A stretch of DNA of 64,000 nt from a virus. Taxonomy: Duplodnaviria; Heunggongvirae; Uroviricota; Caudoviricetes. Below the pieces are notes generated by a model. That model saw only the letters and a list, made by a program, of their open reading frames with translations. It made no database searches and was not told the origin of the DNA. Both the position numbers and the translations under genes were made by a program. The stretch is taken from positions 79,774-143,773 of the IMG/VR virus record IMGVR_UViG_3300013901_000006. The stretch is one strand, 5' to 3'. Below are positions 1 through 64,000 of this stretch, piece after piece (within the stretch, counting starts at the first letter, position 1; each line of letters begins with the position of its first letter).

Positions 1-48
1 TCTAATTCAATATTAGCCATATATTTCCTTTCTCTTCTTTATATTTAT

Positions 49-77
49 ATTATATCATATTAAATGCCAAAAGTCAA
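49..77 (-). promoter_or_regulatory. Sigma70-like promoter TTGACT-17-TATAAT driving a minus-strand gene whose ATG lies at ~20-18
   Basis: On the minus strand: TTGACT (77-72), 17-nt spacer, TATAAT (54-49), then AAAGAAGAGAAAGGAAATATATG. Same cassette seen >20 times in the window. Confidence 0.55.
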
Positions 78-111
78 ATAAAAAAGAGGGATAGAAAATA
101 ATCTATCCCTC
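78..111 (-). terminator. Intrinsic terminator downstream of nrdG (stem GAGGGATAG / CTATCCCTC followed by T-run on minus strand)
   Basis: 9-bp perfect inverted repeat at 86-111, followed on the minus strand by TTTTTTATTT. Sits immediately 3' of the nrdG stop. Confidence 0.6.
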
Positions 112-118
112 TAATAAT

Positions 119-643
119 TTAAACGTCCAAGAGCACAATGTCATTTGCCGCAATTGTCTTTTTTAAATCAATTACTCGTTGATTTGAACTACCTTTAAAA
201 GCCAATGTTAAATCTTTCTTCTCTTGGATAAAAGGACCATCCACAAGAACGTCCGCAAGTTTGAGAATTGGCTCTAGATAATAATCATCTTTATTCTTTT
301 TGATTCTCTCTTGGAGTTGTTCATAAGTATATCCTGTATAAATCCAAATTTTAATATCTTTGCGGACAACCTTGATATTCTCTAAAAGAGATAATAATTC
401 TTTTAGATTAACTGTCTCTAATGGTTCTCCGCCAAGAACTGAAAAACGTTCAATCCATTCCGGTTGAATCGTTTTGAGAATTTTATTCTTTGCATCTGAA
501 TCATATTCATACCCGCTATTAAAATCCCACAGCTCTTGGTTATGGCAATTTTTGCAATGAAAATGACAACCAGATAAAAAGACGCTAGCTCCAATACCAA
601 CGCCATTGCTAATGTCCATTGACCTTATTTGAAAATATCTCAT
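119..643 (-). CDS. nrdG: Anaerobic ribonucleotide reductase activating protein (radical SAM)
   Basis: 174 aa. N-terminal GCHFHCKNCHN matches the CxxxCxxC radical-SAM cluster. Size and position next to nrdD fit. Confidence 0.8.
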   Translation of the reverse strand: MRYFQIRSMDISNGVGIGASVFLSGCHFHCKNCHNQELWDFNSGYEYDSDAKNKILKTIQPEWIERFSVLGGEPLETVNLKELLSLLENIKVVRKDIKIWIYTGYTYEQLQERIKKNKDDYYLEPILKLADVLVDGPFIQEKKDLTLAFKGSSNQRVIDLKKTIAANDIVLLDV

Positions 644-992
644 TTTTCACCAATCTCATGGTCATCGATATGCTTATATCGAGAAGCAATCTCTTGAGTC
701 TTACCATCGTTCCAGAAGTTAACTCCCACATCTTTAATACCCCTATTTTCATAGTATTTCAAAGGGAATAGACTATACCTTTTATTTATATAATTAAAAA
801 TATAAATAATCTCCATTATAGTCGTTGAACGTCTTTCTTATTATATAAGAAATTTCGCTGCGGATTACCTAATATTTGACGATTTTACCTTACCTTGGTC
901 ATTACCCTTGCCACTATTATATCACTATAATAGCTTGGTTGTCAAATCTCTAAAGGTGTTCCCGCAATTTAGAAGATTTTATGTGAGCCTGT

Positions 993-1976
993 TTAATTCG
1001 TTAACCCACAAGTACGTGCAGCGACGTCCATCTTGTCTGTGTCTGTATTACCGCAGTTAGAGCACTCCCACCACGTATTCCCATCGGTGTCTTTATGTAC
1101 ATCAATAGTCTGTGACTCGCCGCAAACGTGGCAATAGGAAGTCTTTGTATTAATCTCACAGTACATGATGTTATTATAAATACATTCTAGAATTGGATAC
1201 AGAACGGAAATATTCTTAGATACATCTGAACTTTCTACGTAACTTAGGCAACCTCCGACAGAATACTTCTGGAATTCGCCTTCAAGTTCAATCTTGGAGA
1301 ATGGGTCAATGGGTTGAGAACTCGGGATGTGATAAGAATTTTCAAAATACTTCTTGTTTCCAAATAGTTTCTTAAACTGGTCTGGATAACGTTCTTTGGT
1401 CTTAATCGCAAACTTGTAACATAATGATTCTGCTGGGGACGCATAAAGCGAATACCCTACGTTCTCTGCTTGTTTCCATTCTTCACACTTGTTTGTCAAG
1501 AACTTGAGAATTCGTAACATCAGCTCTTGTCCGTTTTTGGTGAAATTATCTTCACCAATGAGAATCTTAACTGCTTCGTTTCCTCCATTGTATCCAAGCG
1601 AGACTGTAGCATATCCATTGTGAACTAGCTTGTCTAGAGTCTCGTCTGGATCTAGTCTAGCTAAGGCTCCATCAACCCATAAGATTGGAGCTACGCCAGC
1701 TTTTGTTTTTGAAAGTCTATCAACTCGAACTTTTAGACCTGTGTGACAAATTTCAGCTCGTTCATCCAGTAATCTGAAAAAGATTTCAAGAAGATGTTCT
1801 TGAGATTTATCCCTGTCATATTTAAGTTCTTCTTGTGCGGCGAAAGCTGTATCTGGAAGATTCAGACTAGAAACGCCGCAATTGAATCGTCCATAATATT
1901 TTGGTTTACCATCTTCATCTAAATATGGAGATAGGAAACTTCTACAACCCCATGAATATTCTGTACAAAACGCCAC
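993..1976 (-). CDS. nrdD: Anaerobic ribonucleoside-triphosphate reductase, C-terminal exon (reading frame stays open upstream to ~2021)
   Basis: GCRSFL and GRFNCGVSSLNLP motifs typical of class III RNR. C-terminal Zn-ribbon cysteines and an RTCGL glycyl-radical-like motif. Frame is open upstream of the annotated GTG start. Confidence 0.75.
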   Translation of the reverse strand: MAFCTEYSWGCRSFLSPYLDEDGKPKYYGRFNCGVSSLNLPDTAFAAQEELKYDRDKSQEHLLEIFFRLLDERAEICHTGLKVRVDRLSKTKAGVAPILWVDGALARLDPDETLDKLVHNGYATVSLGYNGGNEAVKILIGEDNFTKNGQELMLRILKFLTNKCEEWKQAENVGYSLYASPAESLCYKFAIKTKERYPDQFKKLFGNKKYFENSYHIPSSQPIDPFSKIELEGEFQKYSVGGCLSYVESSDVSKNISVLYPILECIYNNIMYCEINTKTSYCHVCGESQTIDVHKDTDGNTWWECSNCGNTDTDKMDVAARTCGLTN

Positions 1977-2364
1977 TTTTGTATACGTTCTCTTATGAAC
2001 TGCTATATGTTTACATATAGATTAGACTATATCATATTCTTATTATTATAAGAATTTTTACATTTCGGTTATCTGTCGCTTATAACCTACGTCACATAAG
2101 GACTAGTCGTTAGGCTTTTATAGATATTGAATACTTTTAATCCCTCTGTTTAAATATCCTTTTGTTTTACTATTATAAACAACACCCTGTTCATTGACCA
2201 AATACCATGACCAATTAGGTATCTTTTTCACATATAATCACCTCCACATTTTCAGGAGGTTTCTTCAACATCTATTCTTAGCACGGTAAGTTATCTATAT
2301 TTTTATAGACTTTCTCCGTTTAGAAAAATTTGCTATCAATATCACTATTGAAAGGCACAGTTAA
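1977..2364 (-). mobile_element. Probable ORF-less group I intron interrupting nrdD (boundaries approximate)
   Basis: ~390 nt without an ORF between two halves of nrdD. The upstream exon ends at an in-frame stop. R-like CAGAGGGAUUA and S-like GACUAGUCC elements lie ~45 nt apart on the minus strand. Hairpins consistent with P9/P9.1. T4 nrdD (sunY) group I intron is a precedent. Confidence 0.5.
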
Positions 2365-3567
2365 TTAGTTTATGCAGGGGAAACAATGACCTTCGCCATT
2401 TGCATCTACCTTGATTTGCTTCATCACTTTCTCGCTGATATAATCAGGAGTTAAGCGTTTAGCAGAACATTCAACCGCTTTCTGAGTTACATGCCAGTAT
2501 TTAGTACCTGGCTTATAATTATCCTCTTCAAGAACATATAGTAGCTTAGGAAAAGCCTGAGTAACATATACACCTTGGCGATTCGGCATACCCTTTTCTC
2601 TCTGTTTTAGAAACTCTTTGATAAGAAGAACAAGTTCTTCTTTATATTCTTCTGTTTCGCCGATATACATAAATAAAGAGCAAAAAGGTGCCTGGCCGTT
2701 TAATGTAAACAGCGTTGAAATTTGATAATTAAAAGTTTGTACCGAATCTGCAATTTCTTTTTTTAAATCTGCAAGTGCAAACTTTTCTTTTAGTTCATCT
2801 GAAATATCTTCATTTTTATACTTGTTTTTGAAGATATTGTAACTATCACGAACGAAAGGAGCTAAATGAGTTAGTGTGATGGATTCTCCACCATAAGAAT
2901 TAGCTGCGACACTAGCCATAATCTGCGTAGTTACAGTCATAGCTGTTAAAAGACGATGCGGCTTATTGATGCGCACATTATTAATAACCGTGCCATTTTG
3001 CAGCATATCTTCTAGATTGATAAGGTCACAGTTATGAAGGGTTGATTGTGCCATATAATCCATATCATGTTGATGGCAGATACCAGCATCATGAGCTTCA
3101 ATGACTTTTTTAGGGAAAATATAATTGCGAGCAATATCTGTGCTTGTAATACCAGCTAGATAATCTCGTTGTACCGTAACAAGTTTAGCATTTTTATTGC
3201 TGTTCTCTGTAGCCCAATAACTTTCTGGGTCATTTTTAATCATATCAAGAATTTCAGCGTCATTATGTTTCTGACGCGCGAGTTGGTGCTCATAACGATA
3301 AATCATATAAGATTTAGCGACATGCGGATAATCTTCCATGAGCAATTCTTCAACCGCATCTTGAATCTCTTCAACAGTCATCTCATCATGGAAATATTCC
3401 GCATCTTGAAAATCTTGTGCGACATTTTTTGCTACGGAATGACAATCACTTTGTTCCCATCCAAGAGAATCAGAAACATCACGTGCCGCACGATAGACCG
3501 CATTTTCAATCTTAGACAAATCAAATTTTACTTTGCTTCCATTTCGTTTTGTAATATATCTAGTCAA
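2365..3567 (-). CDS. nrdD: Anaerobic ribonucleoside-triphosphate reductase, N-terminal exon (ATP-cone + N-terminal catalytic half)
   Basis: 400 aa. N-terminal ATP-cone-like region (VKFDLSKIENAVYRAA). Continuous with the downstream NrdD fragment on the same strand. Confidence 0.75.
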   Translation of the reverse strand: MTRYITKRNGSKVKFDLSKIENAVYRAARDVSDSLGWEQSDCHSVAKNVAQDFQDAEYFHDEMTVEEIQDAVEELLMEDYPHVAKSYMIYRYEHQLARQKHNDAEILDMIKNDPESYWATENSNKNAKLVTVQRDYLAGITSTDIARNYIFPKKVIEAHDAGICHQHDMDYMAQSTLHNCDLINLEDMLQNGTVINNVRINKPHRLLTAMTVTTQIMASVAANSYGGESITLTHLAPFVRDSYNIFKNKYKNEDISDELKEKFALADLKKEIADSVQTFNYQISTLFTLNGQAPFCSLFMYIGETEEYKEELVLLIKEFLKQREKGMPNRQGVYVTQAFPKLLYVLEEDNYKPGTKYWHVTQKAVECSAKRLTPDYISEKVMKQIKVDANGEGHCFPCIN

Positions 3568-4498
3568 TACTTAATCCTTTCTCTTGGTGAATAATCTTTA
3601 ACATATCTTCAATATTTGATTGTAAAGGATAACGGTTGATTGATGTAGAACTCGCGGCAAATTCTTGTTTAACCATATCAACATACATTGTGCTTCTACC
3701 ATCTTCGCCCATATAGAACTGCTTGAATTCTTCTGGTGTCATCAAAGATTGTACATCGATTTGCTGTAACGCAAGATTATCAAATGAAATATTCTGGAAC
3801 CATTTCTCTTCAATCATTCGCGGCAGAGTATTTTGGATATATGCTTGATTGGCTTTAATGTCTTCACCAGCTTGCATTAAATAATTTGTTCCACGTCCAA
3901 AGTTTTTATATCCAAGAATCAAGATTTTTAAATTATGGTGCGCCAAAGACTCTAGTTCATCTTTTGTAACAATTCCATTGATTACATGGACAACAATATT
4001 TGAATTATTCTTGGCCGCATCGATAAATTGTTTACTTGCATGATTTAAAGAAATACCGATACCATAAATTAATTTTTTGTCCGATAGCTCTTGAATAAAA
4101 GGAATATTCTGCATAAAATGCGTTTGATTAACAGTAATGGATGGAATAAGTTTTAATTTTCGGCACTTATATAGGAACTCTTCCAGGTCTGGATGTGTCA
4201 TAATGTCTCCACCACCACAAGCTATTTGAGTGTATGGATGAAGTGAATCGATAAAAGACTTAGAAAGTAAATCACCATGCAACCCATCTTTTGTTGACTT
4301 TTCATGGCAATAAGGACACCCTTTATAGCACCTGTTCGTAATTTTAATATCCATTGAATCTGGAAATTTTGGCCGCAATTCATCCTCTTTTGTATAACGA
4401 ATCATTGTACCATCATTTAAATTAAGCATTACTATATAATTACCATTTTTATATTTTACAATATTAATGTTTTTATCCATCATATCCAAAAAGTCCAA
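3560..4498 (-). CDS. Radical SAM domain protein (function unknown)
   Basis: CYKGCPYC matches CxxxCxxC near the N-terminus. 312 aa. Confidence 0.45.
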   Translation of the reverse strand: MDFLDMMDKNINIVKYKNGNYIVMLNLNDGTMIRYTKEDELRPKFPDSMDIKITNRCYKGCPYCHEKSTKDGLHGDLLSKSFIDSLHPYTQIACGGGDIMTHPDLEEFLYKCRKLKLIPSITVNQTHFMQNIPFIQELSDKKLIYGIGISLNHASKQFIDAAKNNSNIVVHVINGIVTKDELESLAHHNLKILILGYKNFGRGTNYLMQAGEDIKANQAYIQNTLPRMIEEKWFQNISFDNLALQQIDVQSLMTPEEFKQFYMGEDGRSTMYVDMVKQEFAASSTSINRYPLQSNIEDMLKIIHQEKGLSID

Positions 4499-4946
4499 AC
4501 GCTATCATTTCATCGCCAGATGGAGAAGTAAATTCTTGTTCATAATATTCTAAATCATACCTACTCTCAAAATCATCATAAGACATAATTCCCAAATCAA
4601 AGCGTGCATCTCTACGCTTTTTGTTAACGTCATATGCATCCTCATTCATTTTATCAAAATAGGCGTCATGAAGCATATTTGTATCAATGGGATGATACCA
4701 TCTATTGTCTTTATACTTCTGCTCATAGATTGGCGCATATTCATCTAATGCATCTTGTACTTCTTCTTCTGTATAGATTTGACTTTGATGTTCTGGTAAT
4801 AATTTTTGAAAATCATTTGAATAGGTATCAACAATATATGCTTCTCCATGACGAAATTTCCTAAATTCATCGCTTGTGCATATATTTAACGTATGCGTTG
4901 AAGATGAATTCGTTTCAAATACACTTGGCCGCACTTGAAAAATCAT
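4473..4946 (-). CDS. Hypothetical acidic protein
   Basis: 157-aa ORF co-oriented with the replication module, overlapping the adjacent gene by a few nt (translational-coupling-like). Confidence 0.35.
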   Translation of the reverse strand: MIFQVRPSVFETNSSSTHTLNICTSDEFRKFRHGEAYIVDTYSNDFQKLLPEHQSQIYTEEEVQDALDEYAPIYEQKYKDNRWYHPIDTNMLHDAYFDKMNEDAYDVNKKRRDARFDLGIMSYDDFESRYDLEYYEQEFTSPSGDEMIAFGLFGYDG

Positions 4947-5021
4947 ATGTTATCCTTTCTGTATAATATAAAAATTCAATTATATGATTATAACTATATT
5001 GTCCATGCATTAAAATGGATA

Positions 5022-5654
5022 TTATTTACACATTAACTCATTTACGCAATATTCAACGTAAAGATTATTCACGATTTTGCATACTGGATTTTTCACTTTT
5101 TTCGTTTTTATCCAAAGATAATTATCATGCGCTCTCGCACCAAGTCCAAACCATACATCAAAGCAATACTTATCTCCGAAATCATTATGGTCGGTCCAAG
5201 CTCTGCGCAAATATTCAAGTTTGAATTTATGCTCACGTTTATACGAACGTATCATTCTGATAATGAATGGAGTATCTAGATATACATAAATAATTGTATA
5301 TCGTCTTCCATATGAACTCAACGAATGAACGCCTTGCGGATTAAGCACGCAAACATTGACACTATTTTTTTTAAAAGAATTGACAGATGTGCCATAGTAC
5401 CAATCACGGAATTTCGCACATTCAAGAAATTCATGGTTACACTTTTTTTGCATAAATTCCATAGAATTTATAAAATGATAATCTTCGCCATCAACTTCTC
5501 CTTCTCTCGGAGGACGTGTGGTATATGATACAACTTTATTTACTGGAACATTCTTAGACTTATAATACTTTACAATTTGATTCTGCGTATAATTTTTTCC
5601 AGATGCAGACTTGCCGCAAATCGCTATTACTATTGGTTTCATTTTACCTCTCAA
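5022..5654 (-). CDS. gmk: Guanylate/(d)NMP kinase
   Basis: P-loop CGKSASGK plus guanylate-kinase signature TTRPPREGEVDGEDYHF. Confidence 0.65.
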   Translation of the reverse strand: MRGKMKPIVIAICGKSASGKNYTQNQIVKYYKSKNVPVNKVVSYTTRPPREGEVDGEDYHFINSMEFMQKKCNHEFLECAKFRDWYYGTSVNSFKKNSVNVCVLNPQGVHSLSSYGRRYTIIYVYLDTPFIIRMIRSYKREHKFKLEYLRRAWTDHNDFGDKYCFDVWFGLGARAHDNYLWIKTKKVKNPVCKIVNNLYVEYCVNELMCK

Positions 5655-5726
5655 TAAAAATATAGGAGTAAACCCTTTCTGTTTACTCCTATATTATATC
5701 AAAATATTATTCAATTGTCAAAAATT

Positions 5727-8700
5727 TTATTCTTCACCATACCGTCTATTTGTCATTTCAATAGTACCATCAGAATTGATTTGAGTGATTTTATATAATT
5801 GATGCGATTTAGTTTTTTTATAACTCTTAGTAAAAAAACTATTCCCTCTACGAATGCCATTACAGACAACTAATGTACCACGTTGAAACCAGCCATTTTC
5901 CATGCGCTTTTTAGTTCCATTTTGGACTTCGCTGATAATACGATTGTATCTAGCAAAATAATCACGGCTGAACTTCACAGTTATTACATCTTTATCAATA
6001 GTGAGAAGGCTAATTGAAGAATGCATATCATCTTTTGCAATAACAGTCCCTGCAATCCTATCGGTTTTATAAATAGGAATTTCAGTGTCGCCACGCTTGA
6101 ACGTATAATCAACTACAGGATTTTGCGGCAAATCGTTAAAAGATACAATATCATACATATTCATTTTTACATGAAATAATTCATGCTCATGGTAATACAT
6201 GCCTAATGATTCCATTTCCCAATGAGAAATCGAACCAGCCGCATATTTATTCCATGCATCTTGGTCCATTTTACCATTTAGTTTATTAAGTAGTTCTTGT
6301 TGATTCTCAATGATATAAGATTTTGCCGTACTCATTACCTTATCATATTCCTTTTTCCATGCTTTTTTGTTAAGACATAATTGGTTATCTATTGGCTCAA
6401 TCATATCTTCATCAAAAAATTTGATAAAGAATTTATAATATACATCATGTAACGCAAAATATTCTGAATTGAATTTACAATCTTTTTTCAAGCCCTTGTT
6501 AAAATTAAAGACTCGCTTTTGGAAAATTAATTCTTTTGGAATTAAATTATTTTCAATTAAAGCATTAAAATTTTGTAAAGTCAATTTCTTTTTAGGGTTG
6601 GTGGTAGTATGAAGATACTTCCGCATAATATCTTCACGTTTACCAAAAGAATCAAAAGCACCAGATTTAATTAATGATACCATGACTATCTTATTAACTT
6701 TTGTCTTTTCTTCAAAATCTTCTAAAGACTTATAAGGGCGGTTTTCAATAATTTCTTGAATAACTTCTCCACCTACCCCATTTAAGGCTTTCATTCCGTA
6801 AATAATTCTATTATGCTCTTCATCTGGTTCAAAGAAATATTGCGACTTGTTAATGTCCACGAGAGACACTTCACATCCGTGTTTAATAATGTCGCATACA
6901 CCTTTGGCAATCTTACCGTAATTGGAAGTGGAATCCTCTTCTAAACCGCTAATTGCTCGTAAATAGGCTGTATTCCAGTATACAGAAGGGTAATAAGTTG
7001 CAAGAAACGCAGCCTGACATGCAATTAAGGAATACGAATATCCATGAATACGTGAGAAGGAATATGACGCCTGCGGCATAATTACGTATTCCCAAATATA
7101 CTCACCCATATGTTTATTTTTGGCTTGACTGAGTATTTTCTGTTTCAATGATGGGATTTCTTTTATCTTCTTTTTGGAAATAATTTTTCTCGCCTGATTA
7201 GACTCTGCAAGAGTGAAATTGCAAGTATCTTTATCCATTAGGATAAGCATTAAAACTTCTTGCGAAGATGGCGCACCATAGTCCGCACCCATATATTTTC
7301 TGAGTACTCGCTGTTCTTCTTCAGAAAAGCCCCAGTCGTCCATTTCTTTCTGCCACTGCTCAGGATGTTTCTTCAAACGCTCATATCTATCAGCTGGTCG
7401 TTCTTTACCGGCTTCTCCGCTGAGTCGCATAAGTGCGTTACATGCTACCAATTCTTCTACCGTTCTTGGAACCAATTGCCGCACAACATTTCCTCCAACA
7501 GCGGTATTAAGTTGAAATAGGGCTAGAATATCGGTAGAATCAATTGCGTCCCATAGTTTGCTATCATCCAGTGGCAGTTTATCAGGATGAACATATTTGT
7601 CATACGCTTGCCGCAAAGTCAAGTCTTTTTCAAAATATCCGTGCTCTTGGAGCATTTGAATACATTGCCCCATAATTGTCATTTGTTGAGTAACAAGAAA
7701 ATCAAGTTTAGTGTCGCCGCAATGTTCACACCATTCAAGTGAATATTGCGTAGAAACAGAGCCATTCGTTGCTTTCATAAAGCAAGCAGTATCATATGGG
7801 TCTTTACCATAAAAGTTCACACCAGAAGCATGAAGACTTCTATTGGTAACAACGCCTTCAATGCCCATCGCCGTTTCCAAAAGACGCGGATATTTTTTTA
7901 CCTCTGCCAGAAACGCTGCATTAGGTTTGCGGCCTTTCTCTTCATTGCCATATACAACGTCATGTAAAGGCCAGATGAACCCTCTTTCAGATGGCACCAT
8001 AGACGAGATGTATTTGGCAACGTCTACATCTATTCCCATACCGCGACAATTGTGTGAAACAATATTATTTAATAGATAATTATGGCTTTTAGTTTCTAAA
8101 CAATATACGTATCCATTATATTCTTTATGAGAAATATCATTAATTTTTATTTTATAATATTTAATATTATTGTAAATTAATGGCTTTTCTGTTTCCCAAT
8201 CATAATTAATTTTATGTAAATATTTACTTTCATATAATGATTGCGCCGTTTTCCCATAAAACATAAGATTATATGTTACGTGTCTGCTTTTATCAAATTT
8301 TCTTTTTTCGGTAATAACAGAACAATTATACCCATTTTGGGCCGCAATTTGCCATAAATCTTGTATTAATTGATATGAAATAGAAGTACTCTTGCTTTCA
8401 TAACTGTTATTTCGTATCCTGCCATAACCGTCGCCATAAAAATGACCGTATAAACAAGCTTTTTTTACACTTAAAGTACTGTTCATAATAAAATATGGAA
8501 TTTGTTTTGTTAAGCTATTTCCAGGGCAAAATTTATTAAACCATCTGCCCAACGGTGTTGAATTAACTTGAATATCAAGCCCTAAACTTTCTTTTTTACT
8601 ATGCAGTGTAATATTGTTTTTTGGAATATTAAAGCATTTATGTACTAAATAAATAATTCTATTTTTTAACCATGTTTCATTTTGATTAATCGTTAAAGTA

Positions 8701-10835
8701 ATACCATGGCAATTATACCCTATATGTCCTTCTGCAAGATATATTCCTATTAATTCGCCTAATTCAACAGTAATTTCAATTTTTTCTGGAATTAATGCAC
8801 AATGTTTTTTAAATGGATTTTGTTCTGCACTAGAAAAATAAAGAAAATTATCTTCATTCTGTTGAGTATCAAAAATCGGAGTTAGTAAAGAGTCTGTCTT
8901 TTTTATTTGGTCTGCACATAGCCATTGAACAGCATTATTTTTAATTGTTGGCAATTCTACTATTTTATATCCATGCGATTTTTTATACCGTATCATTGAA
9001 GAAAAACTATTTCCAGTATATCTGGTATAGTATTTAGCAGCATCTCTAACAGATAAAAACTCTCCTAGAACATTTCCTAACGGGTCAATAAGTTGGCATC
9101 TATTATAATTACAAATACTACCATAAGATTGCTTTTTTCTATGTGTGTAAACTAATAGCTGATGATTATGGGTAACATCAAAATCAAGACCTATTCCAGA
9201 ACAATTAAAGCTATATAATATACCGTTATATGTCCTTTTTGTAGGAGAAACAACTGGTGTTAGACCATAAACATCATACACATAATCTAACGAAGTAATA
9301 TTTTGTATTGCTTTTAGCCCATTTTTTGTATTAATTAAAGTATTTGGCGCTAAACACGCAATTTGGATTGCACTTTTGCTAGAAGCGGTACCAAATGTAC
9401 ATACTTGAACGCACCCTAATGGCCCTCTTTCTTCCCTAATTTTAGAAAAAATGAGCTCTCTTTTTGTAGGGTCAAGGTCGATGTCAATATCGCCAATTTC
9501 TACACGCTCTTTGTTCATATATCGGAACCATGGAGCATTAGTTCTAATAGGGTCTGTCTGGGTAATTCCAAGTAGATAATGATTAAGACCAGACCCGGCG
9601 CTTCCACGTCCCGCGCCTACGCACGAACCGCACTCCCAAAAGAGATCGATATAGTGCTGTAGAAAGATAGGATATGAGAACATACACGTATCTAATTTTT
9701 CACCGATGACCTTCTTTGTATCAGCCTCTTCTTCTAGACGTGAAAGATATTTTTCATTATTTAAGTGCTTCTTTTCCAGTTCATTTTGACAATAATTAAC
9801 CCAATATCTTTCCTGTGGGTTATCTGAATGTGCTAAATAATCAAGTGTAGGATACTTTTTTACATCATAAAAATGATGATTAGACTCTTCTTTTGGATAA
9901 TTAAAAACTTCTACTTGCGGGATTTGCTGCTTTTTAAACAAAGAATACTCTTCAATCTTATCATAGATTTCATTCGTATTCTTTTCTAACTCATAATAAT
10001 CTAAGTCAGTACTTTCGAGATTCTTAATCACTTGTTCTGTTGTTTGAAGAAAAGCATAGTGATAAAAAGAATCTACTTCACGCTCAATATTTTTAGAATT
10101 AAGAAACGCTTTATGAATTGCCCTGTCTTCTTCTTTAAGATAGTGTGCATCTGTAGTTATAATAATCTTGAGATTGAAATACTTTGCCAATGATTTCATG
10201 CGGCGATTGACGATTAATTGCTCTTCTGACTGCGCTGGCTGTACTTCAAGATAAAAATCATTAGGGAATAAGTTTTTACAAAAATTAATGAATTCTGCAA
10301 TCTCTTTGGTAATCTGTTTTGCTAATTCTATATCATGTTCCTGTTCTGCGGTATGCAAACGGAGAATTTGTTTATCTATCTCCGACCCCAAACATGCGGA
10401 ACTGGCAATCAAATGCCCCTTTCCATATTTGAGAATTATTTGTTGCAAATTAGTCTTAAGTGTTGGTACACGTTCGATACCCCGATCAAAGTACGAATGG
10501 AGCCACGCTGTAGAAGAAATTTCCCGCAAGGTTTTATGACCAATTTTATCTTTTGCAATGAGAATAAAATGGTAATATTGTTGGCCTTTATCTAGCGAAT
10601 CGACAAGATAAATTTCATCTCCACGTCCGATTTTAAAATTAGGATTAACCTTTTTAATGTCCTCTTGGATAATATCCAACTCAGGATGGCAGCTAAGACT
10701 CTCATGGTCAGTGATGCAAATGCCAGTAAGTCCAATCTCACATGCACGCTCAACGAGTGCTCTTGGAGATTGTAAAGCGTCTAGTCCGCGTAGATTCGAG
10801 TAGAAAGTGTGCGCGTGGCATTCAAACCTACCCAT
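5727..10835 (-). CDS. dnaE: DNA polymerase III alpha-type replicative polymerase (DnaE/PolC family) containing an intein
   Basis: N-terminal PHP domain (HAHTFYS, GICITDH). Polymerase core motif GRGSAGSGLNHYLLGIT. 1702 aa total, about 1266 aa without the intein. Confidence 0.85.
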   Translation of the reverse strand: MGRFECHAHTFYSNLRGLDALQSPRALVERACEIGLTGICITDHESLSCHPELDIIQEDIKKVNPNFKIGRGDEIYLVDSLDKGQQYYHFILIAKDKIGHKTLREISSTAWLHSYFDRGIERVPTLKTNLQQIILKYGKGHLIASSACLGSEIDKQILRLHTAEQEHDIELAKQITKEIAEFINFCKNLFPNDFYLEVQPAQSEEQLIVNRRMKSLAKYFNLKIIITTDAHYLKEEDRAIHKAFLNSKNIEREVDSFYHYAFLQTTEQVIKNLESTDLDYYELEKNTNEIYDKIEEYSLFKKQQIPQVEVFNYPKEESNHHFYDVKKYPTLDYLAHSDNPQERYWVNYCQNELEKKHLNNEKYLSRLEEEADTKKVIGEKLDTCMFSYPIFLQHYIDLFWECGSCVGAGRGSAGSGLNHYLLGITQTDPIRTNAPWFRYMNKERVEIGDIDIDLDPTKRELIFSKIREERGPLGCVQVCTFGTASSKSAIQIACLAPNTLINTKNGLKAIQNITSLDYVYDVYGLTPVVSPTKRTYNGILYSFNCSGIGLDFDVTHNHQLLVYTHRKKQSYGSICNYNRCQLIDPLGNVLGEFLSVRDAAKYYTRYTGNSFSSMIRYKKSHGYKIVELPTIKNNAVQWLCADQIKKTDSLLTPIFDTQQNEDNFLYFSSAEQNPFKKHCALIPEKIEITVELGELIGIYLAEGHIGYNCHGITLTINQNETWLKNRIIYLVHKCFNIPKNNITLHSKKESLGLDIQVNSTPLGRWFNKFCPGNSLTKQIPYFIMNSTLSVKKACLYGHFYGDGYGRIRNNSYESKSTSISYQLIQDLWQIAAQNGYNCSVITEKRKFDKSRHVTYNLMFYGKTAQSLYESKYLHKINYDWETEKPLIYNNIKYYKIKINDISHKEYNGYVYCLETKSHNYLLNNIVSHNCRGMGIDVDVAKYISSMVPSERGFIWPLHDVVYGNEEKGRKPNAAFLAEVKKYPRLLETAMGIEGVVTNRSLHASGVNFYGKDPYDTACFMKATNGSVSTQYSLEWCEHCGDTKLDFLVTQQMTIMGQCIQMLQEHGYFEKDLTLRQAYDKYVHPDKLPLDDSKLWDAIDSTDILALFQLNTAVGGNVVRQLVPRTVEELVACNALMRLSGEAGKERPADRYERLKKHPEQWQKEMDDWGFSEEEQRVLRKYMGADYGAPSSQEVLMLILMDKDTCNFTLAESNQARKIISKKKIKEIPSLKQKILSQAKNKHMGEYIWEYVIMPQASYSFSRIHGYSYSLIACQAAFLATYYPSVYWNTAYLRAISGLEEDSTSNYGKIAKGVCDIIKHGCEVSLVDINKSQYFFEPDEEHNRIIYGMKALNGVGGEVIQEIIENRPYKSLEDFEEKTKVNKIVMVSLIKSGAFDSFGKREDIMRKYLHTTTNPKKKLTLQNFNALIENNLIPKELIFQKRVFNFNKGLKKDCKFNSEYFALHDVYYKFFIKFFDEDMIEPIDNQLCLNKKAWKKEYDKVMSTAKSYIIENQQELLNKLNGKMDQDAWNKYAAGSISHWEMESLGMYYHEHELFHVKMNMYDIVSFNDLPQNPVVDYTFKRGDTEIPIYKTDRIAGTVIAKDDMHSSISLLTIDKDVITVKFSRDYFARYNRIISEVQNGTKKRMENGWFQRGTLVVCNGIRRGNSFFTKSYKKTKSHQLYKITQINSDGTIEMTNRRYGEE
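8049..9356 (-). mobile_element. Intein with double-motif LAGLIDADG homing endonuclease inside dnaE (aa 494-929)
   Basis: Starts with Cys (CLAPNTL...). Ends ...VSHN followed by extein Cys (CRGMGIDVD). Internal LAGLIDADG blocks IGIYLAEGH and LYGHFYGDGYG. Insertion lies within the conserved FGT..KSAIxxx|RGxG region. Confidence 0.7.
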
Positions 10836-11252
10836 TTATTCTCCCTTTTTCTGTTCCTTTTCAGCACGCTCTTTCGCTTTTTGCTTGCGACGTTTTGCTC
10901 CTGCTTTCTTGCCTTTTTCTTTCACCCAATCAATTTTTTTGTAGTCGTATTTCTCAGACCATTTTTCAAAATCTTCCTGCGTAAAACAATTTACAAGTTC
11001 TGGTACTCCACACTGAATCTCCTTTTTCATATAAGCGCCTTTTTGCCGACCTGTCATTTCATCGGGAAGAACTTCGCCTGTCAGATGTTCGTAATTCAAA
11101 TTCCAATTAAAGCGACTCATTTTACGTGTAGGCATACCTACTTCTGTAGTATAGCGACATTCTTTGTTATAGCAAGTTGAATACCACTTATTGTTCTTTT
11201 TAAAACCATTCACGTTATGCTGCCCGCATACAGGACATTTCGCCATTCGCAT
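10836..11252 (-). CDS. Hypothetical zinc-ribbon protein with basic C-terminal tail
   Basis: CPVCGQH...CYNKEC plus lysine-rich C-terminus. Confidence 0.35.
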   Translation of the reverse strand: MRMAKCPVCGQHNVNGFKKNNKWYSTCYNKECRYTTEVGMPTRKMSRFNWNLNYEHLTGEVLPDEMTGRQKGAYMKKEIQCGVPELVNCFTQEDFEKWSEKYDYKKIDWVKEKGKKAGAKRRKQKAKERAEKEQKKGE

Positions 11253-11608
11253 AAAGTTACTCCTTTCATTTAGGACCTTTTATAAATATATTATAACATA
11301 AAAAAGCCCTCTAGTCAAATAAAACTAAAAGGCTAACGACTTATTTATTAATAATGTGTAAATTCAATTGTATTATCATCATTAGTAAGATGGTCATATA
11401 TATCTTTCTTTTTTAGTTCATCTGTTGGTTTGATGTTATTAGGCTGCTGACGCATAATATCATCCATGTAGCTTTCAACCGTCTCCCAATCACTATAAAT
11501 ATCAATTTTATCAAACTTCTCACGAATAAGACTGTCCACGATAATATCATAACGTACAGCCTTATATACAAGATTCTTCAACTCAGTTTCTTCAATTAAA
11601 AGTTTCAT

Positions 11609-13318
11609 TTAAAATATCCATTCATCTTCATTTTCTTCTAATTCGAAATCATCAATTAAAATTTGCGGCGTAACATTACCCATCCATTCATTTTTGGAAC
11701 ATTTTCCTACAATGGTTAATTTCTTTTCTCCGCTTGTCCATTCCTCAAATTCTTCCCTAGAAGATTTAAATTTCATAATATCTACGCCAGAAGGTAGAGA
11801 AATCTTAATCGTAGGATGTCCTTTGGCTTCACCTAGTAGTTGGACATTAACATTATCTAATGGAATATCCTCAATAACAATTTTAGATTCTGGGATGCCT
11901 TGACCATAGATATTTAATGCGGCAATATCTAGAACCGTTTTAGGATTAACTTGCATATAGTTCCAAATATAGTCTACATAATAGACTGGTTTAAAGTCAA
12001 TTCCTTGGTATTCTTTGTTGGTTACTTTTAGGAACTTATAATAGTTCTCTAAAGGTATCTCAAACCCGAACGCTGAGGTGTGGCCCTGCGCGAAATCTAT
12101 TAGACCAGTATTCTCACAAAGACTTCTCATATCTTCAATAGGACAATAAGAATAGTTACGGGCACTGCCACGTAAATGAATTCCGTCTTCTTCTTCGACT
12201 TCTTGAAGTACCAAAGTTGGGTGTTGATATTTCGCTTGAATTTTATTTGCCGCAAGACCTAAAATGGAACTGGGAATATCATCTTTGCCGCATACACAAA
12301 TGATAATGGCATTATCAGTTAGTTTTTTCTCTTGGATTTGATATTCAAGAAATTCCATAGCTTCATCTTGCAGCTTGGTTTGTCTACGCTTTACACGTTC
12401 GATAACGGTAATTGCCTCTTGCCAAAGAGGAACCTTTTTCCCTTTTTCACCCCTCTTGGATGATAGAACCATTGTATCACATTTATAGTCCAGAAGAGCA
12501 TTCATAAGCAGCCGTTTCTCAACCATCTCACCACTTCTACACATCGCGTTGATATAAGGGGTAATATAAAACGCCCAACTAAGATAATTAGAACCGTTCA
12601 TTTTATTCAACGAAAATTCCTGCTTTTTTACAAATTCACTAATGAATTTATTATGTAAATTAGACGTACCTAGTTTGACAATTGCTCGTGTCTCCTGAGT
12701 AGTATATAACATCATATCGCTTAAGTTACCAAGAGCACATAAATCAATATAATCTTTTGCATAATTAAAATTAAAGAGTTCATCTAACATGCGGCAAAGC
12801 TGCCATGTAATGCCTGCACCGCTGAAATCTTTGTTCGGATAATTGTCCAATTGATTATTTACAACAATAGCATCTTCTGAATACTTCTCACATATATGAT
12901 GGTCAAGGCAGCAAACATCAACGTTATTATCTTTGAGATACTTATGTTGTTCATAATCGTTACTAGAAGAATCCGGTAAGATTAACAAATCTGTTGTATC
13001 AATAATCTCGTCTAAATCTATATCTGCAAGACCATGAGCTTTCCCTTCATGGATGACAATATTGGGCTCTTTTCCACAGATGCGATTAATGTAATTTGCA
13101 ATGATGCTAACGCTCGTGCATCCGTCCACGTCACAGTCCTGTAAGATGGAGATTTTAGAATCCTTCCACATGCAGTGATTACCAATCATAACAGCAGCAT
13201 CTTTAATGTTCCGAAGCAAATGGTAGTCATTGATACTTTCTAATCCCGCATCCAACCACTTTTCTTGTTCTTCTACTGGAATATCTCTATTATATAAAAT
13301 TTGTTGCAGAGGTGTCAA
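11609..13318 (-). CDS. DHH-family phosphoesterase / RecJ-like ssDNA exonuclease
   Basis: DCDVDGCTS (DxD) and CLDHHICE (DHH) motifs. 569 aa. Confidence 0.6.
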   Translation of the reverse strand: MTPLQQILYNRDIPVEEQEKWLDAGLESINDYHLLRNIKDAAVMIGNHCMWKDSKISILQDCDVDGCTSVSIIANYINRICGKEPNIVIHEGKAHGLADIDLDEIIDTTDLLILPDSSSNDYEQHKYLKDNNVDVCCLDHHICEKYSEDAIVVNNQLDNYPNKDFSGAGITWQLCRMLDELFNFNYAKDYIDLCALGNLSDMMLYTTQETRAIVKLGTSNLHNKFISEFVKKQEFSLNKMNGSNYLSWAFYITPYINAMCRSGEMVEKRLLMNALLDYKCDTMVLSSKRGEKGKKVPLWQEAITVIERVKRRQTKLQDEAMEFLEYQIQEKKLTDNAIIICVCGKDDIPSSILGLAANKIQAKYQHPTLVLQEVEEEDGIHLRGSARNYSYCPIEDMRSLCENTGLIDFAQGHTSAFGFEIPLENYYKFLKVTNKEYQGIDFKPVYYVDYIWNYMQVNPKTVLDIAALNIYGQGIPESKIVIEDIPLDNVNVQLLGEAKGHPTIKISLPSGVDIMKFKSSREEFEEWTSGEKKLTIVGKCSKNEWMGNVTPQILIDDFELEENEDEWIF

Positions 13319-13689
13319 GTTATCCAGTGTCGGCTTATATAATTTATAATCTATTTTTCATCAACTCCAAACTCTTTACACATGCATCCAGCCAATGTCT
13401 TAAAACCTAAAATATAAGGATAAATATGTTTATCTTTAATAGCACACTCGGGAGAAACAAAACCAGTTAATTTTACCTCATGCGGCACATATGAATAAAA
13501 ATAATATTTGCAGTATCGACAACGCTTATGTCTGCGGCGATAGTTAAGAGTCTTTAGCTTATCCCTTTTTGTCATCATCTATTACTTCATCCCACCATTC
13601 AGGTTTTACGTCACTTCTATAATGAGTATATTTTTTAATACGCAACCATGTAAAAAAAGATTTGACGCGCCAAGGAAAAGGTACATATT

Positions 13690-14766
13690 TCATAGCATAA
13701 TCCTGTTCTTAAAAAGATACATGAATACATCTTTACCTTGGTCTAATGGACTTGCCTTATAATCAAGAATATTTTCTCTATCAAACAATACAGATATATT
13801 CATATATGGTTTATATTTATTGCCAATCTTGGCAATCTTCTCTTCAACCTTTAAACTTTCCTCAGACCCATATTCAGTAAAATCATGGTCATACGCGAGG
13901 ACTAATTCTTTGCAGCCAACATCTTTCAATAATTTAAATTGATATTTGGACAACGAACTGCCGCATGTTGCTACGCAGATATTATTACCAGTACCATAAT
14001 AGGTCATATAATTCAATACCGCTTTTTCACCCTCGACCACAATAGCGGTTTTTATATCTACAATTCTATCTTTCGCCCAATTAAGACCATATAGATTAAA
14101 ACCAAGAGCATGATTATATAGCTGCCCATGTGCTCTCCAAGGTTTATATTTGCCATATTGCTCTAATTCCTCAATAATCGTGCGCTGCCTGATACCAACG
14201 CATCTATTGTTTTCATCAAAATGAGGAATCAAAATATTGCCGCCAATGGGGTCATAATGAATGTCCGCATAATCACATACCTCTTTAGATATATTTTTCC
14301 AAGAGGAAATAATAGGTTGCGGATAATGGCGGATAATTGATAAATCATATTCAGGTAATTCAATTGAATTATTATTTATCTCTACGTCTTTTTGCTCTTG
14401 GTACCTATTAAAGATTTTCCAATCTTCTATTGTGTCTTCAAGAGTTACAGAATCATCGTCTATTTGAAGATTTAAAAAATTAACTACAAAGTTAATTGCT
14501 TGATTCAGGTCTACGTTTTTTACTTTTTCAATAAGCTCAAAAATATCAAAAACGCCGCACTCTGTATAGCAATTAAACATTTTATTTTCAAAATAATAAT
14601 ATAACTTTTTAGAACCTTCCCCAATACCATTATGGCAAATTGTGCGGGAAATGATGTAATCAGAATACATTTCTGGGTCTGCGCTGAAAAACTCTAATAT
14701 ATTATATACATCTTCTGGCTCAATTGAATCTTTTACTTTATCTTTGTCGTATCCCAATTCCCGCAC
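13690..14766 (-). CDS. DNA primase (DnaG-like: CHC2 zinc finger + Toprim)
   Basis: CHNGIGEGSKKLYYYFENKMFNCYTEC zinc-binding region. Toprim-like VVEGEKAVLNY...ATCGSS. Confidence 0.65.
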   Translation of the reverse strand: MRELGYDKDKVKDSIEPEDVYNILEFFSADPEMYSDYIISRTICHNGIGEGSKKLYYYFENKMFNCYTECGVFDIFELIEKVKNVDLNQAINFVVNFLNLQIDDDSVTLEDTIEDWKIFNRYQEQKDVEINNNSIELPEYDLSIIRHYPQPIISSWKNISKEVCDYADIHYDPIGGNILIPHFDENNRCVGIRQRTIIEELEQYGKYKPWRAHGQLYNHALGFNLYGLNWAKDRIVDIKTAIVVEGEKAVLNYMTYYGTGNNICVATCGSSLSKYQFKLLKDVGCKELVLAYDHDFTEYGSEESLKVEEKIAKIGNKYKPYMNISVLFDRENILDYKASPLDQGKDVFMYLFKNRIML

Positions 14767-15371
14767 CTCCTATTCATTTGGTTTCGTAGGGAAAAAATCT
14801 TTAGGGTCTATCAGTTTATAGAAGAAATCTGTTACAAACAATGTTTTATATCTGCAAGTGCCTTTGTCCGCATACATCCAACAAATAACGCGATTATATT
14901 TCCCTCGTCTGTTCTTATATACACTTTTTTTCATATTCGGAACACCAATGCCTGGGTGAGACGCAAGAATTCCTTCAATATCCTGTATGTCTTCTTCTGT
15001 GCAATCCACCATAATTTCACCAAAATCGATACGGTTTGCAATTGATTTTGCACCAGCTAGCATGGTCTGGTCTAGAATCTTTTCTTGTTTAAAACTCAAC
15101 TTATATAAAGTTCGACTATCTCTTATTACTTATATAAATAAATAAAATTCTATTTCGGTTTTCAAATGATTCGTTTCCTAAAACATTGCTACGTATCAAT
15201 AGTAGCCCTACTTCCCCGCTTTGCAACATAGGGAATAGTCTGTACGTATTACATGTTATTTTTATTAATATGCATGGCCTAAACATATATAGCTAATCAT
15301 ACTTAAGCTGCATCTATTATTAAAATATGATTGAATTTCAGATAAAGTTTTTCCTTCTGCTCTTAACTCTT

Positions 15372-16052
15372 TCATTTTAATAACTTCTTCTGGATTAAAA
15401 CGCCTATGCGCTTTTTACAAATTTCGTCATTAGCGACATTTTTATTTAAAGGGTACTCCCTATCATTATCGTGCCAATTAATACCTTTATTAATTAATGT
15501 AATCGTAGCAGAAGAAACATGATACTCATGTGCTATTTCTTTAAAAGTTTGCTCTCTTCTTACAATTTTTTCTTTAATCTCTTCTGCTTCTTTTTCGGTT
15601 AATTTTGCCTGAGAGTGCCTTTCACGTTTTAATGCAAACGTCTTTTGCCCACCAGATGCTATATTGTATCCATTTTCATTGATGTCAGAATGAAAATTCT
15701 TTATCCAATATTTTTCTCTTTCGTCTAATTCATCTTTTGAGCATTCCTCTAAAATCTCTAAGGAATATCCTTCACCTATATTTTCATATTTAGCCATCGC
15801 TAAATGAACTGGAAGATTCGTGTCTCTACAATTCTTACTTGTATATTTTTCAGGATGCGACGAACGATAATGTCCTCTATATCTATCATATATATCTACA
15901 CTTTGCCCTACATAACTTTTTCCATTCGGAAAAATTATACGATATATTCCGCAAATTCTCTTTCTCATTTTACCTCCTTTCTTTTTTATAATAAATATAT
16001 ATATTAGCCAAAAATATAATAAAAATAACATGTTTTTACACGGGATTGGCAT
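15372..16052 (-). CDS. GIY-YIG homing endonuclease
   Basis: ICGIYRIIFPNGKSYVGQSVDIYDRYRGH at the N-terminus. C-terminal HTH/NUMOD-like region (ATITLINKGINW). Confidence 0.7.
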   Translation of the reverse strand: MPIPCKNMLFLLYFWLIYIFIIKKKGGKMRKRICGIYRIIFPNGKSYVGQSVDIYDRYRGHYRSSHPEKYTSKNCRDTNLPVHLAMAKYENIGEGYSLEILEECSKDELDEREKYWIKNFHSDINENGYNIASGGQKTFALKRERHSQAKLTEKEAEEIKEKIVRREQTFKEIAHEYHVSSATITLINKGINWHDNDREYPLNKNVANDEICKKRIGVLIQKKLLK

Positions 16053-16129
16053 TTAGCTTTCCCCGTTAGCAATTATTATTAATAATTACCCCAATGATGA
16101 ATTGGAAAAAAATTACTGGCAGCTTGTCA

Positions 16130-17380
16130 TTACAACGGTTTACCATTAATTTGGGTATTTGAGAGCATGAAAATATTATTTTCTACCGCAATATCCTTGA
16201 GTTTTGAGGACATTAGAAACAAAATCTGGTCCTCACGGACTCTCATTCCTGTTCCTTGAGAAATCTCTTCAATCATCTTAATAGAAGATGTTAAATAATC
16301 AAATACTACGCATTGAAACGATAGATAATCAGTGCCTCCTTGCTCATTTACTCTTGGATATTTATATTTGCGGATATTGCGTTTAATGCAATTATCAACA
16401 TCTTTAAGACCATAGTTAGGAAGATATTGCATACGAAGTGGCGCATTACTAAGAATCTCCATAGATTTTCTAAGACGCTCTTCTTCCTCAAACGTTAACA
16501 GCTCAGGGTCAAGAATATGGTCTTCTGGAATATTACCGATAAAAGATAGCGCCATGGTTTGTAACTCTTCAATATCTAACTCAACTGAAATATAAAGAGT
16601 AGGGATACGATTATATAACTTCTCCCATTCACCTCTATCATTATAGTATTCGCTACAGGAAAAGAAACATGCATCGGCAACATCGCTTCTTGACTTGCCA
16701 GAACCGCTAGACCCAGAACGTAAATAAAATTTACCCCGCCGAGCGCCCATAGCAATGGCATCTTCATATGCATCGTACATGGCCCATCCGCGTGCTGGCG
16801 TGTGCCGCAAATCATCTATCAATTCGTTAATTCCATCACCAACAAGGACAGAATCAGAATCGTTATTATTCACATAAAAGTCACGAATGAAATAGAATTT
16901 ACTCTCGATGTCATCGGCTAATTGCTCTAAGCTCGTTCGGTCAAAATATTCATCTTGTGATTGCTTTTTACTTAAATCAAGAATATTATCTGGGTCATAA
17001 ATATCTGATACATCTACGCCAATAGAATCATAAGCTCGAAGAAGGGACATTTTCTTTAAGCGATTATAATAATAATCAAAAGCATCTACGTGCGTATCTT
17101 CAAATGTTTGCATCATCCATTTGCGGCCATTGTTAGCTTTATAGATTGCCAAAGACTTCGGCTTATCCTTTAAGTATGGCTCAATTTCTCGGCCTAAATG
17201 GTTCGTTACACCGCTATTGTAAAGATTGTAAAGTGCGCCAAATATCACTTTATGTAAATCATTGCAGAAGTCTTCCTCTGAAAAGAAAAAACGTCCATCA
17301 GAAGCAAGATAGTCTGGCTTATGCATACAGCATCCGATAACCTGAATAGCCGCTTCTGAATCGTAATATTTACTAATCAA
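16130..17380 (-). CDS. Replicative DNA helicase (DnaB-like)
   Basis: DnaB-type N-terminal domain (AIQVIGCCMHKPDYL...VIFGALYNL). RecA-fold Walker A GSSGSGKS. Confidence 0.55.
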   Translation of the reverse strand: MISKYYDSEAAIQVIGCCMHKPDYLASDGRFFFSEEDFCNDLHKVIFGALYNLYNSGVTNHLGREIEPYLKDKPKSLAIYKANNGRKWMMQTFEDTHVDAFDYYYNRLKKMSLLRAYDSIGVDVSDIYDPDNILDLSKKQSQDEYFDRTSLEQLADDIESKFYFIRDFYVNNNDSDSVLVGDGINELIDDLRHTPARGWAMYDAYEDAIAMGARRGKFYLRSGSSGSGKSRSDVADACFFSCSEYYNDRGEWEKLYNRIPTLYISVELDIEELQTMALSFIGNIPEDHILDPELLTFEEEERLRKSMEILSNAPLRMQYLPNYGLKDVDNCIKRNIRKYKYPRVNEQGGTDYLSFQCVVFDYLTSSIKMIEEISQGTGMRVREDQILFLMSSKLKDIAVENNIFMLSNTQINGKPL

Positions 17381-17392
17381 ATATCCTCCTTC

Positions 17393-17932
17393 CTAATCAA
17401 GGTTAAAGCGCTGCTTGGGCCGCAAAATATTTACTGGCCTTGGCCGCACATATACCCTAGGTTTATCATCAATACCTATATCTATATTTTTTGACTTCTC
17501 TTGGTCTGATTTGATTTTTTCCAATCGTTGAAAATAGTTATCAGCATCGGAATAAATAGAATCGACAATCCAAATTCCACCATTTGATTTACTAGGGTCA
17601 TTATGTTTAATATTATACCAATAGTCCAGACTCCTTTCAATCTGCTGGTAAGTCAAGCCATGTTTGATAAGCTGAGATATATTGATACCTATTTTCTTAT
17701 AGTCGGCATATGCGCCTAAGCATTGTGCTGCCAAAGTTATTACACTATCTCGCTCACTCTTGGCTGTTGTTTCTTGATTATTCTTATTATCCCAACAGTT
17801 ATCATGCCAATATCGATTACCATGTTTTGTCCAGTCAAATTCAAAGTCACGGTCAATCATTTGACAGCATCCAGGACATTTTACTAATCTTTGAGCCATA
17901 TACACTCCTATCTTTATAAATATATTATACAA
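17393..17932 (-). CDS. Hypothetical Cys-rich protein
   Basis: CPGCCQ...CWDN zinc-finger-like N-terminus. Own promoter/terminator cassette at 17933-18000. Confidence 0.35.
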   Translation of the reverse strand: MYNIFIKIGVYMAQRLVKCPGCCQMIDRDFEFDWTKHGNRYWHDNCWDNKNNQETTAKSERDSVITLAAQCLGAYADYKKIGINISQLIKHGLTYQQIERSLDYWYNIKHNDPSKSNGGIWIVDSIYSDADNYFQRLEKIKSDQEKSKNIDIGIDDKPRVYVRPRPVNILRPKQRFNLD

Positions 17933-18001
17933 TATTCTAGGAGTATTGTCAAATAAAAAAGAGCCACCTATATTATCTATAAGTGGCTCTTGGATATTAT
18001 T

Positions 18002-19018
18002 TTATTTTACATCTACGCCATTGGCTAGTAGTTCTTTAAGGTCATCGAGAATAAGGACAAGCTGCTCTGACTGTTTAGGCGTACAATCATTAACCTTTTT
18101 GCCAGTACCAAGATATTTATCTGTAATCTCAATAATCTTAGGTGCCCACTTCTCCTTAAATTCTGCTTTGTCTACGCTATGTTGAATCTTTGAGGTTAGT
18201 TCTTTAAATTCAGCACGCATAGAATCAAAATCAGGCGTAGCGGCCACTTCGTGCGCGGTCGTTCGTTCGTCTGTAATATACGCGCCATTATCTTCTTCTG
18301 CCTGTTTGTCGATGGCATCTCCAATTGCTTTTACAAGATTGTCGTAATTAAAGTCAATAGAATTCGGAGTGTATTTAAAACGTGACCCAGCAACGAATCT
18401 AGGAGTTCCACGCATATACAGAACAGTATGTGTGCGGCCATCCTCTTCTTCAACGGGATGCGCGTAACCAATAATGTCACTCATTCGGTCTACAATTAGA
18501 CGCGGACGATTTCCAAGCGTAGGAACAATTTGGTTATATTCGTTTCCATTTTCATCGGTAAATGTTTTATCCTGAGAATGGGAAATCATAACCAGACCAT
18601 AACCCATCTGCGGGATAGAACGAAGACATTCATCGAATTCCTTACTAGTTTGGCTCCACCCACCGCCATACGGAATTTCCCTGATAGTGGAAACACCAGC
18701 CTGATTACAAATGTATTTCTCACATAAATCATAAGCAATATCAGCAGTGTCTACGATAATGTTACTGTAAACGTCGTGTGCTTTCGGGTCTTTAAGCTGC
18801 TTCAGAACCTGTTTAAACTCAGACCATTTATTAATTGGAATAGCTTTTACGCCACCAATCGTAAGGTACCCAGCCTCAAACGCTAGAAGTAACGCTTTTG
18901 GGAACTTGGCAGCTGTACTAGTCTTGCCAGTTTTTGGTTCACCATAAAACATAACGGTGTACCCTTCAAGGGAACGACTAACCTTATGTGGCTCTACACT
19001 AAAAATGTCAATTGCCAT
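18002..19018 (-). CDS. RecA-fold AAA ATPase of the phage Sak4 type (recombination mediator)
   Basis: Walker A YGEPKTGKT at aa 24-32. Single-domain ~340-aa ATPase located between helicase and SSB. Confidence 0.5.
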   Translation of the reverse strand: MAIDIFSVEPHKVSRSLEGYTVMFYGEPKTGKTSTAAKFPKALLLAFEAGYLTIGGVKAIPINKWSEFKQVLKQLKDPKAHDVYSNIIVDTADIAYDLCEKYICNQAGVSTIREIPYGGGWSQTSKEFDECLRSIPQMGYGLVMISHSQDKTFTDENGNEYNQIVPTLGNRPRLIVDRMSDIIGYAHPVEEEDGRTHTVLYMRGTPRFVAGSRFKYTPNSIDFNYDNLVKAIGDAIDKQAEEDNGAYITDERTTAHEVAATPDFDSMRAEFKELTSKIQHSVDKAEFKEKWAPKIIEITDKYLGTGKKVNDCTPKQSEQLVLILDDLKELLANGVDVK

Positions 19019-19411
19019 GTATTTCCTCTTTCTCTAAAAAGTAACTGTAATATAAATTTTAAAAATATCTAAGATGTTACTCTTTAACCAGATAAACTAC
19101 AGTACCACGACGCTTAACATCAACTTGGTCAGCATAAGGACAACCTTCTTTGGAAAGTAGACCCTTGAACCCCTTATAAATAGTCCTAGCCGCACTTTCA
19201 GTCTCGCAATCCATAGACTGTGCTGCATCGTCAGATTTTAGAAAATCTTTAATTGGCTGCTCGTATTTAGATACACGTACATTGAGTTCAAAATCAGTAG
19301 GCACTTCGCTCTTTGTAAAATTAAGTTCCATTATACATCCTTTTCTCTCTATAGGTAGGGGAAACTTTAGTCCCCTACTCTATACTTTTTAATTACTTTT
19401 AAGAAACAAAA

Positions 19412-20365
19412 TTAGAATGGGAGGTCGTCCCAATCATCGTCATCCTCAGTGGTGGTTTCAGTAACCGTTTCAGTTACTTTTGTAGGTGCATTGAAATTCT
19501 GACCGCCATTTTTCTGTGCCTGATAGTCATCATGATTCTTTTTAACTTCTGCAAGATGCTCTTCACGGTCAGCTAGCTTCTGCTTAAACTCCTTCTTGGT
19601 AAGAGTAGATTCATCATCCCACTCATAAGGCTCAACCGCAGCCCAAGTTACATCCCAAGTACGAATATGACGCGTAACCTTATGAACAATGGGATCACCA
19701 AAAGCAGATTCCTCTGTAGTCTCATGGGTGATTGCCTGAGAAACGATATTGCCCTTGATGTGTGTAAACATTGGATTCTTGTTGGAAATCTCCGCATCCA
19801 TGAAGTAATCAATACCACCACGAGAACGAATATTAACATCTACAGGAAGTGCGTCACCACGATAATTAAAGGCATAGCCACGAAGATTTGCGAAATCATC
19901 ACCATCTTCTACCTCACGCTCTGCAACACCTGCAATCAGCATATCAATATCAAAAGTAGCAGGCTCAGCAGAAATATCACCAGTCATAAGATGCATAAAG
20001 CTACCAGATACACGCTTGGGAGAAGCCATTTCACCATCGCGGGTTACAAAATCATTTACATCTACAGAGCCATCGATGCGAACCTTAAGAGCTTCCTTAC
20101 CAATCTTCTCATAGGTATTGCCGCCATCAGAATCAATTAGACCCTGTAGAATCTCATATGCGGGATTTGGCTTACCGCTCTTAAAAGTCTCAGTTACATA
20201 AGGAAAAAATACAGGAACGATATTGGTTGCATCTTCATCTGTGGCAACATTTACCGTACCGTTAATGAAAGGCGTGTTGGTCTTCTTAGAAACACGATTG
20301 GCAAGACGCTCAGTGGAAAAAACATAACCTTCGACATGTACTGCATTGTTAAAACTCATATACAA
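19412..20365 (-). CDS. ssb: Single-stranded DNA-binding protein
   Basis: C-terminal acidic tail EDDDDWDDLPF (canonical SSB DDDIPF-type tip). Located in the replication module. Confidence 0.6.
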   Translation of the reverse strand: MYMSFNNAVHVEGYVFSTERLANRVSKKTNTPFINGTVNVATDEDATNIVPVFFPYVTETFKSGKPNPAYEILQGLIDSDGGNTYEKIGKEALKVRIDGSVDVNDFVTRDGEMASPKRVSGSFMHLMTGDISAEPATFDIDMLIAGVAEREVEDGDDFANLRGYAFNYRGDALPVDVNIRSRGGIDYFMDAEISNKNPMFTHIKGNIVSQAITHETTEESAFGDPIVHKVTRHIRTWDVTWAAVEPYEWDDESTLTKKEFKQKLADREEHLAEVKKNHDDYQAQKNGGQNFNAPTKVTETVTETTTEDDDDWDDLPF

Positions 20366-20423
20366 TCCCTTTCTTTGTTCTTTTTCTAATTCATTAATTG
20401 TAATTATACTATACTTTTATTAT

Positions 20424-21107
20424 CTAGTCAATAACTTTTTTAGGATACTTGCCGCATGACTTATGTTCTAAGCAATAACCGACTTTGTCACATTTGCATA
20501 GATAAAACATGTCACAAATAGTTTTCCATTCGTCAGAATACTCAGATAGCGCAGTAATAATATCACGCATAAGCTGCCTAAATTCCCAATAGGCTCTCAT
20601 ACAAAGACGCTGTTCAGCCATACTCATAAGTGTGCGAGCATTGAATCGACAACTAACAGTTGTTGTCATACCAAGAGGAAGAACCATATTAGCATCCTCT
20701 TGCGGAATTCCACACTCCTGTTGCATATATGTTGTCGCTTCCGCGATAGCTGACATGCAAGAATCATATTTTTCTTTTGCTTTTGGATTCGTCGCAATCT
20801 TAGGAGGAGTCACATAGTCAAAACCTTGATATTTAATATATCGAGTACTTGCCTGTAGACGCGTAGGTGCTCCTCCAATATGAGTATAAAATTGGCGAGC
20901 AGTCCTTGCAGAAAAATCAGAAATCTGCATATAAATTTGAGGATATTCAAGACAACGATAGTGCCCATCCTTTAGGCATTGTAGTCCACGTTTGTAATTT
21001 TGTACATCATCATTAGTATCAGATCCATAGCACAAGCCAGACATTTTTCCAATTAAAACAAGTGGATTTTTTGAAGTTTCATTCATAATAACAATATGAT
21101 TATTCAT
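20424..21107 (-). CDS. thyX: ThyX-like flavin-dependent thymidylate synthase (divergent)
   Basis: Aligns to the ThyX core LEH..F.i..SRa..hQ.vRHR...SQESQRY as LEYPQIYMQISDFSARTARQFYTH...ASTRYIKY. The RHR triad is diverged. Confidence 0.45.
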   Translation of the reverse strand: MNNHIVIMNETSKNPLVLIGKMSGLCYGSDTNDDVQNYKRGLQCLKDGHYRCLEYPQIYMQISDFSARTARQFYTHIGGAPTRLQASTRYIKYQGFDYVTPPKIATNPKAKEKYDSCMSAIAEATTYMQQECGIPQEDANMVLPLGMTTTVSCRFNARTLMSMAEQRLCMRAYWEFRQLMRDIITALSEYSDEWKTICDMFYLCKCDKVGYCLEHKSCGKYPKKVID

Positions 21108-21187
21108 TAATTAATAGCCCCTTAATATATTCTTTATTAATCTTTGTTTTATCCCAATAAGGAATTCTGATAAGTTTTATATTATTT

Positions 21188-21859
21188 TTAAAACAATATT
21201 GATTTTTTAATGTTATCTCTTTCTTTTCGCTTCTCTAGGCTGTCATGATTAAAGAAATGATTTTCTTCAAAATGCTGTTCTCCATCGTATTCAATACAGC
21301 AATTATAGTCCGGTAGATAAAAATCAAAAAGTAAAGGATGTATATAATAACAATCAGAAAAAGAATATTGCGTTATAAATCTAATACTTAATTGTTCAAG
21401 ACTCTTTCGAATTATCCGTTCACCATAAGAACCCAAGTTACATTCGGAACATGTTAAAGTCTTGCCAAAATTAGAAGATAAAATTTCTTTATGATGGCCG
21501 TTTTCACAAACACATTCCCAATACCAAGCATAATTTTTACTTTGTCTATTTATCCTTCGCAATGCTGTCCATGTACCAGATTTCTTCCCAGTCAAATCTT
21601 TATAGCAATATGAATGAATACCATGGTAAAAATCTTTATCTCTTAGACAACCACACGATTTTCTGTTACCACGCATAACGCTATTTATAGTTGATTCAAA
21701 ATAAGTACCGCAAAACGAACATTTAAACAATGCTCTACCGCCTTTAAATCTTTCTATAATTTCAGTGTTATATGGACCAATCTTATCACCAACATTATAT
21801 TTATAATTTTTATTAACACTATAAACGTCAGTTTCTGGCATAATTTCAATTTTTCCCAT
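21188..21859 (-). CDS. Putative homing endonuclease: Zn-ribbon (KSCGC) N-terminus + DUF559/PD-(D/E)XK-like C-terminal nuclease
   Basis: CSFCG...RKSCGCL zinc ribbon. C-terminal FDFYLPDYNCCIEYDGEQH matches the DUF559-type restriction-endonuclease fold. A paralog sits at 53328. Confidence 0.5.
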   Translation of the reverse strand: MGKIEIMPETDVYSVNKNYKYNVGDKIGPYNTEIIERFKGGRALFKCSFCGTYFESTINSVMRGNRKSCGCLRDKDFYHGIHSYCYKDLTGKKSGTWTALRRINRQSKNYAWYWECVCENGHHKEILSSNFGKTLTCSECNLGSYGERIIRKSLEQLSIRFITQYSFSDCYYIHPLLFDFYLPDYNCCIEYDGEQHFEENHFFNHDSLEKRKERDNIKKSILF

Positions 21860-22718
21860 TTATACCTTCCTGACTGTTATATCCAAAATTCACTGCATTG
21901 TACATTTTAATATAATATGCTTCTTTTTCGTCTAGTTCTTCTTTAGGACATTGCTCAACCACTTCAAAAGTAAAAGATTCAAGACCGCAGTCAAGCATTG
22001 CCGCATATAATTTATTGTCTTTTGGGGTTTTCATGCCACAACCGCATCGACAATGCTGAGTAAAACGATTTAAAATATCTACAGATTGTCCAACATAGCA
22101 CATTTGATTATCAATGTTGGTAATCTTATATATGCCGCATACTTTATCAGTTCCAAGTATATTTGTAAAAAGCTCTTTTGCTTTCTTTTGGTAATATGTA
22201 GACCAAATAAGTTTAGATAAAATTTCTGGATTTGTCAAGCGATTTTTAAAAGAGTTAATCACTTCAATATCTTCTTTATCCGCACGAGAAATAACAATAT
22301 GATTATCAGTTGTCTTATTTGAATTTTCTCGCTGTAAGACCTCAACCGCCGCAGATTTCTGTCGTTGCAATTTATCTAATTCATTTTGAAGCTCTTGGAC
22401 TTGTTCAATATATTCAGCTTTATTTTGATTGACCTGAATTTGAAAATCTCTAAGATTAGATAAAATATTTTCTTTTTCAATCTTTTCGAAATCTTTAAAG
22501 CCTTGCTTTTTTTGCTCTTGGACTTCTTTAAGTTCTTTTAGCCTAGCTTTTTCATTTTGAATTTGATATTCAATATGCTCTCGCGCAATGAGGATTTCTT
22601 TATTATTTTCTTTTACAATATTGACTTTGCGGCGAATGCCTGTGTGTACGCCAACTGCATATCCGCATATTGTAATACAGATGACGCACACAAAAGCAAT
22701 AACAATTTGCACTACCAT
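21846..22718 (-). CDS. Membrane-anchored coiled-coil protein with C-terminal GIY-YIG nuclease domain
   Basis: N-terminal hydrophobic helix MVVQIVIAFVCVICITICGYAV. Long heptad-rich region. C-terminal CGIYKITNIDNQMCYVGQSVDILNRFTQH. Confidence 0.55.
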   Translation of the reverse strand: MVVQIVIAFVCVICITICGYAVGVHTGIRRKVNIVKENNKEILIAREHIEYQIQNEKARLKELKEVQEQKKQGFKDFEKIEKENILSNLRDFQIQVNQNKAEYIEQVQELQNELDKLQRQKSAAVEVLQRENSNKTTDNHIVISRADKEDIEVINSFKNRLTNPEILSKLIWSTYYQKKAKELFTNILGTDKVCGIYKITNIDNQMCYVGQSVDILNRFTQHCRCGCGMKTPKDNKLYAAMLDCGLESFTFEVVEQCPKEELDEKEAYYIKMYNAVNFGYNSQEGINGKN

Positions 22719-23023
22719 TTCTGATTATAATGTTTCTCAATAGTCTTACTGGTAGTTTCATCTAGGTCGGCAGTGCGGCCTTTATCAGTTAGACGAATAT
22801 AATTAGTTCCTCCATCTGGTTGAAGCTCGCGCACCGCATATCCACGATTTACAAGTGAAGAGGTAATCATGCAATTTGCCGCGCGCGGCTTCATATCAAG
22901 TCCAGCCGCAATATCCTTGAAAGTTAAATCTTCTCCATCATGGTCACGAAGGAAGCGAACAAGACGTTTAGCATCATGTGAAAATGTTGCTTCTTCTACA
23001 AGAATTGTCTTTTTTAATAGCAT
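22712..23023 (-). CDS. Small winged-helix DNA-binding protein (MarR-like)
   Basis: 103 aa with a predicted HTH around LTFKDIAAGLDM. Confidence 0.3.
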   Translation of the reverse strand: MLLKKTILVEEATFSHDAKRLVRFLRDHDGEDLTFKDIAAGLDMKPRAANCMITSSLVNRGYAVRELQPDGGTNYIRLTDKGRTADLDETTSKTIEKHYNQKW

Positions 23024-23088
23024 CTGATTCCTTTCTTTCTAAAATACTTTATAAGTATTATACCATGGGATATTAAAATAGTCAAGAA

Positions 23089-24123
23089 TTATTTAAAGAT
23101 TTCTTCTAACTTGCAATCGGTAGCTGGCTTGTCCGGTCTAAGCCTATTCAAGTATGGATGGCGGAACGTCTTGGCTTCTTTATCGAGACTCATGCAATTA
23201 ACTTCTACTGTTGTACCGATATATTTATCTGGATTAAGCGCCATAAGGGCTTTCATTTCATCTGTAAGCCCAGAAGACACTCGACCAATAGAGACAAGAT
23301 TACCTGCATTATCATATGCGCCAACTCTAATGGCGCCAGCCCAACCATAGTATGCGGCCTTTGTAATTAGCTTTCCCGCACTATCTTTATATTGCCACGT
23401 ATCAGATTCTTTTCCAGTATATTCATATTCAGGAGGTAGAATCTCGATAATTACAAAATCAATGTCATTCTTTGCCTGTTTGATTTTAAACATGACTTTT
23501 GGCTGTCGTTTACCAGGAGCATAAAGACCATCTTCAACTCGAAAAACCATACCCTCCTCGCCACGTGCAAGCATGTCACTTGTGATTTTATCTAAGTCAA
23601 GATATGCATTATCATAGCACGATGCTACTTCAAGTTCTGGAATTAGATTTGTCCCAATATCAATATGCTCACATAGGTTACTATAACGCCTAGAATAATT
23701 CACTTGATTCATCACATAATCTTCACCATTATATGCAAGAATATCATGCATATAAAAATGAATCTTACCATATTCTCCATACTGTCGTTCAATGGCTTTT
23801 TCAGGAAGAGCACCAAGCACTGACGTTACATTTTTAGATGTGCCATTGGGGTAATAAACTTCTCCAATAATGCATGTACCGTTAGGAAGCTCATTTCTAG
23901 CCCAATCTGCTATATGCGGCACTTTCTCAATATTGTCTGAATAGTATCCTGTCTTCTTTGAAATAGAACGACTATACAGATGTACTTTATTATTGTCTTT
24001 AATTAATTGGCTCCAATATCCGTCTTTCTTGACTGTTCCAATTATTGGAACGTTTTTAAACATTTCCTCATAGTTTTTAGGAGCTTTACCAACAAGCATG
24101 GGCGAATAAATATTCAGTGACAT
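23089..24123 (-). CDS. ATP-dependent DNA ligase
   Basis: Motif I TVKKDGYW (KxDG). 344 aa, T7-ligase-like size. Confidence 0.6.
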   Translation of the reverse strand: MSLNIYSPMLVGKAPKNYEEMFKNVPIIGTVKKDGYWSQLIKDNNKVHLYSRSISKKTGYYSDNIEKVPHIADWARNELPNGTCIIGEVYYPNGTSKNVTSVLGALPEKAIERQYGEYGKIHFYMHDILAYNGEDYVMNQVNYSRRYSNLCEHIDIGTNLIPELEVASCYDNAYLDLDKITSDMLARGEEGMVFRVEDGLYAPGKRQPKVMFKIKQAKNDIDFVIIEILPPEYEYTGKESDTWQYKDSAGKLITKAAYYGWAGAIRVGAYDNAGNLVSIGRVSSGLTDEMKALMALNPDKYIGTTVEVNCMSLDKEAKTFRHPYLNRLRPDKPATDCKLEEIFK

Positions 24124-24152
24124 ATTCCTCCAATAAAAAGAAAAAGGATGGA

Positions 24153-26234
24153 CTAGAGCTTAGTCCCTCGTCCACCCTTATTTGCTATTTTACCTGTAAA
24201 GTTTTGCGGCTCAGTTATTGTCATGGATACAATCTTATCATCATCGTCTAGCTTAATGCCGCACATGCCGCCAGACCTGATACTACTTGCTCGCACACTA
24301 TCTGCCTTAAAACTAATCTCTCTCTTGGAAGAGGTAAGTGTTACGATACACCCATTAGTCTCTTGGATAGATACTATATCCACATCAGTTTTAGCGGCAA
24401 CGATTCCACGCTTATTGCGCACACCTTTAGCAAATTGTTTTCCTTCACACTTTTTAACTTTGCCATCAGCCATAGCAAACATAAGATAAGGCTTACTATC
24501 GCGGAAATAGCTATCGTGCGCATAGATAATTTTTTCATCCTTATCTAAATTAATGATAGCGCCAATTGCTGTACCCTTATCCTTTGGGCCGCACTCTTTA
24601 ATATCCGCAGGTGAAATACGGTAAAACTTACCCTTATTTGAGAATAGAGCAATCATCCTATCTTCTGCAATGCTAAATGCAGCGAAACCGTTATTTTTGA
24701 ATTTAGAAGGAGAAACCTTTTGTAGATAACCAAGAGGATTAAAAACAATTACGAAGTTCCTAATTTCCTTTGAAGCAGAAGACTTGGCTTTCTTTGTCTT
24801 TGTAATCTCCTTTTGGACTACTTTAGTCCGACGAGGAGTACCGTATTTTTTATCCATATCTTTCAGCTTTTTTAAAAATACTTTATCAAGTTCTTTTTTA
24901 TCATTTAAAATTAAATCGCATTTTGCAATAATTTCGTTCTTTTCTGTTAGCTCTTTTTCAATTGATTGCGTATCCAGTTTAGTCAGCTTCATTAACGGCA
25001 TTGAAAGAATTGATTTGATTTGCTTATCTGTAAAGTTAAACTCATTTTTAAGCCCATTTGCCGCATTAGCTTTATTATTTGAACCGCGAATAATCTCAAT
25101 GATTATATCAATATTCGTTAAGGCAAATTTTAATCCCTCTAAGATTTCTTTTCTTTGAGCCGCGAGATTCTTATCATATTCAGCTTCGCGTTTAAGGCAC
25201 TCAAAACAATGAAACAAGTATTCATCAACTGTCTGCTGTAGATTTAATAAAACAGGAGTTTTACTGATAATGCCATTCTGATTGACATTATACTGTGACC
25301 TTAAAGGTGTTGACTGAAATAGCTGCTGCAATACTTTTTCTGCCGCATACCCTCGTTGACATTCTACAACTAAAGCAATGCCATTCTTATCACTCTTATT
25401 ATATACATCTTTAATGCCAATTAAATCTTCTGATTCGATTAGCTCTTTAATCTTTACAATTAAAGGTTCAATGTATACTTGATATGGCATTTCAGTAAAA
25501 GTAATTTCGTTGCCGTCAATAGTATATGTAGCTTCTACAATTACTTTACCTTTTCCAGTTTCATTGATTGAAGATAATTCATCCTTATTGACGATTGTAC
25601 AGCCAGTAGGAAAATCAGGGTAGTATTCCTCTGCTTCAAATTTACCAGTTTTAACGTACTTACCGATTAAGTTAATGGTTTCTTTAAGGTTGTGCGGCAA
25701 CCAATTATTTGCAATTGAAACACCGATACCTTGAGCGCCATTGACAAGAAGTCTAGGAAAATATGATGGTAATACTACTGGCATATATTCATCTTCGCTG
25801 AAATTCAAAACCATTGGAACTGTATTTTTTTCAATTCCATTTAACATGAATTCTTCTGTGATTTTAGAAAGACGCGCTTCTGTATATCGGTCCGCAGCAA
25901 TTGCGTCTCCGCCCAAAATTACGTTACCATTTGCACCATGGAAATCAACCTCTGGTACATTGTTTGTAAAAGGCTGAGACATGCGTGCGAAAGTTTCATA
26001 AATCGCTTGAGTGCCATGAGGCCAGTAGAGCGCCGCAACGCCTCCATCAATCTTTGCCGATTTAACGTGTGGTTTGTCGCTGGTATATTTTTTAGTGTAC
26101 ATTTCCCACAAAATACATCTTTGACCCGGTTTTAATCCATCTTTTACACTTGGAAAAGCCCTGTTACAGTTTACATCATATGAACTATCAATAAAATTTT
26201 GTTGAACAACTTTAACAAGATTTGATTTATTCAA
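24153..26234 (-). CDS. Type II DNA topoisomerase, A-type subunit (GyrA/ParC / T4 gp52-like)
   Basis: PSVKDGLKPGQRCILWEMY (DGLKP motif around the active-site Tyr region). 693 aa. Confidence 0.8.
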   Translation of the reverse strand: MNKSNLVKVVQQNFIDSSYDVNCNRAFPSVKDGLKPGQRCILWEMYTKKYTSDKPHVKSAKIDGGVAALYWPHGTQAIYETFARMSQPFTNNVPEVDFHGANGNVILGGDAIAADRYTEARLSKITEEFMLNGIEKNTVPMVLNFSEDEYMPVVLPSYFPRLLVNGAQGIGVSIANNWLPHNLKETINLIGKYVKTGKFEAEEYYPDFPTGCTIVNKDELSSINETGKGKVIVEATYTIDGNEITFTEMPYQVYIEPLIVKIKELIESEDLIGIKDVYNKSDKNGIALVVECQRGYAAEKVLQQLFQSTPLRSQYNVNQNGIISKTPVLLNLQQTVDEYLFHCFECLKREAEYDKNLAAQRKEILEGLKFALTNIDIIIEIIRGSNNKANAANGLKNEFNFTDKQIKSILSMPLMKLTKLDTQSIEKELTEKNEIIAKCDLILNDKKELDKVFLKKLKDMDKKYGTPRRTKVVQKEITKTKKAKSSASKEIRNFVIVFNPLGYLQKVSPSKFKNNGFAAFSIAEDRMIALFSNKGKFYRISPADIKECGPKDKGTAIGAIINLDKDEKIIYAHDSYFRDSKPYLMFAMADGKVKKCEGKQFAKGVRNKRGIVAAKTDVDIVSIQETNGCIVTLTSSKREISFKADSVRASSIRSGGMCGIKLDDDDKIVSMTITEPQNFTGKIANKGGRGTKL

Positions 26235-26631
26235 TATTCGCTTCCTCCAAATGTTTATTTAAAAATTCTACACGCGGTTCCACCTTTTTACCATATAGGT
26301 CATTAAATAGATTATTTGTTTTATCAATATCTTCAACTGTTAATAAACTAATATTTCTAGTTGAGGGGTCTAATAAGCAGTAAGATAATTCGTCAGCATC
26401 TTGTTCGCCTAACCCTTTCATCCTAGTAATTGCTTTAACGTTGTTTGGATGTTTTTGTTTATATTGCTGTAATGCTATATCATCCTTTAAGTATACATAC
26501 TCATTCTTCTTCGTAATAACTCGGAAGAGTGGAGGTTCAGAACTATATACATGACCATCTAAAATAAGTTCTGGGCAAATATACCAAAAAATATTAAGCA
26601 TTAAGTTTTCAATTGCGAAACCATCAAAATC
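26227..26631 (-). CDS. Type II topoisomerase large (GyrB-like) subunit, exon 2 (C-terminal Toprim tail)
   Basis: The frame upstream of the annotated Met reads DFDGFAIENLMLNIFWYICPELILDGHVYSSEPPLFRV. This is the GyrB DVDGSHIRTLLLTFF...GHVYIAQPPLY block. Confidence 0.7.
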   Translation of the reverse strand, partial: DFDGFAIENLMLNIFWYICPELILDGHVYSSEPPLFRVITKKNEYVYLKDDIALQQYKQKHPNNVKAITRMKGLGEQDADELSYCLLDPSTRNISLLTVEDIDKTNNLFNDLYGKKVEPRVEFLNKHLEEANIE

Positions 26632-27934
26632 CAGTTATTCTTATATTTCTATAAGCCCTGACTATCTCTTATTGTATTTATATACAAGATATTATTTCAA
26701 ACTATGTATCAATAATAGTTTTACTCGCCCGATTCGGCGATAGTCGATACAACCTTATTTGTGAATCCATTTATGAGTTTTTTTAGAATAAATAGGTACA
26801 TTAGTATAAGTTTTTCCAGTTAGCATCTTTTGAAAAGATTCTCTAGAAATACGTTTATCTGTATTTTCATAGATGTCTTTATAATTTTTTGAAACATATT
26901 GCTTTCTAAATTTAAGCACTTCTTCATCAGAATAAGCATTTGTAGTATATCTATTAGAATTATCTTTTACTCTATTAGAGTTTTTTTCTGGTTGCTCTCC
27001 CGGAAAAATCCATTTATTTGTTTTTTTATGAAAATATGGCAAATGCTTATTTGTTCTTCCGCATAATATACCTTGAAATGCTTCATATGTAATAATGTCT
27101 TTATAATCTCCATAAAGCTCTTTTGCCTGCGCTCCTGCGGCATATTTCTTTCTCGCGACCATTATTTGTTCTTCTGTTAATTTAGAAGTAACTTTTACAC
27201 CAGCCATTTTTTTATAATAATTTTTGTTATCTTTAGTATATACTTCTGGCATTATTTCTGCCCAAGTTTTACCTTGCCACACAGCTTGAAAAGTACCAAA
27301 AGTAATCTTATCTTTTACTGATTCATACGCTTCTTTTTGTGTAATAAGTCTTTCATTGTAACACTTACGAATAAACATTACATCAGATACAGATAATTTA
27401 GCTCTTGGATTTTCTTCTCCACGAGAGCCGCAATCTCCACCTCTGTTGCAATTATATCCTTCTTCTACCGCATTAGTTTTATCAATCCAATATGCTTCTA
27501 ATTCATTTAGTTCTTCTACGGAACATTCTTGAAGAACAATCAAAGAGAAGTTTTCCTTCCCATATTTATGTATCGCCCAATCAACAGGAATGTTGCTTTG
27601 CTTATATCTGCTTGGAGAACAATGTTCAACAAATCGTCTATCTATATCATTACTTTGTCCAACATAAAACTTGCCATTTATGTTATTAACTATCTTATAA
27701 ATACCTATCATACTTTACACCTTTCTGTATCTTTGAAAGGCGTTAGATTCACAAAATTTGTCACGGGATTGCCATGTTATAAATATATAATTTAGGTTTC
27801 CCCGTTAGCGCCTATCAACTTGAACACCATCTATATCTAATATGAAAGCTATCATACCACGATTATAATATTTTGTCAAGAAAAATAAGCACCCTATTGA
27901 TTAATAGAAAAATATCACACAGCCAATTTTATTT
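26632..27934 (-). mobile_element. Probable group I intron carrying a GIY-YIG homing endonuclease, inserted in the TDA|DFDG motif of the topoisomerase large subunit
   Basis: Exon 1 ends IITATDA followed by K-stop. Exon 2 resumes in frame with DFDG. The last exon-1 nt is U and the last intron nt is G. Contains the free-standing GIY-YIG ORF 26755-27711. Confidence 0.55.
26755..27711 (-). CDS. GIY-YIG homing endonuclease (intron-encoded)
   Basis: MIGIYKIVNNINGKFYVGQSNDIDRRFVEH. Repeated C-terminal modules typical of HEG DNA-binding regions. Confidence 0.75.
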   Translation of the reverse strand: MIGIYKIVNNINGKFYVGQSNDIDRRFVEHCSPSRYKQSNIPVDWAIHKYGKENFSLIVLQECSVEELNELEAYWIDKTNAVEEGYNCNRGGDCGSRGEENPRAKLSVSDVMFIRKCYNERLITQKEAYESVKDKITFGTFQAVWQGKTWAEIMPEVYTKDNKNYYKKMAGVKVTSKLTEEQIMVARKKYAAGAQAKELYGDYKDIITYEAFQGILCGRTNKHLPYFHKKTNKWIFPGEQPEKNSNRVKDNSNRYTTNAYSDEEVLKFRKQYVSKNYKDIYENTDKRISRESFQKMLTGKTYTNVPIYSKKTHKWIHK

Positions 27935-29440
27935 AGCATCTGTAGCAGTAATAATTTTATCATATCTTAGTTTAGATTTATCATAAATGCATTTTGCATT
28001 TTTAGGATTGAACTCTAAGCCAAGAGCCTGAATTAAATTATTAATTTCTTGATTCTTTATAATGTTTTCTTGTTTTGTTTTTAATACAGAAAGCATTTTT
28101 CCTCTAACTCCATAAACAGCTTGGAACTTAGAATCTCTGCCCGCAACCATATTTGATGATGCGCTTTTGCCTTCTGTCAAATATAACTCGCAAATAGAAC
28201 GGTCTTTTGACCAACAATCGGATAAACTTGTTGGCATTTTTAGGAAATTATTACCACGCTTCTTTTTATTTTTAACCGCTGCGCGAGCTTTCTTCGCTGC
28301 TTCTGCCGCACGTTTAGCAACAATGGCTTTCTCAAGAATGGCTTTTGCATCTGTTGGATTATTATCTAACCACACTTCAAGCTGTTCACCAAAAGTAGAA
28401 GTAAAAGATGTATCTACATCAATAATATCATCTTTAACTTGCGCGTTATATTTAACGCCTTTACTATCGATATTACATACAAGAATTAATCCTTCTTGAA
28501 TTGCCGCACCATCTAGATTCTTTTCTTTGTCTTTAAGAAGATTATTTGCTCTAGCCCATGAATTAAATACGCGGGTTAACGTTGATTTAATCCCTGTAAT
28601 ATGCGGCCCAGACGATGTTAAACCATAATTTACATATGAGACAATCTTAGATTGACTACTGGATGTAAAAGTCATGGCAAGACGAATATTATTCTCATTC
28701 ATCACAAAATGATTTGAAATAATTTCGGTATCATTGCCACGTTTTTCATCTAGCATATCTTCGATACTATCATGTGTTATTTCAATACCATTTAAAACAA
28801 CTTTAAGAGTAGGACAAATACACGTAATATCATTAAAGAACTTTTTGAAATGTGCAATAGACGTTTTATCTGTACCAAAATACTGTCCATCTGGTAGGTA
28901 TTCTACATATGTACCAGAATGTCCTTCATCAATACCAGAATCATGTTTAATGATGATACCATCTTTGAATTCAATCTGTTCGTATTTACCATCACGAACC
29001 GTTCGTGCTTTAAGATACTTTGAAAGAAACGTTACAAGTTTTGCACCCAATCCGTTAAGTCCAAGACTAGACCCTTCATAGACCCCATCATCAGTATATT
29101 TACCAGATGTATTCATAGTATCAAAAGCAGCCTGAAACACAGTCTTACCATCATTACGTTTTTGGTTTACAAGAAAACCTTGCGCATAATCTTGGATTGA
29201 ACATACACCAGTTTTATCATCAATAGATACTTCAATTACGCTGCCATGACCGATATTATGTTCATCTAACGCATTGCTGAATAGTTCCAACATTAACTGA
29301 TTTGGAGTAGATGTGTCGCCGCAGTACATTGATGGACGTTTACGCACATGCTCACGTGGAGTTAGTGATTGAATTGAATCTTCCGTATAAGAATTGCTTT
29401 TTAAGTTACTTCTCAAATTACTCTCCTTTCTTTTATACAA
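27935..29440 (-). CDS. Type II topoisomerase large (GyrB-like / T4 gp39-like) subunit, exon 1 (ATPase + Toprim)
   Basis: SYTEDSIQSLTPREHVRKRPSMYCGDT (GyrB N-terminus). LMLELFSNALDE ATPase lid. Ends ...IITATDA. Confidence 0.8.
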
Positions 29441-29930
29441 GCATTATATCAAATATCATTTATTTTGTCAAATAAAAAAGCGCAAGATAGGTTTTTCTAT
29501 CTTGCGCTTAACCGTAATCTATTCTGATTGATTAACTTGTTTATTTAATTTTTCACGTGTCTTAATCTCATTCTCACAAAAAATATGAAAATTATTTTTC
29601 ATATTCTGATACCTCTTTTGCTCTCGCCTATATTGTTCATTAATCATCTTTGCTTCACGGCAAGCAACATTGAAAGCATCCATACCATCCGCCGCATTCA
29701 TTTCACCAAGAGCAGATACAATATGATTGACTCCCTCAGCTCGTCCCTTCATAACCTTTAGACGCTCTGCGGCCATAGCCAAACGATTCTTATAATCCGC
29801 AATTTCCCAACCAATCCACTTATTGGCATTTTTCTTGTCCTCTTGGTCTGGTGCCGCATAAGAAGTAAACATTCCCCATTTAGACGAACGAGTTACAGTT
29901 GCAACTTTAGTATCATCATCCCAAGAGCAA

Positions 29931-30818
29931 TCAATAATTCGAGAGTGAGCCATTTGCAATTTCCCTTTCTGTATATTTTGTCATAATATTAACTAAAAAA
30001 TTATCTAAAAAGTCATTCGCGGCAATATTTTCTTTAGGTACACCAAAAGTAAAGCTAGGTTTCTCACTTTCAGCATCTTCAATAATAGCTTTCATGTTAT
30101 GCACATATTCATCACAACGTGCTTTTGCTTCTTCTGGTGTTAAGGAAATCCTATAACGCTTAATATCCATCATTTCATCTCGTACTTTATGAGAGTTAAC
30201 GCGAATAGCTTTACTGAAAGGAACGCCTGAGCAATATTTAAAAATGAAATTATATAATCGAATAATATGCTGCAACTCTTTTGCCACATATCCATGCTTT
30301 TCAATCAATTCATGGTTAGCAGGAGAATCATGGCAGATTTTAGATGCTTTTTCACGAGCCATTCCAAGAGAAGAAGCAAGAACCTTATGCGGGTTAAGGT
30401 TGGCAATTTCATCAACTTTAGAACAAAGAAGGTTCCATTCATTTTTATACACAGGGTTTACATAAACGTAATCTGTGCATAAGATTTCAAGGAAATTAAT
30501 ATTGGCCTTGCGGAAAATGCGAAAATAGTCACGAATATCTTTTAATGTACAATGCTCATTATTGGCTAAAACTTCAACTTTGTTAATAGATTTGCGGTCA
30601 ATGAACAAATCATCAAGTTCTGGGAATACAAGCATTTTTGTATCAACATCAGACGATTCATCAAAAAGACCATAATTCATAGAGCCATTTGCCGCACAGA
30701 CGAACATTTCCACTCCATCATATTTATGAGTCTCTTGGACTTCTTTTACATGAGCTTCAACACGTTTCTGAATGTCCCAATCATCTTTATACATATAATT
30801 CTCCTTTCTTTTAGACAA
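29931..30818 (-). CDS. Nucleotidyltransferase-fold protein (minimal NTase, GS-x10-DxD)
   Basis: CAANGSMNYGLFDESSDVD matches [GS]-x9-13-D-x-[DE] of pol-beta superfamily NTases. 295 aa. Immediately downstream of rsr. Confidence 0.5.
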   Translation of the reverse strand: MSKRKENYMYKDDWDIQKRVEAHVKEVQETHKYDGVEMFVCAANGSMNYGLFDESSDVDTKMLVFPELDDLFIDRKSINKVEVLANNEHCTLKDIRDYFRIFRKANINFLEILCTDYVYVNPVYKNEWNLLCSKVDEIANLNPHKVLASSLGMAREKASKICHDSPANHELIEKHGYVAKELQHIIRLYNFIFKYCSGVPFSKAIRVNSHKVRDEMMDIKRYRISLTPEEAKARCDEYVHNMKAIIEDAESEKPSFTFGVPKENIAANDFLDNFLVNIMTKYTEREIANGSLSNY

Positions 30819-30891
30819 TTATATAATATTATATATATTTTGTCAAATAAAAAAGGGAGTCCGAAGACTCCCCATCAAAAGAAAGAAGAAA

Positions 30892-32328
30892 TTAGATTGT
30901 ATACTTTTCCTCGATATAATCAACCAACTCTCCGCCATCTTCAACGTACTTAAGCATCTTAAATACATTGTCGTTGAGCGCGGTCATTAGATGCACATCA
31001 GGATTGTTCGAATTCACAATCTGAGTATGGTAATTTCCAAGGTCAAAGCTATAGAGAGTCGTGCGGCCATAGTTAGCGCAATACTCGTTATAAGAATACA
31101 TTGCCTTATCATATCCCACAGTAGGCCAAAAATATGAACGCTTATCCATTACCTGCATATCAGATACAACAAAAATGCGGTCATAATTCTTATTGCGAAT
31201 CATACCGAAAGCCGGAGCAATATCAGTACCATATCCGCAATGGTCATTATCACACATTTCACGAATAATCTGGAAAGGACCGGAAGCCTTAGCAAACGTC
31301 TTCGTCTTTGCATCGTTACCGAACTTCACAAAGTCACAGTTCCCATTGATATATAGGGCTGCTGCGTAGCAAGCCCCAACTTCCTTGATGGAAAGAGAAG
31401 ACTTGTCGCCATACATACCATCCATGGAGCCAGAAACGTCAAGCATGATAATAGAAGTTCCATCCAACTCAGGCATATTGCCGCAAGCAATACGGAAAGC
31501 GGTATCAAGAGCTGTAATCACTGCCATATTCTGAACACTGAGATTTCGATAGGCCGTATAAATCTGATAAGGGAACACAAGAGACTTGCGGATAGAGACT
31601 TCATTGATAATCTGGTCAACAAGATTCTTCTTGACCCAAACGTCATCAACGTCACTGTGTAGAATGTTGCTGAGATTGCGGATAAGGGCAAGATAACCAA
31701 GTTTATGTCCCTCTACAAGTTCCTTCCAACTAGTGGTACCAGTAGAAATACCAACTTCCCAAGTCTCAGGGGCAGCAAGAGTACCAGCCTTATACTTATC
31801 AATCGTCTCGCTATGAGCATGAGTAATATTGATAAGGTCATACATATTATACTGCTTACCGTTCATCTTATACTTAGCAATCTGATAATCACCAAGAGAA
31901 GAAAGATAATCAGCACAGCCACGAACCAGCGCATGAGAACGCCTGCCGCCAAGCATATCTACAGCTGCAAAAATCTCAGCTGGATCATCCGCGCGATGCA
32001 TGAAATTCTTATAGAACTCACGCTTCTGCTCAAACTTCTCAAAATTCAGGCGAGCTGCGACAAGCTGAGAAGCCGAACGCATACCAAGCTCATTACGCGC
32101 AAACTTAGCGCACTTGGCCGCAAACACAGGACCATAATGCTCAATGATAGCATCAGTCAGCTTGATAAAACGCTCCTGTTGCACATCTGCGGATTCATAG
32201 AAGGTATTACACATCTTAGACGAGAAAAGGAAATTCATCCACTCCTCGACAGGATTCTTTACATAATTAAGCCCACCCTCAAAAGAACGCTCACGAGAGG
32301 GCTTCACATTTTCATTAAACTTTGCCAT
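30892..32328 (-). CDS. rsr: Ro60/Rsr-like protein (TROVE domain + vWA with MIDAS motif)
   Basis: N-terminal SFEGGLNYV / CNTFYES resembles the Ro/Rsr GSDGGTYY region. MIDAS motif LDVSGSMDG at ~aa 300. 478 aa. Confidence 0.6.
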   Translation of the reverse strand: MAKFNENVKPSRERSFEGGLNYVKNPVEEWMNFLFSSKMCNTFYESADVQQERFIKLTDAIIEHYGPVFAAKCAKFARNELGMRSASQLVAARLNFEKFEQKREFYKNFMHRADDPAEIFAAVDMLGGRRSHALVRGCADYLSSLGDYQIAKYKMNGKQYNMYDLINITHAHSETIDKYKAGTLAAPETWEVGISTGTTSWKELVEGHKLGYLALIRNLSNILHSDVDDVWVKKNLVDQIINEVSIRKSLVFPYQIYTAYRNLSVQNMAVITALDTAFRIACGNMPELDGTSIIMLDVSGSMDGMYGDKSSLSIKEVGACYAAALYINGNCDFVKFGNDAKTKTFAKASGPFQIIREMCDNDHCGYGTDIAPAFGMIRNKNYDRIFVVSDMQVMDKRSYFWPTVGYDKAMYSYNEYCANYGRTTLYSFDLGNYHTQIVNSNNPDVHLMTALNDNVFKMLKYVEDGGELVDYIEEKYTI

Positions 32329-32494
32329 AACTACTTCTCTTTCTCTTGGAAGGAAATATACTTATAGGAATTAAATACTGGTATCTATGATTTGAACAAA
32401 AGCACATTTAAGAAGAAAGGATACCTTTATATTTAATTCCTATAGGCATGTTTCCACACCTAAAATAAAATAAAATGAGGAGATGTTAAAAACA

Positions 32495-32600
32495 GTACAC
32501 AAAAGATACCGACCTACCCGACGCAATGTCTGCGAAGGACGGAGTTGAACCGCCTTTCCGCATTTTCAAGGTGAAGTAACTGTTTTTCTATCACTCATTT
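32495..32600 (-). ncRNA. Y-RNA-like tRNA-like small RNA (copy R) with own promoter and terminator, adjacent to rsr
   Basis: 5' box AUGAGUGAUAGAAAAACAGUUACUUC shared with two other copies. T-arm GGCGG-UUCAACU-CCGUC. Terminal helix AAAAACAGU(U)AC / GU-ACUGUUUUU followed by a U-rich tract. Confidence 0.5.
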
Positions 32601-32605
32601 TGTAA

Positions 32606-32634
32606 TTATATTATACAATATAAATTTTTAAAAG
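32606..32634 (-). promoter_or_regulatory. TTGACT-17-TATAAT promoter positioned to start transcription at the 5' box of copy R
   Basis: Minus strand: TTGACT (32634-32629), 17-nt spacer, TATAAT (32611-32606). Predicted +1 at about 32598. Confidence 0.5.
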
Positions 32635-32883
32635 TCAATAAAAATTTTTAAAAGATTTTTATTTTTCTAATATCTTCATCGTCACCTGTATAATCATACC
32701 AAGTGACACACACTAAAAAGAATTCGTTTTCAGGAGATTCAGCCCATTCACAATAACTACGATATGCAATATAGGCTTCATCTAAATCATCCGTTTCTGT
32801 ACTATCTATAACAGTACCATCAGTAATGCAAGCCTGTACAATAAAATCGTAAGGCTCTTCCATTAGAGCAAGAAAATCACCCA

Positions 32884-33678
32884 TTATCCAAATACCTCGT
32901 CATCATTAAATCCTGAATAGTCGATAATTTTAATGCGGCCATCTTTATCATATCCAAAATTTCCATCATGAAAATCAGAGATATTATATTTATTGATAAA
33001 ATCAATAAGCCGTTTTGCCGCATTGATACCATAGTCTGCAATAAAACTAGATAGTTCAACCGAATGCAGTTCACTATATGTGTTATATTTTTTATTGCTC
33101 TTGGCTACAATCTGATTGGCAATATCATTATATTTTTTAATATTATGCTTAGACTTATTATAAGAATATTTACTCTCAACGCGATTAGACACATAAATTG
33201 GAATAAAGCCAACAGTACATAGAAATTGAGTTTTTGCAAACATAGAACTTATTTTATTTTTCTTTGCGATACGATAAAAATATTCTTCTGCTTCGCAATA
33301 ATTTGATTCATCGATAGGAAGTTCACACTTACCATTTGCATGATGATATAAAACAATTTCATCAGTATTAAAATACTCAGGAACGCAATTAGATTCTGCG
33401 GCATCTTTAAAAGAATCTACATCACATTCATTGATGCTGTAATAGCCTTGAAATGGAATTTTGAAAACATAATTAGGATATTCTTCAAAAAATAAAACTA
33501 ATTTTGATACTCCGTTGATAACTTTATCCGCACCAGTCATACGTTTAAAAGTATCATTATAATCGGAAAAATCCTGCTCATTATAATCTCCAAAATATAC
33601 TGTCATAATAGACATTAAATCATCAGACATAGTATTAAAACGAGAATTAATAAAATTACACAATTCTTTTTTATCCAT
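32884..33678 (-). CDS. Protein-kinase-like fold protein (atypical kinase)
   Basis: C-terminal FHDGNFGYDKDGRIKIIDYSGF resembles the catalytic loop HxDxxxxN plus the DFG-like IDYSG of ePK/APH-type kinases. Confidence 0.35.
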   Translation of the reverse strand: MDKKELCNFINSRFNTMSDDLMSIMTVYFGDYNEQDFSDYNDTFKRMTGADKVINGVSKLVLFFEEYPNYVFKIPFQGYYSINECDVDSFKDAAESNCVPEYFNTDEIVLYHHANGKCELPIDESNYCEAEEYFYRIAKKNKISSMFAKTQFLCTVGFIPIYVSNRVESKYSYNKSKHNIKKYNDIANQIVAKSNKKYNTYSELHSVELSSFIADYGINAAKRLIDFINKYNISDFHDGNFGYDKDGRIKIIDYSGFNDDEVFG

Positions 33679-35194
33679 ATATATCCTTTCGTCAATATAT
33701 ATTATAATAAATTAGAATTATATGTGTCAATTTGTTTTTTCTTGGTCCCAATCGCCTTCCCTTGTATATCTAAGACAGTCCCTATTTTACATCTATTAAA
33801 GATAAAATTATTTACTCTATCAAATTCTTCAAAGTTACATTTATACTGACCAAGAGGAATGAAAGGAAGCACTTCGTCTTTTAGATGTGAGTATTCTGCA
33901 TATAAATCTTCATCCATCTTGCGAGTGCAACCCTGTCCCGAATCTTGCGGCACATAGCTACCCAGAGGGCATAGAAGACAGGTGTCGTTGTCACAATCAC
34001 AGCAATGAAAATCAACGTACACATCTATACCTCTTTCCAATGTGCGGCAAAGCATTTCGGATTATAAGGAATCCAGGCCGCATATTGCGGAGGAAGGAAC
34101 ACTCTTAGTTCTGTTGGTTCAGTATTCATTGCGACACCATTAATAATAACCTGTTGCGCATTAGACTGAATTTGAATGTTATACTGTTTCCCATGCTCTA
34201 ACTTATATGTCATATCAGGATAAAGATTGTGATATTCCCAGTCTTCACCTATATATGTATACATGGTTATGCCTTACGAATTTCAAACTTCGCACCATAG
34301 TAGATTTTACCAGACTGAATCTTATCAAGCATATCCTGCGCAGACTTTTTATCTGGAAAAAGCATTGCTTCATCTGATTTAGTTGTCCGCATACCCTTTG
34401 CAGTTAGCATACGAAACTGCTTATCAACAAAAGGCTCCTGAGTGCGCTTACCATAAATACGATACATTAATACTCCCATTCCTCTAAAACATTTTTAAGG
34501 CGAATTTCCTTAGTAAAATTATTGATTGCTTCTACCTCTTGGTCCTCATAATCGTAAAATACTTCTGCAACGTTACCCAACCATACAAAATGCTGGTAAC
34601 CACCTTCATTCACAAGACCAAACAAATCAAAAGTTTTATACTCTGGACGTTCATCTGTGATAGCATCATTGAGTGTCATTTTGTTCTCCTCTAAAGAAGC
34701 TGATTCGCATCACTATATGTGCGGCCGCCTTTAGGAGTCGGCCATTGACTATATGGTACTACTTTTTCCGATTGGTCGCAAGTACATTTATCTGAAAGGC
34801 CGTTATATTTTTCATAATCACTCTTGGTTGCAAGATGCCACTTACCGTCATTCTTCCAATTATATTCTACTTTGATATGAAGTAGTGAAAAAGCATTTTT
34901 AGAACCGATTAAAACATCCTGAACATGCCTATATAGGTCAAGATATTGTTCACGTTCATCTTCACTTTCGGCAGTGATATGTTTCTCATAATGACGATTT
35001 GCAGTTTCCTGTTCATCGTTCATATACTTTTCAATATCACGTTTCTCATATTGATTTAAATTATCATAATTTTCAGGATATTCATCTTGTTCATTAATGT
35101 TTTTAATACGCATAATTTTCCTTTCTTTTAGTATCATATTATCATATAAAAAAGGAGTTGTCAAGAAAAATTTGACAACTCCAACATTATATAT

Positions 35195-36133
35195 TTAGTT
35201 GTTACTATTGGTCAGAATATATTCACGAATAGCCGCTTGCGCCAAACCTTTAATCTTTGCAAGATTAACACTGGTAACCTTCTTCTTACGATAAAAGTCC
35301 CAGAAATTCTCTTCCATAAGCTCGTTCAAAACTTTTTGCATACACATACCGAAGAATTTACCATTGCGGCAATCAATTTCATCCATATCGAGAGCGATAA
35401 GAACTTTATTAACTTCCTTTTCGACAAAAGCAGGCGTACAAAACTTATCTACAAACTCTTTTTCAGTATCATTTTGGTTGACATTGGTCTTCTTAGTGGT
35501 TTTATTATGATGCCATTCATCGCGTACAATTTTAGCAACTTGTGGATTTCCCCACGGGTCACGAAGAACTGGATAAGTTTTAATAACAATACCTTCACCA
35601 ATAATACCAGAAGGAAGATTAAAAGTACAAGAATCTACATACTTATCAACATCATCCCAAGTCATATTATCAATGCGGGCAATGATAGGAACGCAACGAT
35701 GATAAATTTTACTTACTACTGGATACCATACATCATAATCAATATATTCACCGCTGTCAGTATCAAAAACATCAAAGATAAAGAAACCACCTTCAATATA
35801 CTGTTTAATGCTACCGACAAACTTGCGGCCATCCACTCCGCCAAGCCATTCACCATAAATAATATAGCTAGGATTGTCAAGCAACCAATCCTTTAAAGCA
35901 TTGATTTCAGTGTCATTAGAATTTGTAATATAGTATGCAAATCCAGCATTATCCTTCTCAATAGAAATCTCACGGGTACGAGAGCCACACGCAATTTTGC
36001 CCTCATCATCTACCCAAATGCTGGAATTGCTTCCGTCCATTTTCGGCTGAATTAAAACCGACTTACCAATGAAACCCTGAACTTCATTGCGAGTAGAGCG
36101 TTCAAGATGAATGTACTTGTTGAAATGTGACAT
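35195..36133 (-). CDS. RNA ligase, Rnl2-like nucleotidyltransferase
   Basis: Motif I KMDGSN (Rnl2 K-x-[DH]-G-x-N). Motif IV EGIVIK, then a VAKIVRD motif-V-like segment. Confidence 0.5.
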   Translation of the reverse strand: MSHFNKYIHLERSTRNEVQGFIGKSVLIQPKMDGSNSSIWVDDEGKIACGSRTREISIEKDNAGFAYYITNSNDTEINALKDWLLDNPSYIIYGEWLGGVDGRKFVGSIKQYIEGGFFIFDVFDTDSGEYIDYDVWYPVVSKIYHRCVPIIARIDNMTWDDVDKYVDSCTFNLPSGIIGEGIVIKTYPVLRDPWGNPQVAKIVRDEWHHNKTTKKTNVNQNDTEKEFVDKFCTPAFVEKEVNKVLIALDMDEIDCRNGKFFGMCMQKVLNELMEENFWDFYRKKKVTSVNLAKIKGLAQAAIREYILTNSNN

Positions 36134-36139
36134 GTTTTC

Positions 36140-36690
36140 CTCTTTCTCTCTTTCAACAATTACATTATATCATGCATTTTATAAAATTGCAAGAAAAATT
36201 TTTCTTCTCTTTTCTGTTTTCTTATAGTTATTTTTGCGTAGCAAAAATAACGTAATTCTTTTATCTTTTCTCTTCTTTATAATTTTTGCGTCACTGTAAG
36301 TGACGTAAAAGATAAATTAATTTAAAGATAATTTATTTTATAATTATATAAATAATATTATATTTGTCAATATTATTTCTTATTATATATAAAAATTATA
36401 AAGGATAAATAAACTAATTTAAAATAATTAATTAATTACATTAGTTTTACATTAGTTTTACATTATATACTATATATTATATTAATAATATTCTTATTAT
36501 ATATAATCTTATATAATTAGTCTTAAGGGGTAAACCCCTTAACAACCCAGTTATTAATTATAACGTAATTTTTCATTTTGTCAAGAGTTCTGTAAAAAAT
36601 TTTTTATAATAAAATTTATGCTAAAAATATTGTTGACTAATTTAATTTTATAGTTTATAATGTTCTCAACACGCAAACAAAAGAAAGGAA
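36140..36690. other. AT-rich divergent intergenic region with direct repeats and palindromes (regulatory hub / candidate origin)
   Basis: Tandem ACATTAGTTTT x2. Palindromes CGTCACTGTAAGTGACG and TTAAGGGGTAAACCCCTTAA. Several TTGAC-17-TATAAT promoters. Confidence 0.4.
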
Positions 36691-36693
36691 AAT

Positions 36694-37077
36694 ATGGAAC
36701 AGATTACAGCAGAAGCAGCTCGCCGCATTCGACAGCAGAGTGTAGTAGATAAAAAGAAAAAGGAACTGGAAGAAGCTCAAAATATTCCATTTTTTGAAGA
36801 GCTAACTGAGAAAGTAAAAGACGCGGCGTTCAATGGCGAAAGTAATGTACAGATTGGGCCGCATGAATCAGAATATTACCAAGAGATTATCGATAGTGGC
36901 AAGATTGTTCATAGTAAAGAGAAGCAACTTCCGCTAGACTGGAAAAAAGTTTTCAAGGTTTTTGAAGAGTCTCTTGGATATAAAGTTTCAATTGTGCAAT
37001 ATCCTGCGCAATTTCTTAAGTCCAATGGCCTTGATATGGTTACACTCAATATTGAGACTGCAACTGTATATTGGTAG
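36694..37077 (+). CDS. Hypothetical protein, first gene of the plus-strand early block
   Basis: Preceded by TTGACT-17-TATAAT (36636-36664) and an AAGAAAGGAAAATATG RBS. Confidence 0.4.
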   Translation: MEQITAEAARRIRQQSVVDKKKKELEEAQNIPFFEELTEKVKDAAFNGESNVQIGPHESEYYQEIIDSGKIVHSKEKQLPLDWKKVFKVFEESLGYKVSIVQYPAQFLKSNGLDMVTLNIETATVYW

Positions 37078-37083
37078 TAAAAT

Positions 37084-37605
37084 ATGAAGCACACGTTAAT
37101 TATGATGGCAGGCCCTGCGAGTTCAGGAAAATCTGTATTTGCAAAAATCATTAAAGATTCACATGATGATTGCGTTGTAGTTTCATATAAACAGATGGCA
37201 AAAGCAGCACTGGTCGCAAAAGAACCGCAACATTATGTAGATAAGCGATATATCGAAGTATTAAATAATATGCTTGAAACACATGAATATGTAATTGCTG
37301 ATAATTACAATATCAATGCAAATGAACGCAAAAAAATATTTGACAATATAAATATTGATAAATATAATATTATTTGTGTTTGGGTGGAAACGCCTCTTAA
37401 TGTTGCATTGAAGCGAAATGCACAACTAGATGAAAAGTGGCGAAGGTCGGAAGACTCTATAAAGCAAATGTATAAAATTAAAGTATCGCCGCAAGAACAA
37501 GAGCCTTTTAAAAAAGTAATTTTCATTTCAGAGCAAATGAATTATGCTATTGGAACAGATACAATGGAAATTCAAAATATTTTAGATACTCTTAAGGCTC
37601 TATAG
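37084..37605 (+). CDS. Polynucleotide-kinase-like P-loop kinase (T4 Pnk kinase-domain family), copy 1
   Basis: MMAGPASSGKSVFA Walker A. IADNYNINANERKKIF and VWVETPLNVALKRNAQ align to T4 Pnk ISDTNLNPERRLAW / VFDVPWTELVKRNSKRG. Confidence 0.5.
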   Translation: MKHTLIMMAGPASSGKSVFAKIIKDSHDDCVVVSYKQMAKAALVAKEPQHYVDKRYIEVLNNMLETHEYVIADNYNINANERKKIFDNINIDKYNIICVWVETPLNVALKRNAQLDEKWRRSEDSIKQMYKIKVSPQEQEPFKKVIFISEQMNYAIGTDTMEIQNILDTLKAL

Positions 37606-37657
37606 TACTTTGACAATTGAATATTTTATTTTAATTATTATTTAATAAAAGGAAATA

Positions 37658-38578
37658 ATGTTAAAATTTATTTGTATTTTAATTGCGGCAATGTTTATTG
37701 TTAATTTTCTTTGTAGTTTTACTAAAGAATATCGAGAAAGTAATAATGTTGGCATTAATCGAGCCATTTCAGTTGTAATTGCAGTAATTCTAATTGGTAT
37801 TTCATGTGTATATACACAAGACGTAGGCGAAGTTGTTGTACTTCGCTCTATTGGTGGTAGTCTCTCTGGTTACACAAGTGAAGCTGGTTTCCATTTTACT
37901 GCACCATGGAATGATACAATTTCGTTCGATACCCGTAACAATTTAATTAACTTTCATGGTTCAAAAACAGACTACTCTTATGATGGAGGTTCTGCGGAAG
38001 GCCCATATGTAACTGTAAACGATAAGTCTGGCTCCAAGGCGAATGTAGATATACAAGTCAATTACAGTCTAGACTCAAAGACTGCTGAGTATCTATATAC
38101 TGAATACGGAACGCAAGAGAACTTTACTAAGAACTATGCTTCCAATGACCTTCGCTCTGTAGCGCGTGAGGTGTCTGGTCAGTTTGACACAATCACTATG
38201 TTAACTGACCGCTCTCAATATACGAAAGCAGTCCAAAAAGCTCTAGAAAAGAAGTGGAAGAAAATTGGCCTAACTGTTGAGCAAGTCAGTGTGCAAGACA
38301 TTTCTTATGCTAAATCTATTACAGATGCCTATGCTGATTCTCAGGCAGCAGAAGTAGAAAAGGCTAAGGCTCAGAATCAACAAGAAACTGCCAAGATTAA
38401 GGGAGACACTAAAGTAATTGAAGCTACAAAGGAAGCAGAAGCTAATAAAGTCCTTAATGATTCATTAACTGATAATGTTCTTTCTCAGCAATATATTGAA
38501 GCTCTAAAAGAAATGTCTAAGAATGGCAATACTGTAGTAGTCCCACAAGGTTCAACTCCAGTAGTATCAACTAAATAA
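37658..38578 (+). CDS. SPFH (band-7/HflC-K-like) domain membrane protein
   Basis: N-terminal TM helices. VVVLRSIGGSLSGYTSEAGFHFTAPWNDTISFDTRNN matches the SPFH core. Coiled-coil C-terminus. Confidence 0.5.
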   Translation: MLKFICILIAAMFIVNFLCSFTKEYRESNNVGINRAISVVIAVILIGISCVYTQDVGEVVVLRSIGGSLSGYTSEAGFHFTAPWNDTISFDTRNNLINFHGSKTDYSYDGGSAEGPYVTVNDKSGSKANVDIQVNYSLDSKTAEYLYTEYGTQENFTKNYASNDLRSVAREVSGQFDTITMLTDRSQYTKAVQKALEKKWKKIGLTVEQVSVQDISYAKSITDAYADSQAAEVEKAKAQNQQETAKIKGDTKVIEATKEAEANKVLNDSLTDNVLSQQYIEALKEMSKNGNTVVVPQGSTPVVSTK

Positions 38579-38580
38579 CT

Positions 38581-38630
38581 AATAGCCTCAAAGTTTTTCT
38601 TGACTTTGAGGCTATTTTTTTATATACTTA
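38581..38630 (+). terminator. Intrinsic terminator whose loop carries the -35 of the next promoter
   Basis: TAGCCTCAAAGT-tttttcttgac-TTTGAGGCTA then TTTTTTT. TTGACT-17-TATACT is embedded. Confidence 0.6.
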
Positions 38631-38660
38631 TGCTAACAGAATCCAAGAGGAAGAGAGATT

Positions 38661-39044
38661 ATGGATGCAAATGTAGCAATGGTATGTGTCACGGTTATTT
38701 GCGTCGCGGCAATTATAGCTAAATGCTATATGGAACATTTGGCTGAAACTACTCGACGCATTAGGGCGAACGCACCAGAGCACCAACGCAATATCGATAA
38801 CGTTCCATACAATATGAACAATATCTGGAAGAAGAAGTAATGTTTAATATTATTTTATCATTTGCCGCAGGTTTTATAATTGGATATGCGGTGTGTTGTA
38901 TTCTTACTATTGGAAAGGATAACTAATGGCAGATTGCATTTTTGTTGCATATATCCTTGCTGTAATTGGATATGCATATTTTTCATTTAGCCGCAAATTT
39001 GAAAATATTCGATTCAATTTATATCGAATGTATCTTAATTTTTA
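38661..39044 (+). CDS. Cluster of three very small transmembrane peptide ORFs (59, 28 and 39 aa)
   Basis: MDANVAMVCVTVICVAAIIAKCY..., MFNIILSFAAGFIIGYAVCCILTIG..., MADCIFVAYILAVIGYAYFSF.... Each has a plausible RBS. Confidence 0.35.
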
Positions 39045-39538
39045 GTTGACTATTGACTTTATATAAATTATAATATAAACCAATAGAAAGAGGAATTATG
39101 CGTGATATTAATCGTATATATGATATTGTTGTAAAAATTCAAGACATGTGGGAGCACTATTCAGACCAACGTTTAGGTCAACTTATTGAAAATTATCTTG
39201 TAAAAGATGGAGAAGATTTGTTCTATATAGAAGATGAAGAACTTTCTCAACGTTTAACTGATAAACTCTCATGGATTGATTGGTAAAGATGAATATTACA
39301 GTGAAAGATTTTATTGATTGGCTTCGTATGGATACCGCTAATACCGGAAGTATGATTCGCTTTGAAGCATCAAATATTCCGTGCTTAAAGAGTCCAAGCA
39401 TATATTTTAAAGATATTGATGATAATATGACCATTGAATTAGAAAATGCATATGTACATTATTTTCATGTAGAATATAATGAAGATTATAGAATCTTTAC
39501 TTTTGTAATTTATATTTTGTAATTTATGTGGAGTTTTA

Positions 39539-40108
39539 ATGATTACTCAATATTCTCATGGTATCAATACAGAAGCAAATCCAAGCAACAATGTAATTGA
39601 TATTTATAAAAAGTGGAGCGCGGAAGAAGTGCGGGCTAGCCTTCAACCAAATCGTACTCCACTTGTAAATATTTGTCTCAATCTTGACCATGGATTCAAC
39701 GTTGGTTCTATTATTCGAGCATCAAATTGTTTCCTTGCCAAGGAGACTTACGTGGTTGGCCGCAAACGCTTTGACGCTCGTGGAGGTGTTGGATCCAAAA
39801 AATACGAACGCGTATATCATGCAGATACATTAGATGAAGTCCTTGAAGTTCTGCACCCTCTTGGATATACCATTTTTGCCGTAGATAATGTAGAAGAATA
39901 TAATCCGCAGAATATTTTTGATGTTGATATTCCAATGAAGTCTGCTTTCGTATATGGAAGTGAGGGTAATGGTTTGCCAAAAGATGCTATTGACAAATGC
40001 GATGAAATGGTATATATTAGGCAATATGGAAGTATTCGCTCACTAAATGTGGCACAAGCTGCCGCATGTTGTATGATGGAATATTCTAGACGTTATCAAA
40101 TGAGGTAG
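39539..40108 (+). CDS. SpoU/TrmH-family RNA 2'-O-methyltransferase (SPOUT)
   Basis: NICLNLDHGFNVGSIIRASNCF, YGSEGNGLPKDAI, and IRQYGSIRSLNVAQAAACCMMEY match SPOUT motifs I-III. Confidence 0.65.
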   Translation: MITQYSHGINTEANPSNNVIDIYKKWSAEEVRASLQPNRTPLVNICLNLDHGFNVGSIIRASNCFLAKETYVVGRKRFDARGGVGSKKYERVYHADTLDEVLEVLHPLGYTIFAVDNVEEYNPQNIFDVDIPMKSAFVYGSEGNGLPKDAIDKCDEMVYIRQYGSIRSLNVAQAAACCMMEYSRRYQMR

Positions 40109-40377
40109 CTATGAAATGGGAAGATTTATCACCAGAAGCAAGACTATATATTAAATTACAGCCGCATGTTTTTGCTAAGACTACGATTGCATCATTAATT
40201 GCTCTAATGGATAAATCAGTTTCTCTCCAAGAGAAAGCAAATTATATCGACCGTGCGGCAGATATTTTAAAGCTATGCGCAGTTTCAATCAAAAGCCATC
40301 CAGAGTTTGAAATTGTTATTGACAATACTCATAGTACGTAGTATTATATAAAATAAAGATAAGAAAGGATGTTTTAG

Positions 40378-40821
40378 ATGGCTGAGTTGACTAAGAGCGA
40401 CTATAGATACTTTGAAATGGCACATAGGGAAGCTGAAAAATCTACCTATGATACCTTTCATCTTGGATGCGTTCTAGTCTATAAAGGTCACATTATCGGT
40501 CGCGGAAGCAATTCCTCTAAAACTTCACCTATTCAGGCCAAATATAATCAGTTCAGGCAGTTCCGATATGGGCCGCAATTAGTAGCACATAAAAACCATG
40601 CTGAAATCAGCGCTATTAAGAGTGTACCTTATCAGGTAGATAAAGAGACTGATTGGTCAAAGGTTTCATGTTACATTTATCGTATCTCTAAGGGTCGAAA
40701 AAAGAATGTGGGTTTAGCTCGACCTTGTGAGGGATGTTTTCAGGCACTTATCGATAAAGGTATTCGTAACATCTACTATACTACAAATAATGGCTATGCG
40801 TATGAGGAAATTCTTGTATAA
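40378..40821 (+). CDS. CDA-fold deaminase (dCMP/cytidine/tRNA-adenosine deaminase family)
   Basis: HAE...PCEGC zinc-binding signature (HxE, PCxxC). Confidence 0.6.
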   Translation: MAELTKSDYRYFEMAHREAEKSTYDTFHLGCVLVYKGHIIGRGSNSSKTSPIQAKYNQFRQFRYGPQLVAHKNHAEISAIKSVPYQVDKETDWSKVSCYIYRISKGRKKNVGLARPCEGCFQALIDKGIRNIYYTTNNGYAYEEILV

Positions 40822-41236
40822 TGAATATTGTTAGTATTGCTGTAATTATAATTTTTATGTTTTCTGTCTATTGCTATTATAATGGAAAGCGATTTAAATA
40901 ATGAAGTGTATTCTAATTTCAGATAAAGAAATGCAGGATTACCTAAAGCATTTTAATGAATCAAATGGTTCAAATTATAGCTTTGTATGGTGCCCTGAAT
41001 ATTGTAATCTGGTTGATTTTACCAATCATCATCGTCTTGATTATAATAATTCTTTGCAGGCAATTTTATATGAATTTAAATATGATAATATTGAACTTAA
41101 AGCGGTAATTAATCTTGCTATCGAGGAAGGAACTCCTTTAAGCGATGTATGCGGCCTTTATCATGATACTAGCCGCAAAACCTATATTCTTACTTGGAAT
41201 TAAAGCTATTAAGTAGATTCAAACAGTCTACTAAAT

Positions 41237-41311
41237 GGGCCATTAGCTCAGTTGGATTAGAGCCTGAAACTTCTATTTTCAAAGTCGCGCGTTCGAGTCG
41301 CGCATGGCTCA
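41237..41311 (+). tRNA. tRNA-Arg (anticodon TCT)
   Basis: Hand-folded cloverleaf. Acceptor GGGCCAT/ATGGCTC. D arm GCTC-AGTTGGATTA-GAGC. Anticodon stem TGAAA/TTTCA with loop CTTCTAT. T arm GCGCG-TTCGAGT-CGCGC. Confidence 0.75.
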
Positions 41312-41625
41312 CTTAGTAGACTGGCAATCAGTTAGTCTACGTTATTTAAAACAGCATTTTGAAAGGATTTATTGTGAAAATTCGTGATTGGGAAGACTTC
41401 GATGAAGAGGATAACTTTGAAAAATTTTCCCATAAGACAAAACTAATTCGCCAGCGCAAAGATGATACTTACAAAAGTAAGCGTCGTGAGAAGCGTGAGC
41501 GTCAAGAATTTGAAGAAAATGCTGCGAAGGGCGGGGAGTAATTCCTGCCTTTTTTTATTATAAAAAATAGTTGCCATTTGCCGCATAATCATATATAATA
41601 TATTTACCAAAAGAAAGAGGTAAGT

Positions 41626-42561
41626 ATGAATGAAGTAGATATGCTCCGCAATGATTCTCTTGTGCGGGAAAAGGATTTGGGAAACGGAATCTCGTCTTTC
41701 AATTTTTCCAATAAGTGCTTTTGGGATAAGAAGTGGACTACGGAGTCAATCAAGGCTCGCGGATTATTCTGTGATGTTAAAAATAACAATGTTGTTGCAC
41801 GTTCTTATAATAAGTTTTTCAATATTGGAGAGCGTCCTGAGACTGAAATGCGGAATCTTCGTACTACTTTTGCATATCCTGTGCAGGCATATGTGAAGTA
41901 TAATGGTTTTTTGGCAATCGTCTCAGCAGATAAGGATAATCCCGATAAGTTGTTCATCGCATCCAAGAGCACTAATGAAGGCCAGTTTGCGGGATACATT
42001 AAAAACATTATTAACTCTATGTTGAGCGAAGATGCGCAAAAGGATTTTGCAAACACCTTGCATAATCTTAATATCTCTGCTGTGTTTGAGTGTATTGACC
42101 AAGCGCATGACACGCATATTGTAGAATATTTCAGTCCGCATTTAGTTATGCTTGATTGTATTTATAATTCCTTTGAATATAAGCACATGTCATATGAGAA
42201 TATGAGAGAATTTGCATGTAAGTTTGGTTTTTTGTTTAAGGTTCGTTTTTCCATTTTAACAGATTGGGAAGATTTTACAAGTTTTATTGATTGGCATAAG
42301 GATGATAATGGGATTGAAGGATTTGTGTTTGAAGATGCTAATGGGTTCATGGTAAAGTATAAAACTTTATGGTATCGTTACTGGAAGCAGGTGCGTGGCG
42401 TTTTGCAGCAGGTCTGGAACGGACGTGATATTGATTCAATCAAGAATATCAATAACAAGATTAAGCCAGAGCACAAGCAGCCGCTTCTTGATTTCGTAGC
42501 TTCATGCCGCAATCGTGATGCGTGTCCATCAGTAATTGAATTCCGCAACTCTTTATCTTAA
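41626..42561 (+). CDS. RNA ligase of tRNA-ligase (Trl1/KxNG) type
   Basis: Motif I VKYNGF (K-x-N-G). Motif IV IEGFVFE. Motif V VKYKTLWY. 311 aa. Confidence 0.5.
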   Translation: MNEVDMLRNDSLVREKDLGNGISSFNFSNKCFWDKKWTTESIKARGLFCDVKNNNVVARSYNKFFNIGERPETEMRNLRTTFAYPVQAYVKYNGFLAIVSADKDNPDKLFIASKSTNEGQFAGYIKNIINSMLSEDAQKDFANTLHNLNISAVFECIDQAHDTHIVEYFSPHLVMLDCIYNSFEYKHMSYENMREFACKFGFLFKVRFSILTDWEDFTSFIDWHKDDNGIEGFVFEDANGFMVKYKTLWYRYWKQVRGVLQQVWNGRDIDSIKNINNKIKPEHKQPLLDFVASCRNRDACPSVIEFRNSLS

Positions 42562-43108
42562 TTTTAGTTTGACTCTTGGTATAATATATTATATAATATA
42601 ATTGTTCCAAGAGAGGAAAGGAAGTTATATGACTGCTACTTACACTACCGCCGTTCTTCGTCTCGCCAGCTATTACGTGGACAATAAGGATGATATTACC
42701 GGAGATTATATTGATGGGGCAGTTATGACTATCAGTAATGTCTATGGGGTGCGTGACGAGCGCATTCGCCGAGACATGTATAAGATGATTGACATTTTGA
42801 TTGATGGAGAGTAAAATGCTTTCATGGAATTGGGATATTAACAATCCTATTCGGCTTGGTATGGAGGACGAGCATATGCAGGAAAGCGTTTACAAGTGTA
42901 TCCAAGAGTTCGAAAATGAATATATGGGGCATCCATCTTGTGAAGAGTTTGAAGATACCTTGGAGCGCAACGGTATTGACCCGTCTGACATGCCTAATTG
43001 CTATTGGAACGATTTAGCTCAATATCTTTAATTCTATGGGAGATTGTCTATTGACAGTCTCCCTATTTTTTTATATAATATAAAAAGTATATATTGAAAG
43101 GATGATGT

Positions 43109-43921
43109 ATGATTAAACTTGCAATTCCCTTTCAATTGAATGGAGAGTTAAATGATGATGTAAAAGAATTCAATATTCTTTTTTATAAATCTCGAAATTC
43201 AATTGAAGATTTGATTGAATTCGTTCAAGAGTATGAGGATACTCGCATTAATCTGGAATTCCCAGAAGGAATTCATATGCCGACAGTCAAATCAATTAAT
43301 AAAGTCTCTGATAATATTTATATTAAGGTTGCTCCTGCGGATATTCTTAAAGTTGTAGAGCTTAAAGAAAATAATTTTAAATTCTTTTTTAATCAAGATA
43401 TGCCGGTATCAACATACACAGCACTTGATGCCTTTTTCCGCATGGGTGTATCAGACGTATACATTGCAGATGACTTGTGCTATAATTTAACAGAAGTGCG
43501 GCAAATGTGTGAAAGTCATAACGTACAAATGCGGCTAGTCCTTAATAAGATTCCATGCACTACTTTTGACCGTGGAGTTAATCCCAAGAGTCCAATCTAT
43601 ATGCCTAAAGACTTTGAGCTTTTGGATGGATATTTTGATGTATTTGAATTTGAGTGCGGCCTACCGTATGACTGGGCTAAGTTCGATGTTCTATATCGAG
43701 CATGGTTTATCAATCATTATTGGCATGGTCAAATGAGCGAAATAAATGAAGATGTAGACCAGAATTTTCATTGTGACGCAATCCATCCTGATTTTACCCG
43801 CAATAAACTAAATTGTGAACGTAGATGCTGCAAAAGGGTGTCAAATAATTGCCGCAAATGTGAAGATTTTCTTGAGCTTGGTGAAGTATTGAAAGCTAAG
43901 AGAATTCGATTTACAAATTAA
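43109..43921 (+). CDS. Hypothetical protein with Cys-rich C-terminus
   Basis: 270 aa ORF with CERRCCKRVSNNCRKCEDF, behind a terminator-promoter cassette at 43040-43090. Confidence 0.35.
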   Translation: MIKLAIPFQLNGELNDDVKEFNILFYKSRNSIEDLIEFVQEYEDTRINLEFPEGIHMPTVKSINKVSDNIYIKVAPADILKVVELKENNFKFFFNQDMPVSTYTALDAFFRMGVSDVYIADDLCYNLTEVRQMCESHNVQMRLVLNKIPCTTFDRGVNPKSPIYMPKDFELLDGYFDVFEFECGLPYDWAKFDVLYRAWFINHYWHGQMSEINEDVDQNFHCDAIHPDFTRNKLNCERRCCKRVSNNCRKCEDFLELGEVLKAKRIRFTN

Positions 43922-44016
43922 TTGGGCAAATGATTATAAACTTTTGCCCATATTTTTTATAAATATATAAGCAATCGTCTAACTGTCGTATAGGATTTAA
44001 GGAGAATTTTATTCAA

Positions 44017-44796
44017 ATGACAATCATTAAAAACAGGGCAACGAAAGCATTGGCCTATGGTGTATCTATTTTAGCCTTGGCCGGAGTGACAAATGCTTAT
44101 TGCGCTTCAAACGCAAGCGCTATGTCCAACGATGAAATCTTAGCTGCGGCTACTCGTGAAATCAAAGTTGAAACCATGTTCAAATATAAAGAAGATGGAT
44201 ATGATAACGCGCAAAGTTGGCTGGTAGATAAGATTAATATGCAAACCCAGCAGCAAGACCAAGTAACAAGAATCATTCAAGATTATGGAGATTATCTAGA
44301 TTTAAATGAGATTTCTCAAATTCAACAGATTATGGAAAAGCAATCTGTGGCAACTAGTATCTCTGAATTAAAGCAGTATAAAGCTGAACTTGATAAATGG
44401 TCACAGTATGGTGCCGATAAAAAACAAAAAGCACTCCAAGAGAAGAAAGAAGCGGAAGAGCGCGCGGCACAAGAAGCATTAGCGGCAGAGCAGGCAGCAC
44501 AACAGGCCGCAATCGCTCAAAATGTGCAAACTATTTCATATAGTAATACCAATGCAAATACTTCTTACTCTTGGTCTGGTGGCAGCGCGAAAGATTTTAT
44601 CGTAAGCAAAGAAAGTGGCGGTAATTATAATGCTACCAACGGTAGGTTTTTTGGCGCGTATCAGTTAGATATATCCTACCTTAATGGTGATTTATCGCAA
44701 GAAAATCAAGACCGTGTTGCCGAACAATATGTAAACAATAGATATGGCAGTTGGGAAAACGCTGCCGCACATTGGCAGTCTAACGGTTGGTATTAA
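44017..44796 (+). CDS. Secreted protein with C-terminal Rpf/transglycosylase-like domain
   Basis: Signal/TM segment ALAYGVSILALAGVTNAYCAS. Coiled-coil middle. C-terminal SKESGGNYNATNGRFFGAYQLDISY resembles the ESGGN...G..G.YQ lytic-transglycosylase-like fold. Confidence 0.45.
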   Translation: MTIIKNRATKALAYGVSILALAGVTNAYCASNASAMSNDEILAAATREIKVETMFKYKEDGYDNAQSWLVDKINMQTQQQDQVTRIIQDYGDYLDLNEISQIQQIMEKQSVATSISELKQYKAELDKWSQYGADKKQKALQEKKEAEERAAQEALAAEQAAQQAAIAQNVQTISYSNTNANTSYSWSGGSAKDFIVSKESGGNYNATNGRFFGAYQLDISYLNGDLSQENQDRVAEQYVNNRYGSWENAAAHWQSNGWY

Positions 44797-46023
44797 GAAA
44801 GTAGTTGACAATATTTGAAATGTTTGGTAATATATTATTGAAAGTTAAGAAGTGGGCAATTCCAGTAATTGCCGCATTAATCGTTGTGGTTGGGGGCCTA
44901 ACAGTATGGGTTAACACTACCTTCCAAGGTCAACTTTGGTTCGACAAAATGACAAATCAAAGAACTCCACCTCCTGAGAATCACTGTATCAGGGTGTATT
45001 CCGCAGGAGAGCTCGTTGGAGACTATGATGGACATTATTCTGTAGAACAATTTGATGACCACATTGTTCTTATCAATCATGATAAACATGATGATAAAAC
45101 TGAAATCTACGGTGAAACCGCAGTGATTGTAGACGAAGATTAAAAGGAGAAAATTAATGGTTGAATCTTATGGTATGAATTTTAATGCTGCACTAACGCA
45201 GGATAAAGATGGTAAGGTGTCTCTTGGTGTACACGTGACCGATTCGGACGGCCTGGATATTGACAAGAATGAATCTGGCAGCGATATTCCAAAAGTCATT
45301 GAAAATCTTTGCAGTGGTCTGATTAAAGACCTAACAGTTGTATCTAATGGCCGCAAAGCCAAAAAGGAGAAGGAAGATGCGGAGAAGCGTCGTGCGGCCA
45401 AAGCTGAGAAGCAGAAGAAGATTGCAGACCTTAAAGCACAGGCAGAAGCTCTACAAAAAGAGATTGCCGCACTGGAATCTGAAAAAACGTCCTCCACGCC
45501 CAAGACTACAGTGAGTGCTCTAGATTCACTTTCCAAGGACTTTGAATCTCTGCTGGACGATTCAACTATGAAAATTTTCCGCAAGATGCTGTTCTAAAAT
45601 TTATCTTGCAAACCCATATATAAAGTTATATAATATACTTAAAGAAAAGGAAGGAGATACAGGATGTTCGTAGGTGACAAGTTTTATAACATTGATACGG
45701 AACGCGACTTTGACGCTTGCTTGAAAGAGAACGGTTTCGACCCTGCGGAAATTAAAAACTATGCTATCTCCTTCCACGTTTCTAATCGCGCATGTTGCGT
45801 AGAAGGCCTACTTGGTGACGATTGGGCGGAAGTATCTCATGCGATTCAACAGGAGTGTGATGACTTGCGGAATGAGGTGGATAACCTTGAATCTCGTTCT
45901 CGCAAAGGCAATACTCGTGCTGACATTGCTAAACGTCTTAGCACTATTCTTGAGAATATTTATGACCTTGCTTTATCGAATCAAATTTATGACCCCGATG
46001 AACTTTAAGTAATATTTTTTTCT

Positions 46024-46052
46024 TGACAAAAAGGAAAATTAACTATATAATA
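46024..46052 (+). promoter_or_regulatory. Consensus TTGACA-17-TATAAT promoter feeding a ~100-nt transcript ending at the 46120-46165 terminator
   Basis: TTGACA aaaaggaaaattaacta TATAAT. No ORF before the downstream hairpin and T-run. Confidence 0.55.
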
Positions 46053-46119
46053 TATTTGAAATCTTTGGACAAAGATGTATAATTTTGTTGTACAACTTTT
46101 TATATTATATAGTGGTGCT

Positions 46120-46165
46120 AGAGCCTACAGTGTTCCAGAAATATTGTAGGCTCATTTTTCTTTTG
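46120..46165 (+). terminator. Intrinsic terminator (GAGCCTACA...TGTAGGCTC + TTTTTCTTTT)
   Basis: 9-bp perfect stem followed by a T-run. Confidence 0.6.
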
Positions 46166-46170
46166 GCAAA

Positions 46171-46240
46171 GCCAGTTTAGTATAACAGTAATACATCGCT
46201 CTTGTAAAGCGAAGCAGACAGGGCAGCACTGTCAACTGGC
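46171..46240 (+). tRNA. tRNA-Thr (anticodon TGT)-like gene with non-canonical D- and T-loops
   Basis: Perfect acceptor GCCAGTT/AACTGGC + TCCA. D stem GTAT/ATAC. Anticodon stem TCGCT/AGCGA with loop CTTGTAA. T stem GACAG/CTGTC, but the T loop is GGCAGCA and the D loop lacks GG. Confidence 0.45.
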
Positions 46241-46481
46241 TCCAATATTTTAGTATTCTATGAGGATAATATAAAAGGAGATTCGACCACTCCAAGCAAT
46301 GCACTTGTATTATTCTCATAGAGTGCTAACCTTAGACACTCTCCAAGTGATAGTAGAGCGGAATTTGACCCCGTCTGTGCTATCCCAAGTTATAAGCGAT
46401 TCGGGCAGTCGCTATACAAATTTGCCCACTTTAGATTATTAGATAGGCTACATAGGGAGTAGCTACCTCATGGAAAAGTGA

Positions 46482-46537
46482 ATATCCACCACCTGCCTAT
46501 CTATTGTATTTAGTGGATAGGAAAGTGTGGATATATG
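46482..46537 (+). promoter_or_regulatory. Stable hairpin sequestering the RBS and start codon of the HNH endonuclease gene
   Basis: ATATCCAC...CCTATC-loop-GATAGG-AAAGT-GTGGATAT. The 3' arm ends at the ATG (46535). SD-like AGGAAAG lies inside the 3' arm. Confidence 0.5.
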
Positions 46538-47260
46538 CTTAAATGTATTATTTGTGAAAAAGATTTTGTTATTAGACCAAATGGTAAAATGGGCGGGGCA
46601 AATCGTCAAATTTGTTATAATTGCTTGCCTGAAGATATTAGTTCAAAACAAGAAAGACGAAAAGCTACGAATTTTCTTATTAGTCAAAAGCTTCAAAAAG
46701 AAAAAACAAGTCGTGGCTGCGATATTTGTGGTTACAATAGTTGCGGAGCAGCATTAGAGTGGCATCATTATAATAGCGATAAAGATTTTAATCCAAGTGC
46801 TATTCCAGTATGCAATTGGGAAACATTGAAGAAATATCGTAAAGAAACTCAAAAATGTCAATTATTATGTGCAAATTGCCATAGAGAAATACATTATAAA
46901 AAATATTGGGGAAATTTTATTATGCCAATTGATAGTGGCCAAAGTGAAAATTTCAGAAAAGAAGTTTGTGATTATTACAAAGAAAACCTAAACATAAATA
47001 AAACTAGCGTTTATTTCCATAAAAATCGCGAAACAATTAAAAATATTCTGCTGTATTGTGGAGTTAAGATAACTAAAGAAGACAATCATAAATCTGTCAG
47101 TATGATAAATATTAAAACAAATGAAATTATTAAAACATTTTACAGTTTAAATGAAGCTAGTGATTTTTTAAATAAAGGTAAAGGTGGCATTACCCATATA
47201 TCTGATGCTTGTTCCGGGAAAAGAAAGACTGCTTACGGGTACAAATGGCGTTATGAATAA
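46535..47260 (+). CDS. HNH homing endonuclease
   Basis: Zn-ribbon CIICEK...CYNC. HNH core EWHHYNSDKDFN...CANCHREIHYKKY. Confidence 0.7.
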   Translation: MLKCIICEKDFVIRPNGKMGGANRQICYNCLPEDISSKQERRKATNFLISQKLQKEKTSRGCDICGYNSCGAALEWHHYNSDKDFNPSAIPVCNWETLKKYRKETQKCQLLCANCHREIHYKKYWGNFIMPIDSGQSENFRKEVCDYYKENLNINKTSVYFHKNRETIKNILLYCGVKITKEDNHKSVSMINIKTNEIIKTFYSLNEASDFLNKGKGGITHISDACSGKRKTAYGYKWRYE

Positions 47261-47343
47261 TATTTTTCATTTTTACTTTTAAAAATTATTTGACAAATTA
47301 TCAAATAATTTGATATAATATAGTTAACAAAAGGAGAAACACT

Positions 47344-47500
47344 TCTTTTGAACATAGGGTTCCTAAACCAAAAGAATTAGGTGCGGCTTAAGGTTTCAGA
47401 CTACAGATAAAAGAAACTTAGTGATTAAATAAATGATGCGAAAGAACGTCTGAAAAATCACGATTAAAATATGGTTTGCGGTTATCCTAAAACCGCACCT
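47344..47500 (+). ncRNA. Candidate structured small RNA (~160 nt) closed by a 10-bp long-range helix and U-tract
   Basis: UUAGGUGCGG (47374-83) pairs with CCGCACCUAA (47488-97). Internal helices UUUCAGAC/GUCUGAAA and GUGAU/AUCAC. Followed by AAAUUUUUC. Promoter at about 47293-47321. Confidence 0.4.
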
Positions 47501-47857
47501 AAAATTTTTCTTGACTTCTAGTTGAGAATAATGTACAATATATTTAGAAGAAAAGGGGGGAAAAGGATAGTCAACAGTACCATCAACAAACCAGTGACCC
47601 TGCGGCGAATATTAATGAGCCAATACCCATAAGATGTAATATCGAGTACGCTGTTAGGTTGATTAAATTTTTCTTCCAAATAAGTTTAAACGCCAAGAGA
47701 AAGAGGTAAAATGGCACAGTCTATCGAGTCTATGGAGCAGCGTTATCAGATGCTTATTAACCGAAAGGGTAAGAATTCAGAAAATGTAGGCATTATGCGC
47801 AAACTTCGCCGCAAGATTAACAAGGCTAAGTCAGGTATCATTCTTTCTTAATTTTAT

Positions 47858-47980
47858 ATGCGTGATAGGGATTCAGTTACTTCATATCAATAGCAGAGAT
47901 ATAGGCTGTCGGTTCGAATCCGACCATCTACGGATGTAGCTCAACAGGTAGAGCGATGTCATTTTATAGTCTGAATCCAA
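47858..47980 (+). ncRNA. Y-RNA-like tRNA-like RNA, copy A (closing helix + T-arm + acceptor-like hairpin + D-arm)
   Basis: 5' box AUGCGUGAUAGGGAUUCAGUUACUUC. GGAUUCAG (47869-76) pairs with CUGAAUCC (47971-78). Enclosed: GUCGG-UUCGAAU-CCGAC, CUACGGAUGUAG, and GCUC-AACAGGUA-GAGC. Confidence 0.5.
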
Positions 47981-48204
47981 GATTTCCGCATATTTTTTCT
48001 TGACTTTTGGTTATATATATTATATAATATATTTAGTTCAAAGGAGATAACATGAAATACTGCATTTGCCGTGAAAAAACTACGCATTGCCTGTCTATTC
48101 GAGTTGATACTGACTGCTCGCCTGTACGCTTTGATGTACTTTCCATTCATGACACTTTCGAAGAGGCAGATGCGGCACTTCGTTTTTATCTTGATTAATC
48201 TATT

Positions 48205-48290
48205 TTATAGATAGATTAATTTGAACATTCCGCAGCCAGAGCCAATCTGGACCGCCGCATACTTGAAAGGAAGCGGGTTTGAATGTTTTA
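48205..48290 (+). ncRNA. Candidate small structured RNA between a 48-aa ORF and tRNA-Lys
   Basis: Terminal pairing GAACAUUC/GAAUGUUU encloses hairpins CCAGA-gccaat-UCUGG and CCGC-N14-GCGG. Speculative. Confidence 0.25.
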
Positions 48291-48291
48291 T

Positions 48292-48364
48292 GCGCCCTTA
48301 GCTTAGTTGGTAAAGCGGTGGACTCTTAATCCAAAGACCGTCAGTTCGAATCTGACAGGACGCA
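48292..48364 (+). tRNA. tRNA-Lys (anticodon CTT), two non-Watson-Crick pairs
   Basis: Acceptor GCGCCCT/AGGACGC (C4·A69). D GCTT-AGTTGGTA-AAGC. Anticodon stem GTGGA/TCCAA (G27·A43) with loop CTCTTAA. T arm GTCAG-TTCGAAT-CTGAC. Confidence 0.5.
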
Positions 48365-48379
48365 CCTATTTTATTTCGC

Positions 48380-48452
48380 TCGTCTGTAGTTCAGCTGGTA
48401 GAACATTTGGCTGTTAACCAAAATGTCGTAGGTTCGAGTCCTACCGGACGAG
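48380..48452 (+). tRNA. tRNA-Asn (anticodon GTT)
   Basis: Acceptor TCGTCTG/CGGACGA. D GTTC-AGCTGGTA-GAAC. Anticodon stem TTTGG/CCAAA with loop CTGTTAA. T arm GTAGG-TTCGAGT-CCTAC. Confidence 0.7.
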
Positions 48453-48465
48453 CAAAATAAAATAT

Positions 48466-48494
48466 TTGACAAAATCATTTCGGTAGTATATAAT
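48466..48494 (+). promoter_or_regulatory. TTGACA-17-TATAAT promoter for a ~150-nt non-coding transcript
   Basis: TTGACA aaatcatttcggtagta TATAAT. No ORF until 48683. Confidence 0.5.
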
Positions 48495-48499
48495 ATAAA

Positions 48500-48655
48500 T
48501 ATAAAATAACAAGTCTTCAAGAATCTTAACTCATACGGTTTGGCCGTCGATAGAGGAACTACTAAGGACGGGACACCTGAATGCTAGCTAATACAGGGAG
48601 CAGACAGCCAGTATTGTTCTTGATGTAATCGAATGAGCTATCTTGTTGTTTTATA
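48500..48655 (+). ncRNA. Candidate structured small RNA (~150 nt)
   Basis: Ends pair (AUAACAAG / CUUGUUGUUUU) followed by a U-tract. Internal helices CCGUC/GACGG, CUCAU/AUGAG, GCUAGC. Confidence 0.35.
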
Positions 48656-49349
48656 TTTATATTATTGGTCGAAAGGTTTCAAATGAAATTATATCTGAAA
48701 CACTATACTAACAAAATTTTATGGTCAGAGCCAAAAGATGATGATGAAGCATATAAAGATATTCAAAATTGGTTAACAGAACATTATCCAATTAATCATT
48801 ATATGCGGCATTGGGTAGATAATGCTGGTGTTCATTGGATTGATTTTGGTTCGCACACAGATTTCTTTTGCATTGAAGGAGAGTAGGCAATGTCTTACAA
48901 CAAGGAAGAAGATTTGAAGTTGAAATACGCTTATATTCCCGATGATGCGGCAAATGCCCCTGCTTCTAAAAAGAAGAAGCCGTCTCCTAAGAAAGCCAAC
49001 CATAAACATAATTATGATAAAAGTATTATCATCAATTATTATGATAAATATACTGGTAAGTGGACCTATTCATATAGGAATATCTGCACTGTTTGCGGCC
49101 GCATTGGTGATTTTAAAGATAAAGATGGAATCATCGCAAAGACTTTCCCGCACATCGGTACTTGTTGGTTTGGCTTTTCTGTTGCTTTTGGATATAATGC
49201 AGAATTTGAGGAGTTTACCGAATGGTCAAAAACTTGGTATCCTGTAATTGTTTGGAAAGACTATCAGCCTTTATCAGATAAGTTTATTCCTAACGAGTTT
49301 TTTGATGAACTTAAAATCGGAACAGATAAAGTAGATTAATAATGTACCT

Positions 49350-49434
49350 CGGGAGTTGATGGAATTGGCATACATAGCGGCCTCAAAAGCCGTCGGTTAT
49401 TGTAACCATACGAGTTCGAATCTCGTACTCCCGA
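49350..49434 (+). tRNA. tRNA-Leu (anticodon CAA), class II with long variable arm, CCA encoded
   Basis: Acceptor CGGGAGT/ACTCCCG-A-CCA. D loop GAATTGGCATA. Anticodon stem GCGGC/GCCGT with loop CTCAAAA. Variable arm GGTTA-TTG-TAACC. T arm ACGAG-TTCGAAT-CTCGT. Confidence 0.7.
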
Positions 49435-49442
49435 CCAGAACT

Positions 49443-49525
49443 GCTACGGTATCCCATTAAAGACATGGACCGGCCTGTAAAATCGGTACCTTAAGGTTGA
49501 CTAGGAGCGTTACCTAGACGTAGCA
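49443..49525 (+). tRNA. tRNA-Tyr (anticodon GTA)-like class II gene with non-canonical T-loop, CCA encoded
   Basis: Acceptor GCTACGG/ACGTAGC (G7·A66). Anticodon loop CTGTAAA is identical to bacterial tRNA-Tyr. Variable arm ACC-TTAA-GGT. T stem CTAGG/CCTAG but loop AGCGTTA. D loop lacks GG. Confidence 0.4.
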
Positions 49526-49541
49526 CCAATTGTATTTTATA

Positions 49542-49616
49542 ATGCGTGACAGAAAATCAGTTACTTCTATTTTAAAAATAAGATATTGGTTCGATTCCAA
49601 TTACCGCATAAAAACT
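49542..49616 (+). ncRNA. Y-RNA-like tRNA-like RNA, copy B (minimal: closing helix + hairpin + T-arm)
   Basis: 5' box AUGCGUGACAGAAAAUCAGUUACUUC. GAAAAUCAGUU (49552-62) pairs with AACUGAUUUU (49605-14). T-arm AUUGG-UUCGAUU-CCAAU. Confidence 0.45.
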
Positions 49617-49659
49617 GATTTTAGTATTTCCGCGTTTAATTTTTATTCTGGTATGTGAT

Positions 49660-49930
49660 TGAGTTTTAGTTACTTCGAAGATATATATTATGTTTTAAAT
49701 TAATTAAAATTTAAATTAAAAGAACCGGCTTTTACGTCAGACTATAACGGCGTAACAAAAAACTGGTAACTTATACTAAAACTAGTATTTCCATACCTTC
49801 CTCTTTCTCTTGGATAAGTGATTGAACCGCATAGTTACTTCATATTTTTGGTATAATATAATTCAGTCTATGTGATATTATTTCCTTATCTTAAACATTT
49901 TGCGTGATTGGTTCAAGAGATACTTCATAA
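49660..49930 (+). repeat. Three decayed partial copies of the GUGAU...AGUUACUUC 5' box
   Basis: GTGATTGAGTTTTAGTTACTTC (~49657), GTGATTGAACCGCATAGTTACTTCATAT (~49822), TGCGTGATTGGTTCAAGAGATACTTCAT (~49893). None has a following T-arm. Confidence 0.4.
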
Positions 49931-49984
49931 ATATTTTATGACATTTTTTTTTTGCTCTCTCTTGGGCATACTTTCCGCTTTAAT

Positions 49985-50012
49985 AGGGCCTTATGGCCCT
50001 ATTTTTTTTTAT
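49985..50012 (+). terminator. Intrinsic terminator (AGGGCC-ttat-GGCCCT + T9) fused to a TTGACT promoter
   Basis: Hairpin plus T-run directly followed by TTGACT-N17-TATAAT. Confidence 0.6.
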
Positions 50013-50155
50013 TGACTTTATACATACAATATTATATAATATATATAAAGAAAGAGAAAACTCTTATAGTAGCTGTATTGCATCATGTACTAGAGGACTA
50101 TTTGATAATGCATATGGCTATTCTTGGCGATATGTATGACAAGGAGGTGGTGCCA

Positions 50156-50703
50156 ATGTCAATCTGGATTATTTCAGATTCTCATTGAATCAATTTGGTC
50201 ATAAGAATATAATAACGTACTGTAACAAATCTCGTCCTTTCGACACTGTTGAGGATATGAACGAAGCAATTATCAATAGATGGAATGACCGCATTTCTCC
50301 TGATGATATTGTATATCATCTTGGTGATGTTTGTATGGGACAACTTGATACAATCGATAAGTACCTTCCTCGACTGAATGGTCATGTTACTCTCATTAAG
50401 GGGAACCATGACACGAAGGGCCGCATTGCCCGCATCCAAGAGGTTGTCGGTTGGGAAGTCCTCAACATTGAATGTATCCGCTATAATGATATTAACTTTC
50501 TTATGATGCATGAGAAGTCAGAAGACATGCATGGTAATTCTGAGAATGTCATTCTTTACGGTCATGTTCATGACGCTGCGCCGCATGGTTTGCAGCCTGA
50601 TTGGACATACCATGTTGGACTTGATACTAACAACCTAGCTCCTGTCAACCTCCATGATATTTGGATTGATGTCCTAGAGCAGCGAATTAAGACTGGTGAA
50701 TAA
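50156..50703 (+). pseudogene. Calcineurin-like metallophosphoesterase interrupted by an 8-nt insertion just after the DxH motif
   Basis: AAGGAGGTG RBS then MSIWIISDSH-stop. Out of frame it continues NQFGHKNIITYCNKSRPF...GDV...GNHD...GHVHD. Removing TGAATCAA (50186-93) restores ISDSHFGHKNII, the family consensus. Confidence 0.55.
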
Positions 50704-51534
50704 TGGAAGTTAAGCACAAAGTTCAAAGGATTTGCGGCAATTGCCGATATTATTGGCATAAATCATGTTATCGATTTCCGCCGCAAATTGTTTTGGACTA
50801 TGATTATAATGTGAGGACGGTTCACCCTTCGCCGCAGTCAGGAGACAGATGTGGTGAATGGTCTATTCATCCTAAATTGGAGCAAAAATGAAATGCAAGA
50901 AGATTTGTTGGACTTGTAAGTATATGCGTGGCAGATATACCGATTCGTTCTATGGCGGGTCTATTGGAAATTGCGCATATGATTCTGTAATGTTGGGACA
51001 TTTTGATGAATCAAGAGATAATATGCCGCTTAAAAGCGGTGATGATACTTGCGGCAATTGGGCACCAAACGAATATTTTGCATCTATAGATAATTTTTCC
51101 TAAATTTTATCTTGACTCTTGGGTAATTATATTATATAATATAATTAAAGAAGTTGAGAGAGAGGTTTTGGACATGGACTTCAATATCTGCGCTAACTGC
51201 AAGCATTTTCTTACAACTGATTCTGATTATATGTTTGGACATTGTATCAAGGAGTTTGCTGATGCTGGGTTAGACATTCATGAAATCAAGTCTATGATTG
51301 GACCTATTGGTAATATTCTCGGTGATGATTATATGTGTGCGGATGGTGAGCTCAATGATTAACAATAGTTTCGATGGTTGGACGAAAGAGCAACTTGACC
51401 AGTACAATGAACTTTGTATTGACTATCCGCAATGGGCAGTTGACATGCTTATTGACCTCTATGGCCCAAATGAACTTTTTGACGGTATCGTAATGGACCT
51501 TGAAGAGTACTCTTATATGCTTTAATATTGGAAT

Positions 51535-51607
51535 ACCTGTGTAGCACAATTGGTTAGGGCAGTTGACTTATAATCGACCGATGCGGGTTCAAGTCCCGAC
51601 ACAGGTA
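51535..51607 (+). tRNA. tRNA-Ile (anticodon TAT), unusual
   Basis: Perfect acceptor ACCTGTG/CACAGGT. D GCAC-AATTGGTTA-GGGC. Anticodon stem GTTGA/TCGAC with loop CTTATAA. T arm GCGGG-TTCAAGT-CCCGA (G·A at 49-65). Confidence 0.5.
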
Positions 51608-51790
51608 CCCGACATGGGATAGATAACCAGTGGGGAACTGGGTCCGCCTGCTAAGCGGAACGTACTTGTAAATAATAAGTATCCGGGTCGGAACCGGATT
51701 ATCCCGCCAATGTTTATTCCCGCGCCTATACGCGGTGGCTTTCATGGTAGTGCCGAAAACAACCATTGCGGCAGAATAGGCAACACCGCA
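51608..51790 (+). ncRNA. GC-richer structured RNA (~180 nt) between tRNA-Ile and tRNA-Ser
   Basis: Local hairpins CCGC-cugcuaa-GCGG, UCCGG-gucggaa-CCGGA, CGCG-ccuaua-CGCG, UGCGG-N15-CCGCA. Long-range GGGAUA/UAUCCC. No ORF. Confidence 0.4.
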
Positions 51791-51795
51791 TACTT

Positions 51796-51884
51796 GGAGA
51801 GTTGGCCGAGCTGGTCGATGGCACTTGTCCTGAAAACAAGCAGGCGCTGGTAACGTCTCTAGAGTTCGAATCTCTAACTCTCCG
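51796..51884 (+). tRNA. tRNA-Ser (anticodon TGA), class II, CCA encoded
   Basis: Acceptor GGAGAGT/ACTCTCC-G-CCA. D GCC-GAGCTGGTCGAT-GGC. Anticodon stem CTTGT/ACAAG with loop CCTGAAA (C33). Variable arm. T arm TAGAG-TTCGAAT-CTCTA. Confidence 0.7.
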
Positions 51885-51888
51885 CCAT

Positions 51889-51962
51889 GGTCATGTAGCT
51901 CAGTTGGTAGTAGCAGCGGACTGAAAATCTGCGGGTCGCTTGTTCGATTCAAGCCGTGACCA
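51889..51962 (+). tRNA. tRNA-Phe (anticodon GAA), CCA encoded
   Basis: Acceptor GGTCATG/CGTGACC-A-CCA. D GCTC-AGTTGGTAG-TAGC. Anticodon stem GCGGA/TCTGC with loop CTGAAAA. T arm GCTTG-TTCGATT-CAAGC. Confidence 0.75.
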
Positions 51963-51974
51963 CCAATAAATACC

Positions 51975-52010
51975 CTGTAGGGCAACTTCTTTTGAGGTTG
52001 CCCTATTTTT
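51975..52010 (+). terminator. Intrinsic terminator after the tRNA cluster, fused to the next promoter
   Basis: TAGGGCAAC-ttcttttga-GGTTGCCCTA + T7, then TTGACT-17-TATAAT. Confidence 0.65.
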
Positions 52011-52074
52011 TTATTGACTTTTACCGCATAATCATATATAATATATATAAAGAAAGCCAAGAGAAGGAGAAAAG

Positions 52075-52557
52075 ATGGCTACTCTTTATATTCTCGCAGC
52101 TATTCCAGCCGCAGGAAAGACAACTTGGGCGCATGAGCATCATTCTGAGCTTGATGCCAAGATTATCTCGCGCGATAACATTCGTTTCAACTATATGGCA
52201 AATGACCCTGATTTTCTTCCTTCCATGGATTATTTCAAGTATGAGAAGGATGTCGAGCGATGCTTCTATGACCAGATTAATTGGGATTTGTGTGTAAATG
52301 ATATGAACGTCATCGCTGATGCCACTCATATCTCTTGGAAGAGTTTAAAGAAAACTGTTGAGCATTGCGGCAAAAACGCGGACAAGGTTATTCTTGTATA
52401 CTTCAATCGTGGTCTTGATATTGCCTTGCCGCAGAACGCGAAGCGTGATGGCGTTGAGCATGTTCCCGAGGAAGTAATCAAGCGTATGTGGAAGAACCGC
52501 TATCAGCCTGCTCGTGCAAAGGCCGCAGGTCTTGTTGATGAATATATGATTGTGTAG
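52075..52557 (+). CDS. pnk: Polynucleotide 5'-kinase (T4 Pnk kinase-domain homolog), copy 2
   Basis: [22 protein letters not shown] aligns to the T4 Pnk [38 protein letters not shown], and [12 protein letters not shown] match NRDDYRQ, ISDTNL, and VPIDVLRSMYKSM. No phosphatase domain. Confidence 0.65.
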   Translation: [160 protein letters not shown]

Positions 52558-53327
52558 GCAACAAATGGATGATAACGTGAAATATACCTTACGGCAAATC
52601 AAAAAGGCCGCAAAGGAAATGCTGAATCTCAATATGCCTATTGGCTTTGAGTACTGTGTTTACGATATGCCGTTGGCTGATTGCCAAGAAATCTGCCGCA
52701 AACTTGAGAATTTTGGTTTTCATGTTTCTATTGGTCATCGTCTTGGCAGTGAGAATACGATTATAGTAAGAGAGAAAGAGTGAATATGTGTACTTTTAAT
52801 TATCCAGAAAATTACGACCAGTTTACCCAAGAGCAGCAAGATAGCATCCTGAGCTGGTTCAATACTACGAAAGAGATTGAACGTGGGCTGATTTCATATT
52901 CTACCAAGAGTAAGAATGAAAATGAGTTGAAAGCCTTTTCAGACAGGCGTGAGAAATATGAAGTGCGGCTAAGGGCGGCTCAGTCGATTCTGCGTACAAT
53001 GGGCGTGTTCGTTGAATATAATTGGCCTGGACATGAACACGAATATTTCCTAGCCACACGAGCTGACGCAGAGCTGTATCGCAAGGAGCATGAATAATGG
53101 CCGCATGTGTTCATGGCGAAGTGTGCCGCGCATGGATGGAAAGAACTAAACAGAAAGCTCCGTTGAGCAATACATGTCCTTTTAATTGTCCTTTATACGA
53201 GCGCAAACCTTCAATATCGGAATACTGTCCAAATCGGCACGCATATCCTAAAGATATTTTCGGCACGCCTATTTTTTATTGTTAGAAAAGTAATTTATGA
53301 TTGCGAATGACGCACGCACCATAGCAT

Positions 53328-54287
53328 ATGAGTCCATTCATGCAAAGGTGTTTATATATGAAATATGAAGATGGGCATACTTTTGATAGTGGCGTAAAAT
53401 TAATTAAACGATTATATAAAGATGATACTTCGCATTATACATGTCAGTTCCAGTGTCCAAGATGTGGTAATATATTTACTGCTACATTAGCAGACGTAGC
53501 TAGAGGAAGCACAAAATCATGTGGGTGTTTAAGGCGATACAATAGCCTTAAAAGGCATTTGGATGGAGTTGAACGCTATGTCGGAAAACGTTTTGGAAGA
53601 TTAACAGTTCTTTCTGCAACAGATAAAACAAATAATGCTGGAATGCTTATATATAAATGTAAGTGCGACTGCGGGAATACTTGTTGCGTTCCAAGTCAAT
53701 ATTTAGCCAGAGGAATCACAAAATCTTGCGGGTGTCTACAAGCAGAAGTAAAAAAGCAGCATGCCCCAACCAATAAAAAAGATTTAACTGGGCAAAAATT
53801 TGGTTATTTGACAGTCATTAAAGATTCTGGTAAAAGAGATGCTAATGGTACGGTGAAGTGGCAATGTAAATGTGATTGTGGGAATTATCATTTAGTAGCT
53901 ACTACAAATTTGATAAATGGAAATACTGTATCTTGCGGGTGTGTAGTGTCTTATTATGAACGATTAATAGAAGAAATTTTAAAAGAAAGTAAAATTAATT
54001 ATATAGAACAAAAACTTTTAATGGATGTATAAACCCAGAAACAGGATATAAATTAAGATTTGATTTTTATCTGCCGGACTATAATTGTTGTATAGAATAC
54101 GACGGTATACAACATTTTAAACCAGTAGAGTATTTTGGCGGTATTAAAAAATTCAAAAAAGATAAATATAGAGATGCCATAAAAGATAATTTTTGTAGTG
54201 AAAATAACATTAAACTCATTAGAATACCTTACAAAGATAAAAATCTTCTTAATAAAAAATATATTTGTGAATTATTAGATTTTTGAG
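53328..54287 (+). pseudogene. Frameshifted paralog of the 21188-21859 Zn-ribbon + DUF559 homing endonuclease
   Basis: Frame 0 carries repeated KSCGC zinc-ribbon modules and stops at 54030-32. The +2 frame continues FNGCINPETGYKLRFDFYLPDYNCCIEYDGIQHF.... The shift maps to the A-run at 54011-54015. Confidence 0.5.
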
Positions 54288-54592
54288 TTAATTGTGGAGT
54301 GGTAAATTATGTATTTTGTTTTATGCGATTGGGTTACTGACGAAAAAGAATGGTATGAGCAGCGGGGTTCGAAAGTTATCGCTCTAAATACTGCGGCTGA
54401 GGCCCTTGCACTCGCACATAATATCGCTTATCATTACGATACAAGTGAGAAGTATGAGAATCCAGTAAATGTAACTATTTTTTATAATGAAGATGGAGTA
54501 TTTGACGAAGAGGATAATTTCGTTTGCTCTTATATGGGATGTAACAAATATACTAAATGCGGCAAAAAGCTGCATCTATATGCTTAAATTTT

Positions 54593-54620
54593 AAGGGGCC
54601 GCAAGGCTCCTTTTTTATTT
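54593..54620 (+). terminator. Intrinsic terminator (GGGGCC-gcaa-GGCTCC + T6) fused to a TTGACG promoter
   Basis: Hairpin plus T-run, followed by TTGACG-17-TATAAT. Confidence 0.55.
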
Positions 54621-54674
54621 GACGATACCCTTTCAATTTTATATAATATAAATATAGAAAAGAAAGGATGTTGT

Positions 54675-55610
54675 ATGGCAAAAGAGTACGGTTTCCGTCC
54701 TTCCACCATTGATGATTTGAAGGGTCAACCTAAGATTCAAAAAATGCTGCGAGTGTATATTAAAGCAGCTAAAATCAAAGGGGAGTCTTTTCCGCATACC
54801 ATTATCACAGGCCCCAGTGGTTGCGGCAAAAGCGCTACTGCAAATGTTATCGCACATGAGCTTGGATGCAATTTCCGTGCGTATTCCGGTCCTGCTATCA
54901 ACGATATTAAAACTATTCAGACTATTCTTCTATCTATTAAAGAGAATGATATTGTTCTGATTGATGAAGTACACCGTCTAAACAAGAAATTGCAGGAAAT
55001 GCTTTACTTTGCAATGGAGAATTTCCAAGTCGATGCTGAGATTGATGGCCAGACCGCACGTACAGACATTCCGCATTTTACCTTGGTGGCAGCTACTAAT
55101 CTTTATGGTGGATTAAATGACGCTCTTTTGAACCGTTTCCCTATTCAAATGAAACTTGCCGCATACACCCAAGATTCAATGACAGATATTGTAAATAAAA
55201 TCTGCCAAGAGAAGAATATCCAGATTGACCAGAAGAGCGCTCGAATGATTGCGGCCACCACTCGTGGTGTTCCTCGTAATGCAAACTCATACGTTGCCCG
55301 CATCTACGATTTTGCTCTTGTAATGAACGATGGCATCATCACGCCGCAAATCGTTATTGATGGCTTTGATATTATGGGTATCAACAAGTATGGTTTGAAC
55401 CAAGACGATATGGATTATCTAAACTTTCTTGCGGTACAGAGCAAAGCGGTAGGTATTGATACAATTTGTCTTACTCTTGGAGTGGATAAAAATACAGTCC
55501 AGACCAAGATTGAGCCTTATTTGTTGCAAAAAGGCTATATCCAGAAGCAACCGCGAGGTCGTGTAGCTACTGATTCTGGCCGCAAACTTTGCAAAGAAAT
55601 GGCTGAATAA
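54675..55610 (+). CDS. ruvB: RuvB-like AAA+ Holliday-junction branch-migration helicase
   Basis: Collinear with E. coli RuvB: FRPSTIDDLKGQ, YIKAAKIKGES, TGPSGCGKSATANVIAHELG, LIDEVHRL, LYFAMENF, PHFTLVAATN, C-terminal KQPRGRVAT. Confidence 0.75.
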   Translation: MAKEYGFRPSTIDDLKGQPKIQKMLRVYIKAAKIKGESFPHTIITGPSGCGKSATANVIAHELGCNFRAYSGPAINDIKTIQTILLSIKENDIVLIDEVHRLNKKLQEMLYFAMENFQVDAEIDGQTARTDIPHFTLVAATNLYGGLNDALLNRFPIQMKLAAYTQDSMTDIVNKICQEKNIQIDQKSARMIAATTRGVPRNANSYVARIYDFALVMNDGIITPQIVIDGFDIMGINKYGLNQDDMDYLNFLAVQSKAVGIDTICLTLGVDKNTVQTKIEPYLLQKGYIQKQPRGRVATDSGRKLCKEMAE

Positions 55611-57153
55611 TTTTCTTGCTCTTGGTCATAATATGTTATATAATATATTTAGAAAGAGAGAGAGGAAAACAAATGATTGGCGATAAGGTTATGGTTGAGC
55701 AAGCATACGGTATCGTATGCGGTGTAATCTCTGACATTATCTATGATGAAGATTGTGTTGTAATCACTGATACTCGTGGTTGCCGCATCGTTGCAAACTT
55801 CAATGAGATTATCGTTCTTTAGGAGATATTATGTGCAAGTATTGTGATTTCCCTGTCGATAGCAATTCCGCATACATTGATGCAACAGATACATCATGCT
55901 CTGATGGTGGATTCAGCGTAGGGCTGCATCATTCCAACTTTGCAAAAGACTGTGGATATTATATCTTTGGGGAATATTATCCATATGAAGATGAAACTAT
56001 TGACTCTGACCTTGCAAATTCCTTTTCAACACGTAATGGATATTCCCTTGCAATCAACTTTTGTCCGTTCTGTGGAAGGAAACTCAATGTCAACTAAGAT
56101 TTATACGAAGATTCTATCAGCTCTTGAAACGATTGTCTATCAAGAGGGTTGGGTACTCGGTCAATGTTGTTATAATACCAGAAGTGAATTCTATTATCGC
56201 GGATGTAAATTTGTTGTGGTTGTTTGCCCATCGGAAGGACGTGACGTTTTCAAAGTGTATTGTGAATATCATGATGGTAATGACGTAACATATAGTCAGT
56301 TTAGCCGCACATATCTTGGTGAGACTAATGGTGATACAAGCCCTATTCTTACCTTTGCAAATATGCTATTTTCTGATATGGCCCACGAGAGCCGCATCAT
56401 TCGCCGCAAGTTCGATTAATTTTTTCTTGCAATCTATGATATAATATCATATAATATATATAAAGAAAAGGAAGAGATATTAAATCTCCCAAGAGAAAGA
56501 GAAAGTATGCGCTACATGGTTGAATCTGAGCTTTATCAATTTCCCGCATGGAGTGGGGCCAAGTCTCGTCTTGACGATTTGGTAAAGCATCCTGCGGCAT
56601 ATGATATGGTTGCGGGCTACCTTGACATGTGTCAGATGGAAGGCGATGCCTGCGAGCCATGGACTGAAACTGATGTGAATGATTGGCTTTGGTTCGAACT
56701 TGACAACTATCTGTACGAAGAGGGCTTCAAGAACGAAGACGATGAGTGGATTGACGAGGATGATGACTAATGTTTAATCTTTCTATTGGCGATTATTGCA
56801 CTTATTATGGTTTCGCTGGGCAGCATTCACTCGTTAAGATTATTGCTTTTGGATGCGACTATGAATATAACGGATATGTTTGCGTTAAGTTTGTATCCAA
56901 TGGTAATGAGTGCTATGTCCCTGAGAATCAGCTTTGCAAGTATTAAGGAGTATGCATGAAGATTTATCTTATTTGGGATGGTTCGGGTATTATCGGTGGT
57001 TATTCCAGTGAGGGTAAGGCACGTAAAGCACTGAAACAGTATATCATCGACACGGGCGCATGCGAAGAGAAGGATTTTAAAGACAATATGATTGATGACC
57101 TTTCATACGGAATCATCAGTCATCCAATTGACAATCTATGGATTTAAAAAAGG

Positions 57154-57185
57154 AGGGCTTGCGGCCCTCCTTTTTATTTTTCAGA
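57154..57185 (+). terminator. Intrinsic terminator (GGAGGGC-ttgcg-GCCCTCC + T-run)
   Basis: 7-bp GC stem followed by TTTTTATTTTT. Confidence 0.6.
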
Positions 57186-58077
57186 AATCAAAAAACATAG
57201 TTGCGGCCATTGCTATCTTTTTATATAATATATATAAAGAGAAAGGAAGAATCATGAAAAACGCCAATCAGATTTTCAATACCATTGAGACTAGATGTAA
57301 TGCAACGAACTCTATGTATACTTGGTATGTCAATAATAAGGATTATGATGATGACCTTGGGGTTGTTTTTGATGTGCGGGATAAGGCCACACATGATGTC
57401 CTATGTCATTGCGGCATCTTTCCTTTTACAATGTATAGCGATGGAGAAGCATATGGCAATGTAGAGTTTAATTTATGGGATGGATTTGATTTTGTAACGT
57501 TCGATTGTGGAGATTATAAATGTGAAATCGGTAGTATTTATATGAATGATGTCATTGATATGGCGATTAATATTCTTTATCGATAATTTTTTCTTGCGGA
57601 TAGCTTTAATATATTATATAATATATATAAAGAAAAGGGAGAAAGGAACTTTCATGAAGCGCAACGATTACGTTACTTATGTTCACCCTGATACGAAGAA
57701 GGTTATTATCTGCACTGTTGAGGAAATGTACGGCGATGGTCATGTACTTCTCTACGCTGTAGATTCAAATGAAGCGTTTCTGGCTAATATGTATGAGATT
57801 GTTGAGTATTAATTTATGTTTGTCGCAAGTGATTTTATTCAAAATGGTGATATATAAAAGTATGGAATTAAATATTGACGCTAGTCTTATACAATCCCTT
57901 ATAGATAGTCAAGATGGAAAAGCATTTGACATAAGTATTCCCATTGATTCCTATCAGTTTATTGATTGTGCATCGTTGGAACTTCTAAACGATTATATTC
58001 AGTATGGCTATGACGTGTCTATCGATATGTTCAATCATACTATTGATATTAAATATAATGCTTAATGGAGCATAACT

Positions 58078-58398
58078 ATGAATGATTCTACTATTAAAGA
58101 AATTGCAAATCAACTTGGTGTAGCAGTCAATACCGTTGTGCCGCAATATGCTATGAGTCAGTCTATTAAACTATGCGCTTTGATTATTATTATGTTGATT
58201 GTTATTATTGTCAGTATTATTGTTATGAAACATAATTGGCAGAATTTTAAAAACGATTATGGAGATGGTAGACTCATTTTCATTGGTGCAGCTGTAGTAA
58301 CTTGCTTTGCCGTACCTCTTCTTGTATTTTCCATTGCGTCTTTGGTTGCTTGGATTGTCAGCCCTATTGGAATGACTCTTGGAGCATTGACTAGTTAA
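58078..58398 (+). CDS. Small integral membrane protein
   Basis: Two long hydrophobic helices (LCALIIIMLIVIIVSIIVM; IFIGAAVVTCFAVPLLVFSIASLVAWIV). Confidence 0.4.
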   Translation: MNDSTIKEIANQLGVAVNTVVPQYAMSQSIKLCALIIIMLIVIIVSIIVMKHNWQNFKNDYGDGRLIFIGAAVVTCFAVPLLVFSIASLVAWIVSPIGMTLGALTS

Positions 58399-61163
58399 TT
58401 TTTTTCTTGCATCTGGTTTAATTATGTTATATAATATAATTAAAGAAAGAGGAAAAGGAGATTCCAAATGGCTCAGTACATGGTTGCAAACATCGCTTAC
58501 AACACCTTCTATGAGTGCGATGGGAAGTTTGCGGGAATCGTGCGGGATAAGTGCCTTTTCAAGAGTAAGGACCAGCTCCGCAGGATTCTGGATGAGGTTA
58601 AGGCTCATAAGTTGAGCAAGTACCACATGGTCTATGAGGGTTCAATTGAATCCGTTGAGCCGTTTGAGAACTAATTCAGCCAAGAGAAAGAAGAAATAAT
58701 GGATATTTACACTTACTATCACGAGACGGTTATGACGGATGCAGAGTATTATATCGATAATGAACACATCGATACTCGCGTAGATGGCTTTGATGAAGAT
58801 GCGGCTTTCGATGAAATTTTTGACGATATGTGGGCTTCTGATTGGGTGTGCGGTAATGGGTCGGAAAACGGCCATGACGATGTGCTGGTCGTTGTTTCTG
58901 CGGAAGAGATTATGAGTGGTCTTTTGGATAAGGACCTAACCGATAACATCCGCGATGCATATGGCGATGACTATTTTGGCAAGGCAATTGTGGAAAATGT
59001 TATCGGCCAAGGTACAAAGGGTGTGCGTTATCTAGACACCTTGTTCCGCACGACCACCCTTGAAGATATTATCGATGATGTTAAAGATTATTTTCTCAAG
59101 AGCATTCATAAGGAGAATTAATCATGGAAAAGTTTTTTGATGATGATACGTTGGCTAATGATTATGTCAAGAACATTGTAGACCATGCAGCGTATCGTCT
59201 CTTTGAGAACCAGCAGGATTGGCTTTATATGGTCGGTGAGCTTGGTAAAGGGCGCTGGCCGATGCTAAAAGATAATGCCGTTGATTATATCGAGCAGAAG
59301 GTTGAACAGGAATTCCATCTTCTTATTGCTTTTATCACATTTGAGCTTATCAAGATGTATCACGGGCAGGATATTGACCTTAGTGAGAATGTTGCCGCTG
59401 AATATAATGAATGGTTTGGTTATGAACCAGAAGACGAAGGATATATTGAGGGCAAGCCTGACCCTAACGGAGAGAAGGAGTAAAATACATAATGGACGAT
59501 TGTTATATGAACGCCCGCATGAACGAGCTAGCAATCAATATTGATAAGGTGCAGAAGATGGCCGTAGATACAAAGCTATCTGATATTCCATCTATCCATA
59601 AAGATGTACGTACAGCCAAGCAAATGTCACATGCCGCATATACGCTTGCAAGCTCCATCAACGAGGTTGCTTCTAAGATTCAGACAGCAAATATCGGAGG
59701 CCGCACTGTAGACGCTGATATTGACCCTGACTTTGCATATCATGTGTATCCAGCTCTTCAAAATGCATATTCGAAAGGAAAACGCCTACAAGAGCAGCGT
59801 GAGCTGAAAGTCCGCCAAGAGCATAACAAACATATGGATGGGCTTATTCGTGATGTGAAGTTTGACGGCAAGTGGACTATTATCAAATGGTCTGATGGTG
59901 ATATTACACGAGTGAAATGCTCAGATGAAGATGATAATACGCCTGCTGGTGGGTTCAATGCGGCAGTTGCCAAGCATTTCTTCCGTGGTGCATATAATAA
60001 GATTATGCATAAATGGTGTGATTAAATGCTTGATGAAGACGGAAAAGATTGGTGGCTAAATCAAGCCAAAAGAAGCGTTGAAACACTTGATGAAGATGAT
60101 TTCGATAGATTCTTGATGATGTTGGATACAGCGCCAGTAGCAGATGATATTCTGTATGATAAATTCGGTGAAACGTTAGACCTTTGGCCGCAGGAGGACG
60201 AATATGAGTCATGAGTTTGTGAGCAATTTGCGGAATATCGCCACTTTTGCCAATAGTCAAGAGGTAATTAAAGATAAAGAGACGCAAAGTGACTACATCG
60301 ATGAAATCAATCATATCATCACAAAGGCCGCACAGCGAGGAGAATTCTTCTATACATACAATGGTGTGAAAGAAGATATGGTAATGAAACTAGCTATTTA
60401 TTATGATTCTCTTGGTTTTGTTACCAGCGTGCAGAAGGATAGATATAGCGGCTCTTGGTCGCTTTACTTGAATTGGATGTAAATATGAGAGCAGAAGAAG
60501 CTAAGACTATCGCACAAATTGCCGTCCAAGAGAAGCATGAAGCTGAATTGGCTAAGATTGCGGCAAAGCGCAAGGAGATGGATGAACGGCTAGAATATTA
60601 TTGTAATAGTTTAAGCACTTTAATTGAGAATAAGGCTAAAGACGGTAACTTTGATGCGAGGTATCGCATCAATGCTGGAAATTTTGATTCAGAGCATATG
60701 ATTGAACTTTCCGCGCGTCTTGAAGACGATGGCTATGATGTTGATTATAAATTTTTTGAAAAAGGAGAGCGTCGTATTGTTGAACCGGCTCATTGGCTAC
60801 TTTCAATCTCTTGGCGATGATATGTCCGCAGACAATATGCGGAACGTGACTAAAATTGCCCTTGATAATATGAAAGCCAAAAAGAAGAAAGATGAAGAAT
60901 GGCATCAAAAGCTGATGGACAGGCGTGTGCGGCCAGTAATAAAAGTTCTCGAAGAAGAAGTTAAATGTTCGGCGAAAGATGGCAAAACCAGAATCGAGCA
61001 AGAGATTGAAGATTATTATCTAGATTTGCCGCACATGGAAAAAATCAGAGATTATTTTAATGATTTGGGCTATAATGTGATGTTATGGGATACCCATAAT
61101 GGTCCAATCAGTGCTTCTTTTAAGCCTTTAATCTACACAATCAGTATTTCATGGGAGTAAATA

Positions 61164-61403
61164 TGGGTATCGAGACTATCTTAGGAGTTGTAATTGGAAC
61201 TATTGTATGCGCTTCTCTTCTCGTTTTTCTCTTCACTGGCTGGGATGATAGCACGCTCTCAGATGATTTTTAATCTTACATGCGGCCTAGGGCTACTTAT
61301 TGGTCTATATATGGTCGTATGGGGTTTGCATGAGTTCTGGCTGATGTACCAAGAGGAAAAGAAACTAACACATCAGATGAATGGTCGGCATTGGGCTAGT
61401 TAA
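61164..61403 (+). CDS. Two overlapping very small transmembrane peptide ORFs (36 and ~47 aa)
   Basis: MGIETILGVVIGTIVCASLLVFLFTGW... (GGGAG RBS). Then MIFNLTCGLGLLIGLYMVVWGLHEFW... overlapping the first stop. Confidence 0.3.
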
Positions 61404-63049
61404 CACAATATATAGTGTGCGGCCTAGCACAATATATAGTAACACAATATATAGGGTGGGTTAATTAATAGCTCATAAGCACGCGGCTTAACCTTAAGGT
61501 TCAAGTTTAACTTGAAGGTTTGGCCGCGTTATCTTTATATATATTACCAATTATAATACTATAGCCAGTTTATTGAATAATATTAAAACGGAAACGTCGA
61601 GCTTGAATTCGGCAATTAAAAATATAAAACGTATAAGTTTACTTAAAATATAAAATAGGCCCTCTGAGTCCATTCTGTGGGCTTCCAGGGCTATATTTTC
61701 TTCTTGCTTCTGGCTATATAATATTATATAATATTATTAAAGAAAGGGAAGAAAGGAACCTGATATGGGCATGAAGTTCACTCCTGAAACCATCCAGTAC
61801 CTGTTTGATGAGAAGACCCGCGATGCCGCCAATGCAATCAACAGCGGTGAAAAGTCGTGGTTGAAAGCCAAGCCAATTGAAGCTATCGCCGCAGAAGTAA
61901 TTGAATCTGCGGAGAAGGGTGATTTTTGCGCCTATTGGGTTATTTTTAAGGGTAGCGAGAAAGAGGCTATGGAAGCTCGTAAAACGCTTGAAGAGCTTGG
62001 TATGGCTGTTGAAGACTACTACTGGCATGATGATGACGAATATGATACAGCAGGTGGCCGCATGAATGTTTACTTCTCCAACCTTCTGGTGTAAAGATAG
62101 GATTATATTATGGTGATTTGTGCGGCATATGCCAAGAGATTGAAAGATAATGAGCTTACACGATATGAGAAAAAATAGTGAATGTGCATACAATTTGCAG
62201 CATATTCAATACCGCAATAGCCTGTACTGAATGTAAAGACGATTGGCCGCTAGCTATCTCTAGGAAGAGATTCGAGCCGTATCTTTTAAGTGATGATTGG
62301 GCGTGGGTTTCTTCAAGTGTTGTGGATGTTTTTGAAGGTGCTGGATATGATGTTGTAAAGAAGCAAGATAAAATCGTCGTGGACATACATACCCGCTAAA
62401 AGTAAATTCAATTATGAGATGGTATACTGATATGATTTGGACTGATAATATATATAATATTATTGATGATATTATTCCAGAAGTGCGCAAAAATTTACGT
62501 AATCCTCAAAGCGGAAATTATGTGATACGAACAGCTTATAAAAATATGACATTTCAAGAATGCCAAGAGGTTGTTAAGTATTTTCAAGAAAAAGGTTTTG
62601 AATCTATTTGGTATTCAAAAGAGAATGAGCAGCCTATTATCGTAATAAGTTGGGGTTTGCCATACGATATTGATAACATTGATAATATATCTAAATATGA
62701 AATTGAAAATGCCGGTAGTAAGTGGCATCAAATTGTAAAACTACTTGCCGCATATATCAATTATGTATTTTTGTAGTTTTAAAAGTGTTTGTGTTATTCC
62801 CATTGAACATTTGAAATATATTTTGGGCATTGAGAACTTTTCTTATGAAATTTTTATGGCTGCTTCTGACGAATTGAAACAATATTATTCATTAAAATTT
62901 CATTTCGGTTCTTTAGATGACGATGGCTTGAAAAATGATTATATTTTTATTCAGAGAATTGAGAATAGTATGTGCAAAATAAAAAATTGACTGAGATAAA
63001 AATCATAATTGGTATGCCAAGAGAAGAAAAAAGAATAGAAAATGATGAT

Positions 63050-63090
63050 AAACCCGTGCGGCGAATGCCGTGCGGGTTTTTATATAGATG
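63050..63090 (+). terminator. Strong intrinsic terminator (13-bp stem AAACCCGUGCGGC...GCCGUGCGGGUUU + U-run)
   Basis: Long GC-rich hairpin followed by TTTTATAT. Confidence 0.55.
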
Positions 63091-63439
63091 TATGAAAAAG
63101 TTGTGCAAGAGAGTGTAATTTATTCTATGTACTTTTTTGTATATAATGTATAAGATGTATGTAATAAAGATAGGAGAAAAGAATGAATAAACATGTAAAC
63201 ATCGGTATGCCGCAGGAGAAATATGATGAATGGTTTGCGGCGATGCTCACTATGGGATATAGCGATTTTACGCAATTCGTGCGTGATGCTATTCAAGAGA
63301 AAGTGGATAGGAACGCTGTAACTGGATTAACGGTTTTGTCTGCGTTAAAAAGTTAACGGTCTTGTGTGCATTTTGATTATTGTGGCAATCTTATAATTAT
63401 AAAACTCTTGTGGTTACGAAAATAACGGTACAATTCGTT

Positions 63440-63645
63440 TTAACAAAACCGCAGGTAAAATTGGTGCATATTTTTTAACTATCAAAAAGGTCAAAAAAAC
63501 TGCACCAAATATTGAGAAACCGCAGGTAAATTTAGTGCAGTTTTTTTAACCATATGAAACAATAAAAAAACTGCACCATTATTTCTAAAAAGGTTAAAAA
63601 AACTGCACCAAATATGTAAAAAAGGTTAAAAAAACTGCACCACTA
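63440..63645 (+). repeat. Iteron-like array: 4 direct + 2 inverted copies of AAAAAAACTGCACC, plus two ~35-bp AAACCGCAGGTAAA-N-GTGCA repeats
   Basis: Direct copies at ~63493, 63564, 63597, 63628 (22-bp unit AAAAGGTyAAAAAAACTGCACCA). Inverted GGTGCATATTTTTT / AGTGCAGTTTTTTT at ~63462 and ~63535. Upstream of the ORF starting 63698. Confidence 0.55.
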
Positions 63646-64000
63646 GTAAATTATAAGTAAATTATATAAAGTACTTTATATAAAAGAAAGGAATTATATG
63701 AAGCAGTCTAGGATAAGTTTTAATGTTAACGACGATAAGATGCAAAATAAATATTATAATCCTTTAGCCATAGGATTGATTAGTCTTGATGCCCCATTGA
63801 ATAAAGATACTCACACTCGAACATTAAAAGTAAAAGCAGCAAATAAAAAATTGCGTGATATTGGTTTTTCTAAATATCAAATTAAAAAATTCTGGGATTG
63901 CATGGCGCAATTAGAAATACTGCAAATTGACGGTTCAGAATGTATTATTCTGCCAGTTGAAAAAAGATTCGTCGCTATCCCAATAGAGACGGTACGATTC

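Follow-up and report, generated by a model that had tools for sequence, protein, structure and literature searches.

The window, that is, the whole 64-kb stretch of DNA analysed here, belongs to a phage of ~144 kb from anaerobic, gut-type metagenomes. The phage has no nucleotide match among deposited phages, and its family is known from metagenomes only. All of the RNA-related genes of the window lie inside one stretch (Table 1), the layout of which is syntenic in ~25 related phage contigs of ~80-148 kb; the gene set and order are kept across these contigs though the proteins are only 45-85% identical. An RNA repair cluster had been described within about 17 kb (35195-52557) in the initial annotation. 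The cluster is real, but its true span is 29931-52557, because the nucleotidyltransferase and Ro60 sit outside the claimed start. When the ORFs were annotated with profile HMMs, as had been proposed there, all of the listed genes were found in the expected positions and families. Profile matches were obtained for every part of the kit, with none of its proteins reaching an NCBIfam equivalog cut-off. The kit genes have their own promoters, and other genes, unrelated or unknown, lie between them; these encode, among others, an SPFH protein, a TIM-barrel protein and an HNH endonuclease, which varies in position among relatives. The stretch from 29.9 to 52.6 kb is best explained as the phage's early accessory arm.

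Table 1. Features of the RNA-related stretch, with two replication-module genes of the same window
Feature	Coordinates	Strand	Basis
Guanylate-type kinase, replication module	5022-5654		
ATP DNA ligase, replication module	23089-24123		
RlaP-family Pol-beta nucleotidyltransferase	29931-30818	-	PF10127, phrog_388
Ro60 orthologue; TROVE domain and vWA domain with DVSGS MIDAS motif	30892-32328	-	PF05731, phrog_850
Y-like RNA copy 1, directly upstream of Ro60	32468-32598	-	T-arm-like hairpin, shared motif
Rnl2-like ATP-dependent RNA ligase; nucleotidyltransferase domain and helical C-terminal domain	35195-36133	-	PF09414, phrog_548, fold
KinA, AAA_33/KTI12-type P-loop kinase; P-loop intact	37084-37605	+	AAA_33/KTI12, phrog_505
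SpoU-class RNA 2'-O-methyltransferase	39539-40108	+	PF00588 at 1.1e-26
CDA-fold zinc deaminase	40378-40821	+	PF00383 at 2e-13
tRNA-Arg(UCU)	41237-41312	+	
Rnl1/Trl1-family RNA ligase, stand-alone adenylyltransferase domain	41626-42561	+	PF09511
tRNA-like gene, UGU anticodon loop, atypical T-loop	46171-46241	+	Rfam only, RF00005 at 44.9 bits
Y-like RNA copy 2, permuted T-arm/D-arm modules (YrlA-like)	47856-47993	+	
tRNA-Lys(CUU) and tRNA-Asn(GUU)	48292-48453	+	
tRNA-Leu(CAA)	49350-49437	+	
Tandem array of four Y-like RNAs (49541-49636, 49650-49797, 49812-49891, 49898-49985)	49541-49985	+	
YfcE-type metallophosphoesterase gene, frameshifted	50156-50703	+	Metallophos_2, phrog_547
tRNA-Ile(UAU), tRNA-Ser(UGA) and tRNA-Phe(GAA)	51534-51965	+	terminator 51977-52006
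KinB, stand-alone Pnk-type polynucleotide 5'-kinase domain, own promoter	52075-52557	+	AAA_33/KTI12, phrog_505

The family assignments of both proposed RNA ligases were confirmed. The Rnl2-like ligase matched PF09414 (E 1.3e-17) and phrog_548 (1e-39), and its AF2 model (pLDDT 92) had full-length T4 Rnl2 on top in a Foldseek comparison with the PDB (2hvr/2hvq, E 4e-14); the lysine of its KMDGSN motif is invariant. The Trl1-type ligase matched PF09511 at E 5.6e-40, and the solved structures most closely related to it are the ligase domains of fungal Trl1 (9qw7 at 5.8e-13; 6n0v), with which its motifs KYNGF, AVFEC, EGFVF and KYK align (motifs I, III, IV and V); TIGR02308 gave 29.7 bits, far below its cut-off of 242. 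Outside the phage group, this ligase is most closely related to the C-terminal domains of kinase–metallophosphoesterase–ligase proteins ~730 aa long.

The claim of two T4-Pnk-like 5'-kinases held for one of the pair. Both KinA and KinB matched AAA_33/KTI12 and phrog_505 ('polynucleotide kinase'). KinB carries the Pnk catalytic set, aligning to T4 Pnk via the P-loop (GKT) and RDxxR (RDNIR), and weakly to Pnkp1 (4xrp) via the P-loop, RDxxR and the DAT motif (DATH); the invariant residues of its family are G14 K15, R33 D34 xx R37, D82 xT84 and R124. KinA, however, has lost the set in this phage's lineage, with SYKQM in place of the RDxxR acceptor motif. It was the sole match of TIGR04075, a weak one (24 bits vs 750), and phrog_139 (dNMP kinase) matched its P-loop only (E 7e-4).

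For the metallophosphoesterase, the start and family (Metallophos_2; phrog_547, 1e-36) were as first described, but the frame is broken. From the ATG at 50156 it breaks after 10 codons (CAT TGA; MSIWIISDSH then TGA), and the reading continues in the -1 frame from 50185 to 50703. The cause is a frameshifting 8-nt insert, TGAATCAA, relative to the family consensus SDxH(F/I)GH; it lies after the DxH motif and within a swapped 5' cassette. Inclusion of the DxH metal ligands needs recoding, and both KinA and the phosphoesterase may be impaired in this particular phage.

Fusion proteins found elsewhere tie the kinase, phosphoesterase and ligase together, which supports the proposed three-activity logic, as relatives carry all three on single polypeptides. 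Staphylococcus phage PT94, Saccharibacteria and an Eisenbergiella MAG contig carry Kinase-Metallophos-RNA_lig_T4_1 fusions (726-754 aa), the Eisenbergiella fusion gene being two genes from RtcB. There are also fusions of a KinB-type kinase with Metallophos_2, the C-terminal domain of which is 37% identical to the phage phosphoesterase (E 8e-30 and 2e-32).

The minimal nucleotidyltransferase is RlaP-type, by matches to PF10127 (23.7 bits, just over the cut-off of 23) and phrog_388 (2e-12). A GS...DVD motif is visible in its translation, and the gene follows that of Ro60 on the same strand after 73 nt. RlaP adds 1-2 NMPs at damaged RNA 3' ends (PMC12776372). The SpoU/TrmH assignment of the methyltransferase was borne out, TrmH (tRNA Gm18) being its best PDB match (1v2x at 2.3e-8; also 7edc, TrmL). 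The CDA-fold deaminase was likewise confirmed as such, but its membership in the kit is doubtful. It also matched phrog_174 'dCMP deaminase', with a weak, N-terminal only match to TadA, and may belong to dTMP synthesis or ThyX-linked nucleotide metabolism; ThyX is encoded in the replication module of the window.

Ro60 and Y-like RNAs are both present, as had been claimed. Ro60 matched PF05731 (1.4e-12) and, over its full length, phrog_850 (7.5e-32), and tblastn with it retrieved annotated phage Ro-like proteins, including that of Thermus phage phiLo. The six Y-like RNA copies have one architecture in common, with a motif found 7 times against 0.4 expected by chance (five of the seven occurrences fall in the six copies), and covariation was seen in the family. 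A promoter, TTGACT-17-TATAAT, precedes copy 1, and an intrinsic terminator (49982-50003) closes the four-copy array. None of the copies reached an Rfam gathering score, copy 2 scoring 31.8 bits against YrlA (gathering score 69).

These features resemble Ro60/YrlA RNPs (PMC4201824, Chen et al. 2014; PMC12135203) in the TROVE and vWA domains of the protein, in one Y-like RNA adjoining Ro60, in a closing stem bearing a pyrimidine bulge, in a large internal loop, and in the T-arm and D-arm mimics of some copies, along with the one weak YrlA match. They differ in having a 5' motif GUGAU...GUUACUUC and a 3' UUUCC rather than GNCGAA/CGAA, in the location of all but one of the six copies among tRNA genes, at 15-18 kb from Ro60, and in the tandem arrays of 4-7 copies carried by most of the related contigs. 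One phage Ro60 is reported to bind phage Y-like RNAs (PMC12135203).

The earlier count of about 9 tRNA genes was fair. Eight are firm, seven from ARAGORN and one more from Rfam, and two marginal ones appeared at relaxed thresholds only. As several have rare-codon identities (AGA, AUA, UUG), plain codon supplementation also fits.

Taken together, we consider it probable that the region encodes an RNA kit for end healing and sealing, divided among several genes and accompanied by a Ro60/Y-RNA particle and the tRNAs of the phage. Five of the proteins (KinB, the two ligases, RlaP and Ro60) are intact and retain their catalytic motifs. The analysis shows protein families and folds, catalytic motifs, synteny, the linking domain fusions and the RNA structure of the Y-like family; RNA as the substrate, the sequence of the steps and a counter-defence purpose we infer. 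Host ribotoxins, such as anticodon nucleases and similar metal-independent RNases, would leave 2',3'-cyclic-phosphate and 5'-OH ends. KinB could phosphorylate the 5'-OH, the YfcE-type metallophosphoesterase could open or remove the 3' phosphate, and RlaP could refill nucleotides lost at the 3' end. Breaks in loops would then be sealed by the Trl1/Rnl1-family ligase and nicks in duplex regions by the Rnl2-fold ligase, while the TrmH-like methyltransferase could put 2'-O-methyl groups on tRNA-shaped substrates. Ro60 and the Y-like RNAs might bind damaged or misfolded RNAs, and the phage tRNAs could replace lost tRNA species. A role in countering tRNA-cleaving toxins is suggested by family knowledge and literature precedent.

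Pnkp1/Rnl/Hen1 is a precedent for the split form, and bacterial Pnkp and Pnkp1/Rnl/Hen1 share the same three chemistries with the phage; the relatives of the Trl1-type ligase, being C-terminal domains of kinase-Metallophos-ligase fusions, add to the likeness to Pnkp. In the phage, however, each activity has a gene of its own, with distances of up to 10 kb between them, and the ligase domain is PF09511, not the Pnkp ligase-like domain. Like T4, where Pnk and Rnl1 counter PrrC, the phage has a PF09511 ligase and a 5'-kinase carrying the same P-loop/RDxxR/DxT/Arg set, but the ligase resembles fungal Trl1 more closely than T4 Rnl1, and the 3' end-healing enzyme is a metallophosphoesterase, not the fused HAD-type DxDxT domain of T4 Pnk. 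The likeness to fungal and plant Trl1 extends to a P-loop kinase partner, although the domains are unfused in the phage. No 2H cyclic phosphodiesterase, Tpt1, Hen1, RtcA or RtcB was found in the 64-kb window. A strict Trl1-type pathway, dependent on a 2'-PO4 junction, is therefore incomplete here.

It is possible, but unlikely, that these genes serve mainly in RNA maturation, modification or turnover, for example in processing and 2'-O-methylation of the phage's own tRNA/Y-RNA polycistrons, and that Ro60-Y RNA brings in host PNPase for RNA degradation or remodelling, as has been proposed for phiLo (PMC12135203). The tRNAs and Y-like RNAs do share promoter-to-terminator units, TrmH is the closest match of the SpoU protein, tRNA enzymes act on YrlA RNAs, and complexes of phiLo Ro60, Yrl and PNPase have been reported (PMC12135203). 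However, bacterial-type tRNA processing requires no 5'-kinase and no ATP-dependent ligase, and the fusions in relatives, together with the RtcB neighbour, point to end healing and sealing.

Less probable still is the absence of any concerted pathway, the RNA genes of a mosaic, partly decaying accessory arm being together through shared early expression and frequent cassette exchange. The loss of RDxxR from KinA, the frameshift within the swapped cassette, the varying position of the HNH endonuclease, the unknown genes between kit genes and the separate promoters of the latter would all fit this, but it sits poorly with a gene set and order that persist at such low protein identity and with the five intact proteins. 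Action of the kinases, phosphoesterase and ligases on DNA or nucleotides (dNMP phosphorylation, DNA end processing, nick sealing) is very improbable: despite the phrog_139 match of KinA, the kinship of PF09414 ligases to DNA ligases and the dCMP deaminase resemblance, both ligases have RNA ligases as their best structural and sequence relatives and KinB has the polynucleotide-kinase RDxxR motif. The counter-reading named in the initial annotation, dNMP kinases and DNA-specific ligases, fails because a guanylate-type kinase and an ATP DNA ligase, besides ThyX, are already encoded in the replication module.

The end-healing and sealing kit is not new in kind, its composition being already known in phages. 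Phage kits with tRNAs, Rnl1/Rnl2, Pnk, phosphoesterase, RlaP and TROVE have been described (Iyer et al. 2021, Viruses 13:63, PMC7824862; citing Burroughs and Aravind 2016). The spread of the activities over separate, duplicated genes was accurately noted, yet is not unusual for phages (PMC7824862). That survey gives the same inventory: its ligases are ATP-grasp enzymes of the Rnl1 and Rnl2 types, and its ROT/TROVE protein is partnered by a tRNA-like RNA. The survey concerns jumbo phages, whereas the present phage has ~144 kb, and no RtcB, 2H, Macro or KptA component was seen in the window. To the components that the survey names, the phage adds a TrmH-like methyltransferase and the tandem Y-like RNA arrays. 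The most original element of the kit is this Y-like RNA family, which is absent from Rfam and is organised in tandem arrays.

The nearest relatives of the Trl1-type ligase outside the phage family (37-43% identity) are the C-terminal domains of 726-754-aa fusion proteins, in which an AAA_33 kinase is followed by a Metallophos domain and an RNA_lig_T4_1 domain. These fusions were found in Staphylococcus phage PT94, a contig of an Eisenbergiella MAG and Saccharibacteria chromosomes. For the Pnk-type kinase KinB, a word-indexed search returned only close stand-alone relatives, and an exhaustive search was required before two representatives of its family surfaced as kinase and Metallophos_2 fusions, the C-terminal domain of which is 37% identical to the window phosphoesterase (E 8e-30 and 2e-32). 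Of all the computational evidence, the fusions speak most strongly for a single predicted healing and sealing pathway of KinB, the phosphoesterase and the ligase, here split over separate genes. As to where the longer fusions lie, the 731-aa protein on the Eisenbergiella contig (L039, 6881-10954) has RtcB two genes upstream, and the 726-aa protein on one Saccharibacteria chromosome (L042, 8765-10945) is located amid unrelated housekeeping genes.

Profile annotation of the ORFs recovered every gene listed in the initial annotation at its locus and in the family stated for it. The initial annotation had also interpreted the kit as a kinase, phosphoesterase and ligase pathway of tRNA repair. This interpretation is supported in part. 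The logic of the pathway has good comparative support. KinA, the second kinase, and the phosphoesterase may be compromised in the window phage. A role of the kit in counter-defence can reasonably be inferred by analogy. The PADLOC defence models returned nothing relevant, and no part of the kit had an equivalog-level match in NCBIfam.

Both kinases are single-domain AAA_33/KTI12 P-loop proteins of 160-173 aa without a fused HAD (DxDxT) 3'-phosphatase domain, and the best solved relative of both is PSTK, a tRNA-dependent kinase. The GK(T/S) P-loop and RDxxR of KinB were aligned with those of T4 Pnk (1ly1), and these two motifs together with DAT(N/H) were aligned with Capnocytophaga Pnkp1 (4xrp). 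Among the approximately 1,300 representatives of the KinB family from the exhaustive search, G14, K15, R33, D34, R37, D82, T84 and R124 are invariant. In mutational work on T4 Pnk, the essential residues are K15, D35, R38 and R126, and we take the invariant residues of the KinB family to be this catalytic set. KinB has the P-loop, acceptor Asp/Arg, DxT and lid Arg of a T4 Pnk-type 5'-kinase. The description of both proteins as T4-Pnk-like 5'-kinases is therefore appropriate for KinB with its full motif set, but not for KinA, which has no acceptor Asp/Arg in the window lineage. The P-loop of KinA is intact and RDxxR was lost in the window lineage only, where residues 31-49 contain VVSYKQMAK, compared to IKRDNCRMY in relatives at ~50% identity, in an otherwise intact reading frame. 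A hidden frameshift was checked as the cause of the missing motif and was ruled out. KinA may be compromised in the window phage. Between KinA and the SpoU methyltransferase, an SPFH/Band 7 membrane protein is encoded, with an identity of ~80% in almost all relatives; the KinA frame of one of these (L019) continues into its gene.

For the two ligases, the assignments of the initial annotation were upheld. The Rnl2-fold ligase matched PF09414 (E 1.3e-17). Its KxDG lysine and the residues of motifs III, IV and V, namely K31 (PKMDGSN), E95, E180-G181 and K201, do not vary among 43 homologues. It is a two-domain protein, with the C-terminal helices at residues 204-309 of an AF2 model with a pLDDT of 92. 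The nearest solved ligase by sequence profile is NgrRnl (Naegleria Rnl5), not Rnl2. The best Foldseek match is full-length T4 Rnl2 (2hvr/2hvq; E 4e-14, TM 0.49), including its helical C-terminal domain, and because this is the top structural match of a confident model, "Rnl2-like" is a fair name for the fold. The Trl1-type ligase matched PF09511 at 138 bits, and its best solved relatives are the ligase domains of fungal Trl1 rather than T4 Rnl1; KYNGF, AVFEC, EGFVF and KYK (motifs I, III, IV and V) align with the Trl1 domains of Candida glabrata and Chaetomium.

The phosphoesterase gene is interrupted in the window, within 50156-50210. Its family and its ATG at 50156, which is preceded by a strong Shine-Dalgarno sequence, were correctly predicted in the initial annotation, but the DxH motif is cut off by a TGA. 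The ATG frame reads MSIWIISDSH, including DxH (SDSH), before the stop codon, and GD, GNHD, HE and GHVH follow in the -1 frame, which is read from 50185, so that the metal-binding motifs (DxH, GD, GNH[DE], H, GHxH) are not all in one frame in this allele. The gene is intact in most relatives (SDTHFSHKNII). Compared to these intact genes and to the fused homologues (SDxH-(F/I)GH), 8 nt are inserted in the window allele; the insert, TGAATCAA, starts with the stop codon and lies right after the His codon of DxH. A second type of interrupted allele has TGACTAAC at the same site. The break recurs in independent assemblies, each of the two allele types occurring in several, and the bodies of both types are nearly identical to intact sister-phage alleles, indicating that the break sits in an exchanged 5' cassette. 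The gene may be recoded, truncated or dead, and this component may be compromised in the window phage. Slippage of the P-site tRNA-His at CAU_UGA was evaluated by base pairing and gave no re-pairing in the -1 or +2 frame, therefore simple slippage is an unconvincing route to the phosphoesterase.

Among the remaining enzymes, the minimal nucleotidyltransferase was confirmed as RlaP by a narrow margin (PF10127 at 23.7 bits, borderline against a gathering score of 23), together with a phrog_388 match at 2e-12 and the Pol-beta motif NGSMNYG...SDVD. The SpoU/TrmH methyltransferase matched PF00588 (E 1e-26) with TrmH (1v2x, 2e-8) as the best PDB match, and the NCBIfam models of RlmB, TrmH and TrmL were all far under their cut-offs. 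The CDA-fold deaminase was present, in the family predicted. The estimate of about nine tRNA genes agreed with eight firm and two marginal genes, the latter being candidate class-II tRNA-Tyr(GUA) and tRNA-Ser(GCU) genes; all other ARAGORN calls at relaxed thresholds were discarded, as they were mostly spurious.

The predicted Ro60 combines a TROVE domain with a vWA domain that carries a MIDAS motif. The Y-like RNAs reported with it were found as six copies of a common architecture, which consists of a closing helix of 5-8 bp with a U bulge, an asymmetric internal loop and a second helix of 8-10 bp, with GUGAU and (A)GUUACUUC as the conserved 5' strings and AUUUCC as the 3' string. However, the conserved Ro-binding motif (GNCGAA / GGUCCGA) was not found in them, GUGAU / UUUCC being present instead, and none reached the gathering score of Rfam YrlA; a single copy, with mimics of the T-arm and D-arm, scored below this threshold (31.8 vs 69 bits). 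Four copies lie in tandem between tRNA-Leu and a terminator, just ahead of the phosphoesterase gene, and arrays of 4-7 units occupy the same place in most related contigs. Another copy is directly upstream of Ro60 with a consensus promoter in front; a search of the relatives found none beside Ro60, therefore this copy is specific to the window lineage. Among 26 distinct end-modules, 97.6% of cells pair and 11 of the 16 pairs show changes on both sides, with no shuffle or slide near the observed values. Helix 1 was partly selected by the extraction rule, and helix 2, which is independent of it, covaries at 6/8 pairs.

Binding of phage Y-like RNAs and of the host PNPase has been demonstrated for one phage Ro60 (PMC12135203), and the Y RNAs of bacteria and phiLo share the conserved motif GNCGAA/CGAA. 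As the conserved motif of the window RNAs differs from this, we can only infer by analogy that Ro60 would bind them. A more speculative reading, to which we give little credence as a whole, is that the Y-like RNAs could be a new sequence family of Ro60 partners, acting as tRNA-shaped scaffolds or decoys that link Ro60 to the split Pnkp-like enzymes, with the phosphoesterase separately recoded. On the RNA side, it would draw on the GUGAU / GUUACUUC / UUUCC strings, the multiplicity of the RNAs in most related contigs (4-7 per genome), co-transcription with tRNAs and the T-arm and D-arm mimics of some copies; on the enzyme side, it would involve either a -1 frameshift or a bypass of the short UGA-led insert of 8 nt. 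If the recoding were true, end healing would become conditional.

Several other elements of the region were noted. With 79% identity, compared to 60% for the ligase, the 270-aa protein ranks with the most conserved proteins of the cluster, and it has no family match; its confident model (pLDDT 95) shows a TIM barrel with four invariant cysteines behind it, and fold searches returned only generic TIM barrels. The noncoding stretch that follows the tRNA-like gene has 83-88% identity in relatives, above most proteins, and has no Rfam match. An HNH/NUMOD1 endonuclease gene follows this stretch in the window, but in six relatives it precedes the core of the stretch, and the endonuclease therefore appears to be mobile. 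Two intergenic segments, one of them with a near-consensus promoter ahead of it, have 77-83% nucleotide identity across relatives and may be extra small RNAs or leaders. Eight sigma-70 promoters (11-12 of 12 consensus positions) and three strong intrinsic terminators cut the tRNA, Y-RNA and kit region into short units, with KinB and the phosphoesterase each having its own promoter.

Features of the RNA-repair region and of the replication arm, in window positions
Feature	Position	Strand	Remark
Group I intron beside split NrdD	750-1078, 993-3567	-	Rfam, 56 bits
DNA polymerase III alpha	5727-10835	-	with intein
GyrB	26227-29440	-	split by GIY-YIG gene
GIY-YIG endonuclease gene in GyrB	26755-27711		
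RlaP nucleotidyltransferase	29931-30818	-	
Ro60	30892-32328	-	
Rnl2-fold ligase	35195-36133	-	
KinA	37084-37605	+	
KinA residues 31-49	37174-37230	+	RDxxR lost
SPFH/Band 7 protein	37658-38578	+	between KinA and methyltransferase
SpoU methyltransferase	39539-40108	+	
CDA-fold deaminase	40378-40821	+	
Intergenic segment	41312-41626		
Trl1-type ligase	41626-42561	+	
270-aa protein	43109-43921	+	just 3' of Trl1-type ligase
Promoter and terminator region	46023-52042	+	
Conserved noncoding stretch	46241-46535		core 46318-46432
HNH/NUMOD1 endonuclease	46535-47260		
Intergenic segment	47540-47700		promoter ahead
Y-like RNA with arm mimics	47856-47993		
Candidate tRNA-Tyr(GUA)	49443-49528		relaxed ARAGORN only; no Rfam report at E <= 1
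Phosphoesterase	50156-50703	+	
Candidate tRNA-Ser(GCU)	51616-51709		relaxed ARAGORN only; no Rfam report at E <= 1; conserved in relatives
KinB	52075-52557	+	

The window has a G+C content of 35.5%. Positions 1-36,133 form a leftward-transcribed arm with the replication and nucleotide module, which includes NrdD anaerobic ribonucleotide reductase and an NrdG-type activase, a guanylate-type kinase, DNA polymerase III alpha, RecJ, primase, a DnaB-like helicase, ThyX, an ATP-dependent DNA ligase, GyrA and the split GyrB. Rightward genes start at 36,694, beyond a 560-nt divergent region, and the kit spans both sides of this switch. Selfish elements are abundant in the replication arm, with two GIY-YIG genes besides the one in GyrB. 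The gene order between Ro60 and KinB is syntenic in ~25 IMG/VR contigs, which measure roughly 80-148 kb and encode proteins with 45-85% identity to their window counterparts, and identical copies of the Trl1-type ligase protein occur in a 143,773-bp ENA metagenome contig and several other assemblies. When 7.4 kb of the region were compared with 50,697 phage records by megablast, no deposited phage matched by nucleotide. Protein similarity points to Firmicutes-type phages as relatives, and an anaerobic host is suggested by the anaerobic reductase.

Phage RNA-repair systems have been described to contain tRNAs and RtcB, Rnl1 and Rnl2 ligases in any combination, together with polynucleotide kinases, phosphoesterases and RlaP, a subset also having ROT/TROVE with a tRNA-like partner (Iyer et al. 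2021, PMC7824862; the survey by Burroughs and Aravind 2016 is taken as cited there). RlaP has since been shown to extend the 3' ends of damaged RNA by one or two nucleotides (PMC12776372). The window cluster is a further instance of these systems, differing in the phage lineage, the TrmH-like methyltransferase, the arrayed Y-like RNAs, a ligase that is Trl1-like rather than T4-like, and a metallophosphoesterase replacing the HAD phosphatase. It does not belong to any of the three classical types. Unlike the bifunctional T4 Pnk, its kinases have no fused HAD phosphatase; in contrast to bacterial Pnkp/Hen1, its genes are separate, with fused forms in relatives only, and no Hen1 methyltransferase partner was found among the ORFs scanned in the 64-kb window. 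The complete fungal Trl1 pathway also differs, as the ORFs scanned over the 64-kb window of the ~144-kb genome contained no domain of its companions, the 2H cyclic phosphodiesterase and the Tpt1 2'-phosphotransferase. Nevertheless, the cluster would still follow the chemical logic of T4 Pnk, Pnkp/Hen1 and Trl1.

Phage counter-defence by tRNA supply and repair is an established concept, so the value of these findings is incremental, with the exception of the Y-like RNA family; the novelty of the kit is low and that of the RNA family moderate. The kit provides clean natural "fission" counterparts to the kinase-phosphoesterase-ligase fusion enzymes. As Ro60 and RlaP, together with six Y-like RNAs, are encoded close to the enzymes for healing and sealing, it is also a compact system in which the relationship of phage Ro60 to RNA repair could be probed. 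The RNA-repair inventory of jumbo phages is, in full, also carried by a widespread ~140-kb phage family of anaerobic metagenomes.

Follow-up and report, generated by a model that had tools for sequence, protein, structure and literature searches.

Terminator-promoter fusions that probably punctuate the early transcription units of a large uncultivated phage

Introduction

Promoter-early stem-loop (PeSL) cassettes have been described in the T4-like phages RB49/phi1, PST/T4 and nt-1/KVP40 (Arbiol et al. 2010, PMC2839356; Comeau et al. 2014, PMC4122927). Early sigma-A promoters are known from large Firmicutes phages, among them the host-takeover module of SPO1 and the P100-like Listeria phage CKA15 (PMC12282133). 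The middle promoters of T4 pair a MotA box with a sigma-70 -10 element and work through sigma appropriation by MotA/AsiA. The box reads (a/t)(a/t)(a/t)TGCTT(t/c)A, has its centre at -30 and lies about 12 bp from the -10 (see also PMC4122927).

Here we analysed a 64,000-nucleotide stretch of viral DNA (IMGVR_UViG_3300013901_000006:79774-143773; hereafter the window), in which a first-pass annotation had described stereotyped cassettes of terminator, promoter and ribosome-binding site (RBS) separating nearly every small gene. The window is probably the early/replication part of a large lytic phage that has not been cultivated, with relatives whose genomes are ~140 kb. This phage is not T4-like; its replicase is a PolIII-alpha with an intein, megablast returned no match to any phage, and its topoisomerase II is ≤35% identical to anything in the phage collection. 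We propose, with a probability of about 0.8, that the cassettes are intrinsic terminators fused to housekeeping-sigma promoters with strong RBSs, forming early units that punctuate both gene arms.

Results

An extended promoter motif follows the coding strand

Across the whole window, 26 exact matches to TTGACW-N16-18-TATAAT were found, against 0.27 expected. Occurrences had been reported on both strands, and this proved to be ordered: all 26 lie on the coding strand, which is minus below ~36.6 kb and plus above it. A PWM scan with a cut-off of 18 bits returned ~41 coding-strand promoter-like sites and none in 20 shuffled control sequences, and the 17-nt spacer noted previously is present in 34 of the 41. 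Hexamers placed 17 +/- 1 bp apart are those of a housekeeping sigma-70/sigma-A promoter, and T-rich positions precede the -35. Some PWM or regular-expression matches are intragenic (916-945, 13289-13318 and 37340-37368) and perhaps without function. In relatives with 72% amino acid identity the motif recurs, again exclusively on the coding strand.

Conservation continues downstream of the -10. At sites picked by their hexamers only, a procedure free of selection bias, the frequencies are A.82, T.80, A.74, w, w, T.79, A.80, giving the pattern ATA-ww-TA followed by a purine-rich leader. The conserved T-A lies 6-7 nt past the -10 hexamer and is consistent with a predicted start at T(-1)A(+1). The first-pass annotation had taken this region for an AT box beyond what sigma-70 needs; the box is real, but it maps mostly to known promoter parts, namely a TRTG-like -16 region, an AT-rich discriminator, a pyrimidine(-1)/purine(+1) start and an extended Shine-Dalgarno (SD), and a dedicated phage factor is therefore not required. 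The downstream conservation itself fits a combination of AT-rich discriminator, T(-1)A(+1) start and extended SD; at most sites 28-39 nt separate the -10 from the ATG, and the SD is of the AAAGGAG type. The literal sequence TATAATATATATAAAG occurs 14 times at ≤2 mismatches (0.45 expected), but only five of these are exact, and four of the 14 lie on the minus strand within the plus-strand arm. The -10 core is a perfect 14-bp palindrome, visible directly and as mirror matches in the PWM scan.

Predicted terminator hairpins are fused to promoters in two geometries

More than 20 elements had been said to share a GC hairpin. Taking dG ≤ -12 as the threshold for a strong hairpin, only ~14 promoters in the window, eight of them within 38581-63100, carry a strong fused hairpin with a T-run, although hairpin, T-run and promoter are present at every coordinate originally cited. 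The stem-loops at these 14 of ~41 promoters range in dG from -12.8 to -21.1, each with a U-tract. Terminator-like hairpins number 27 on the coding strand vs 12 on the opposite strand, and ~19 strong ones lie on the coding strand, 14 of which are fused to a promoter. Their GC-containing stems, 3-9-nt loops and adjoining U-tracts, on the transcribed strand at gene ends, are the features of predicted intrinsic terminators.

In geometry A, the stem ends 6-8 nt before the -35. On the minus strand this arrangement is found at 18-112 (hairpin 85-112, dG -17.8, with T-run; -35 TTGACT 72-77; -10 TATAAT 49-54; leader ATAAATATAAAGAAGAGAAAGG; ATG ~20), at 17897-17991 (hairpin 17959-17991, dG -19.9, then 6 nt; -35 TTGACA 17947-17952; -10 17924-17929), at 29414-29509, upstream of the topoisomerase II large-subunit gene (hairpin 29478-29509, dG -19.8; -35 29466-29471; -10 29443-29448), and at 30792-30873 (hairpin 30854-30873, dG -13.6; -35 30841-30846; -10 30818-30823). 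Plus-strand examples are 49982-50104 (hairpin 49982-50003, dG -14.7; -35 TTGACT 50012-50017; -10 50035-50040, then ATATATAAAGAAAG), with no clear ORF within ~150 nt downstream; 51977-52077, which adjoins the 3' side of tRNA-Phe (hairpin 51977-52006, dG -21.1; -35 52014-52019; -10 52037-52042; CCAAGAG in the leader; ATG 52075); and 54593-54677, upstream of the clamp-loader gene (hairpin 54593-54612, dG -12.8; -35 TTGACG 54619-54624; -10 54642-54647).

In geometry B, the -35 lies within the hairpin loop or 3' arm. This overlap, claimed for the -35 hexamers at 38600 and 43050, was borne out (at 38600 and 43051) and extends to 11313 and 35159 on the minus strand. The plus-strand cassette at 38581-38663 has a hairpin (38581-38616, dG -21.1) enclosing the -35 TTGACT (38600-38605), with the T-run in the spacer, a -10 TATACT at 38623-38628 and an ATG at 38661, while that at 43038-43111 (hairpin 43038-43063, dG -18.7) holds the -35 TTGACA (43051-43056) in the loop and 3' arm (-10 43074-43079; ATG 43109). 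On the minus strand, the hairpin of 11250-11334 (11305-11334, dG -15.3) encloses the -35 TTGACT (11313-11318), again with the T-run in the spacer (-10 11290-11295), and at 35111-35182 the 3' arm of the hairpin (35154-35182, dG -15.1) is itself the -35 TTGACA (35159-35164), followed by a -10 TAATAT at 35136-35141.

Clade-wide, the hairpin is upstream of the -35 in 31 of 57 cases and overlaps it in 13 of 57. The hairpin stems of the window all differ in sequence. In the relatives, the orthologous clamp-loader cassette has hairpin, T-run and promoter in the same geometry, although its stem is unrelated in sequence. Of the stem changes seen within ortholog groups, 28 preserve base pairing, 11 of these being double changes, whereas 23 disrupt it; paired stem positions change less than unpaired hairpin positions.

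Promoters without a fused terminator and the layout of units

Class I promoters also occur without a hairpin, at 39046-39100 (+, ATG 39098), 20357-20431 (-) and 23021-23085 (-, TGG-TATAAT-ACTTATAAAG). Further class I promoters lie at 40319-40380 (+), where the -10 is TATTAT and the promoter overlaps the end of the upstream gene ahead of the dCMP deaminase gene (ATG 40378); at 48000-48054 (+; TTGACT-TTTGG ... TATAATATATTTAG), upstream of a 48-aa ORF and tRNA-Lys/Asn; at 48466-48506 (+), directly 3' of tRNA-Asn; at 51112-51176 (+; TTGACT-CTTGGG ... TATAATATAATTAAAG); and at 33676-33730 (-), with an 18-nt spacer. The promoter at 42569-42631 (+) carries CTCTTGG after the -35 and the complement, CCAAGAG, in its leader; GCCGCA and CCAAGAG are over-represented 8-10-fold genome-wide.

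A few arrangements are unusual. At 46023-46160 (+), a class I promoter (-10 46046-46051) is followed ~70 nt on by a terminator (46121-46153) with no intervening ORF, possibly producing a candidate RNA of ~100 nt immediately before a tRNA. A non-coding stretch of the tRNA island, 47290-47551 (+), contains two class I promoters, whose -10s lie at 47314 and 47534. At 5640-5721 (-), the class I promoter (5693-5721) stands upstream of the terminator hairpin (5660-5694) found downstream of the PolIII-alpha gene, the reverse of the order in the other cassettes. The arms diverge from a promoter hub (36331-36696) that lies in a 560-bp AT-rich spacer, with minus-strand -10s at 36343-36348 and 36557-36562 and a plus-strand promoter (-35 36633, -10 36656); GC skew switches sign here.

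The claim that cassettes separate nearly every small gene does not hold, since only ~22 promoters serve ~46-55 genes and 8 tRNAs between 38.6 and 63.1 kb. With ~50 genes, units therefore average 2-3 genes. Nor does every gene form an insulated unit of its own: a terminator is missing at two thirds of the promoters, so that insulation is partial, and most units hold 2-6 genes. Promoter density is 22 in the 24.5-kb ORFan-rich plus-strand arm vs 17 in the 36.6-kb replication arm.

Two promoter classes occupy different parts of the arm

The promoters are of two classes, TTGACW (class I) and tTC-TTGC (class II). In class II the -35 (TTGC) is poor and the TG extension is usually absent. Those without a hairpin include 36131-36192 (-; TTGCAA, TGn extended -10), upstream of the RNA ligase gene at 35195-36133, and 45606-45666 (+; tatC-TTGCAA-N17-TATAAT-ATACTTAAAGAAAAGG). 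A contiguous class II block at 55.6-61.7 kb begins with 55616-55675 (+; ttC-TTGCTC, CTTGG in the spacer). Other plus-strand sites are 56427-56509 (ttC-TTGCAA ... TATAATATATATAAAG; a 57-nt leader with CCAAGAG; ATG 56507), 57594-57656 (ttC-TTGCGG ... TATAATATATATAAAGAAAAGGGAG) and 58407-58470 (ttC-TTGCAT-CTGG ... TATAATATAATTAAAGAAAG). Three plus-strand class II promoters are preceded by hairpins: 41526-41628, where a terminator (hairpin 41526-41553, dG -16.3) and a 17-nt gap precede the -35 TTGCCA (41571-41576) and -10 (41594-41599) of an RNA ligase gene (ATG 41626); 57148-57256, with a bidirectional-looking terminator (hairpin 57148-57174, dG -18.3), a 26-nt gap, -35 TTGCGG (57201-57206), -10 (57224-57229, then ATATATAAAG) and ATG 57254; and 61658-61767, with a terminator-like hairpin (61658-61692, dG -19.2), an 11-nt gap, -35 TTGCTT (61704-61709), -10 (61727-61732) and ATG 61765.

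The window and the 72%-identity relatives share one spatial arrangement of the two classes, with class I before the clamp loader and class II across the distal ~20 kb of the arm. In the relatives, extended-motif promoters end ~13 kb past the clamp loader, and the next ~15 kb has 0-2 per relative. After dereplication, the bases specific to class II are an A at about -44, a T at -38, a C at -36 (0.74 vs 0.26 in class I) and a G in the spacer (0.69 vs 0.25). For class II, host RNA polymerase alone may be an incomplete explanation. The persistence of these positions, together with the shared segregation, favours a phage factor (activator, repressor or sigma-remodelling protein) behind both the extended conservation and the second class. 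The target of such a protein would be the tTC-TTGC...G box or the self-complementary core ATATTATATAATAT, whose perfect palindrome speaks for this reading, and the protein would set a second temporal class as a functional analogue of T4 MotA/AsiA middle promoters and 'PmSL' elements. However, the geometry of class II is a normal -35 with a 17-bp spacer, whereas a MotA box would stand 12 bp from the -10; TGCTT appears at only one of the nine class II window sites. The upstream A-tract fits an UP-element-like compensation for a weak -35, which also counts against a phage factor. The palindrome follows near-automatically from TATAAT placed between the TRTG-like 'TATTA' and 'AT', and its symmetry ends at +/-7. 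Precedents in other phages exist (PmSL-type elements in nt-1, and TTGYVH in the early promoters of KVP40-type phages; PMC4122927), but no recognisable transcription factor was present among ~40 window proteins searched with PHROGs/Pfam. We consider a phage factor unlikely, though not implausible.

A more specific version, in which unmodified host sigma-A polymerase serves class I and a phage-made specificity factor serves class II through its A-tract, tTC-TTGC, spacer G and stronger TAaAgAAAG start box, is doubtful and offered only tentatively. If true, it would amount to 'sigma appropriation' in the manner of T4, invented independently in an uncultivated clade of phages, probably of gut Clostridia, whose promoters are fused to terminators.

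It is highly improbable that a phage-encoded sigma factor or RNA polymerase, rather than the host holoenzyme, reads these promoters. The motif exceeds a minimal sigma-70 promoter in length, and a protein of the relatives is labelled 'sigma factor' by PHROGs (phrog_5767, E 2e-41), but the hexamers and 17-bp spacing are the exact housekeeping consensus and the label found no support in Pfam, NCBIfam or PDB sequence searches. Moreover, the phrog_5767 gene lies outside the promoter-rich region and has a TTGC...TATAAT promoter of the same type, which would make it a product of these promoters and not their reader.

Cassettes and gene shuffling

In RB49/phi1, PeSL-mediated shuffling and mini-circles have been documented (PMC2839356), a precedent for the cassettes being mobile or recombinogenic modules in the strict PeSL sense, by which homologous recombination between cassettes would shuffle the flanked small ORFs and gene conversion would keep the cassettes similar. 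Compatible with this, non-functional spacer sequence is common to sub-families (TTGACT-CTTGG..., D1/D2/D5/D8), the ORFan-rich plus-strand arm is highly mosaic among relatives (65-98% shared sequence at 83-100% identity), and three sharp breakpoints lie 26-46 nt from a -10. Yet these are only three of 28 sharp breakpoints, in a small sample from one ~20-kb region that gave no sign of cassette-mediated shuffling among relatives. The odds ratio for a junction to be a breakpoint, cassette-bearing vs cassette-free, is ~1, falling to 0.5 for spacers of ≥60 nt, and the stems are all unlike in sequence. We therefore regard mobile modules as distinctly unlikely.

Discussion

We favour the reading that the cassettes are terminator-promoter-RBS fusions served by the host enzyme. 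The first-pass annotation had them read by host sigma-70 RNA polymerase; the terminator-promoter-RBS part of that view fits the sequence, the strand logic and the relatives, but sigma-A is probably a more exact description than E. coli sigma-70. The enzyme is probably the sigma-A holoenzyme of a Bacillota (gut Clostridia-like) host, a host hinted at by NrdD neighbours and an RBS of the AGAAAGGAGG type.

In the working that we propose, two gene arms would diverge from the hub at ~36.4 kb, both punctuated by strong host housekeeping-sigma promoters. Each promoter would comprise a T-/A-rich tract, TTGACW or TTGCnn, a 17-bp AT-rich spacer ending in TAT(T/G)A, TATAAT, an ATA discriminator and a putative T(-1)A(+1) start 7 nt past the hexamer, from which a purine-rich leader of 16-27 nt would serve as an extended Shine-Dalgarno. 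In roughly one promoter in three the intrinsic terminator of the preceding unit would be fused in, either with its U-tract doubling as the T-tract just 5' of the -35, or with the spacer accommodating the U-tract while the loop or 3' arm contains the -35. Polymerases arriving from the preceding unit would thus halt a few bases ahead of a fresh initiation site, and the outcome would be a succession of short units, each of 1-6 genes, of which some would be insulated and the majority additive.

These findings do not overturn current understanding; the cassettes are ordinary but very well-preserved expression punctuation, of a design already described as PeSL. For annotation, they supply a model of promoters and terminators, of high confidence and applicable to an entire clade of ~140-kb uncultivated phages, which delimits the clade's predicted early transcription units, flags probable non-coding RNAs and supports a Bacillota-type host. 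A PeSL design that has arisen outside T4-like phages suggests a general answer to the problem of expressing numerous small early genes, one not tied to cassette-mediated shuffling in the present sample. For engineering, the compact fusions (60-100 bp), among them those whose -35 is embedded in the terminator, are candidate insulator parts for Gram-positive hosts.

Like T4 middle promoters, class II promoters are clustered and join a canonical -10 to a non-canonical, TGC-containing upstream element. Unlike them, they carry TTGC at the normal -35 position with a 17-bp spacer, features that, with the scarcity of TGCTT (1/9 window sites), argue against their being MotA-dependent middle promoters. 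No homologue of MotA or AsiA was found among the ~40 proteins scanned with PHROGs/Pfam, a subset of those encoded in a window that covers about half of the genome. The early sigma-A promoters of SPO1 and CKA15 share many short early units, TTGACT-type -35s, an extended -10 (TG/TRTG region) with conservation beyond the hexamer, AT-rich upstream tracts and a strong SD; in those phages, later genes are read with phage-encoded sigma or anti-sigma factors. A sequence relationship was not detected, however, the present promoters span both arms including the replication genes, and a terminator-promoter fusion of fixed spacing is not a described feature in the literature examined.

The closest known system is the PeSL cassette. 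PeSLs belong to T4-like phages, whereas the present phage has an intein-bearing PolIII-alpha replicase and no nucleotide similarity to known phages. Its hairpins have clean U-tracts and only two geometries, unlike the stem-loops of RB49, which mostly lie between the -35 and -10 or over the -10; its cassettes are conserved past the -10 too, and in the ~20-kb sample they gave no sign of marking recombination junctions. The likenesses are nonetheless extensive. Both are intergenic composites of a stop codon, an AT-rich tract, a stem-loop terminator, a near-perfect TTGACA-N17-TATAAT promoter, an SD and a start codon; in both the stem-loop lies upstream of the -35 or overlaps it; both are densest among small ORFans; and both include a second sub-class with a TGC-type upstream box (PmSL; TTGYVH in KVP40). 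The cassettes are thus analogues of PeSLs, not homologues, and by this comparison their design appears functionally the same.

Gene arms of the phage and their relatives

The 64-kb window has a GC content of 35%, and a megablast of 12 kb against a phage collection (50,697 records) returned no nucleotide-level relative. Gene orientation switches at about 36.6 kb, minus before and plus after, and the GC skew reverses its sign at this point as well. The minus-strand arm is devoted to replication and nucleotide metabolism, encoding a PolIII-alpha-type replicase of 1702 amino acids (5727-10835, minus), a DnaB-like helicase, a Toprim primase, both topoisomerase II subunits, a DNA ligase, a RecJ-like exonuclease, a Sak4-like protein and the anaerobic ribonucleotide reductase NrdD. 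The replicase carries an apparent intein, based on a Pfam Intein_splicing match at residues about 635-929 that falls under the gathering cut-off. At 750-1078 and 993-3567 (minus), a group I intron (56 bits to Rfam RF00028) splits nrdD, in parallel to phage T4; this intron contains a consensus promoter-like site (916-945). The plus-strand arm contains eight tRNA genes, an RNA ligase, a SpoU methylase, a dCMP deaminase, a clamp loader and HNH endonucleases, its remaining genes being mostly small ORFans. The eighth tRNA-like gene (46171-46241, plus) was detected by Rfam (44.9 bits) and missed by ARAGORN.

The clamp loader shares 72% amino-acid identity with a clade of ~140-kb contigs, and the nearest cellular homologues of NrdD (44-49% identity) come almost all from gut Clostridia MAGs. 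These homologues and the AGAAAGGAGG-type ribosome sites point weakly to a host within the Bacillota. Four genes for free-standing homing endonucleases (GIY-YIG and HNH, two each; 21846-22718 and 26755-27711, minus; 46535-47260 and 53328-54032, plus) sit within or between conserved genes, a placement consistent with the mosaic structure found among relatives.

The two arms diverge from a very AT-rich spacer of 560 bp (36134-36693), where the skew changes sign. At least four promoter-like sites are distributed over its two strands, and small hairpins occur at three places (36227-36251, 36288-36308 and 36523-36541). The spacer may serve as an origin of replication, as a hub of early promoters with small RNAs, or as both. 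Another non-coding region (63340-63690), bounded on one side by a 57-aa ORF (63183-63356) and on the other by a gene that begins at 63699, is repetitive: AAAAAACTGCACCA appears five times, in most cases with AAAAAGGTYA in front, and AACCGCAGGTAAAWTTRGTGCA twice. The repeats resemble iterons or an operator array.

Promoters outnumber the terminators fused to them

The motif TTGACW-N16-18-TATAAT (class I) occurs 26 times in the window compared to 0.27 expected, and all 26 copies lie on the coding strand of their own arm. At a threshold of 18 bits, an iterated position-weight matrix recovered about 41 sites on the coding strand, and 20 shuffled sequences yielded none. Mirror matches on the opposite, minus strand were rejected as artefacts, because the core ATATTATATAATAT is self-complementary.

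The first-pass annotation had described more than 20 cassettes on both strands, each joining a hairpin and T-run to a promoter, and had them separating nearly every small gene at 38581-63100. Hairpin, T-run and promoter were indeed present at each site that it named, and its placement of the -35 box within the hairpin was confirmed for 38600 and 43051; two further examples, at 11313 and 35159, were found on the minus strand. The numbers were lower than claimed: only ~14 window promoters, eight of them in 38581-63100, are fused to a strong hairpin with a T-run (dG -12.8 to -21.1). Nor is nearly every small gene preceded by a promoter, since this interval contains 22 promoters for roughly 46-55 protein genes and eight tRNAs, thus 2-3 genes per unit on average. 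The literal sequence TATAATATATATAAAG held up in part: it occurs exactly five times, and 14 matches within two mismatches (0.45 expected) bear out its enrichment, although 4 of the 14 fall on the non-coding strand.

About 19 strong coding-strand terminators were identified and 14 of these are fused to a promoter, while two thirds of promoters have no terminator. The coupling is therefore one-directional: terminators mostly accompany a promoter, and promoters mostly stand without a terminator. Two arrangements depart from the usual cassette. At 46023-46160 (plus) a promoter (46046) is followed about 70 nt on by a strong terminator with no ORF between, a pair that could yield an RNA of about 100 nt adjoining a tRNA. 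At 5660-5721 (minus) the usual order is inverted, with a promoter (5698) directly upstream of a terminator hairpin and again no intervening ORF.

Terminator and promoter are fused in two fixed geometries

In geometry A (85, 17959, 29478 and 30854, minus; 49982, 51977 and 54593, plus) 6-8 nt separate the stem from the -35 box, and therefore the U-tract (TTTTT(T)AT) doubles as the T-tract found ahead of most class I -35 boxes. In geometry B (11305 and 35154, minus; 38581 and 43038, plus) the -35 box is part of the loop or 3′ arm, placing the U-tract inside the promoter spacer. Both arrangements dominate across the clade, where 57 strong fused hairpins include 31 of geometry A and 13 of geometry B. 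Three cassettes with the second promoter type described below (class II) are more loosely built (gaps of 11-26 nt).

No two stem sequences are alike among the window cassettes. The clamp-loader cassette keeps its geometry in all relatives, with stems unrelated to that of the window. Within orthologous groups, stem substitutions comprised 28 that keep pairing (11 of them double) versus 23 that break it, and stems changed less per site than unpaired hairpin positions (0.18 versus 0.26). Taken together, these patterns provide moderate evidence that selection acts on hairpin structure.

Conserved bases around the -10 box fit a conventional promoter

Base preferences were determined with sites picked by the two hexamers only and orthologous copies down-weighted, guarding against selection bias (effective n=63 and 42). 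The hexamer TATAAT is followed by A (.82), T (.80), A (.74), two weak (A/T) positions, T (.79), A (.80) and a purine-rich run, and is preceded by the consensus T-A-T-(T/G)-A. We take TAT(G/T) to be the Gram-positive -16 'TRTG' region and ATA to be an AT-rich discriminator; the T-A is presumably a pyrimidine(-1)/purine(+1) start located 7 nt past the hexamer, and AAAGAAAGGAG we assume to be the complement of a CCUCCUUUCU-type 16S rRNA tail. The AT box downstream of the -10, previously described as conserved beyond what sigma-70 needs, is thus real in its conserved bases, but by itself calls for no new factor because each piece has a conventional sigma-70/sigma-A reading. Likewise the -10 core was judged unlikely to be a palindromic operator: its symmetry stops at +/-7 and arises from the succession of TRTG-like region, TATAAT and AT.

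A second promoter class clusters beyond the clamp loader

A repeat finder and the matrix census revealed a second promoter family with -35 TTGCnn rather than TTGACW. Base frequencies computed after dereplication showed an A-tract near -44 and a T at -38 specific to class II, a C at -36 (0.74 versus 0.26 in class I), a spacer G (0.69 versus 0.25) and a stronger TAaAgAAAG start region. Class II sites in the window lie at 36169 (minus), at 41594 and 45629 (plus) and in a contiguous block at 55.6-61.7 kb. Relatives are divided likewise, their class I promoters preceding the clamp loader and their class II promoters following it.

Class II could be a promoter with a weak -35 box that is offset by the upstream A-tract. 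Alternatively it may be a temporal class that depends on a factor, the least conventional of the readings; no transcription factor was recognised among about 40 window proteins. A T4 MotA box was ruled out by geometry, the spacer being 17 bp.

Past the window, surveyed by walking along one relative contig, extended-motif promoters continue for ~13 kb after the clamp loader and then end, with 0-2 per relative in the following 15 kb or so. This promoter-poor stretch contains a small convergent module, a weak terminase-like gene and a protein of 362 aa (4955-6043, minus, of the relative contig L162, IMGVR_UViG_3300045988_089790) assigned to a PHROGs 'sigma factor' family (E 2e-41). A phage sigma factor was not accepted on this label, as sequence searches of Pfam, NCBIfam and PDB found nothing. 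Near this gene lies a strikingly GC-rich ORF of 126 aa that looks foreign for the phage (L162:7010-7390, minus). These features fit a possible programme in which early genes would be read via host sigma and later genes via a phage factor. An exact 20-mer scan of viral contigs matched close relatives mostly at the same orthologous region, and therefore gave no genome-wide distribution.

Two short words are enriched throughout the window

GCCGCA/TGCGGC occurs 157 times on both strands of the window compared to about 18 expected, or about every 400 bp, and CCAAGAG/CTCTTGG 75 times compared to about 8 (for example at 36879, 42607, 52057 and 56489). Both words are asymmetric, and their copies are mostly intragenic and remain dense where promoters are absent. 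GCCGCA appears in all reading frames without orientation bias, and CCAAGAG favours co-orientation with genes by 47:28. The enrichment is common to the relatives (L002-L016 and L162), among which 66-74% of sites are retained versus 44-48% for arbitrary words. In candidate host-lineage Clostridia loci both words are only 1.4-1.8-fold enriched, which is weak evidence, for these loci may not be the host's. In cassette leaders CCAAGAG shows a local enrichment of about 10-fold, and directly upstream of the -35 box CCGCA one of about 3.5-fold. The words might serve as a Chi-like signal, as a target for modification or nicking, or as a binding site, among other possibilities; literature searches found nothing relevant on either word.

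Comparison with known elements

PeSL elements of T4-like phages combine an AT-rich tract, a stem-loop terminator, a near-perfect sigma-70 promoter, a Shine-Dalgarno sequence and a start codon; their stem-loops lie upstream of the -35 box or overlap it, they are enriched among ORFans, and a second variant carries a TGC box (PMC2839356, PMC4122927). The window cassettes are identical in design. Strict membership fails on two points: the phage is not T4-like, and gain, loss or replacement junctions among relatives show no preference for cassettes. Only sharp events were used for this comparison, the all-pairs version being noisy with 1035 'breakpoints' from divergence. In the region of about 20 kb that was compared, three of 28 sharp breakpoints among relatives fell at a cassette, and the odds ratio for cassette-bearing versus cassette-free junctions was about 1; sharp breakpoints thus give no support to cassette-mediated shuffling.

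In large Firmicutes phages, early sigma-A promoters carry TTGACT boxes and AT-rich upstream tracts, and their conservation extends beyond the -10 (PMC12282133); the window promoters share all three features. Judged from sequence, the cassettes are PeSL-like terminator-promoter-RBS units that organise the predicted early transcription of a novel phage clade.

Follow-up and report, generated by a model that had tools for sequence, protein, structure and literature searches.

Threonine, tyrosine and serine tRNAs of a phage most likely belong to a predominantly viral class with a re-coded elbow

Eukaryotic initiator tRNA-Met has A54 and A60 in its T loop, a replacement of U54 by A in an otherwise normal fold that is functional; Psi55 and G18 are kept, and A54 marks initiator function. 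Staphylococcal non-proteinogenic tRNA-Gly lacks both the GG of the D loop and T-Psi-C and serves Gly only, for peptidoglycan bridges; to our knowledge A18:G55 covariation has not been reported for it. tRNA-Pyl and the type II mitochondrial tRNAs are also without GG and T-Psi-C, yet work in translation; M. barkeri tRNA-Pyl, without G19 and C56, has a compact core, and the type II mitochondrial tRNAs are without the D-loop/T-loop interaction (PMC7609411).

Phage tRNAs that escape host defence have been described, namely T5 tRNA-Tyr against Retron-Eco7/PtuAB and Septu, T5 tRNA-Lys against PARIS, and mycobacteriophage tRNAs with altered anticodon loops, and tRNA-Tyr is among the documented targets of defence (PMC11555353, PMC13096335). 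In the T loop, CbCash (CRISPR-associated Schlafen) cleaves 5' of U55, where a single mutation of U54 or U55 is enough to block it, and CdiA-CT(E479) cuts between T and Psi (PMC13462974, PMC9086364).

The locus considered here lies in a stretch of 64,000 nucleotides from a virus of the Caudoviricetes, which was analysed as a whole (the window). An earlier note had pointed to Thr-like, Tyr-like and Ile(TAT) tRNA genes within it; all three were found, the T loops GGCAGCA and AGCGTTA and the absence of GG from the D loops of the Thr and Tyr genes were as described, and a third variant tRNA, Ser(GCU) at 51616-51709, had been absent from that note. The features are:

46023..46083, plus strand: tandem pair of sigma-70-type promoter matches (12/12 and 11/12) that precedes the Thr gene
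46121..46163, plus strand: hairpin and T-run, stopping about 8 nt short of the Thr gene
46171..46244, plus strand: tRNA-Thr(UGU), G55 type (Rfam match, cloverleaf minimum-free-energy fold, homologues)
46171-46177 / 46234-46240, plus strand: Thr acceptor, GCCAGTT/AACTGGC
46184-46190, plus strand: Thr D loop AACAGTA (A18 G19), in the arm GTAT-AACAGTA-ATAC
46203-46205, plus strand: Thr anticodon TGT, in the arm TCGCT-CTTGTAA-AGCGA
46222-46228, plus strand: Thr T loop GGCAGCA (G54 G55 C56 A57 G58), in the arm GACAG-GGCAGCA-CTGTC
46241, plus strand: Thr discriminator U73 (T)
46242-46244, plus strand: Thr encoded CCA
48466..48494, plus strand: promoter match (12/12)
49350..49437, plus strand: tRNA-Leu(CAA), canonical
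49443..49528, plus strand: tRNA-Tyr(GUA), class II, G55 type (relaxed ARAGORN and aligned homologues), with D-loop motif TTAAAGA
49443-49449 / 49518-49524, plus strand: Tyr acceptor, with a G7.A66 mismatch
49477-49479, plus strand: Tyr anticodon GTA, in the loop CTGTAAA
49487-49500, plus strand: Tyr long variable arm
49506-49512, plus strand: Tyr T loop AGCGTTA (A54 G55 C56 G57 U58), in the arm CTAGG-AGCGTTA-CCTAG
49525, plus strand: Tyr discriminator A73
49526-49528, plus strand: Tyr CCA
51112..51140, plus strand: promoter match (11/12)
51535..51610, plus strand: tRNA-Ile(UAU), canonical (ARAGORN; Rfam 53.2 bits), with T loop TTCAAGT and GG in the D loop
51569-51571, plus strand: Ile anticodon TAT
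51616..51709, plus strand: tRNA-Ser(GCU), class II (relaxed ARAGORN), with G73 and CCA
51650-51652, plus strand: Ser anticodon GCT
51687-51693, plus strand: Ser T loop GTCGGAA (G54:G58), U55 and the GG D loop being kept

The arms of the Thr and Tyr genes had been called perfect, which holds for Thr, where 21/21 stem pairs are standard, but not for Tyr, whose anticodon stem has a C31.A39 mismatch and one G.U in addition to the mismatch at 7:66. Rfam tRNA (RF00005) matched the Thr gene at 44.9 bits against a gathering score of 29 (E = 2.5e-6, whole window); ARAGORN at default called neither gene. Phages whose Rnl1 is about 60% identical carry Thr homologues that are 90-96% identical and in which the acceptor, anticodon and T stems have changed by compensation, and in the class alignment of Thr type (A2, the GGCAGYA class) 96.8% of cells are paired and both sides have changed in 20/21 pairs. 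For the Tyr gene Rfam gave no match even at E <= 10 and ARAGORN made a call only at an 80% threshold, so that its reality rests on the comparison of homologues: across 37 distinct Tyr homologues (alignment A1) the cloverleaf is 92.4% paired, against 63.7% in shuffles, and both sides have changed in 17/21 pairs. The C31.A39 mismatch is a T-A pair in a contig (L001) that is 99% identical.

The relaxed ARAGORN search that had been proposed recovered Ser(GCU) as well as Tyr; the Ser gene folds with z = -2.56, and the Ser(GCU) genes of relatives, counted without a synteny criterion, have T loops ATCGTAT, GTCGGAT or the canonical TTC type. The Ile(TAT) gene, given previously as 51535-51607, is structurally ordinary; with its canonical T loop it recurs in 8 related loci, and of the Ile codons in the ORFs of the window 12% are AUA.

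The genes stand in tRNA arrays downstream of strong promoter matches, and a hairpin and T-run precede the Thr slot in all relatives examined. Since Leu(CAA) ends 5 nt upstream of it, the Tyr gene also sits in an array. The promoter matches at 48466..48494 and 51112..51140 probably head transcription units: the former precedes two ORFs, tRNA-Leu, tRNA-Tyr and Y-like RNAs up to a terminator-like hairpin (49982-50003), and the latter small ORFs and tRNAs Ile, Ser(GCU), Ser(UGA) and Phe up to another (51977-52006). The window also encodes a tRNA-repair gene set of Rnl1, an Rnl2-like ligase, two AAA_33 kinases and a phosphoesterase. Like the T5 and mycobacteriophage cases, the locus has phage isoacceptors, Tyr included, in arrays behind strong promoters, proposed to sustain translation when host tRNAs are cut; unlike those cases, in which the anticodon loop or stem, the variable loop or dosage is involved, the T and D loops are changed here (54, 55, 58, 18), the anticodon loop is canonical, and escape is a prediction only.

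A loop-blind scan of fetched loci yielded 652 distinct cloverleaves, including a few false positives such as reverse-strand shadows of real tRNAs; C56 was a condition for counting a loop, and its retention is set by that selection. Positions 18 and 55 were G18:U55 in 426, A18:G55 in 126 and other combinations in 15, and GG was present in the D loop of 431/438 U55 tRNAs against 12/135 G55 tRNAs (Fisher p = 4e-101, which overstates independence because the sequences are related). The 54:58 pair is U:A, A:U or G:G, and the 18:55 association is independent of it; U54:A58 with G55 was accompanied by AG in 16 tRNAs and GG in none, and A54:U58 with U55 by GG in 13 and AG in none. A purine at position 18 is followed by G in the loops counted, all with C56, which leaves room for a G19-C56 pair; neither alignment varies at G53-C61, and the main loop types have a purine at position 57. 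In G55 tRNAs with 7-nt D loops, 16:59 was C:C (14), A:U (9), U:U (7) or U:A (5), a pattern which suggests that D-loop/T-loop contact continues. At least three T-loop types dispense with U55 (AGCRUUA, GGCRGYA and UGCRANU) and others with U54 only (AUCGUNN, GUCGGAN); within one phage group the T stem of the Tyr gene is identical but carries either AGCGTTA or GGCGGTA, which differ at both 54 and 58. All four stems covary in the class alignments, in both of which the loops are far more conserved than the stems.

The 18:55 changes argue for a compensated tertiary swap by which the elbow would have been rebuilt, rather than for the coordinated loss of the elbow interaction proposed in the earlier note, which the exchange of the near-universal elbow nucleotides G18 and U55 for A18 and G55, the possible G19-C56 pair and the invariant G53-C61 contradict. 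These features (C56 by selection) and the G after the position-18 purine distinguish the phage class from tRNA-Pyl and the type II mitochondrial tRNAs, as do the normal 7/4/5/5 stems of its Thr type; in contrast to eukaryotic initiator tRNA-Met, its members are elongator types for many amino acids.

About 28 different anticodons occur among G55 tRNAs, and the discriminator fits the anticodon in 118/135, with Tyr A73 in 28/28, Cys U73 in 9/9 and Asn G73 in 9/9; Gln(CUG) has G73 in 6/6 and U1:A72 in 5/6, G1-C72/C2-G71 follow the anticodon in Thr, and the 3' CCA is usually encoded. In related phages the tRNA-Thr(UGU) at one and the same genomic slot is of the G55 type in some and canonical in others, as a cassette-like allele replacement with differing flanks. 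The exact Tyr-type T arm gave 87 viral-contig matches against 17 in 596 Gb of species-representative genomes; all 17 are MAG contigs, and a terminase and portal gene adjoin one of them. A tRNA(CAT) with this same loop adjoins ftsH in CPR-like MAG contigs, and the G55 class may thus not be strictly viral. Thr, Tyr and, in milder form, Ser(GCU) are most likely members of a widespread and predominantly viral class whose elbow is re-coded but intact, and the suggestion of specialised tRNAs stands.

We consider it very probable that the Thr(UGU) and Tyr(GUA) genes specify functional tRNAs whose elbow is compensated. These would be charged and decode ACA and UAY for the phage; the Ser product would likewise be charged and decode AGY. 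Selection may have favoured the removal of U54-U55 because enzymes that recognise the UUC/T-Psi-C motif are blinded by it, T-loop-cutting nucleases being the prime candidates. CbCash and CdiA-CT(E479), which are enzymes and not tRNAs, read exactly the nucleotides replaced in the phage tRNAs, and the threat they would pose to this phage is hypothetical. Evasion of nucleases as the selective reason for the altered elbow is put forward tentatively, at somewhat under an even chance. The same phages carry canonical UUC tRNAs (Asn, Arg, Ile, Leu, Phe, Lys) that a general T-loop nuclease would cripple, so the explanation needs isoacceptor-selective nucleases or partial rescue. The link to anticodon nucleases drawn previously is reasonable as context, given the repair genes and the status of tRNA-Tyr as a target, but the altered part is the T loop, not the anticodon loop.

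A neutral or lineage effect seems unlikely. A18:G55, with A:U or G:G at 54:58, would then be a near-isosteric elbow with a single origin or a few origins in a phage tRNA lineage, spread without specific benefit among phage tRNA arrays by horizontal transfer, anticodon switching and gene conversion, and tolerated because phage tRNAs do not need full host modification. The T arm of the Tyr gene is found with many anticodons in very different phages, and common descent or gene conversion, instead of repeated selection, could be the cause; the set of G55-type isoacceptors is fixed within a phage group, canonical tRNAs share the arrays, and homing-endonuclease genes are frequent there. However, the several T-loop solutions look like repeated loss of UU and not one frozen accident, and the strong conservation of loops relative to stems and the near absence of the T-arm 17-mer from cellular genomes also weigh against neutrality. 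Improbable, too, is selection at the level of DNA, in which the T arm would be an allele left uncut by, or travelling with, a free-standing HNH or GIY-YIG endonuclease, and A18 a secondary repair at the RNA level. The Thr gene is indeed followed, after 290 nt, by an HNH + NUMOD1 gene (46535-47260), whose family recurs more than any other ORF around these tRNAs (20/91 loci, those from outside the Rnl1- and Thr-pattern-derived set), and the allele replacement at the Thr slot recalls the SegB-driven dynamics of tRNA regions in T-even phages (PMC13096335); yet HNH genes adjoin tRNAs of both the canonical and the variant kind, immunity does not call for one particular, conserved substitute loop, and the convergence of three loop types on G55-C56 would be left unexplained.

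Canonical anticodon loops, the standing of tRNA-Tyr as a nuclease target and the nearby RNA-repair and Ro60-like toolbox would suit decoys that soak up host anticodon nucleases, as had been suggested for these anticodon stem-loops, or tRNAs that, though charged, are kept away from EF-Tu and the ribosome, as are the staphylococcal cell-wall tRNA-Gly species. Both seem very unlikely, as the architecture is common to so many anticodon types, G55 alleles are interchangeable with canonical tRNA-Thr, neither ARAGORN at default nor Rfam found a canonical Tyr or Thr(UGU) tRNA in the window, and G53-C61 is invariant alongside C56 in every counted loop (by selection); a stem-loop decoy would moreover need none of the conserved discriminators, CCA and acceptor identity pairs, nor do covarying stems favour it. 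Degenerate pseudogenes or chance cloverleaves might be suspected from the default ARAGORN misses, the Rfam blank for Tyr and the two mismatches of the window's Tyr copy, but are refuted, to near certainty, by invariant loops and compensatory stem changes across dozens of divergent phages.

The explanation preferred here, of working phage tRNAs with a re-coded elbow that escape T-loop nucleases, is as a whole about evenly poised between right and wrong. If it holds, the phage would keep its supply of these tRNAs while those of the host are destroyed.

Default ARAGORN reports seven tRNAs in the window and misses both genes singled out by the earlier note, tRNA-Thr(UGU) at 46171-46244 and the class-II tRNA-Tyr(GUA) at 49443-49528. 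Rfam RF00005 detects the Thr gene at 46171-46241 (44.9 bits; gathering threshold, 29); the Tyr gene is absent from the RF00005 matches on the window even at E <= 10, and was recovered at the 80% threshold when ARAGORN was run with the relaxed settings that had been proposed. The Thr gene has 21 of 21 stem pairs standard, the cloverleaf as its lowest-energy fold, and encoded U73 and CCA. The Tyr gene lies 5 nt past a tRNA-Leu, has a class-II layout and encodes A73 and CCA; the perfect acceptor and anticodon arms ascribed to both genes hold for Thr, while Tyr carries G7.A66 and C31.A39 mismatches. The anticodon loops, CTTGTAA (Thr) and CTGTAAA (Tyr), are 7 nt long and have both U33 and a purine at 37. 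As the earlier note described, the T loops are GGCAGCA in Thr and AGCGTTA in Tyr (T arm CTAGG-AGCGTTA-CCTAG), and the D loops, AACAGTA and ATTAAAGACA respectively, lack GG, so that both genes depart from the G18 G19 and U54 U55 C56 signature. C56 is kept, a D-loop G is available as a possible G19, and the 18:55 pair is A:G.

The window holds two members of a structural tRNA variant, or three if the Ser(GCU) gene at 51616-51709 is included; this gene has the T loop GTCGGAA and a D loop with the normal GG, is not reported by Rfam, and was recovered by relaxed ARAGORN only. The tRNA-Ile(UAU) at 51535-51607 is present as noted, and is canonical by ARAGORN and Rfam. Neither program found a canonical Tyr or Thr(UGU) gene in the window, in whose ORFs ACA makes up 34% of Thr codons, and UAU and UAC together about 5.5% of all codons.

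The genes specify a tRNA-shaped RNA that is conserved and compensated, whose identity features follow the anticodon, and which is exchangeable with canonical alleles. A search with the window's T4 Rnl1-type ligase brought up 27 related viral contigs, with protein identities of about 60% (42-43% in three of them), a set chosen independently of loop sequence. Across these relatives the Thr gene is 90-96% identical; its stems vary in a compensatory manner, the acceptor stem being GCCAGTT/AACTGGC, GCCAGCT/AGTTGGC or GCAGGAC/GTCCTGC, the anticodon stem TCGCT/AGCGA or TTGCT/AGCAA, and the T stem GACAG, TAGGG or CAGGG, all around constant D, anticodon and T loops. Viral contigs of many metagenomes gave 87 stretches with the exact 17-mer of the Tyr T arm, most of them Tyr(GUA) genes with the D-loop motif TTAAAGA, the anticodon loop CTGTAAA, A73 and CCA, on stems that covary freely; when the search was relaxed in the T stem, this stem also covaried around constant GGAGCGTTACC.

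When 37 distinct Tyr genes were aligned, 92.4% of stem cells were paired, against 63.7% in shuffled alignments, both sides changed in 17 of 21 pairs, and the covariation score was 0.733 (0.172 in shuffles, 0.10-0.14 with slid partners). An alignment of 22 GGCAG(C/U)A-type tRNAs, 13 of them Thr and 9 with other anticodons, had 96.8% of cells paired and both-sided change in 20 of 21 pairs. The Thr and Tyr classes each form a covarying cloverleaf with an acceptor stem of 7 bp, a D stem of 3-4 bp, and anticodon and T stems of 5 bp. The Tyr class has peculiarities of its own: a purine-purine 7:66 in 33 of 37 genes (alignment columns 7/78; window 49449/49518), an acceptor-to-D-stem spacer of 4 nt instead of 2 (columns 8-14; window 49450-49456), and a 3-bp D stem with its register shifted by one to two nt. 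The standard D-stem register was rejected, since only 48.6% of cells were paired, and the shifted stem fits. T33 is invariant in both alignments and the CTGTAAA loop invariant or nearly so in the Tyr alignment, in searches whose patterns fixed the anticodon-loop sequences.

G18 and U55 (as Psi55) are among the most conserved nucleotides of tRNA, and the earlier note had read their absence as a coordinated loss of the elbow. This was not borne out: positions 18 and 55 covary, C56 is present, and the position-18 purine is followed by G. A cloverleaf scan blind to D- and T-loop sequence, with U33 and a purine at 37 among its conditions, returned 652 distinct cloverleaves from the window and all fetched loci. 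Besides the UUC types, it yielded the G55-C56 T-loop families AGCRUUA, GGCRGYA and UGCRANU, and the families AUCGUNN and GUCGGAN, in which U54 is lost and U55 kept. The D-loop GG was present in 431 of 438 U55 tRNAs versus 12 of 135 G55 tRNAs, where AG replaces it. In the loops counted, which were selected for C56 and in which a G comes after the position-18 purine, 18:55 was G:U in 426, A:G in 126 and another combination in 15. The Fisher p = 4e-101 for the difference in GG is not a true probability, since relatedness links the sequences and pattern searches supplied some of them; the association repeats in very different phages, in three loop types and with about 28 anticodon types. It is also independent of 54:58: U:A with G55 gave 0 GG and 16 AG, A:U with U55 gave 13 GG and 0 AG, and G:G with U55 gave 3 GG and 0 AG. 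Among 7-nt D loops, AAYAGTA and the common AAYGGTA are distinguished by position 18 alone.

Both alignments have G53-C61 throughout, the main loop types carry a purine at position 57, and 16:59 is associated (C:C 14, A:U 9, U:U 7, U:A 5). Within one phage group the Tyr gene has an unchanged T stem that bears either AGCGTTA or GGCGGTA, with 54 and 58 changing jointly. tRNA-Pyl and mitochondrial type II tRNAs lack the G19-C56 and 18-55 contacts; with its C56 and its 18:55 covariation, the phage class does not fit that description.

Judged against the E. coli identity rules as we take them to be, the discriminators and acceptor pairs of G55 tRNAs would serve aminoacylation by the synthetase that the anticodon predicts. 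The discriminator fits the anticodon in 118 of 135, including A73 in Tyr (28/28), U73 in Cys (9/9), and G73 in Asn (9/9), Ser(AGA) (5/5) and Gln(CUG) (6/6, with U1:A72 in 5/6); Thr has G1:C72 in 16/17 and U or A at 73 in 15/17. CCA is encoded by 75% of G55 tRNAs versus 67% of UUC tRNAs (p = 0.09), a difference that does not support a need of G55 tRNAs for an encoded CCA, which was considered because the elbow is read by CCA-adding enzymes. Apparent UUA (ochre-suppressor-like) G55 tRNAs at three loci were false positives, being reverse-strand shadows of a Gln(CUG) gene (L007, L014, L028).

Among the Rnl1 relatives, the G55 type is found consistently on Gln(CUG), Tyr, Cys, Thr(UGU) and Ser(AGA), while the canonical form predominates in Asn, Arg(UCU), Ile(UAU), Leu, Phe and Lys. 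Most informative is the Thr slot, directly past a conserved hairpin and T-run, whose Thr(UGU) gene differs between relatives: in some it is of the G55 type, with one of two acceptors, in some it is canonical class I, and in others it combines a long variable arm with a T loop of the canonical kind. This alternation of G55 and canonical Thr(UGU) in one slot argues that the G55 allele substitutes for ordinary tRNA-Thr. The long-arm, class-II-like allele was seen at L010 (14824-14910) and in L011, L013, L015, L016, L018, L020 and L022; a long-arm tRNA-Thr is unusual in itself. The Thr gene resembles the tRNA-Thr of crAss001 in the D and anticodon arms only, the crAss001 T loop being normal.

The comparison loci held further unusual tRNAs. 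G55-type class-II tRNA-Ser with anticodon AGA (A34) occurs at L007 (19666-19754) and in L010, L013, L019 and L046; bacterial A34 is normally confined to tRNA-Arg(ACG), where it is deaminated to inosine, and the phage group with this tRNA-Ser also encodes a deaminase (window 40378-40821). G55-type tRNA-Cys(GCA) with U73 and no encoded CCA occurs at L007 (5126-5199) and in L006, L008, L012, L014, L015, L017, L021, L023 and L028. The leader of this tRNA-Cys is complementary to its trailer (TCAAGA / TCTTGA), lengthening the acceptor helix by about 6 bp, and the GCAGG-type Thr alleles have a similar 4-bp extension (CTGA / TCAG); such complementarity may be an unusual precursor-processing signal. 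L040 and L031 (IMG/VR 3300009285) carry GC-rich tRNA-like genes with anticodon CAT, a 6-bp anticodon stem, a very short D arm (GGGTCAGCACCC) and the T arm GACAG-GGCAGCA-CTGTC, which is that of the window Thr gene.

In all, the class comprises more than 100 distinct tRNA sequences of about 28 anticodon types, on contigs from dozens of metagenome datasets. A BLAST search of 50,697 deposited phage records gave one clear member, an unannotated Tyr gene at 56553-56634 of Vibrio phage CHOED (KJ192399), directly 3' of which lies an apparent tRNA with the loop CTTTGGA, likewise unannotated. A related, unannotated tRNA-Asn(GTT)-like gene of Acinetobacter phage vB_AbaM_DLP3 (PQ034586.1, about 1170-1250 of the fetched locus L168) has the T loop ATCGTTA (A54:U58, U55 kept) and a D-loop GG, and overlaps the annotated hypothetical-protein CDS ADLP3_154. 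Standard annotation overlooks such genes, the CHOED Tyr and DLP3 Asn genes being examples.

In 596 Gb of species-representative genomes the T-arm 17-mer was matched 17 times, each time in a MAG contig; several of the matches were not tRNA-like, and one lay beside terminase and portal genes. Contigs labelled Beckwithbacteria, Patescibacteria or Pseudomonadales (L148, L150, L154-L157, L159) carry a tRNA(CAT) with the Tyr-type T arm CTAGG-AGCGTTA-CCTAG, the acceptor AGCGGGT/ACCCGCT and the D loop TAAGTAT. This group adjoins ftsH or an integrase in CPR-like bins; at L148 the neighbours are, as we take them from their protein sequences, ftsH and a glycosyltransferase-like gene. This tRNA(CAT) may be a cellular A18:G55 tRNA of CPR bacteria. 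Strict virus specificity is weakened by the tRNA(CAT) beside ftsH, and with these MAG matches the class is predominantly, not exclusively, viral.

As far as we found, the variant is undescribed: the literature searched, an incomplete sample in which an earlier description may have been missed, held no account of AGCGUUA or GGCAGCA tRNA loops, of G55 with A18, or of odd phage T arms, and the word 'phage' is absent from a 2020 review of non-canonical tRNAs.

The window is phage-like, with a GC content of about 35%, replication genes on the minus strand to about 36 kb and, from about 36.5 kb onward on the plus strand, an early-type region with many near-consensus TTGACA-N17-TATAAT promoter matches. 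IMG/VR contig 3300014039_000031 is 98-99% identical to it across the aligned stretch; megablast of 45000-53000 against deposited phages gave 0 matches, and no close deposited relative was found. RNA repair and modification genes are densely packed:

29931-30818, minus strand, RlaP nucleotidyltransferase
30892-32328, minus strand, TROVE/Ro60-like protein
35195-36133, minus strand, Rnl2-like ligase
37084-37605, AAA_33 kinase (weak tRNA-ligase-kinase match)
39539-40108, SpoU 2'-O-methylase
40378-40821, cytidine/deoxycytidylate-type deaminase
41626-42561, T4 Rnl1-type ligase
50185-50703, metallophosphoesterase
52075-52557, second AAA_33 kinase

The 5' end of the metallophosphoesterase (50061-50247) is unlike that of L001, a contig 99% identical to the window: the stretch is 187 nt long, compared with 96 nt in L001, and the window reads MSIWIISDSH-stop and then, in another frame, FGHKNI..., where L001 is intact (MSVWVVSDTHLNH...). 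The difference may be a cassette replacement with frameshift, a pseudogene or an assembly error.

Mobile and Y-RNA-like elements in the window are as follows:

750-1078, minus strand, group I intron (Rfam)
21846-22718, minus strand, GIY-YIG gene
26755-27711, GIY-YIG gene
46535-47260, plus strand, HNH + NUMOD1 endonuclease
about 32450-32600, minus strand, Y-RNA-like element
47858-47992, plus strand, Y-RNA-like element
49535-49640, Y-RNA-like element
about 49650-49800, Y-RNA-like element
about 49815-49900, Y-RNA-like element
49895-49985, plus strand, Y-RNA-like element

The Y-RNA-like elements share the stem motif GTGA-N(6-14)-(A/T)TACTTC ... TTTCCGC, and one copy lies just 5' of the TROVE/Ro60-like gene; in relatives a locus carries 2-7 copies, most often 5-7, and the whole looks like a phage Ro60 and multi-copy Y-RNA system. 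The copy at 47858-47992 has a weak Rfam YrlA match (RF02553; 47884-47972, 31.8 bits, threshold 69) and folds into a long stem with the T arm GTCGG-TTCGAAT-CCGAC and a D arm, lacking an anticodon arm. YrlA is a tRNA mimic of this kind: its Ro-binding stem carries a module resembling tRNA, in which the T arm, an acceptor-like stem and the D arm are present and the anticodon arm is missing. Anticodon arms and CCA ends set the Thr and Tyr genes apart from it, and the YrlA-like element, with its canonical TTCGAAT loop, is separate from them.

A short promoter-to-hairpin unit (46056-46165) stands directly 5' of the Thr gene, and about 290 nt of non-coding sequence (46245-46534) separate the gene from the HNH ORF; neither flank has an Rfam match. 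Part of the latter (agtgctaa-cttagacactctccaagtga...) recurs 3' of the Thr slot in relatives with GCAGG-type or canonical Thr. The window's HNH + NUMOD1 family is the most recurrent ORF near variant-tRNA arrays, at 20 of the 91 loci outside the set derived from Rnl1 and Thr patterns, and such genes are interleaved with canonical and variant tRNA genes.

As to the purpose of the change, the CRISPR-associated Schlafen CbCash cuts 5' of U55, and single mutations of U54 or U55 abolish cutting; its authors left open the fate of phage tRNAs (PMC13462974). CdiA-CT(E479) cuts between T and Psi (PMC9086364). The suggestion that tRNA-Tyr is a nuclease target agrees with its documented role as a defence target that phage tRNA-Tyr can rescue (PMC11555353, PMC13096335). 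The U54 and U55 needed by CbCash are absent from the Thr and Tyr genes, an argument from sequence. The replaced nucleotides are those that T-loop nucleases read, and we infer the reason for the change from this. Given that overlap and the rescuable tRNA-Tyr target, the best reading is that G55 tRNAs may be nuclease-blind, and incidentally TrmA- and TruB-blind, versions of selected isoacceptors.

More broadly, we tentatively propose that phages keep and swap a parallel A18:G55, non-U54 architecture for most amino acids, which would preserve the L-shape while blinding readers of T-Psi-C; it would act at the level of structure, as a general counter-defence to immune nucleases that cut the T loop, such as prokaryotic Schlafens and related toxins. 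The main weakness of the nuclease-blind reading is the canonical tRNAs in the same arrays, through which a general T-loop nuclease would still harm the phage. Neutral spread of a tRNA lineage is a rather unlikely account. Immunity to HNH homing endonucleases, whose genes are frequent in the tRNA arrays, seems more doubtful still: the HNH gene adjoins canonical and variant tRNA genes alike, and a specific tie to the variants was not found. Decoy or other non-ribosomal roles we consider very improbable.

By replacing G18 and U55 together, the class demonstrates a second way of building the tRNA elbow. If evasion of T-loop nucleases is indeed its purpose, the G55 architecture would offer a natural template for tRNAs that resist nucleases or are modification-orthogonal.

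What the first reader, a model, noticed from the sequence alone, without database searches (positions are those of the whole stretch)
47344..51790. Several ORF-less structured RNAs with their own promoters and terminators inside the tRNA island
The candidates are:
- 46058-46160: ~100 nt between a consensus promoter and a terminator
- 47344-47500: a 10-bp closing helix plus nested helices and a U-tract
- 48205-48290
- 48500-48655: its own promoter at 48466
- 51608-51790: GC-richer, four local hairpins
T4's tRNA cluster likewise encodes two stable RNAs of unknown function (species 1 and 2).
Basis: partly seen in the sequence, partly recalled or inferred. Interest (0 to 1): 0.5.

Follow-up and report, generated by a model that had tools for sequence, protein, structure and literature searches.

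The report
Phage Y RNAs and odd tRNAs

Summary
Partly confirmed, and reinterpreted. The window is an uncultured phage of about 145 kb from human gut samples.

Of the five listed candidates:
- 51608-51790 is a divergent class-II tRNA-Ser(GCU)-like cloverleaf (51616-51709) plus a conserved three-helix mini-RNA (51732-51790).
- 46058-46160 is a conserved promoter-proximal terminator hairpin ahead of a tRNA-Thr-like gene.
- 48205-48290 shares two hairpins with a long ncRNA found in relatives.
- 47344-47500 and 48500-48655 have real promoters but no comparative support.

Each copy has:
- a terminal stem, then a G-U(bulge)-GA/UCC helix;
- a second stem, then a (U/A)UACUUC box;
- a variable module.

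Both stems covary strongly. One copy carries the T-arm/hairpin/D-arm module of YrlA. One copy lies directly upstream of the phage's TROVE/Ro60 gene (30892-32328, minus strand). The same signature lies beside TROVE genes in other phages, and 95 of 120 bacterial loci carrying it also hold a TROVE gene.

These are YrlA-family Y RNAs. They differ in the Ro-binding motif, score below Rfam's threshold and have mostly moved into the tRNA island. Binding to Ro60 is inferred, not shown.

The parts
47856..47993 (+). Yl1: Y RNA-like gene. P1 is AUAUGCG/CGCAUAU. It has the G-U(bulge)-GA/UCC helix, P2 GGAUUCAG/CUGAAUCC and a UUACUUC box. Its module is YrlA-type and tRNA-like: T-arm GUCGGUUCGAAUCCGAC, hairpin CAUCUACGGAUG, D-arm UAGCUCAACAGGUAGAGC. 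A U-run follows.
   Evidence: Rfam YrlA scores 31.8 bits against a gathering score of 69, E = 6e-4. Found by the motif scanner. The MFE fold recovers P1 and P2. In a full-length alignment with 7 phage homologues, 16 of 23 pairs show compensatory changes.
49541..49636 (+). Yl2: Y RNA-like gene whose module keeps only a T-arm-like hairpin (AUUGGUUCGAUUCCAAU).
49650..49797 (+). Yl3: Y RNA-like gene with a 99-nt AU-rich module that is not tRNA-like.
   Evidence: and 88 (z = -3.8).
49812..49891 (+). Yl4: Y RNA-like gene with a short 26-nt module.
   Evidence: (best CM hit, 19.9 bits).
49902..49978 (+). Yl5: Y RNA-like gene with a weak 3-bp P1 and an AUACUUC box. The operon terminator at 49982-50003 follows directly.
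   Evidence: terminator.
32472..32601 (-). Yl0: sixth family member. It lies directly upstream of the TROVE gene on the same strand. It has its own promoter (32638-32610, 11/12), a T-arm-like hairpin and a U-rich tail.
30892..32328 (-). TROVE-domain protein (Ro60/Rsr orthologue, 478 aa), the presumed protein partner of the Yl RNAs.
   Evidence: Pfam TROVE scores 48 bits against a cut-off of 23. PHROG 850 'RNA-binding protein', E = 7.5e-32. Thermus phage phiLo Ro60 (PDB 9KOP/9L5Y), E = 3e-23 over residues 13-395.
49442..49528 (+). E: tRNA-Tyr(GUA)-like cloverleaf. The anticodon loop is CUGUAAA and the 3' end reads GCACCA. The D-loop and T-loop (AGCGUUA) are non-canonical. It lies 4 nt after tRNA-Leu.
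   Evidence: RNAalifold on 8 relatives: 11 of 25 pairs compensatory. Missed by ARAGORN and by Rfam tRNA. Coordinates.
51616..51709 (+). The anticodon loop is CUGCUAA, there is a long variable arm, the T-loop is GUCGGAA, and CCA is encoded.
   Evidence: 13 of 29 pairs compensatory. ARAGORN calls a tRNA-Ser(GCU) at the homologous position in L023. Coordinates.
51732..51790 (+). It is flanked by the tRNA-Ser-like gene and tRNA-Ser(UGA).
   Evidence: 81-87% identical across relatives. 97% of cells paired against at most 62% in slid controls; 3 pairs change on both sides.
46058..46160 (+). Tandem promoters are followed by the palindrome GTTGTACAAC (46087-46096) and a 14-bp terminator hairpin (46121-46153) with a U-run. 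It ends about 10 nt ahead of the tRNA-Thr-like gene.
   Evidence: z = -4.9. About 80% conserved in 9 loci. One compensatory pair in the hairpin, and the palindrome is kept as GTTGCGCAAC in relatives.
46171..46241 (+). tRNA-Thr(UGU)-like gene with a non-canonical T-loop (GGCAGCA).
   Evidence: Rfam tRNA 44.9 bits. Not called by ARAGORN here. ARAGORN does call tRNA-Thr(UGU) just upstream of the J2 element in the relatives L007, L016 and L019.
47326..47505 (+). The long-range helix 47377-47386/47493-47502 and the local hairpin 47477-47497 are alternatives. Identity unresolved.
   Evidence: z = -4.4. Only the first 113 nt are shared, and only with L007/L009. Relatives keep the local hairpin. Differences from the 99% twin are uninformative.
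48223..48288 (+). It lies just upstream of tRNA-Lys and has no promoter of its own.
   Evidence: z = -1.4. Both hairpins recur, with compensatory changes, inside a roughly 470-nt promoter-driven ncRNA of relatives.
48497..48658 (+). It continues into the ORF starting at 48684. It is either a lineage-specific leader or an sRNA.
   Evidence: z = -2.8. No homologue outside the 99%-identical twin contig. No Rfam match at E <= 10.
46320..46432 (+). J2: nearly invariant ORF-less element downstream of the tRNA-Thr-like gene. In relatives tRNA-Gln follows it; here a homing-endonuclease ORF follows.
   Evidence: 83-95% identical in 12 loci. Three predicted hairpins with very little variation.

Best explanation
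The tRNA island is a cluster of non-coding RNA genes of three kinds.

(1) Canonical tRNAs.

(2) Divergent tRNA-like genes with correct anticodon loops but non-canonical T and/or D loops:
- Thr at 46171-46241
- Tyr at 49442-49528
- Ser at 51616-51709

(3) YrlA-family Y RNAs, six copies in the window:
- Yl1 follows a 46-aa ORF.
- Yl2 to Yl5 form a head-to-tail array behind tRNA-Leu and the tRNA-Tyr-like gene, closed by one terminator.
- Yl0 sits upstream of the phage's Ro60/TROVE gene.

Each Y RNA pairs its 5' and 3' ends into P1. P1 continues through an invariant one-U bulge into G-C and A-U pairs. A short internal loop leads to P2, then the invariant (U/A)UACUUC box, then an exchangeable module. 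The module can be a full tRNA mimic, a T-arm only, or unrelated hairpins.

Inferred mechanism. The polycistronic transcripts are cut out by tRNA-processing and AU-spacer-cutting RNases. The conserved bulged helix docks each Y RNA on the phage Ro60 ring. The variable module gates Ro60 or tethers it to other factors, as bacterial Y RNA tethers Rsr to PNPase. This would act within the phage's RNA repair and quality-control set: RlaP, two RNA ligases, two kinases, a phosphoesterase and an SPFH protein.

What is shown and what is inferred. Shown: the structures, their conservation and their linkage to TROVE genes. Inferred: binding, processing and role.

- I is a tRNA-like gene plus a conserved mini-RNA that flanking tRNA processing would release.
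- A is a promoter-proximal terminator or attenuator.
- C is a conserved two-hairpin module.
- B and D are lineage-specific promoter-driven leaders or sRNAs of unknown role.
For: Family anatomy and covariation:
- Five paralogues: 92% of cells paired and 11 of 15 pairs changed on both sides.
- 28 distinct cores from about 14 paralogue classes in related phages: 94% paired against at most 48% in slid controls; 13 of 15 pairs changed on both sides; covariation score 0.73 against 0.19 for shuffles.
- All 74 scanner hits lie on the gene-sense strand.
- MFE folds recover P1, the bulged helix and P2 in all six window copies.

Link to TROVE:
- The only family member outside the island lies in the 555-nt gap directly upstream of the TROVE gene, same strand, with its own promoter.
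- The same arrangement occurs where TROVE is 62% and 56% identical (L026, L027).
- A DNA-only pattern scan of IMG/VR gave 50 loci. Nine hold true elements. Six of those nine have a TROVE gene (24-52% identity) downstream on the same strand, directly adjacent in most. None of the 41 spurious loci does (Fisher p = 5e-6).
By my own rough estimate a handful would be expected by chance. 95 of the 120 carry a TROVE homologue within 8 kb.

Link to YrlA:
- The T-arm, acceptor-like hairpin and D-arm order in Yl1.
- 16 of 23 pairs are compensatory in 8 full-length phage homologues.
- The conserved YUAY that begins the V region of YrlA (PMC4201824) matches UUAC, AUAC or CUAC in the box.

The TROVE protein itself.

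tRNA-like genes.

Mini-RNA.

RNA-repair neighbours.
Against: - No expression, end-mapping or binding data exist.
- The published Ro-binding motif GNCGAAN0-1G is absent; the phage copies have G-UGAY-N-R instead.
- Every Rfam YrlA score is far below the gathering score (26-33.5 against 69).
- Four of the six copies lack a tRNA-like domain.
- Five copies lie about 15 kb from the TROVE gene.
- The motif scanner required pairing (P2 at least 6 bp, P1 at least 5 of 7). The percentage paired is therefore inflated by construction; only the diversity of pair types is independent evidence.
- The core alignments had the variable loop nucleotides trimmed.
- B and D have no homologues outside a 99% twin, and their few substitutions do not favour the predicted folds.
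Confidence: 0.75

Rival explanations
1. The listed segments (A, B, C, D and the 3' part of I) are only leaders, spacers or attenuators of neighbouring tRNA and protein genes. On this view they are structured because AU-rich phage transcripts need processing sites or terminators, and they have no function as separate RNAs.
For: - C and I have no promoter or terminator of their own, and D runs straight into an ORF.
- C and I fold no better than shuffled sequence.
- B and D are absent from all but the nearest relatives.
- A is a hairpin plus U-run placed between a promoter and a tRNA-like gene, which is the layout of an attenuator.
Against: - The 3' part of I is better conserved than its surroundings, including its loop sequences, and keeps three helices.
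- C's two hairpins recur with compensatory changes in a different genomic context in relatives.
- This view does not account for the Yl family at all.
Confidence: 0.35
2. The repeated Yl elements are tRNA-mimic decoys or processing cassettes that act without Ro60. They might, for example, soak up host anticodon nucleases or tRNA-modifying enzymes, or mark RNase cleavage sites between tRNAs.
For: - They sit among tRNAs and tRNA-like genes.
- Several modules contain T-arms or a whole tRNA-like domain.
- The phage carries tRNA-repair enzymes, which suggests conflict over tRNAs.
- In L060 an element lies beside a tRNA with no TROVE gene in 2.2 kb.
Against: - The invariant part is the stem, bulge and box, not the tRNA-like module. 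Four of the six window copies lack a full tRNA-like module, and three lack any T-arm.
- The signature is strongly linked to TROVE genes in phages and bacteria.
Confidence: 0.12
3. The Yl repeats are DNA-level elements, such as miniature mobile elements, recombination sites or protein-binding iterons, rather than RNA genes.
For: They occur as tandem, similar-sized repeats with conserved ends and variable interiors. The make-up of the arrays differs between close relatives.
Against: - Both stems are kept by compensatory changes, with G-U pairs on one strand only.
- All copies lie on the sense strand.
- Yl0 has a promoter placed exactly at its P1 and a U-rich tail.
- There is homology to the YrlA tRNA-like domain.
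- I noticed no terminal inverted repeats or target-site duplications when reading the sequences, but did not search for them.
Confidence: 0.04

Closest known systems
YrlA-class bacterial and phage Y RNAs (Chen et al. 2014, PMC4201824; Rfam RF02553)
   Same: - Encoded next to a Ro60/TROVE gene.
- The 5' and 3' ends pair into a long interrupted stem.
- A conserved YUAY begins the region ahead of the T-arm.
- The tRNA-like domain runs T-arm, acceptor-like hairpin, D-arm (Yl1 and homologues).
- Several Y RNAs per genome.
   Different: - The 5' motif is G-UGAY-N-R, forming a one-U-bulged helix with UCC, instead of GNCGAAN0-1G.
- Rfam scores are 26-33.5 bits against a gathering score of 69.
- Four of the six copies have modules that are not tRNA-like.
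- Five of the six copies lie about 15 kb from the Ro60 gene, inside the tRNA island, four of them as a head-to-tail array.
Thermus phage phiLo Ro60 with Yrl1 and Yrl2 (PMC12135203; PDB 9KOP, 9L5Y)
   Same: A phage-encoded Ro60 homologue with phage-encoded Y RNA-like genes directly upstream. It is the closest solved structure to the window's TROVE protein. That paper proposes the complex hijacks host PNPase.
   Different: The proteins are about 26% identical. The phiLo Yrls were picked by their CGAA motif, which is absent here. phiLo has two RNAs, not six, and no association with a tRNA island is described.
Y RNAs without a tRNA-like domain, such as Salmonella YrlB (mentioned in PMC4201824)
   Same: Short Y RNAs that share the Ro-binding stem with YrlA but lack the tRNA-like domain, as Yl3, Yl4 and Yl5 do.
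   Different: No sequence relationship was tested. YrlB carries the GNCGAA motif, and it lies in the rsr operon rather than in a tRNA cluster.
Phage T4 stable RNAs species 1 and 2 (rnaC, rnaD) in the tRNA cluster (from my own knowledge, not checked here)
   Same: Small structured RNAs of unknown function, co-transcribed with phage tRNAs and released by tRNA-processing enzymes. This is the best analogy for the mini-RNA at 51732-51790 and for C.
Canonical bacterial and phage tRNAs (Rfam RF00005)
   Same: E, the 5' part of I and the Thr-like gene have cloverleaves with 7-nt anticodon loops (U33, purine 37). Tyr and Ser have class-II variable arms. Some have an encoded CCA.
   Different: The T-loops (AGCGUUA, GUCGGAA, GGCAGCA) and E's D-loop break the conserved T-loop/D-loop consensus. 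ARAGORN misses all three. Rfam tRNA finds only the Thr-like gene.

Membership tests
YrlA / Y RNA (Chen et al. 2014; Rfam RF02553) | Encoded adjacent to a Ro60/Rsr (TROVE) gene | tested here: met
   - Yl0 lies directly upstream of TROVE on the same strand.
- The same holds in L026 and L027, and a TROVE gene lies downstream on the same strand in L031, L035, L036, L052, L064 and L069.
- 6 of 9 true-element loci have an adjacent TROVE gene, against 0 of 41 spurious loci.
- Yl1 to Yl5 themselves lie about 15 kb away in the same genome.
YrlA / Y RNA (Chen et al. 2014; Rfam RF02553) | 5' and 3' ends pair into a long stem interrupted by a conserved internal loop or bulge | tested here: met
   P1 and P2 covary: 94% of cells paired, 13 of 15 pairs changed on both sides, and slid controls reach at most 48%. 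MFE folds show the invariant one-U-bulged helix.
YrlA / Y RNA (Chen et al. 2014; Rfam RF02553) | GNCGAAN0-1G motif near the 5' end (the proposed Rsr contact) | tested here: not met
   All phage copies read G-UGAY-N-R, for example GUGAUAG, GUGACAG, GUGAUUA. Bacterial loci found with the UUACUUC signature carry GUGNCGNAGA-type motifs, which are close to the published one.
YrlA / Y RNA (Chen et al. 2014; Rfam RF02553) | Conserved YUAY at the start of the V region, after the stem | tested here: met
   The box (U/A/C)UACUUC follows P2 in every copy. YUAY is described in PMC4201824.
YrlA / Y RNA (Chen et al. 2014; Rfam RF02553) | tRNA-like domain: T-arm, acceptor-like stem-loop, D-arm, in that order | tested here: inconclusive
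   Met for Yl1 and for 7 phage homologues. Only a T-arm-like hairpin is present in Yl0 and Yl2. Absent in Yl3, Yl4 and Yl5.
YrlA / Y RNA (Chen et al. 2014; Rfam RF02553) | Score at or above the Rfam gathering threshold (69 bits) | tested here: not met
   31.8 bits for Yl1 and 26-33.5 bits in L012, L026 and L027. The model also reported no YrlA match in any of 18 bacterial or MAG loci that carry the signature, 13 of which also hold a TROVE gene. The threshold is therefore narrow.
YrlA / Y RNA (Chen et al. 2014; Rfam RF02553) | Physically bound by Ro60/Rsr | not testable with these tools
   Needs RIP, CLIP or EMSA with the protein encoded at 30892-32328.
tRNA (for E at 49442-49528 and the 5' part of I at 51616-51709) | Cloverleaf with a 7-bp acceptor stem, D, anticodon and T arms, and a 7-nt anticodon loop with U33 and purine 37 | tested here: met
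   - E: 25 pairs, 11 compensatory; anticodon loop CUGUAAA.
- 5' part of I: 29 pairs, 13 compensatory; anticodon loop CUGCUAA.
- ARAGORN calls a tRNA-Ser(GCU) at the same site in L023.
tRNA (for E at 49442-49528 and the 5' part of I at 51616-51709) | Canonical T-loop (UUCRANY) and D-loop GG; recognised by tRNA finders | tested here: not met
   The T-loops are AGCGUUA and GUCGGAA, and E's D-loop lacks GG. Neither is called by ARAGORN or by Rfam tRNA at E <= 10.
tRNA (for E at 49442-49528 and the 5' part of I at 51616-51709) | Aminoacylated and used in translation | not testable with these tools
   Needs charging assays or tRNA-seq.
Promoter-proximal intrinsic terminator or short sRNA (candidate A) | Sigma-70 promoter, GC-containing hairpin and U-run within about 100 nt, conserved in relatives | tested here: met
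   Promoters 46023-46051 and 46056-46083, hairpin 46121-46153 and a U-run. The element is conserved, with one compensatory pair. Whether termination is complete or regulated is not testable here.
T4 species 1 and 2 stable RNAs | Sequence or structure homology to rnaC or rnaD | not tested
   No T4 comparison was run. The link is by analogy only.

The most novel reading that the evidence does not exclude
This gut-phage lineage has turned the Y RNA into a modular adaptor set. One conserved Ro60-docking stem carries interchangeable cargo modules: a full tRNA mimic, a T-arm only, or unrelated hairpins. These are encoded as arrays of up to six, co-expressed with tRNAs and with non-canonical tRNA-like genes. 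Each module would direct the phage Ro60 ring, and the linked RNA-repair enzymes, to a different RNA or host protein. Alternatively, the modules would act as decoys for different host tRNA-targeting defences. The fast turnover of modules between close relatives would then reflect an arms race.
Probability: 0.25. Interest if true: 0.8.

Novelty: new variant of a known kind. Interest (0 to 1): 0.6.

Why it matters
Y RNAs and Ro60 are well studied in animals and in a few bacteria, but what they do in phages is almost unknown. Only one phage Ro60/Y RNA pair has been characterised biochemically.

This work defines a sequence and structure signature: a bulged G-U-GA/UCC helix plus a UACUUC box.
- It finds Ro60-linked RNAs that the Rfam model misses, in phages and in many bacterial phyla.
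- It shows that an uncultured family of human-gut phages carries up to six such RNAs with exchangeable modules.
- It shows these RNAs travel with tRNAs, aberrant tRNA-like genes and a full RNA-repair gene set.

This gives concrete constructs for testing how a viral Ro60 chooses its RNAs and what the variable modules recruit. It also shows that tRNA finders under-count phage tRNA-like genes.

Tried and rejected
- GenBank phages hold no DNA relative. The near search found nothing, and the distant search found only tRNA matches.
- Rfam gave nothing at gathering score beyond tRNAs and a group I intron. At E <= 10 the only informative hit was the sub-threshold YrlA match.
- Nothing relevant was found around the TROVE gene.
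- A covariance model built from the five trimmed cores (R1) could not span the large variable modules. It recovered the known copies only weakly, among noise. I replaced it with a regex-plus-pairing scanner.
- Protein-guided scans of IMG/VR with three island or TROVE proteins returned mostly the 99% twin contig. Useful relatives came instead from exact-protein look-ups of kinase and TROVE homologues.
- The distant phage L020-L022 (DUF2828 protein, kinase 39% identical) has no UACUUC-type element.
- I considered whether the 5'/3' loops form a K-turn and rejected it, because the 3' GA is not conserved.
- I considered ROOL or GOLLD for the 570-nt ORF-less stretch 49438-50010 and rejected it: Rfam gave no hit, and the stretch resolves into a tRNA-like gene plus four Y RNAs.
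- B, C and D were compared with the 99% twin to look for informative substitutions. There were too few, and they were not compensatory.
- BLAST of B, C and D against every fetched locus and against the window found homologues only for C, and for the first 113 nt of B.

Full report
CONTEXT. The window has no DNA relative among GenBank phages. A 99%-identical IMG/VR contig exists (L002/L006). Exact-protein look-ups of homologues of the kinase at 52075-52557 and of the TROVE protein retrieved syntenic loci from a large family of uncultured phages of about 130-147 kb, at least some from human gut samples. These loci supplied the comparative evidence.

The window also encodes an RNA-repair gene set:
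- a TROVE/Ro60 orthologue at 30892-32328, minus strand
- an RlaP nucleotidyltransferase next to it
- an Rnl2-type and an Rnl1-type RNA ligase
- two AAA_33 kinases
- an SPFH protein
- a SpoU methylase
- a metallophosphoesterase

CHECK OF THE FIVE CANDIDATES. Consensus promoters and terminators are real and more frequent than in shuffled sequence (49 against 27, and 12 against 3.6).

- A (46058-46160) has two tandem promoters, a palindrome at the start site (GTTGTACAAC here, GTTGCGCAAC in relatives) and a 14-bp terminator hairpin with a U-run. It ends about 10 nt before a tRNA-Thr(UGU)-like gene. It is about 80% conserved in nine loci, with one compensatory pair. It is a promoter-proximal terminator. 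Whether it yields a short sRNA or acts as an attenuator cannot be told here.
- B (47344-47500) has a 12/12 promoter with a TG extension and folds well (z = -4.4). Its long closing helix competes with a local hairpin (47477-47497), and relatives conserve the local hairpin. Only its first 113 nt recur, and only in L007/L009.
- C (48205-48290) folds no better than chance (z = -1.4). However, its two hairpins, one with the loop AUACUUGAAARGAA, recur with compensatory changes inside a roughly 470-nt promoter-driven ORF-less RNA in L010, L012, L019 and L023.
- D (48500-48655) follows a 12/12 promoter, has no terminator and leads into an ORF. It has no homologue outside the twin contig and no Rfam match.
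- I (51608-51790) has z = -0.9 but the best comparative support of the five. Its 5' part (51616-51709) is a class-II cloverleaf with anticodon loop CUGCUAA (Ser, GCU), a long variable arm, an encoded CCA and a non-canonical T-loop. 13 of its 29 pairs are compensatory, and ARAGORN calls a tRNA-Ser(GCU) at the same site in L023. Its 3' part (51732-51790) is a conserved three-helix mini-RNA: 97% of cells paired against at most 62% in slid controls, with three pairs changed on both sides.

A sub-threshold Rfam hit to YrlA at 47884-47972 (31.8 bits, E = 6e-4) showed a T-arm, then a hairpin, then a D-arm, which is the permuted order typical of bacterial Y RNAs.

Around it, and four more times between 49541 and 49978, the same frame recurs:
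- terminal stem P1
- 5' UGAY
- stem P2 of 7-8 bp ending in AG
- (U/A)UACUUC
- a variable module of 26-99 nt
- P2'
- ...UUUC
- P1'

The five paralogues pair in 92% of cells, and 11 of 15 pairs change on both sides. A scanner run over all fetched loci found 74 copies, comprising 44 distinct sequences in about 14 paralogue classes, all on the gene-sense strand. On 28 distinct cores, 94% of cells pair (slid controls at most 48%), 13 of 15 pairs change on both sides, and the covariation score is 0.73 against 0.19 for shuffles.

Two caveats apply. The scanner demanded pairing, and the variable loop nucleotides were trimmed. The diversity of pair types, not the percentage paired, is therefore the real evidence.

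MFE folding of each window copy independently recovers P1 and P2. It also shows that the invariant letters form a one-U-bulged helix, G-U(bulge)-G-A pairing with U-C-C.

LINK TO RO60. The scanner found one further copy in the other 58 kb of the window. It lies at 32601-32472 on the minus strand, inside the 555-nt gap directly upstream of the TROVE gene. It has an 11/12 promoter ending about 9 nt upstream of P1, and a U-rich tail.

In relatives whose TROVE protein is 62% and 56% identical, the gap upstream of TROVE holds the same element, including tRNA-like versions (L026, L027).

A DNA-only pattern scan of IMG/VR returned 50 loci, roughly the number I estimated for chance matches.
- Nine hold true elements by the pairing test or by eye.
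- Six of those nine (L031, L035, L036, L052, L064, L069) have a TROVE gene downstream on the same strand, directly adjacent in most. Its protein is 24-52% identical to the window's.
- None of the 41 spurious loci has one (Fisher p = 5e-6).
- Arrays of four or more copies occur in L031, L035 and L069.

95 of the 120 loci carry a TROVE homologue within 8 kb.

RELATION TO YrlA. Chen et al. (PMC4201824) define YrlA by four features:
- adjacency to Ro60
- a 5' GNCGAAN0-1G motif
- a conserved YUAY that begins the V region
- T and D arms separated by an acceptor-like hairpin

The elements here meet adjacency, the stem, YUAY (UUAC, AUAC or CUAC) and, for Yl1 and seven phage homologues, the tRNA-like domain (16 of 23 pairs compensatory). 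They do not meet the GNCGAA motif, because they read G-UGAY-N-R. They also fall below the Rfam gathering score.

The Rfam model reported no YrlA match in any of 18 bacterial or MAG loci that carry the signature, 13 of which also hold a TROVE gene. Those bacterial loci do carry GUGNCGNAGA-type motifs. Failing the Rfam threshold therefore reflects a narrow model rather than non-membership.

I file the phage elements as a variant within the YrlA-type Y RNA family. Four of the six window copies lack the tRNA-like domain, as the YrlB-type RNAs do.

OTHER tRNA-LIKE GENES. E (49442-49528) lies 4 nt after tRNA-Leu. It is a cloverleaf with anticodon loop CUGUAAA (Tyr, GUA), a variable arm, a 3' GCACCA and non-canonical D and T loops. 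11 of its 25 pairs are compensatory. With the Thr-like gene (46171-46241, T-loop GGCAGCA) and the Ser-like gene, the island holds three tRNA-like genes that ARAGORN misses. Whether they are charged is unknown.

MECHANISM (inferred).
- The unit 48466-50010 reads: promoter, D, two ORFs, tRNA-Leu, tRNA-Tyr-like, Yl2 to Yl5, terminator.
- tRNA-processing enzymes and cleavage in the 10-15-nt AU-rich spacers would release the Y RNAs.
- The bulged helix would dock each Y RNA on the phage Ro60.
- The module would gate Ro60 or tether it to partners. This follows the Rsr-Y RNA-PNPase precedent and the phiLo Ro60-Yrl-PNPase complex (PMC12135203).
- The neighbouring RlaP, ligase, kinase and phosphatase genes fit the view that Ro/TROVE is part of RNA-repair systems in phages (PMC7824862).

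Rival readings are scored separately: mere leaders or spacers; Ro-independent tRNA decoys; DNA repeats.

NOVELTY. Phage Y RNAs are known from mycobacteriophages, CcrColossus, Bacillus phage G and phiLo. Four things appear new in the literature I could search:
- the variant docking motif
- the signature that finds Ro60-linked RNAs invisible to Rfam
- arrays of up to six RNAs with rapidly exchanged modules
- their move into the tRNA island of an uncultured gut-phage family

The region as a whole is moderately interesting.

Noticed in passing
window 750-1078 (-): Group I catalytic intron, 56.3 bits against a gathering score of 50. It lies near an NrdD-like anaerobic ribonucleotide reductase gene (2365-3567, minus strand) and a 174-aa ORF at 119-643.
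   Followed up: no
window 50156-50703 (+): The metallophosphoesterase gene looks split. ATG 50156 encodes MSIWIISDSH and then a stop. The rest of the protein continues in another frame from TTG 50185. Relatives have an intact gene of 171-178 aa. This is a frameshift, a sequencing error or recoding. The 99% twin differs from the window exactly in 50060-50248.
   Followed up: partly
window 46242-47260 (+): A homing endonuclease ORF with a NUMOD1 domain and an HNH-like cysteine/histidine pattern seen by eye (46535-47260). A long, nearly perfect hairpin of about 25 bp at about 46250-46330 precedes it. Together they occupy the place where most relatives have tRNA-Gln directly after the conserved J2 element, so this looks like a lineage-specific insertion.
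   Followed up: partly
L010 4880-5350; L012 3160-3610; L023 3130-3600: Relatives carry a roughly 470-nt promoter-driven ORF-less RNA at the position of the window's candidate B. It begins with a minimal YrlA-like unit: stem AAUCG/CGAUU, UGAUGG, T-arm, hairpin, D-arm. Conserved structured sequence follows. No Rfam family matches it.
   Followed up: partly
L036 585-1300: In a distant phage contig a Y RNA-like element is followed by a predicted tmRNA (671-1023, tag GNNSFVPVYDAAVARIAA) and then the TROVE gene.
   Followed up: no
L031 2109-2243: ARAGORN calls a tRNA-Lys(UUU) at 2137-2210, entirely inside the module of a Y RNA-like element. The module here may be a complete tRNA.
   Followed up: no
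L079-L198 (bacterial genome loci): The Rfam YrlA model (gathering score 69) reported no YrlA match in any of 18 tested bacterial or MAG loci that carry the UUACUUC / T-arm / D-arm signature, 13 of which also hold a TROVE gene. The current model therefore misses most of this family in Acidobacteriota, Bacteroidota, Actinomycetota, Verrucomicrobiota and Clostridia.
   Followed up: partly
window 29931-42561: A dense RNA-repair and RNA-modification gene set surrounds the TROVE gene: RlaP nucleotidyltransferase, an Rnl2-type ligase (35195-36133, minus strand), an AAA_33 kinase (37084-37605), an SPFH/Band 7 protein, a SpoU methylase (39539-40108), tRNA-Arg(UCU) at 41237-41312 and an Rnl1-type ligase (41626-42561).
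   Followed up: partly
window 47540-47710 (+): A 165-nt 5' leader (promoter 47511-47539) lies ahead of a conserved 46-aa ORF. It is about 78% conserved in L016 and L023 but folds no better than shuffled sequence (z = -0.1).
   Followed up: no
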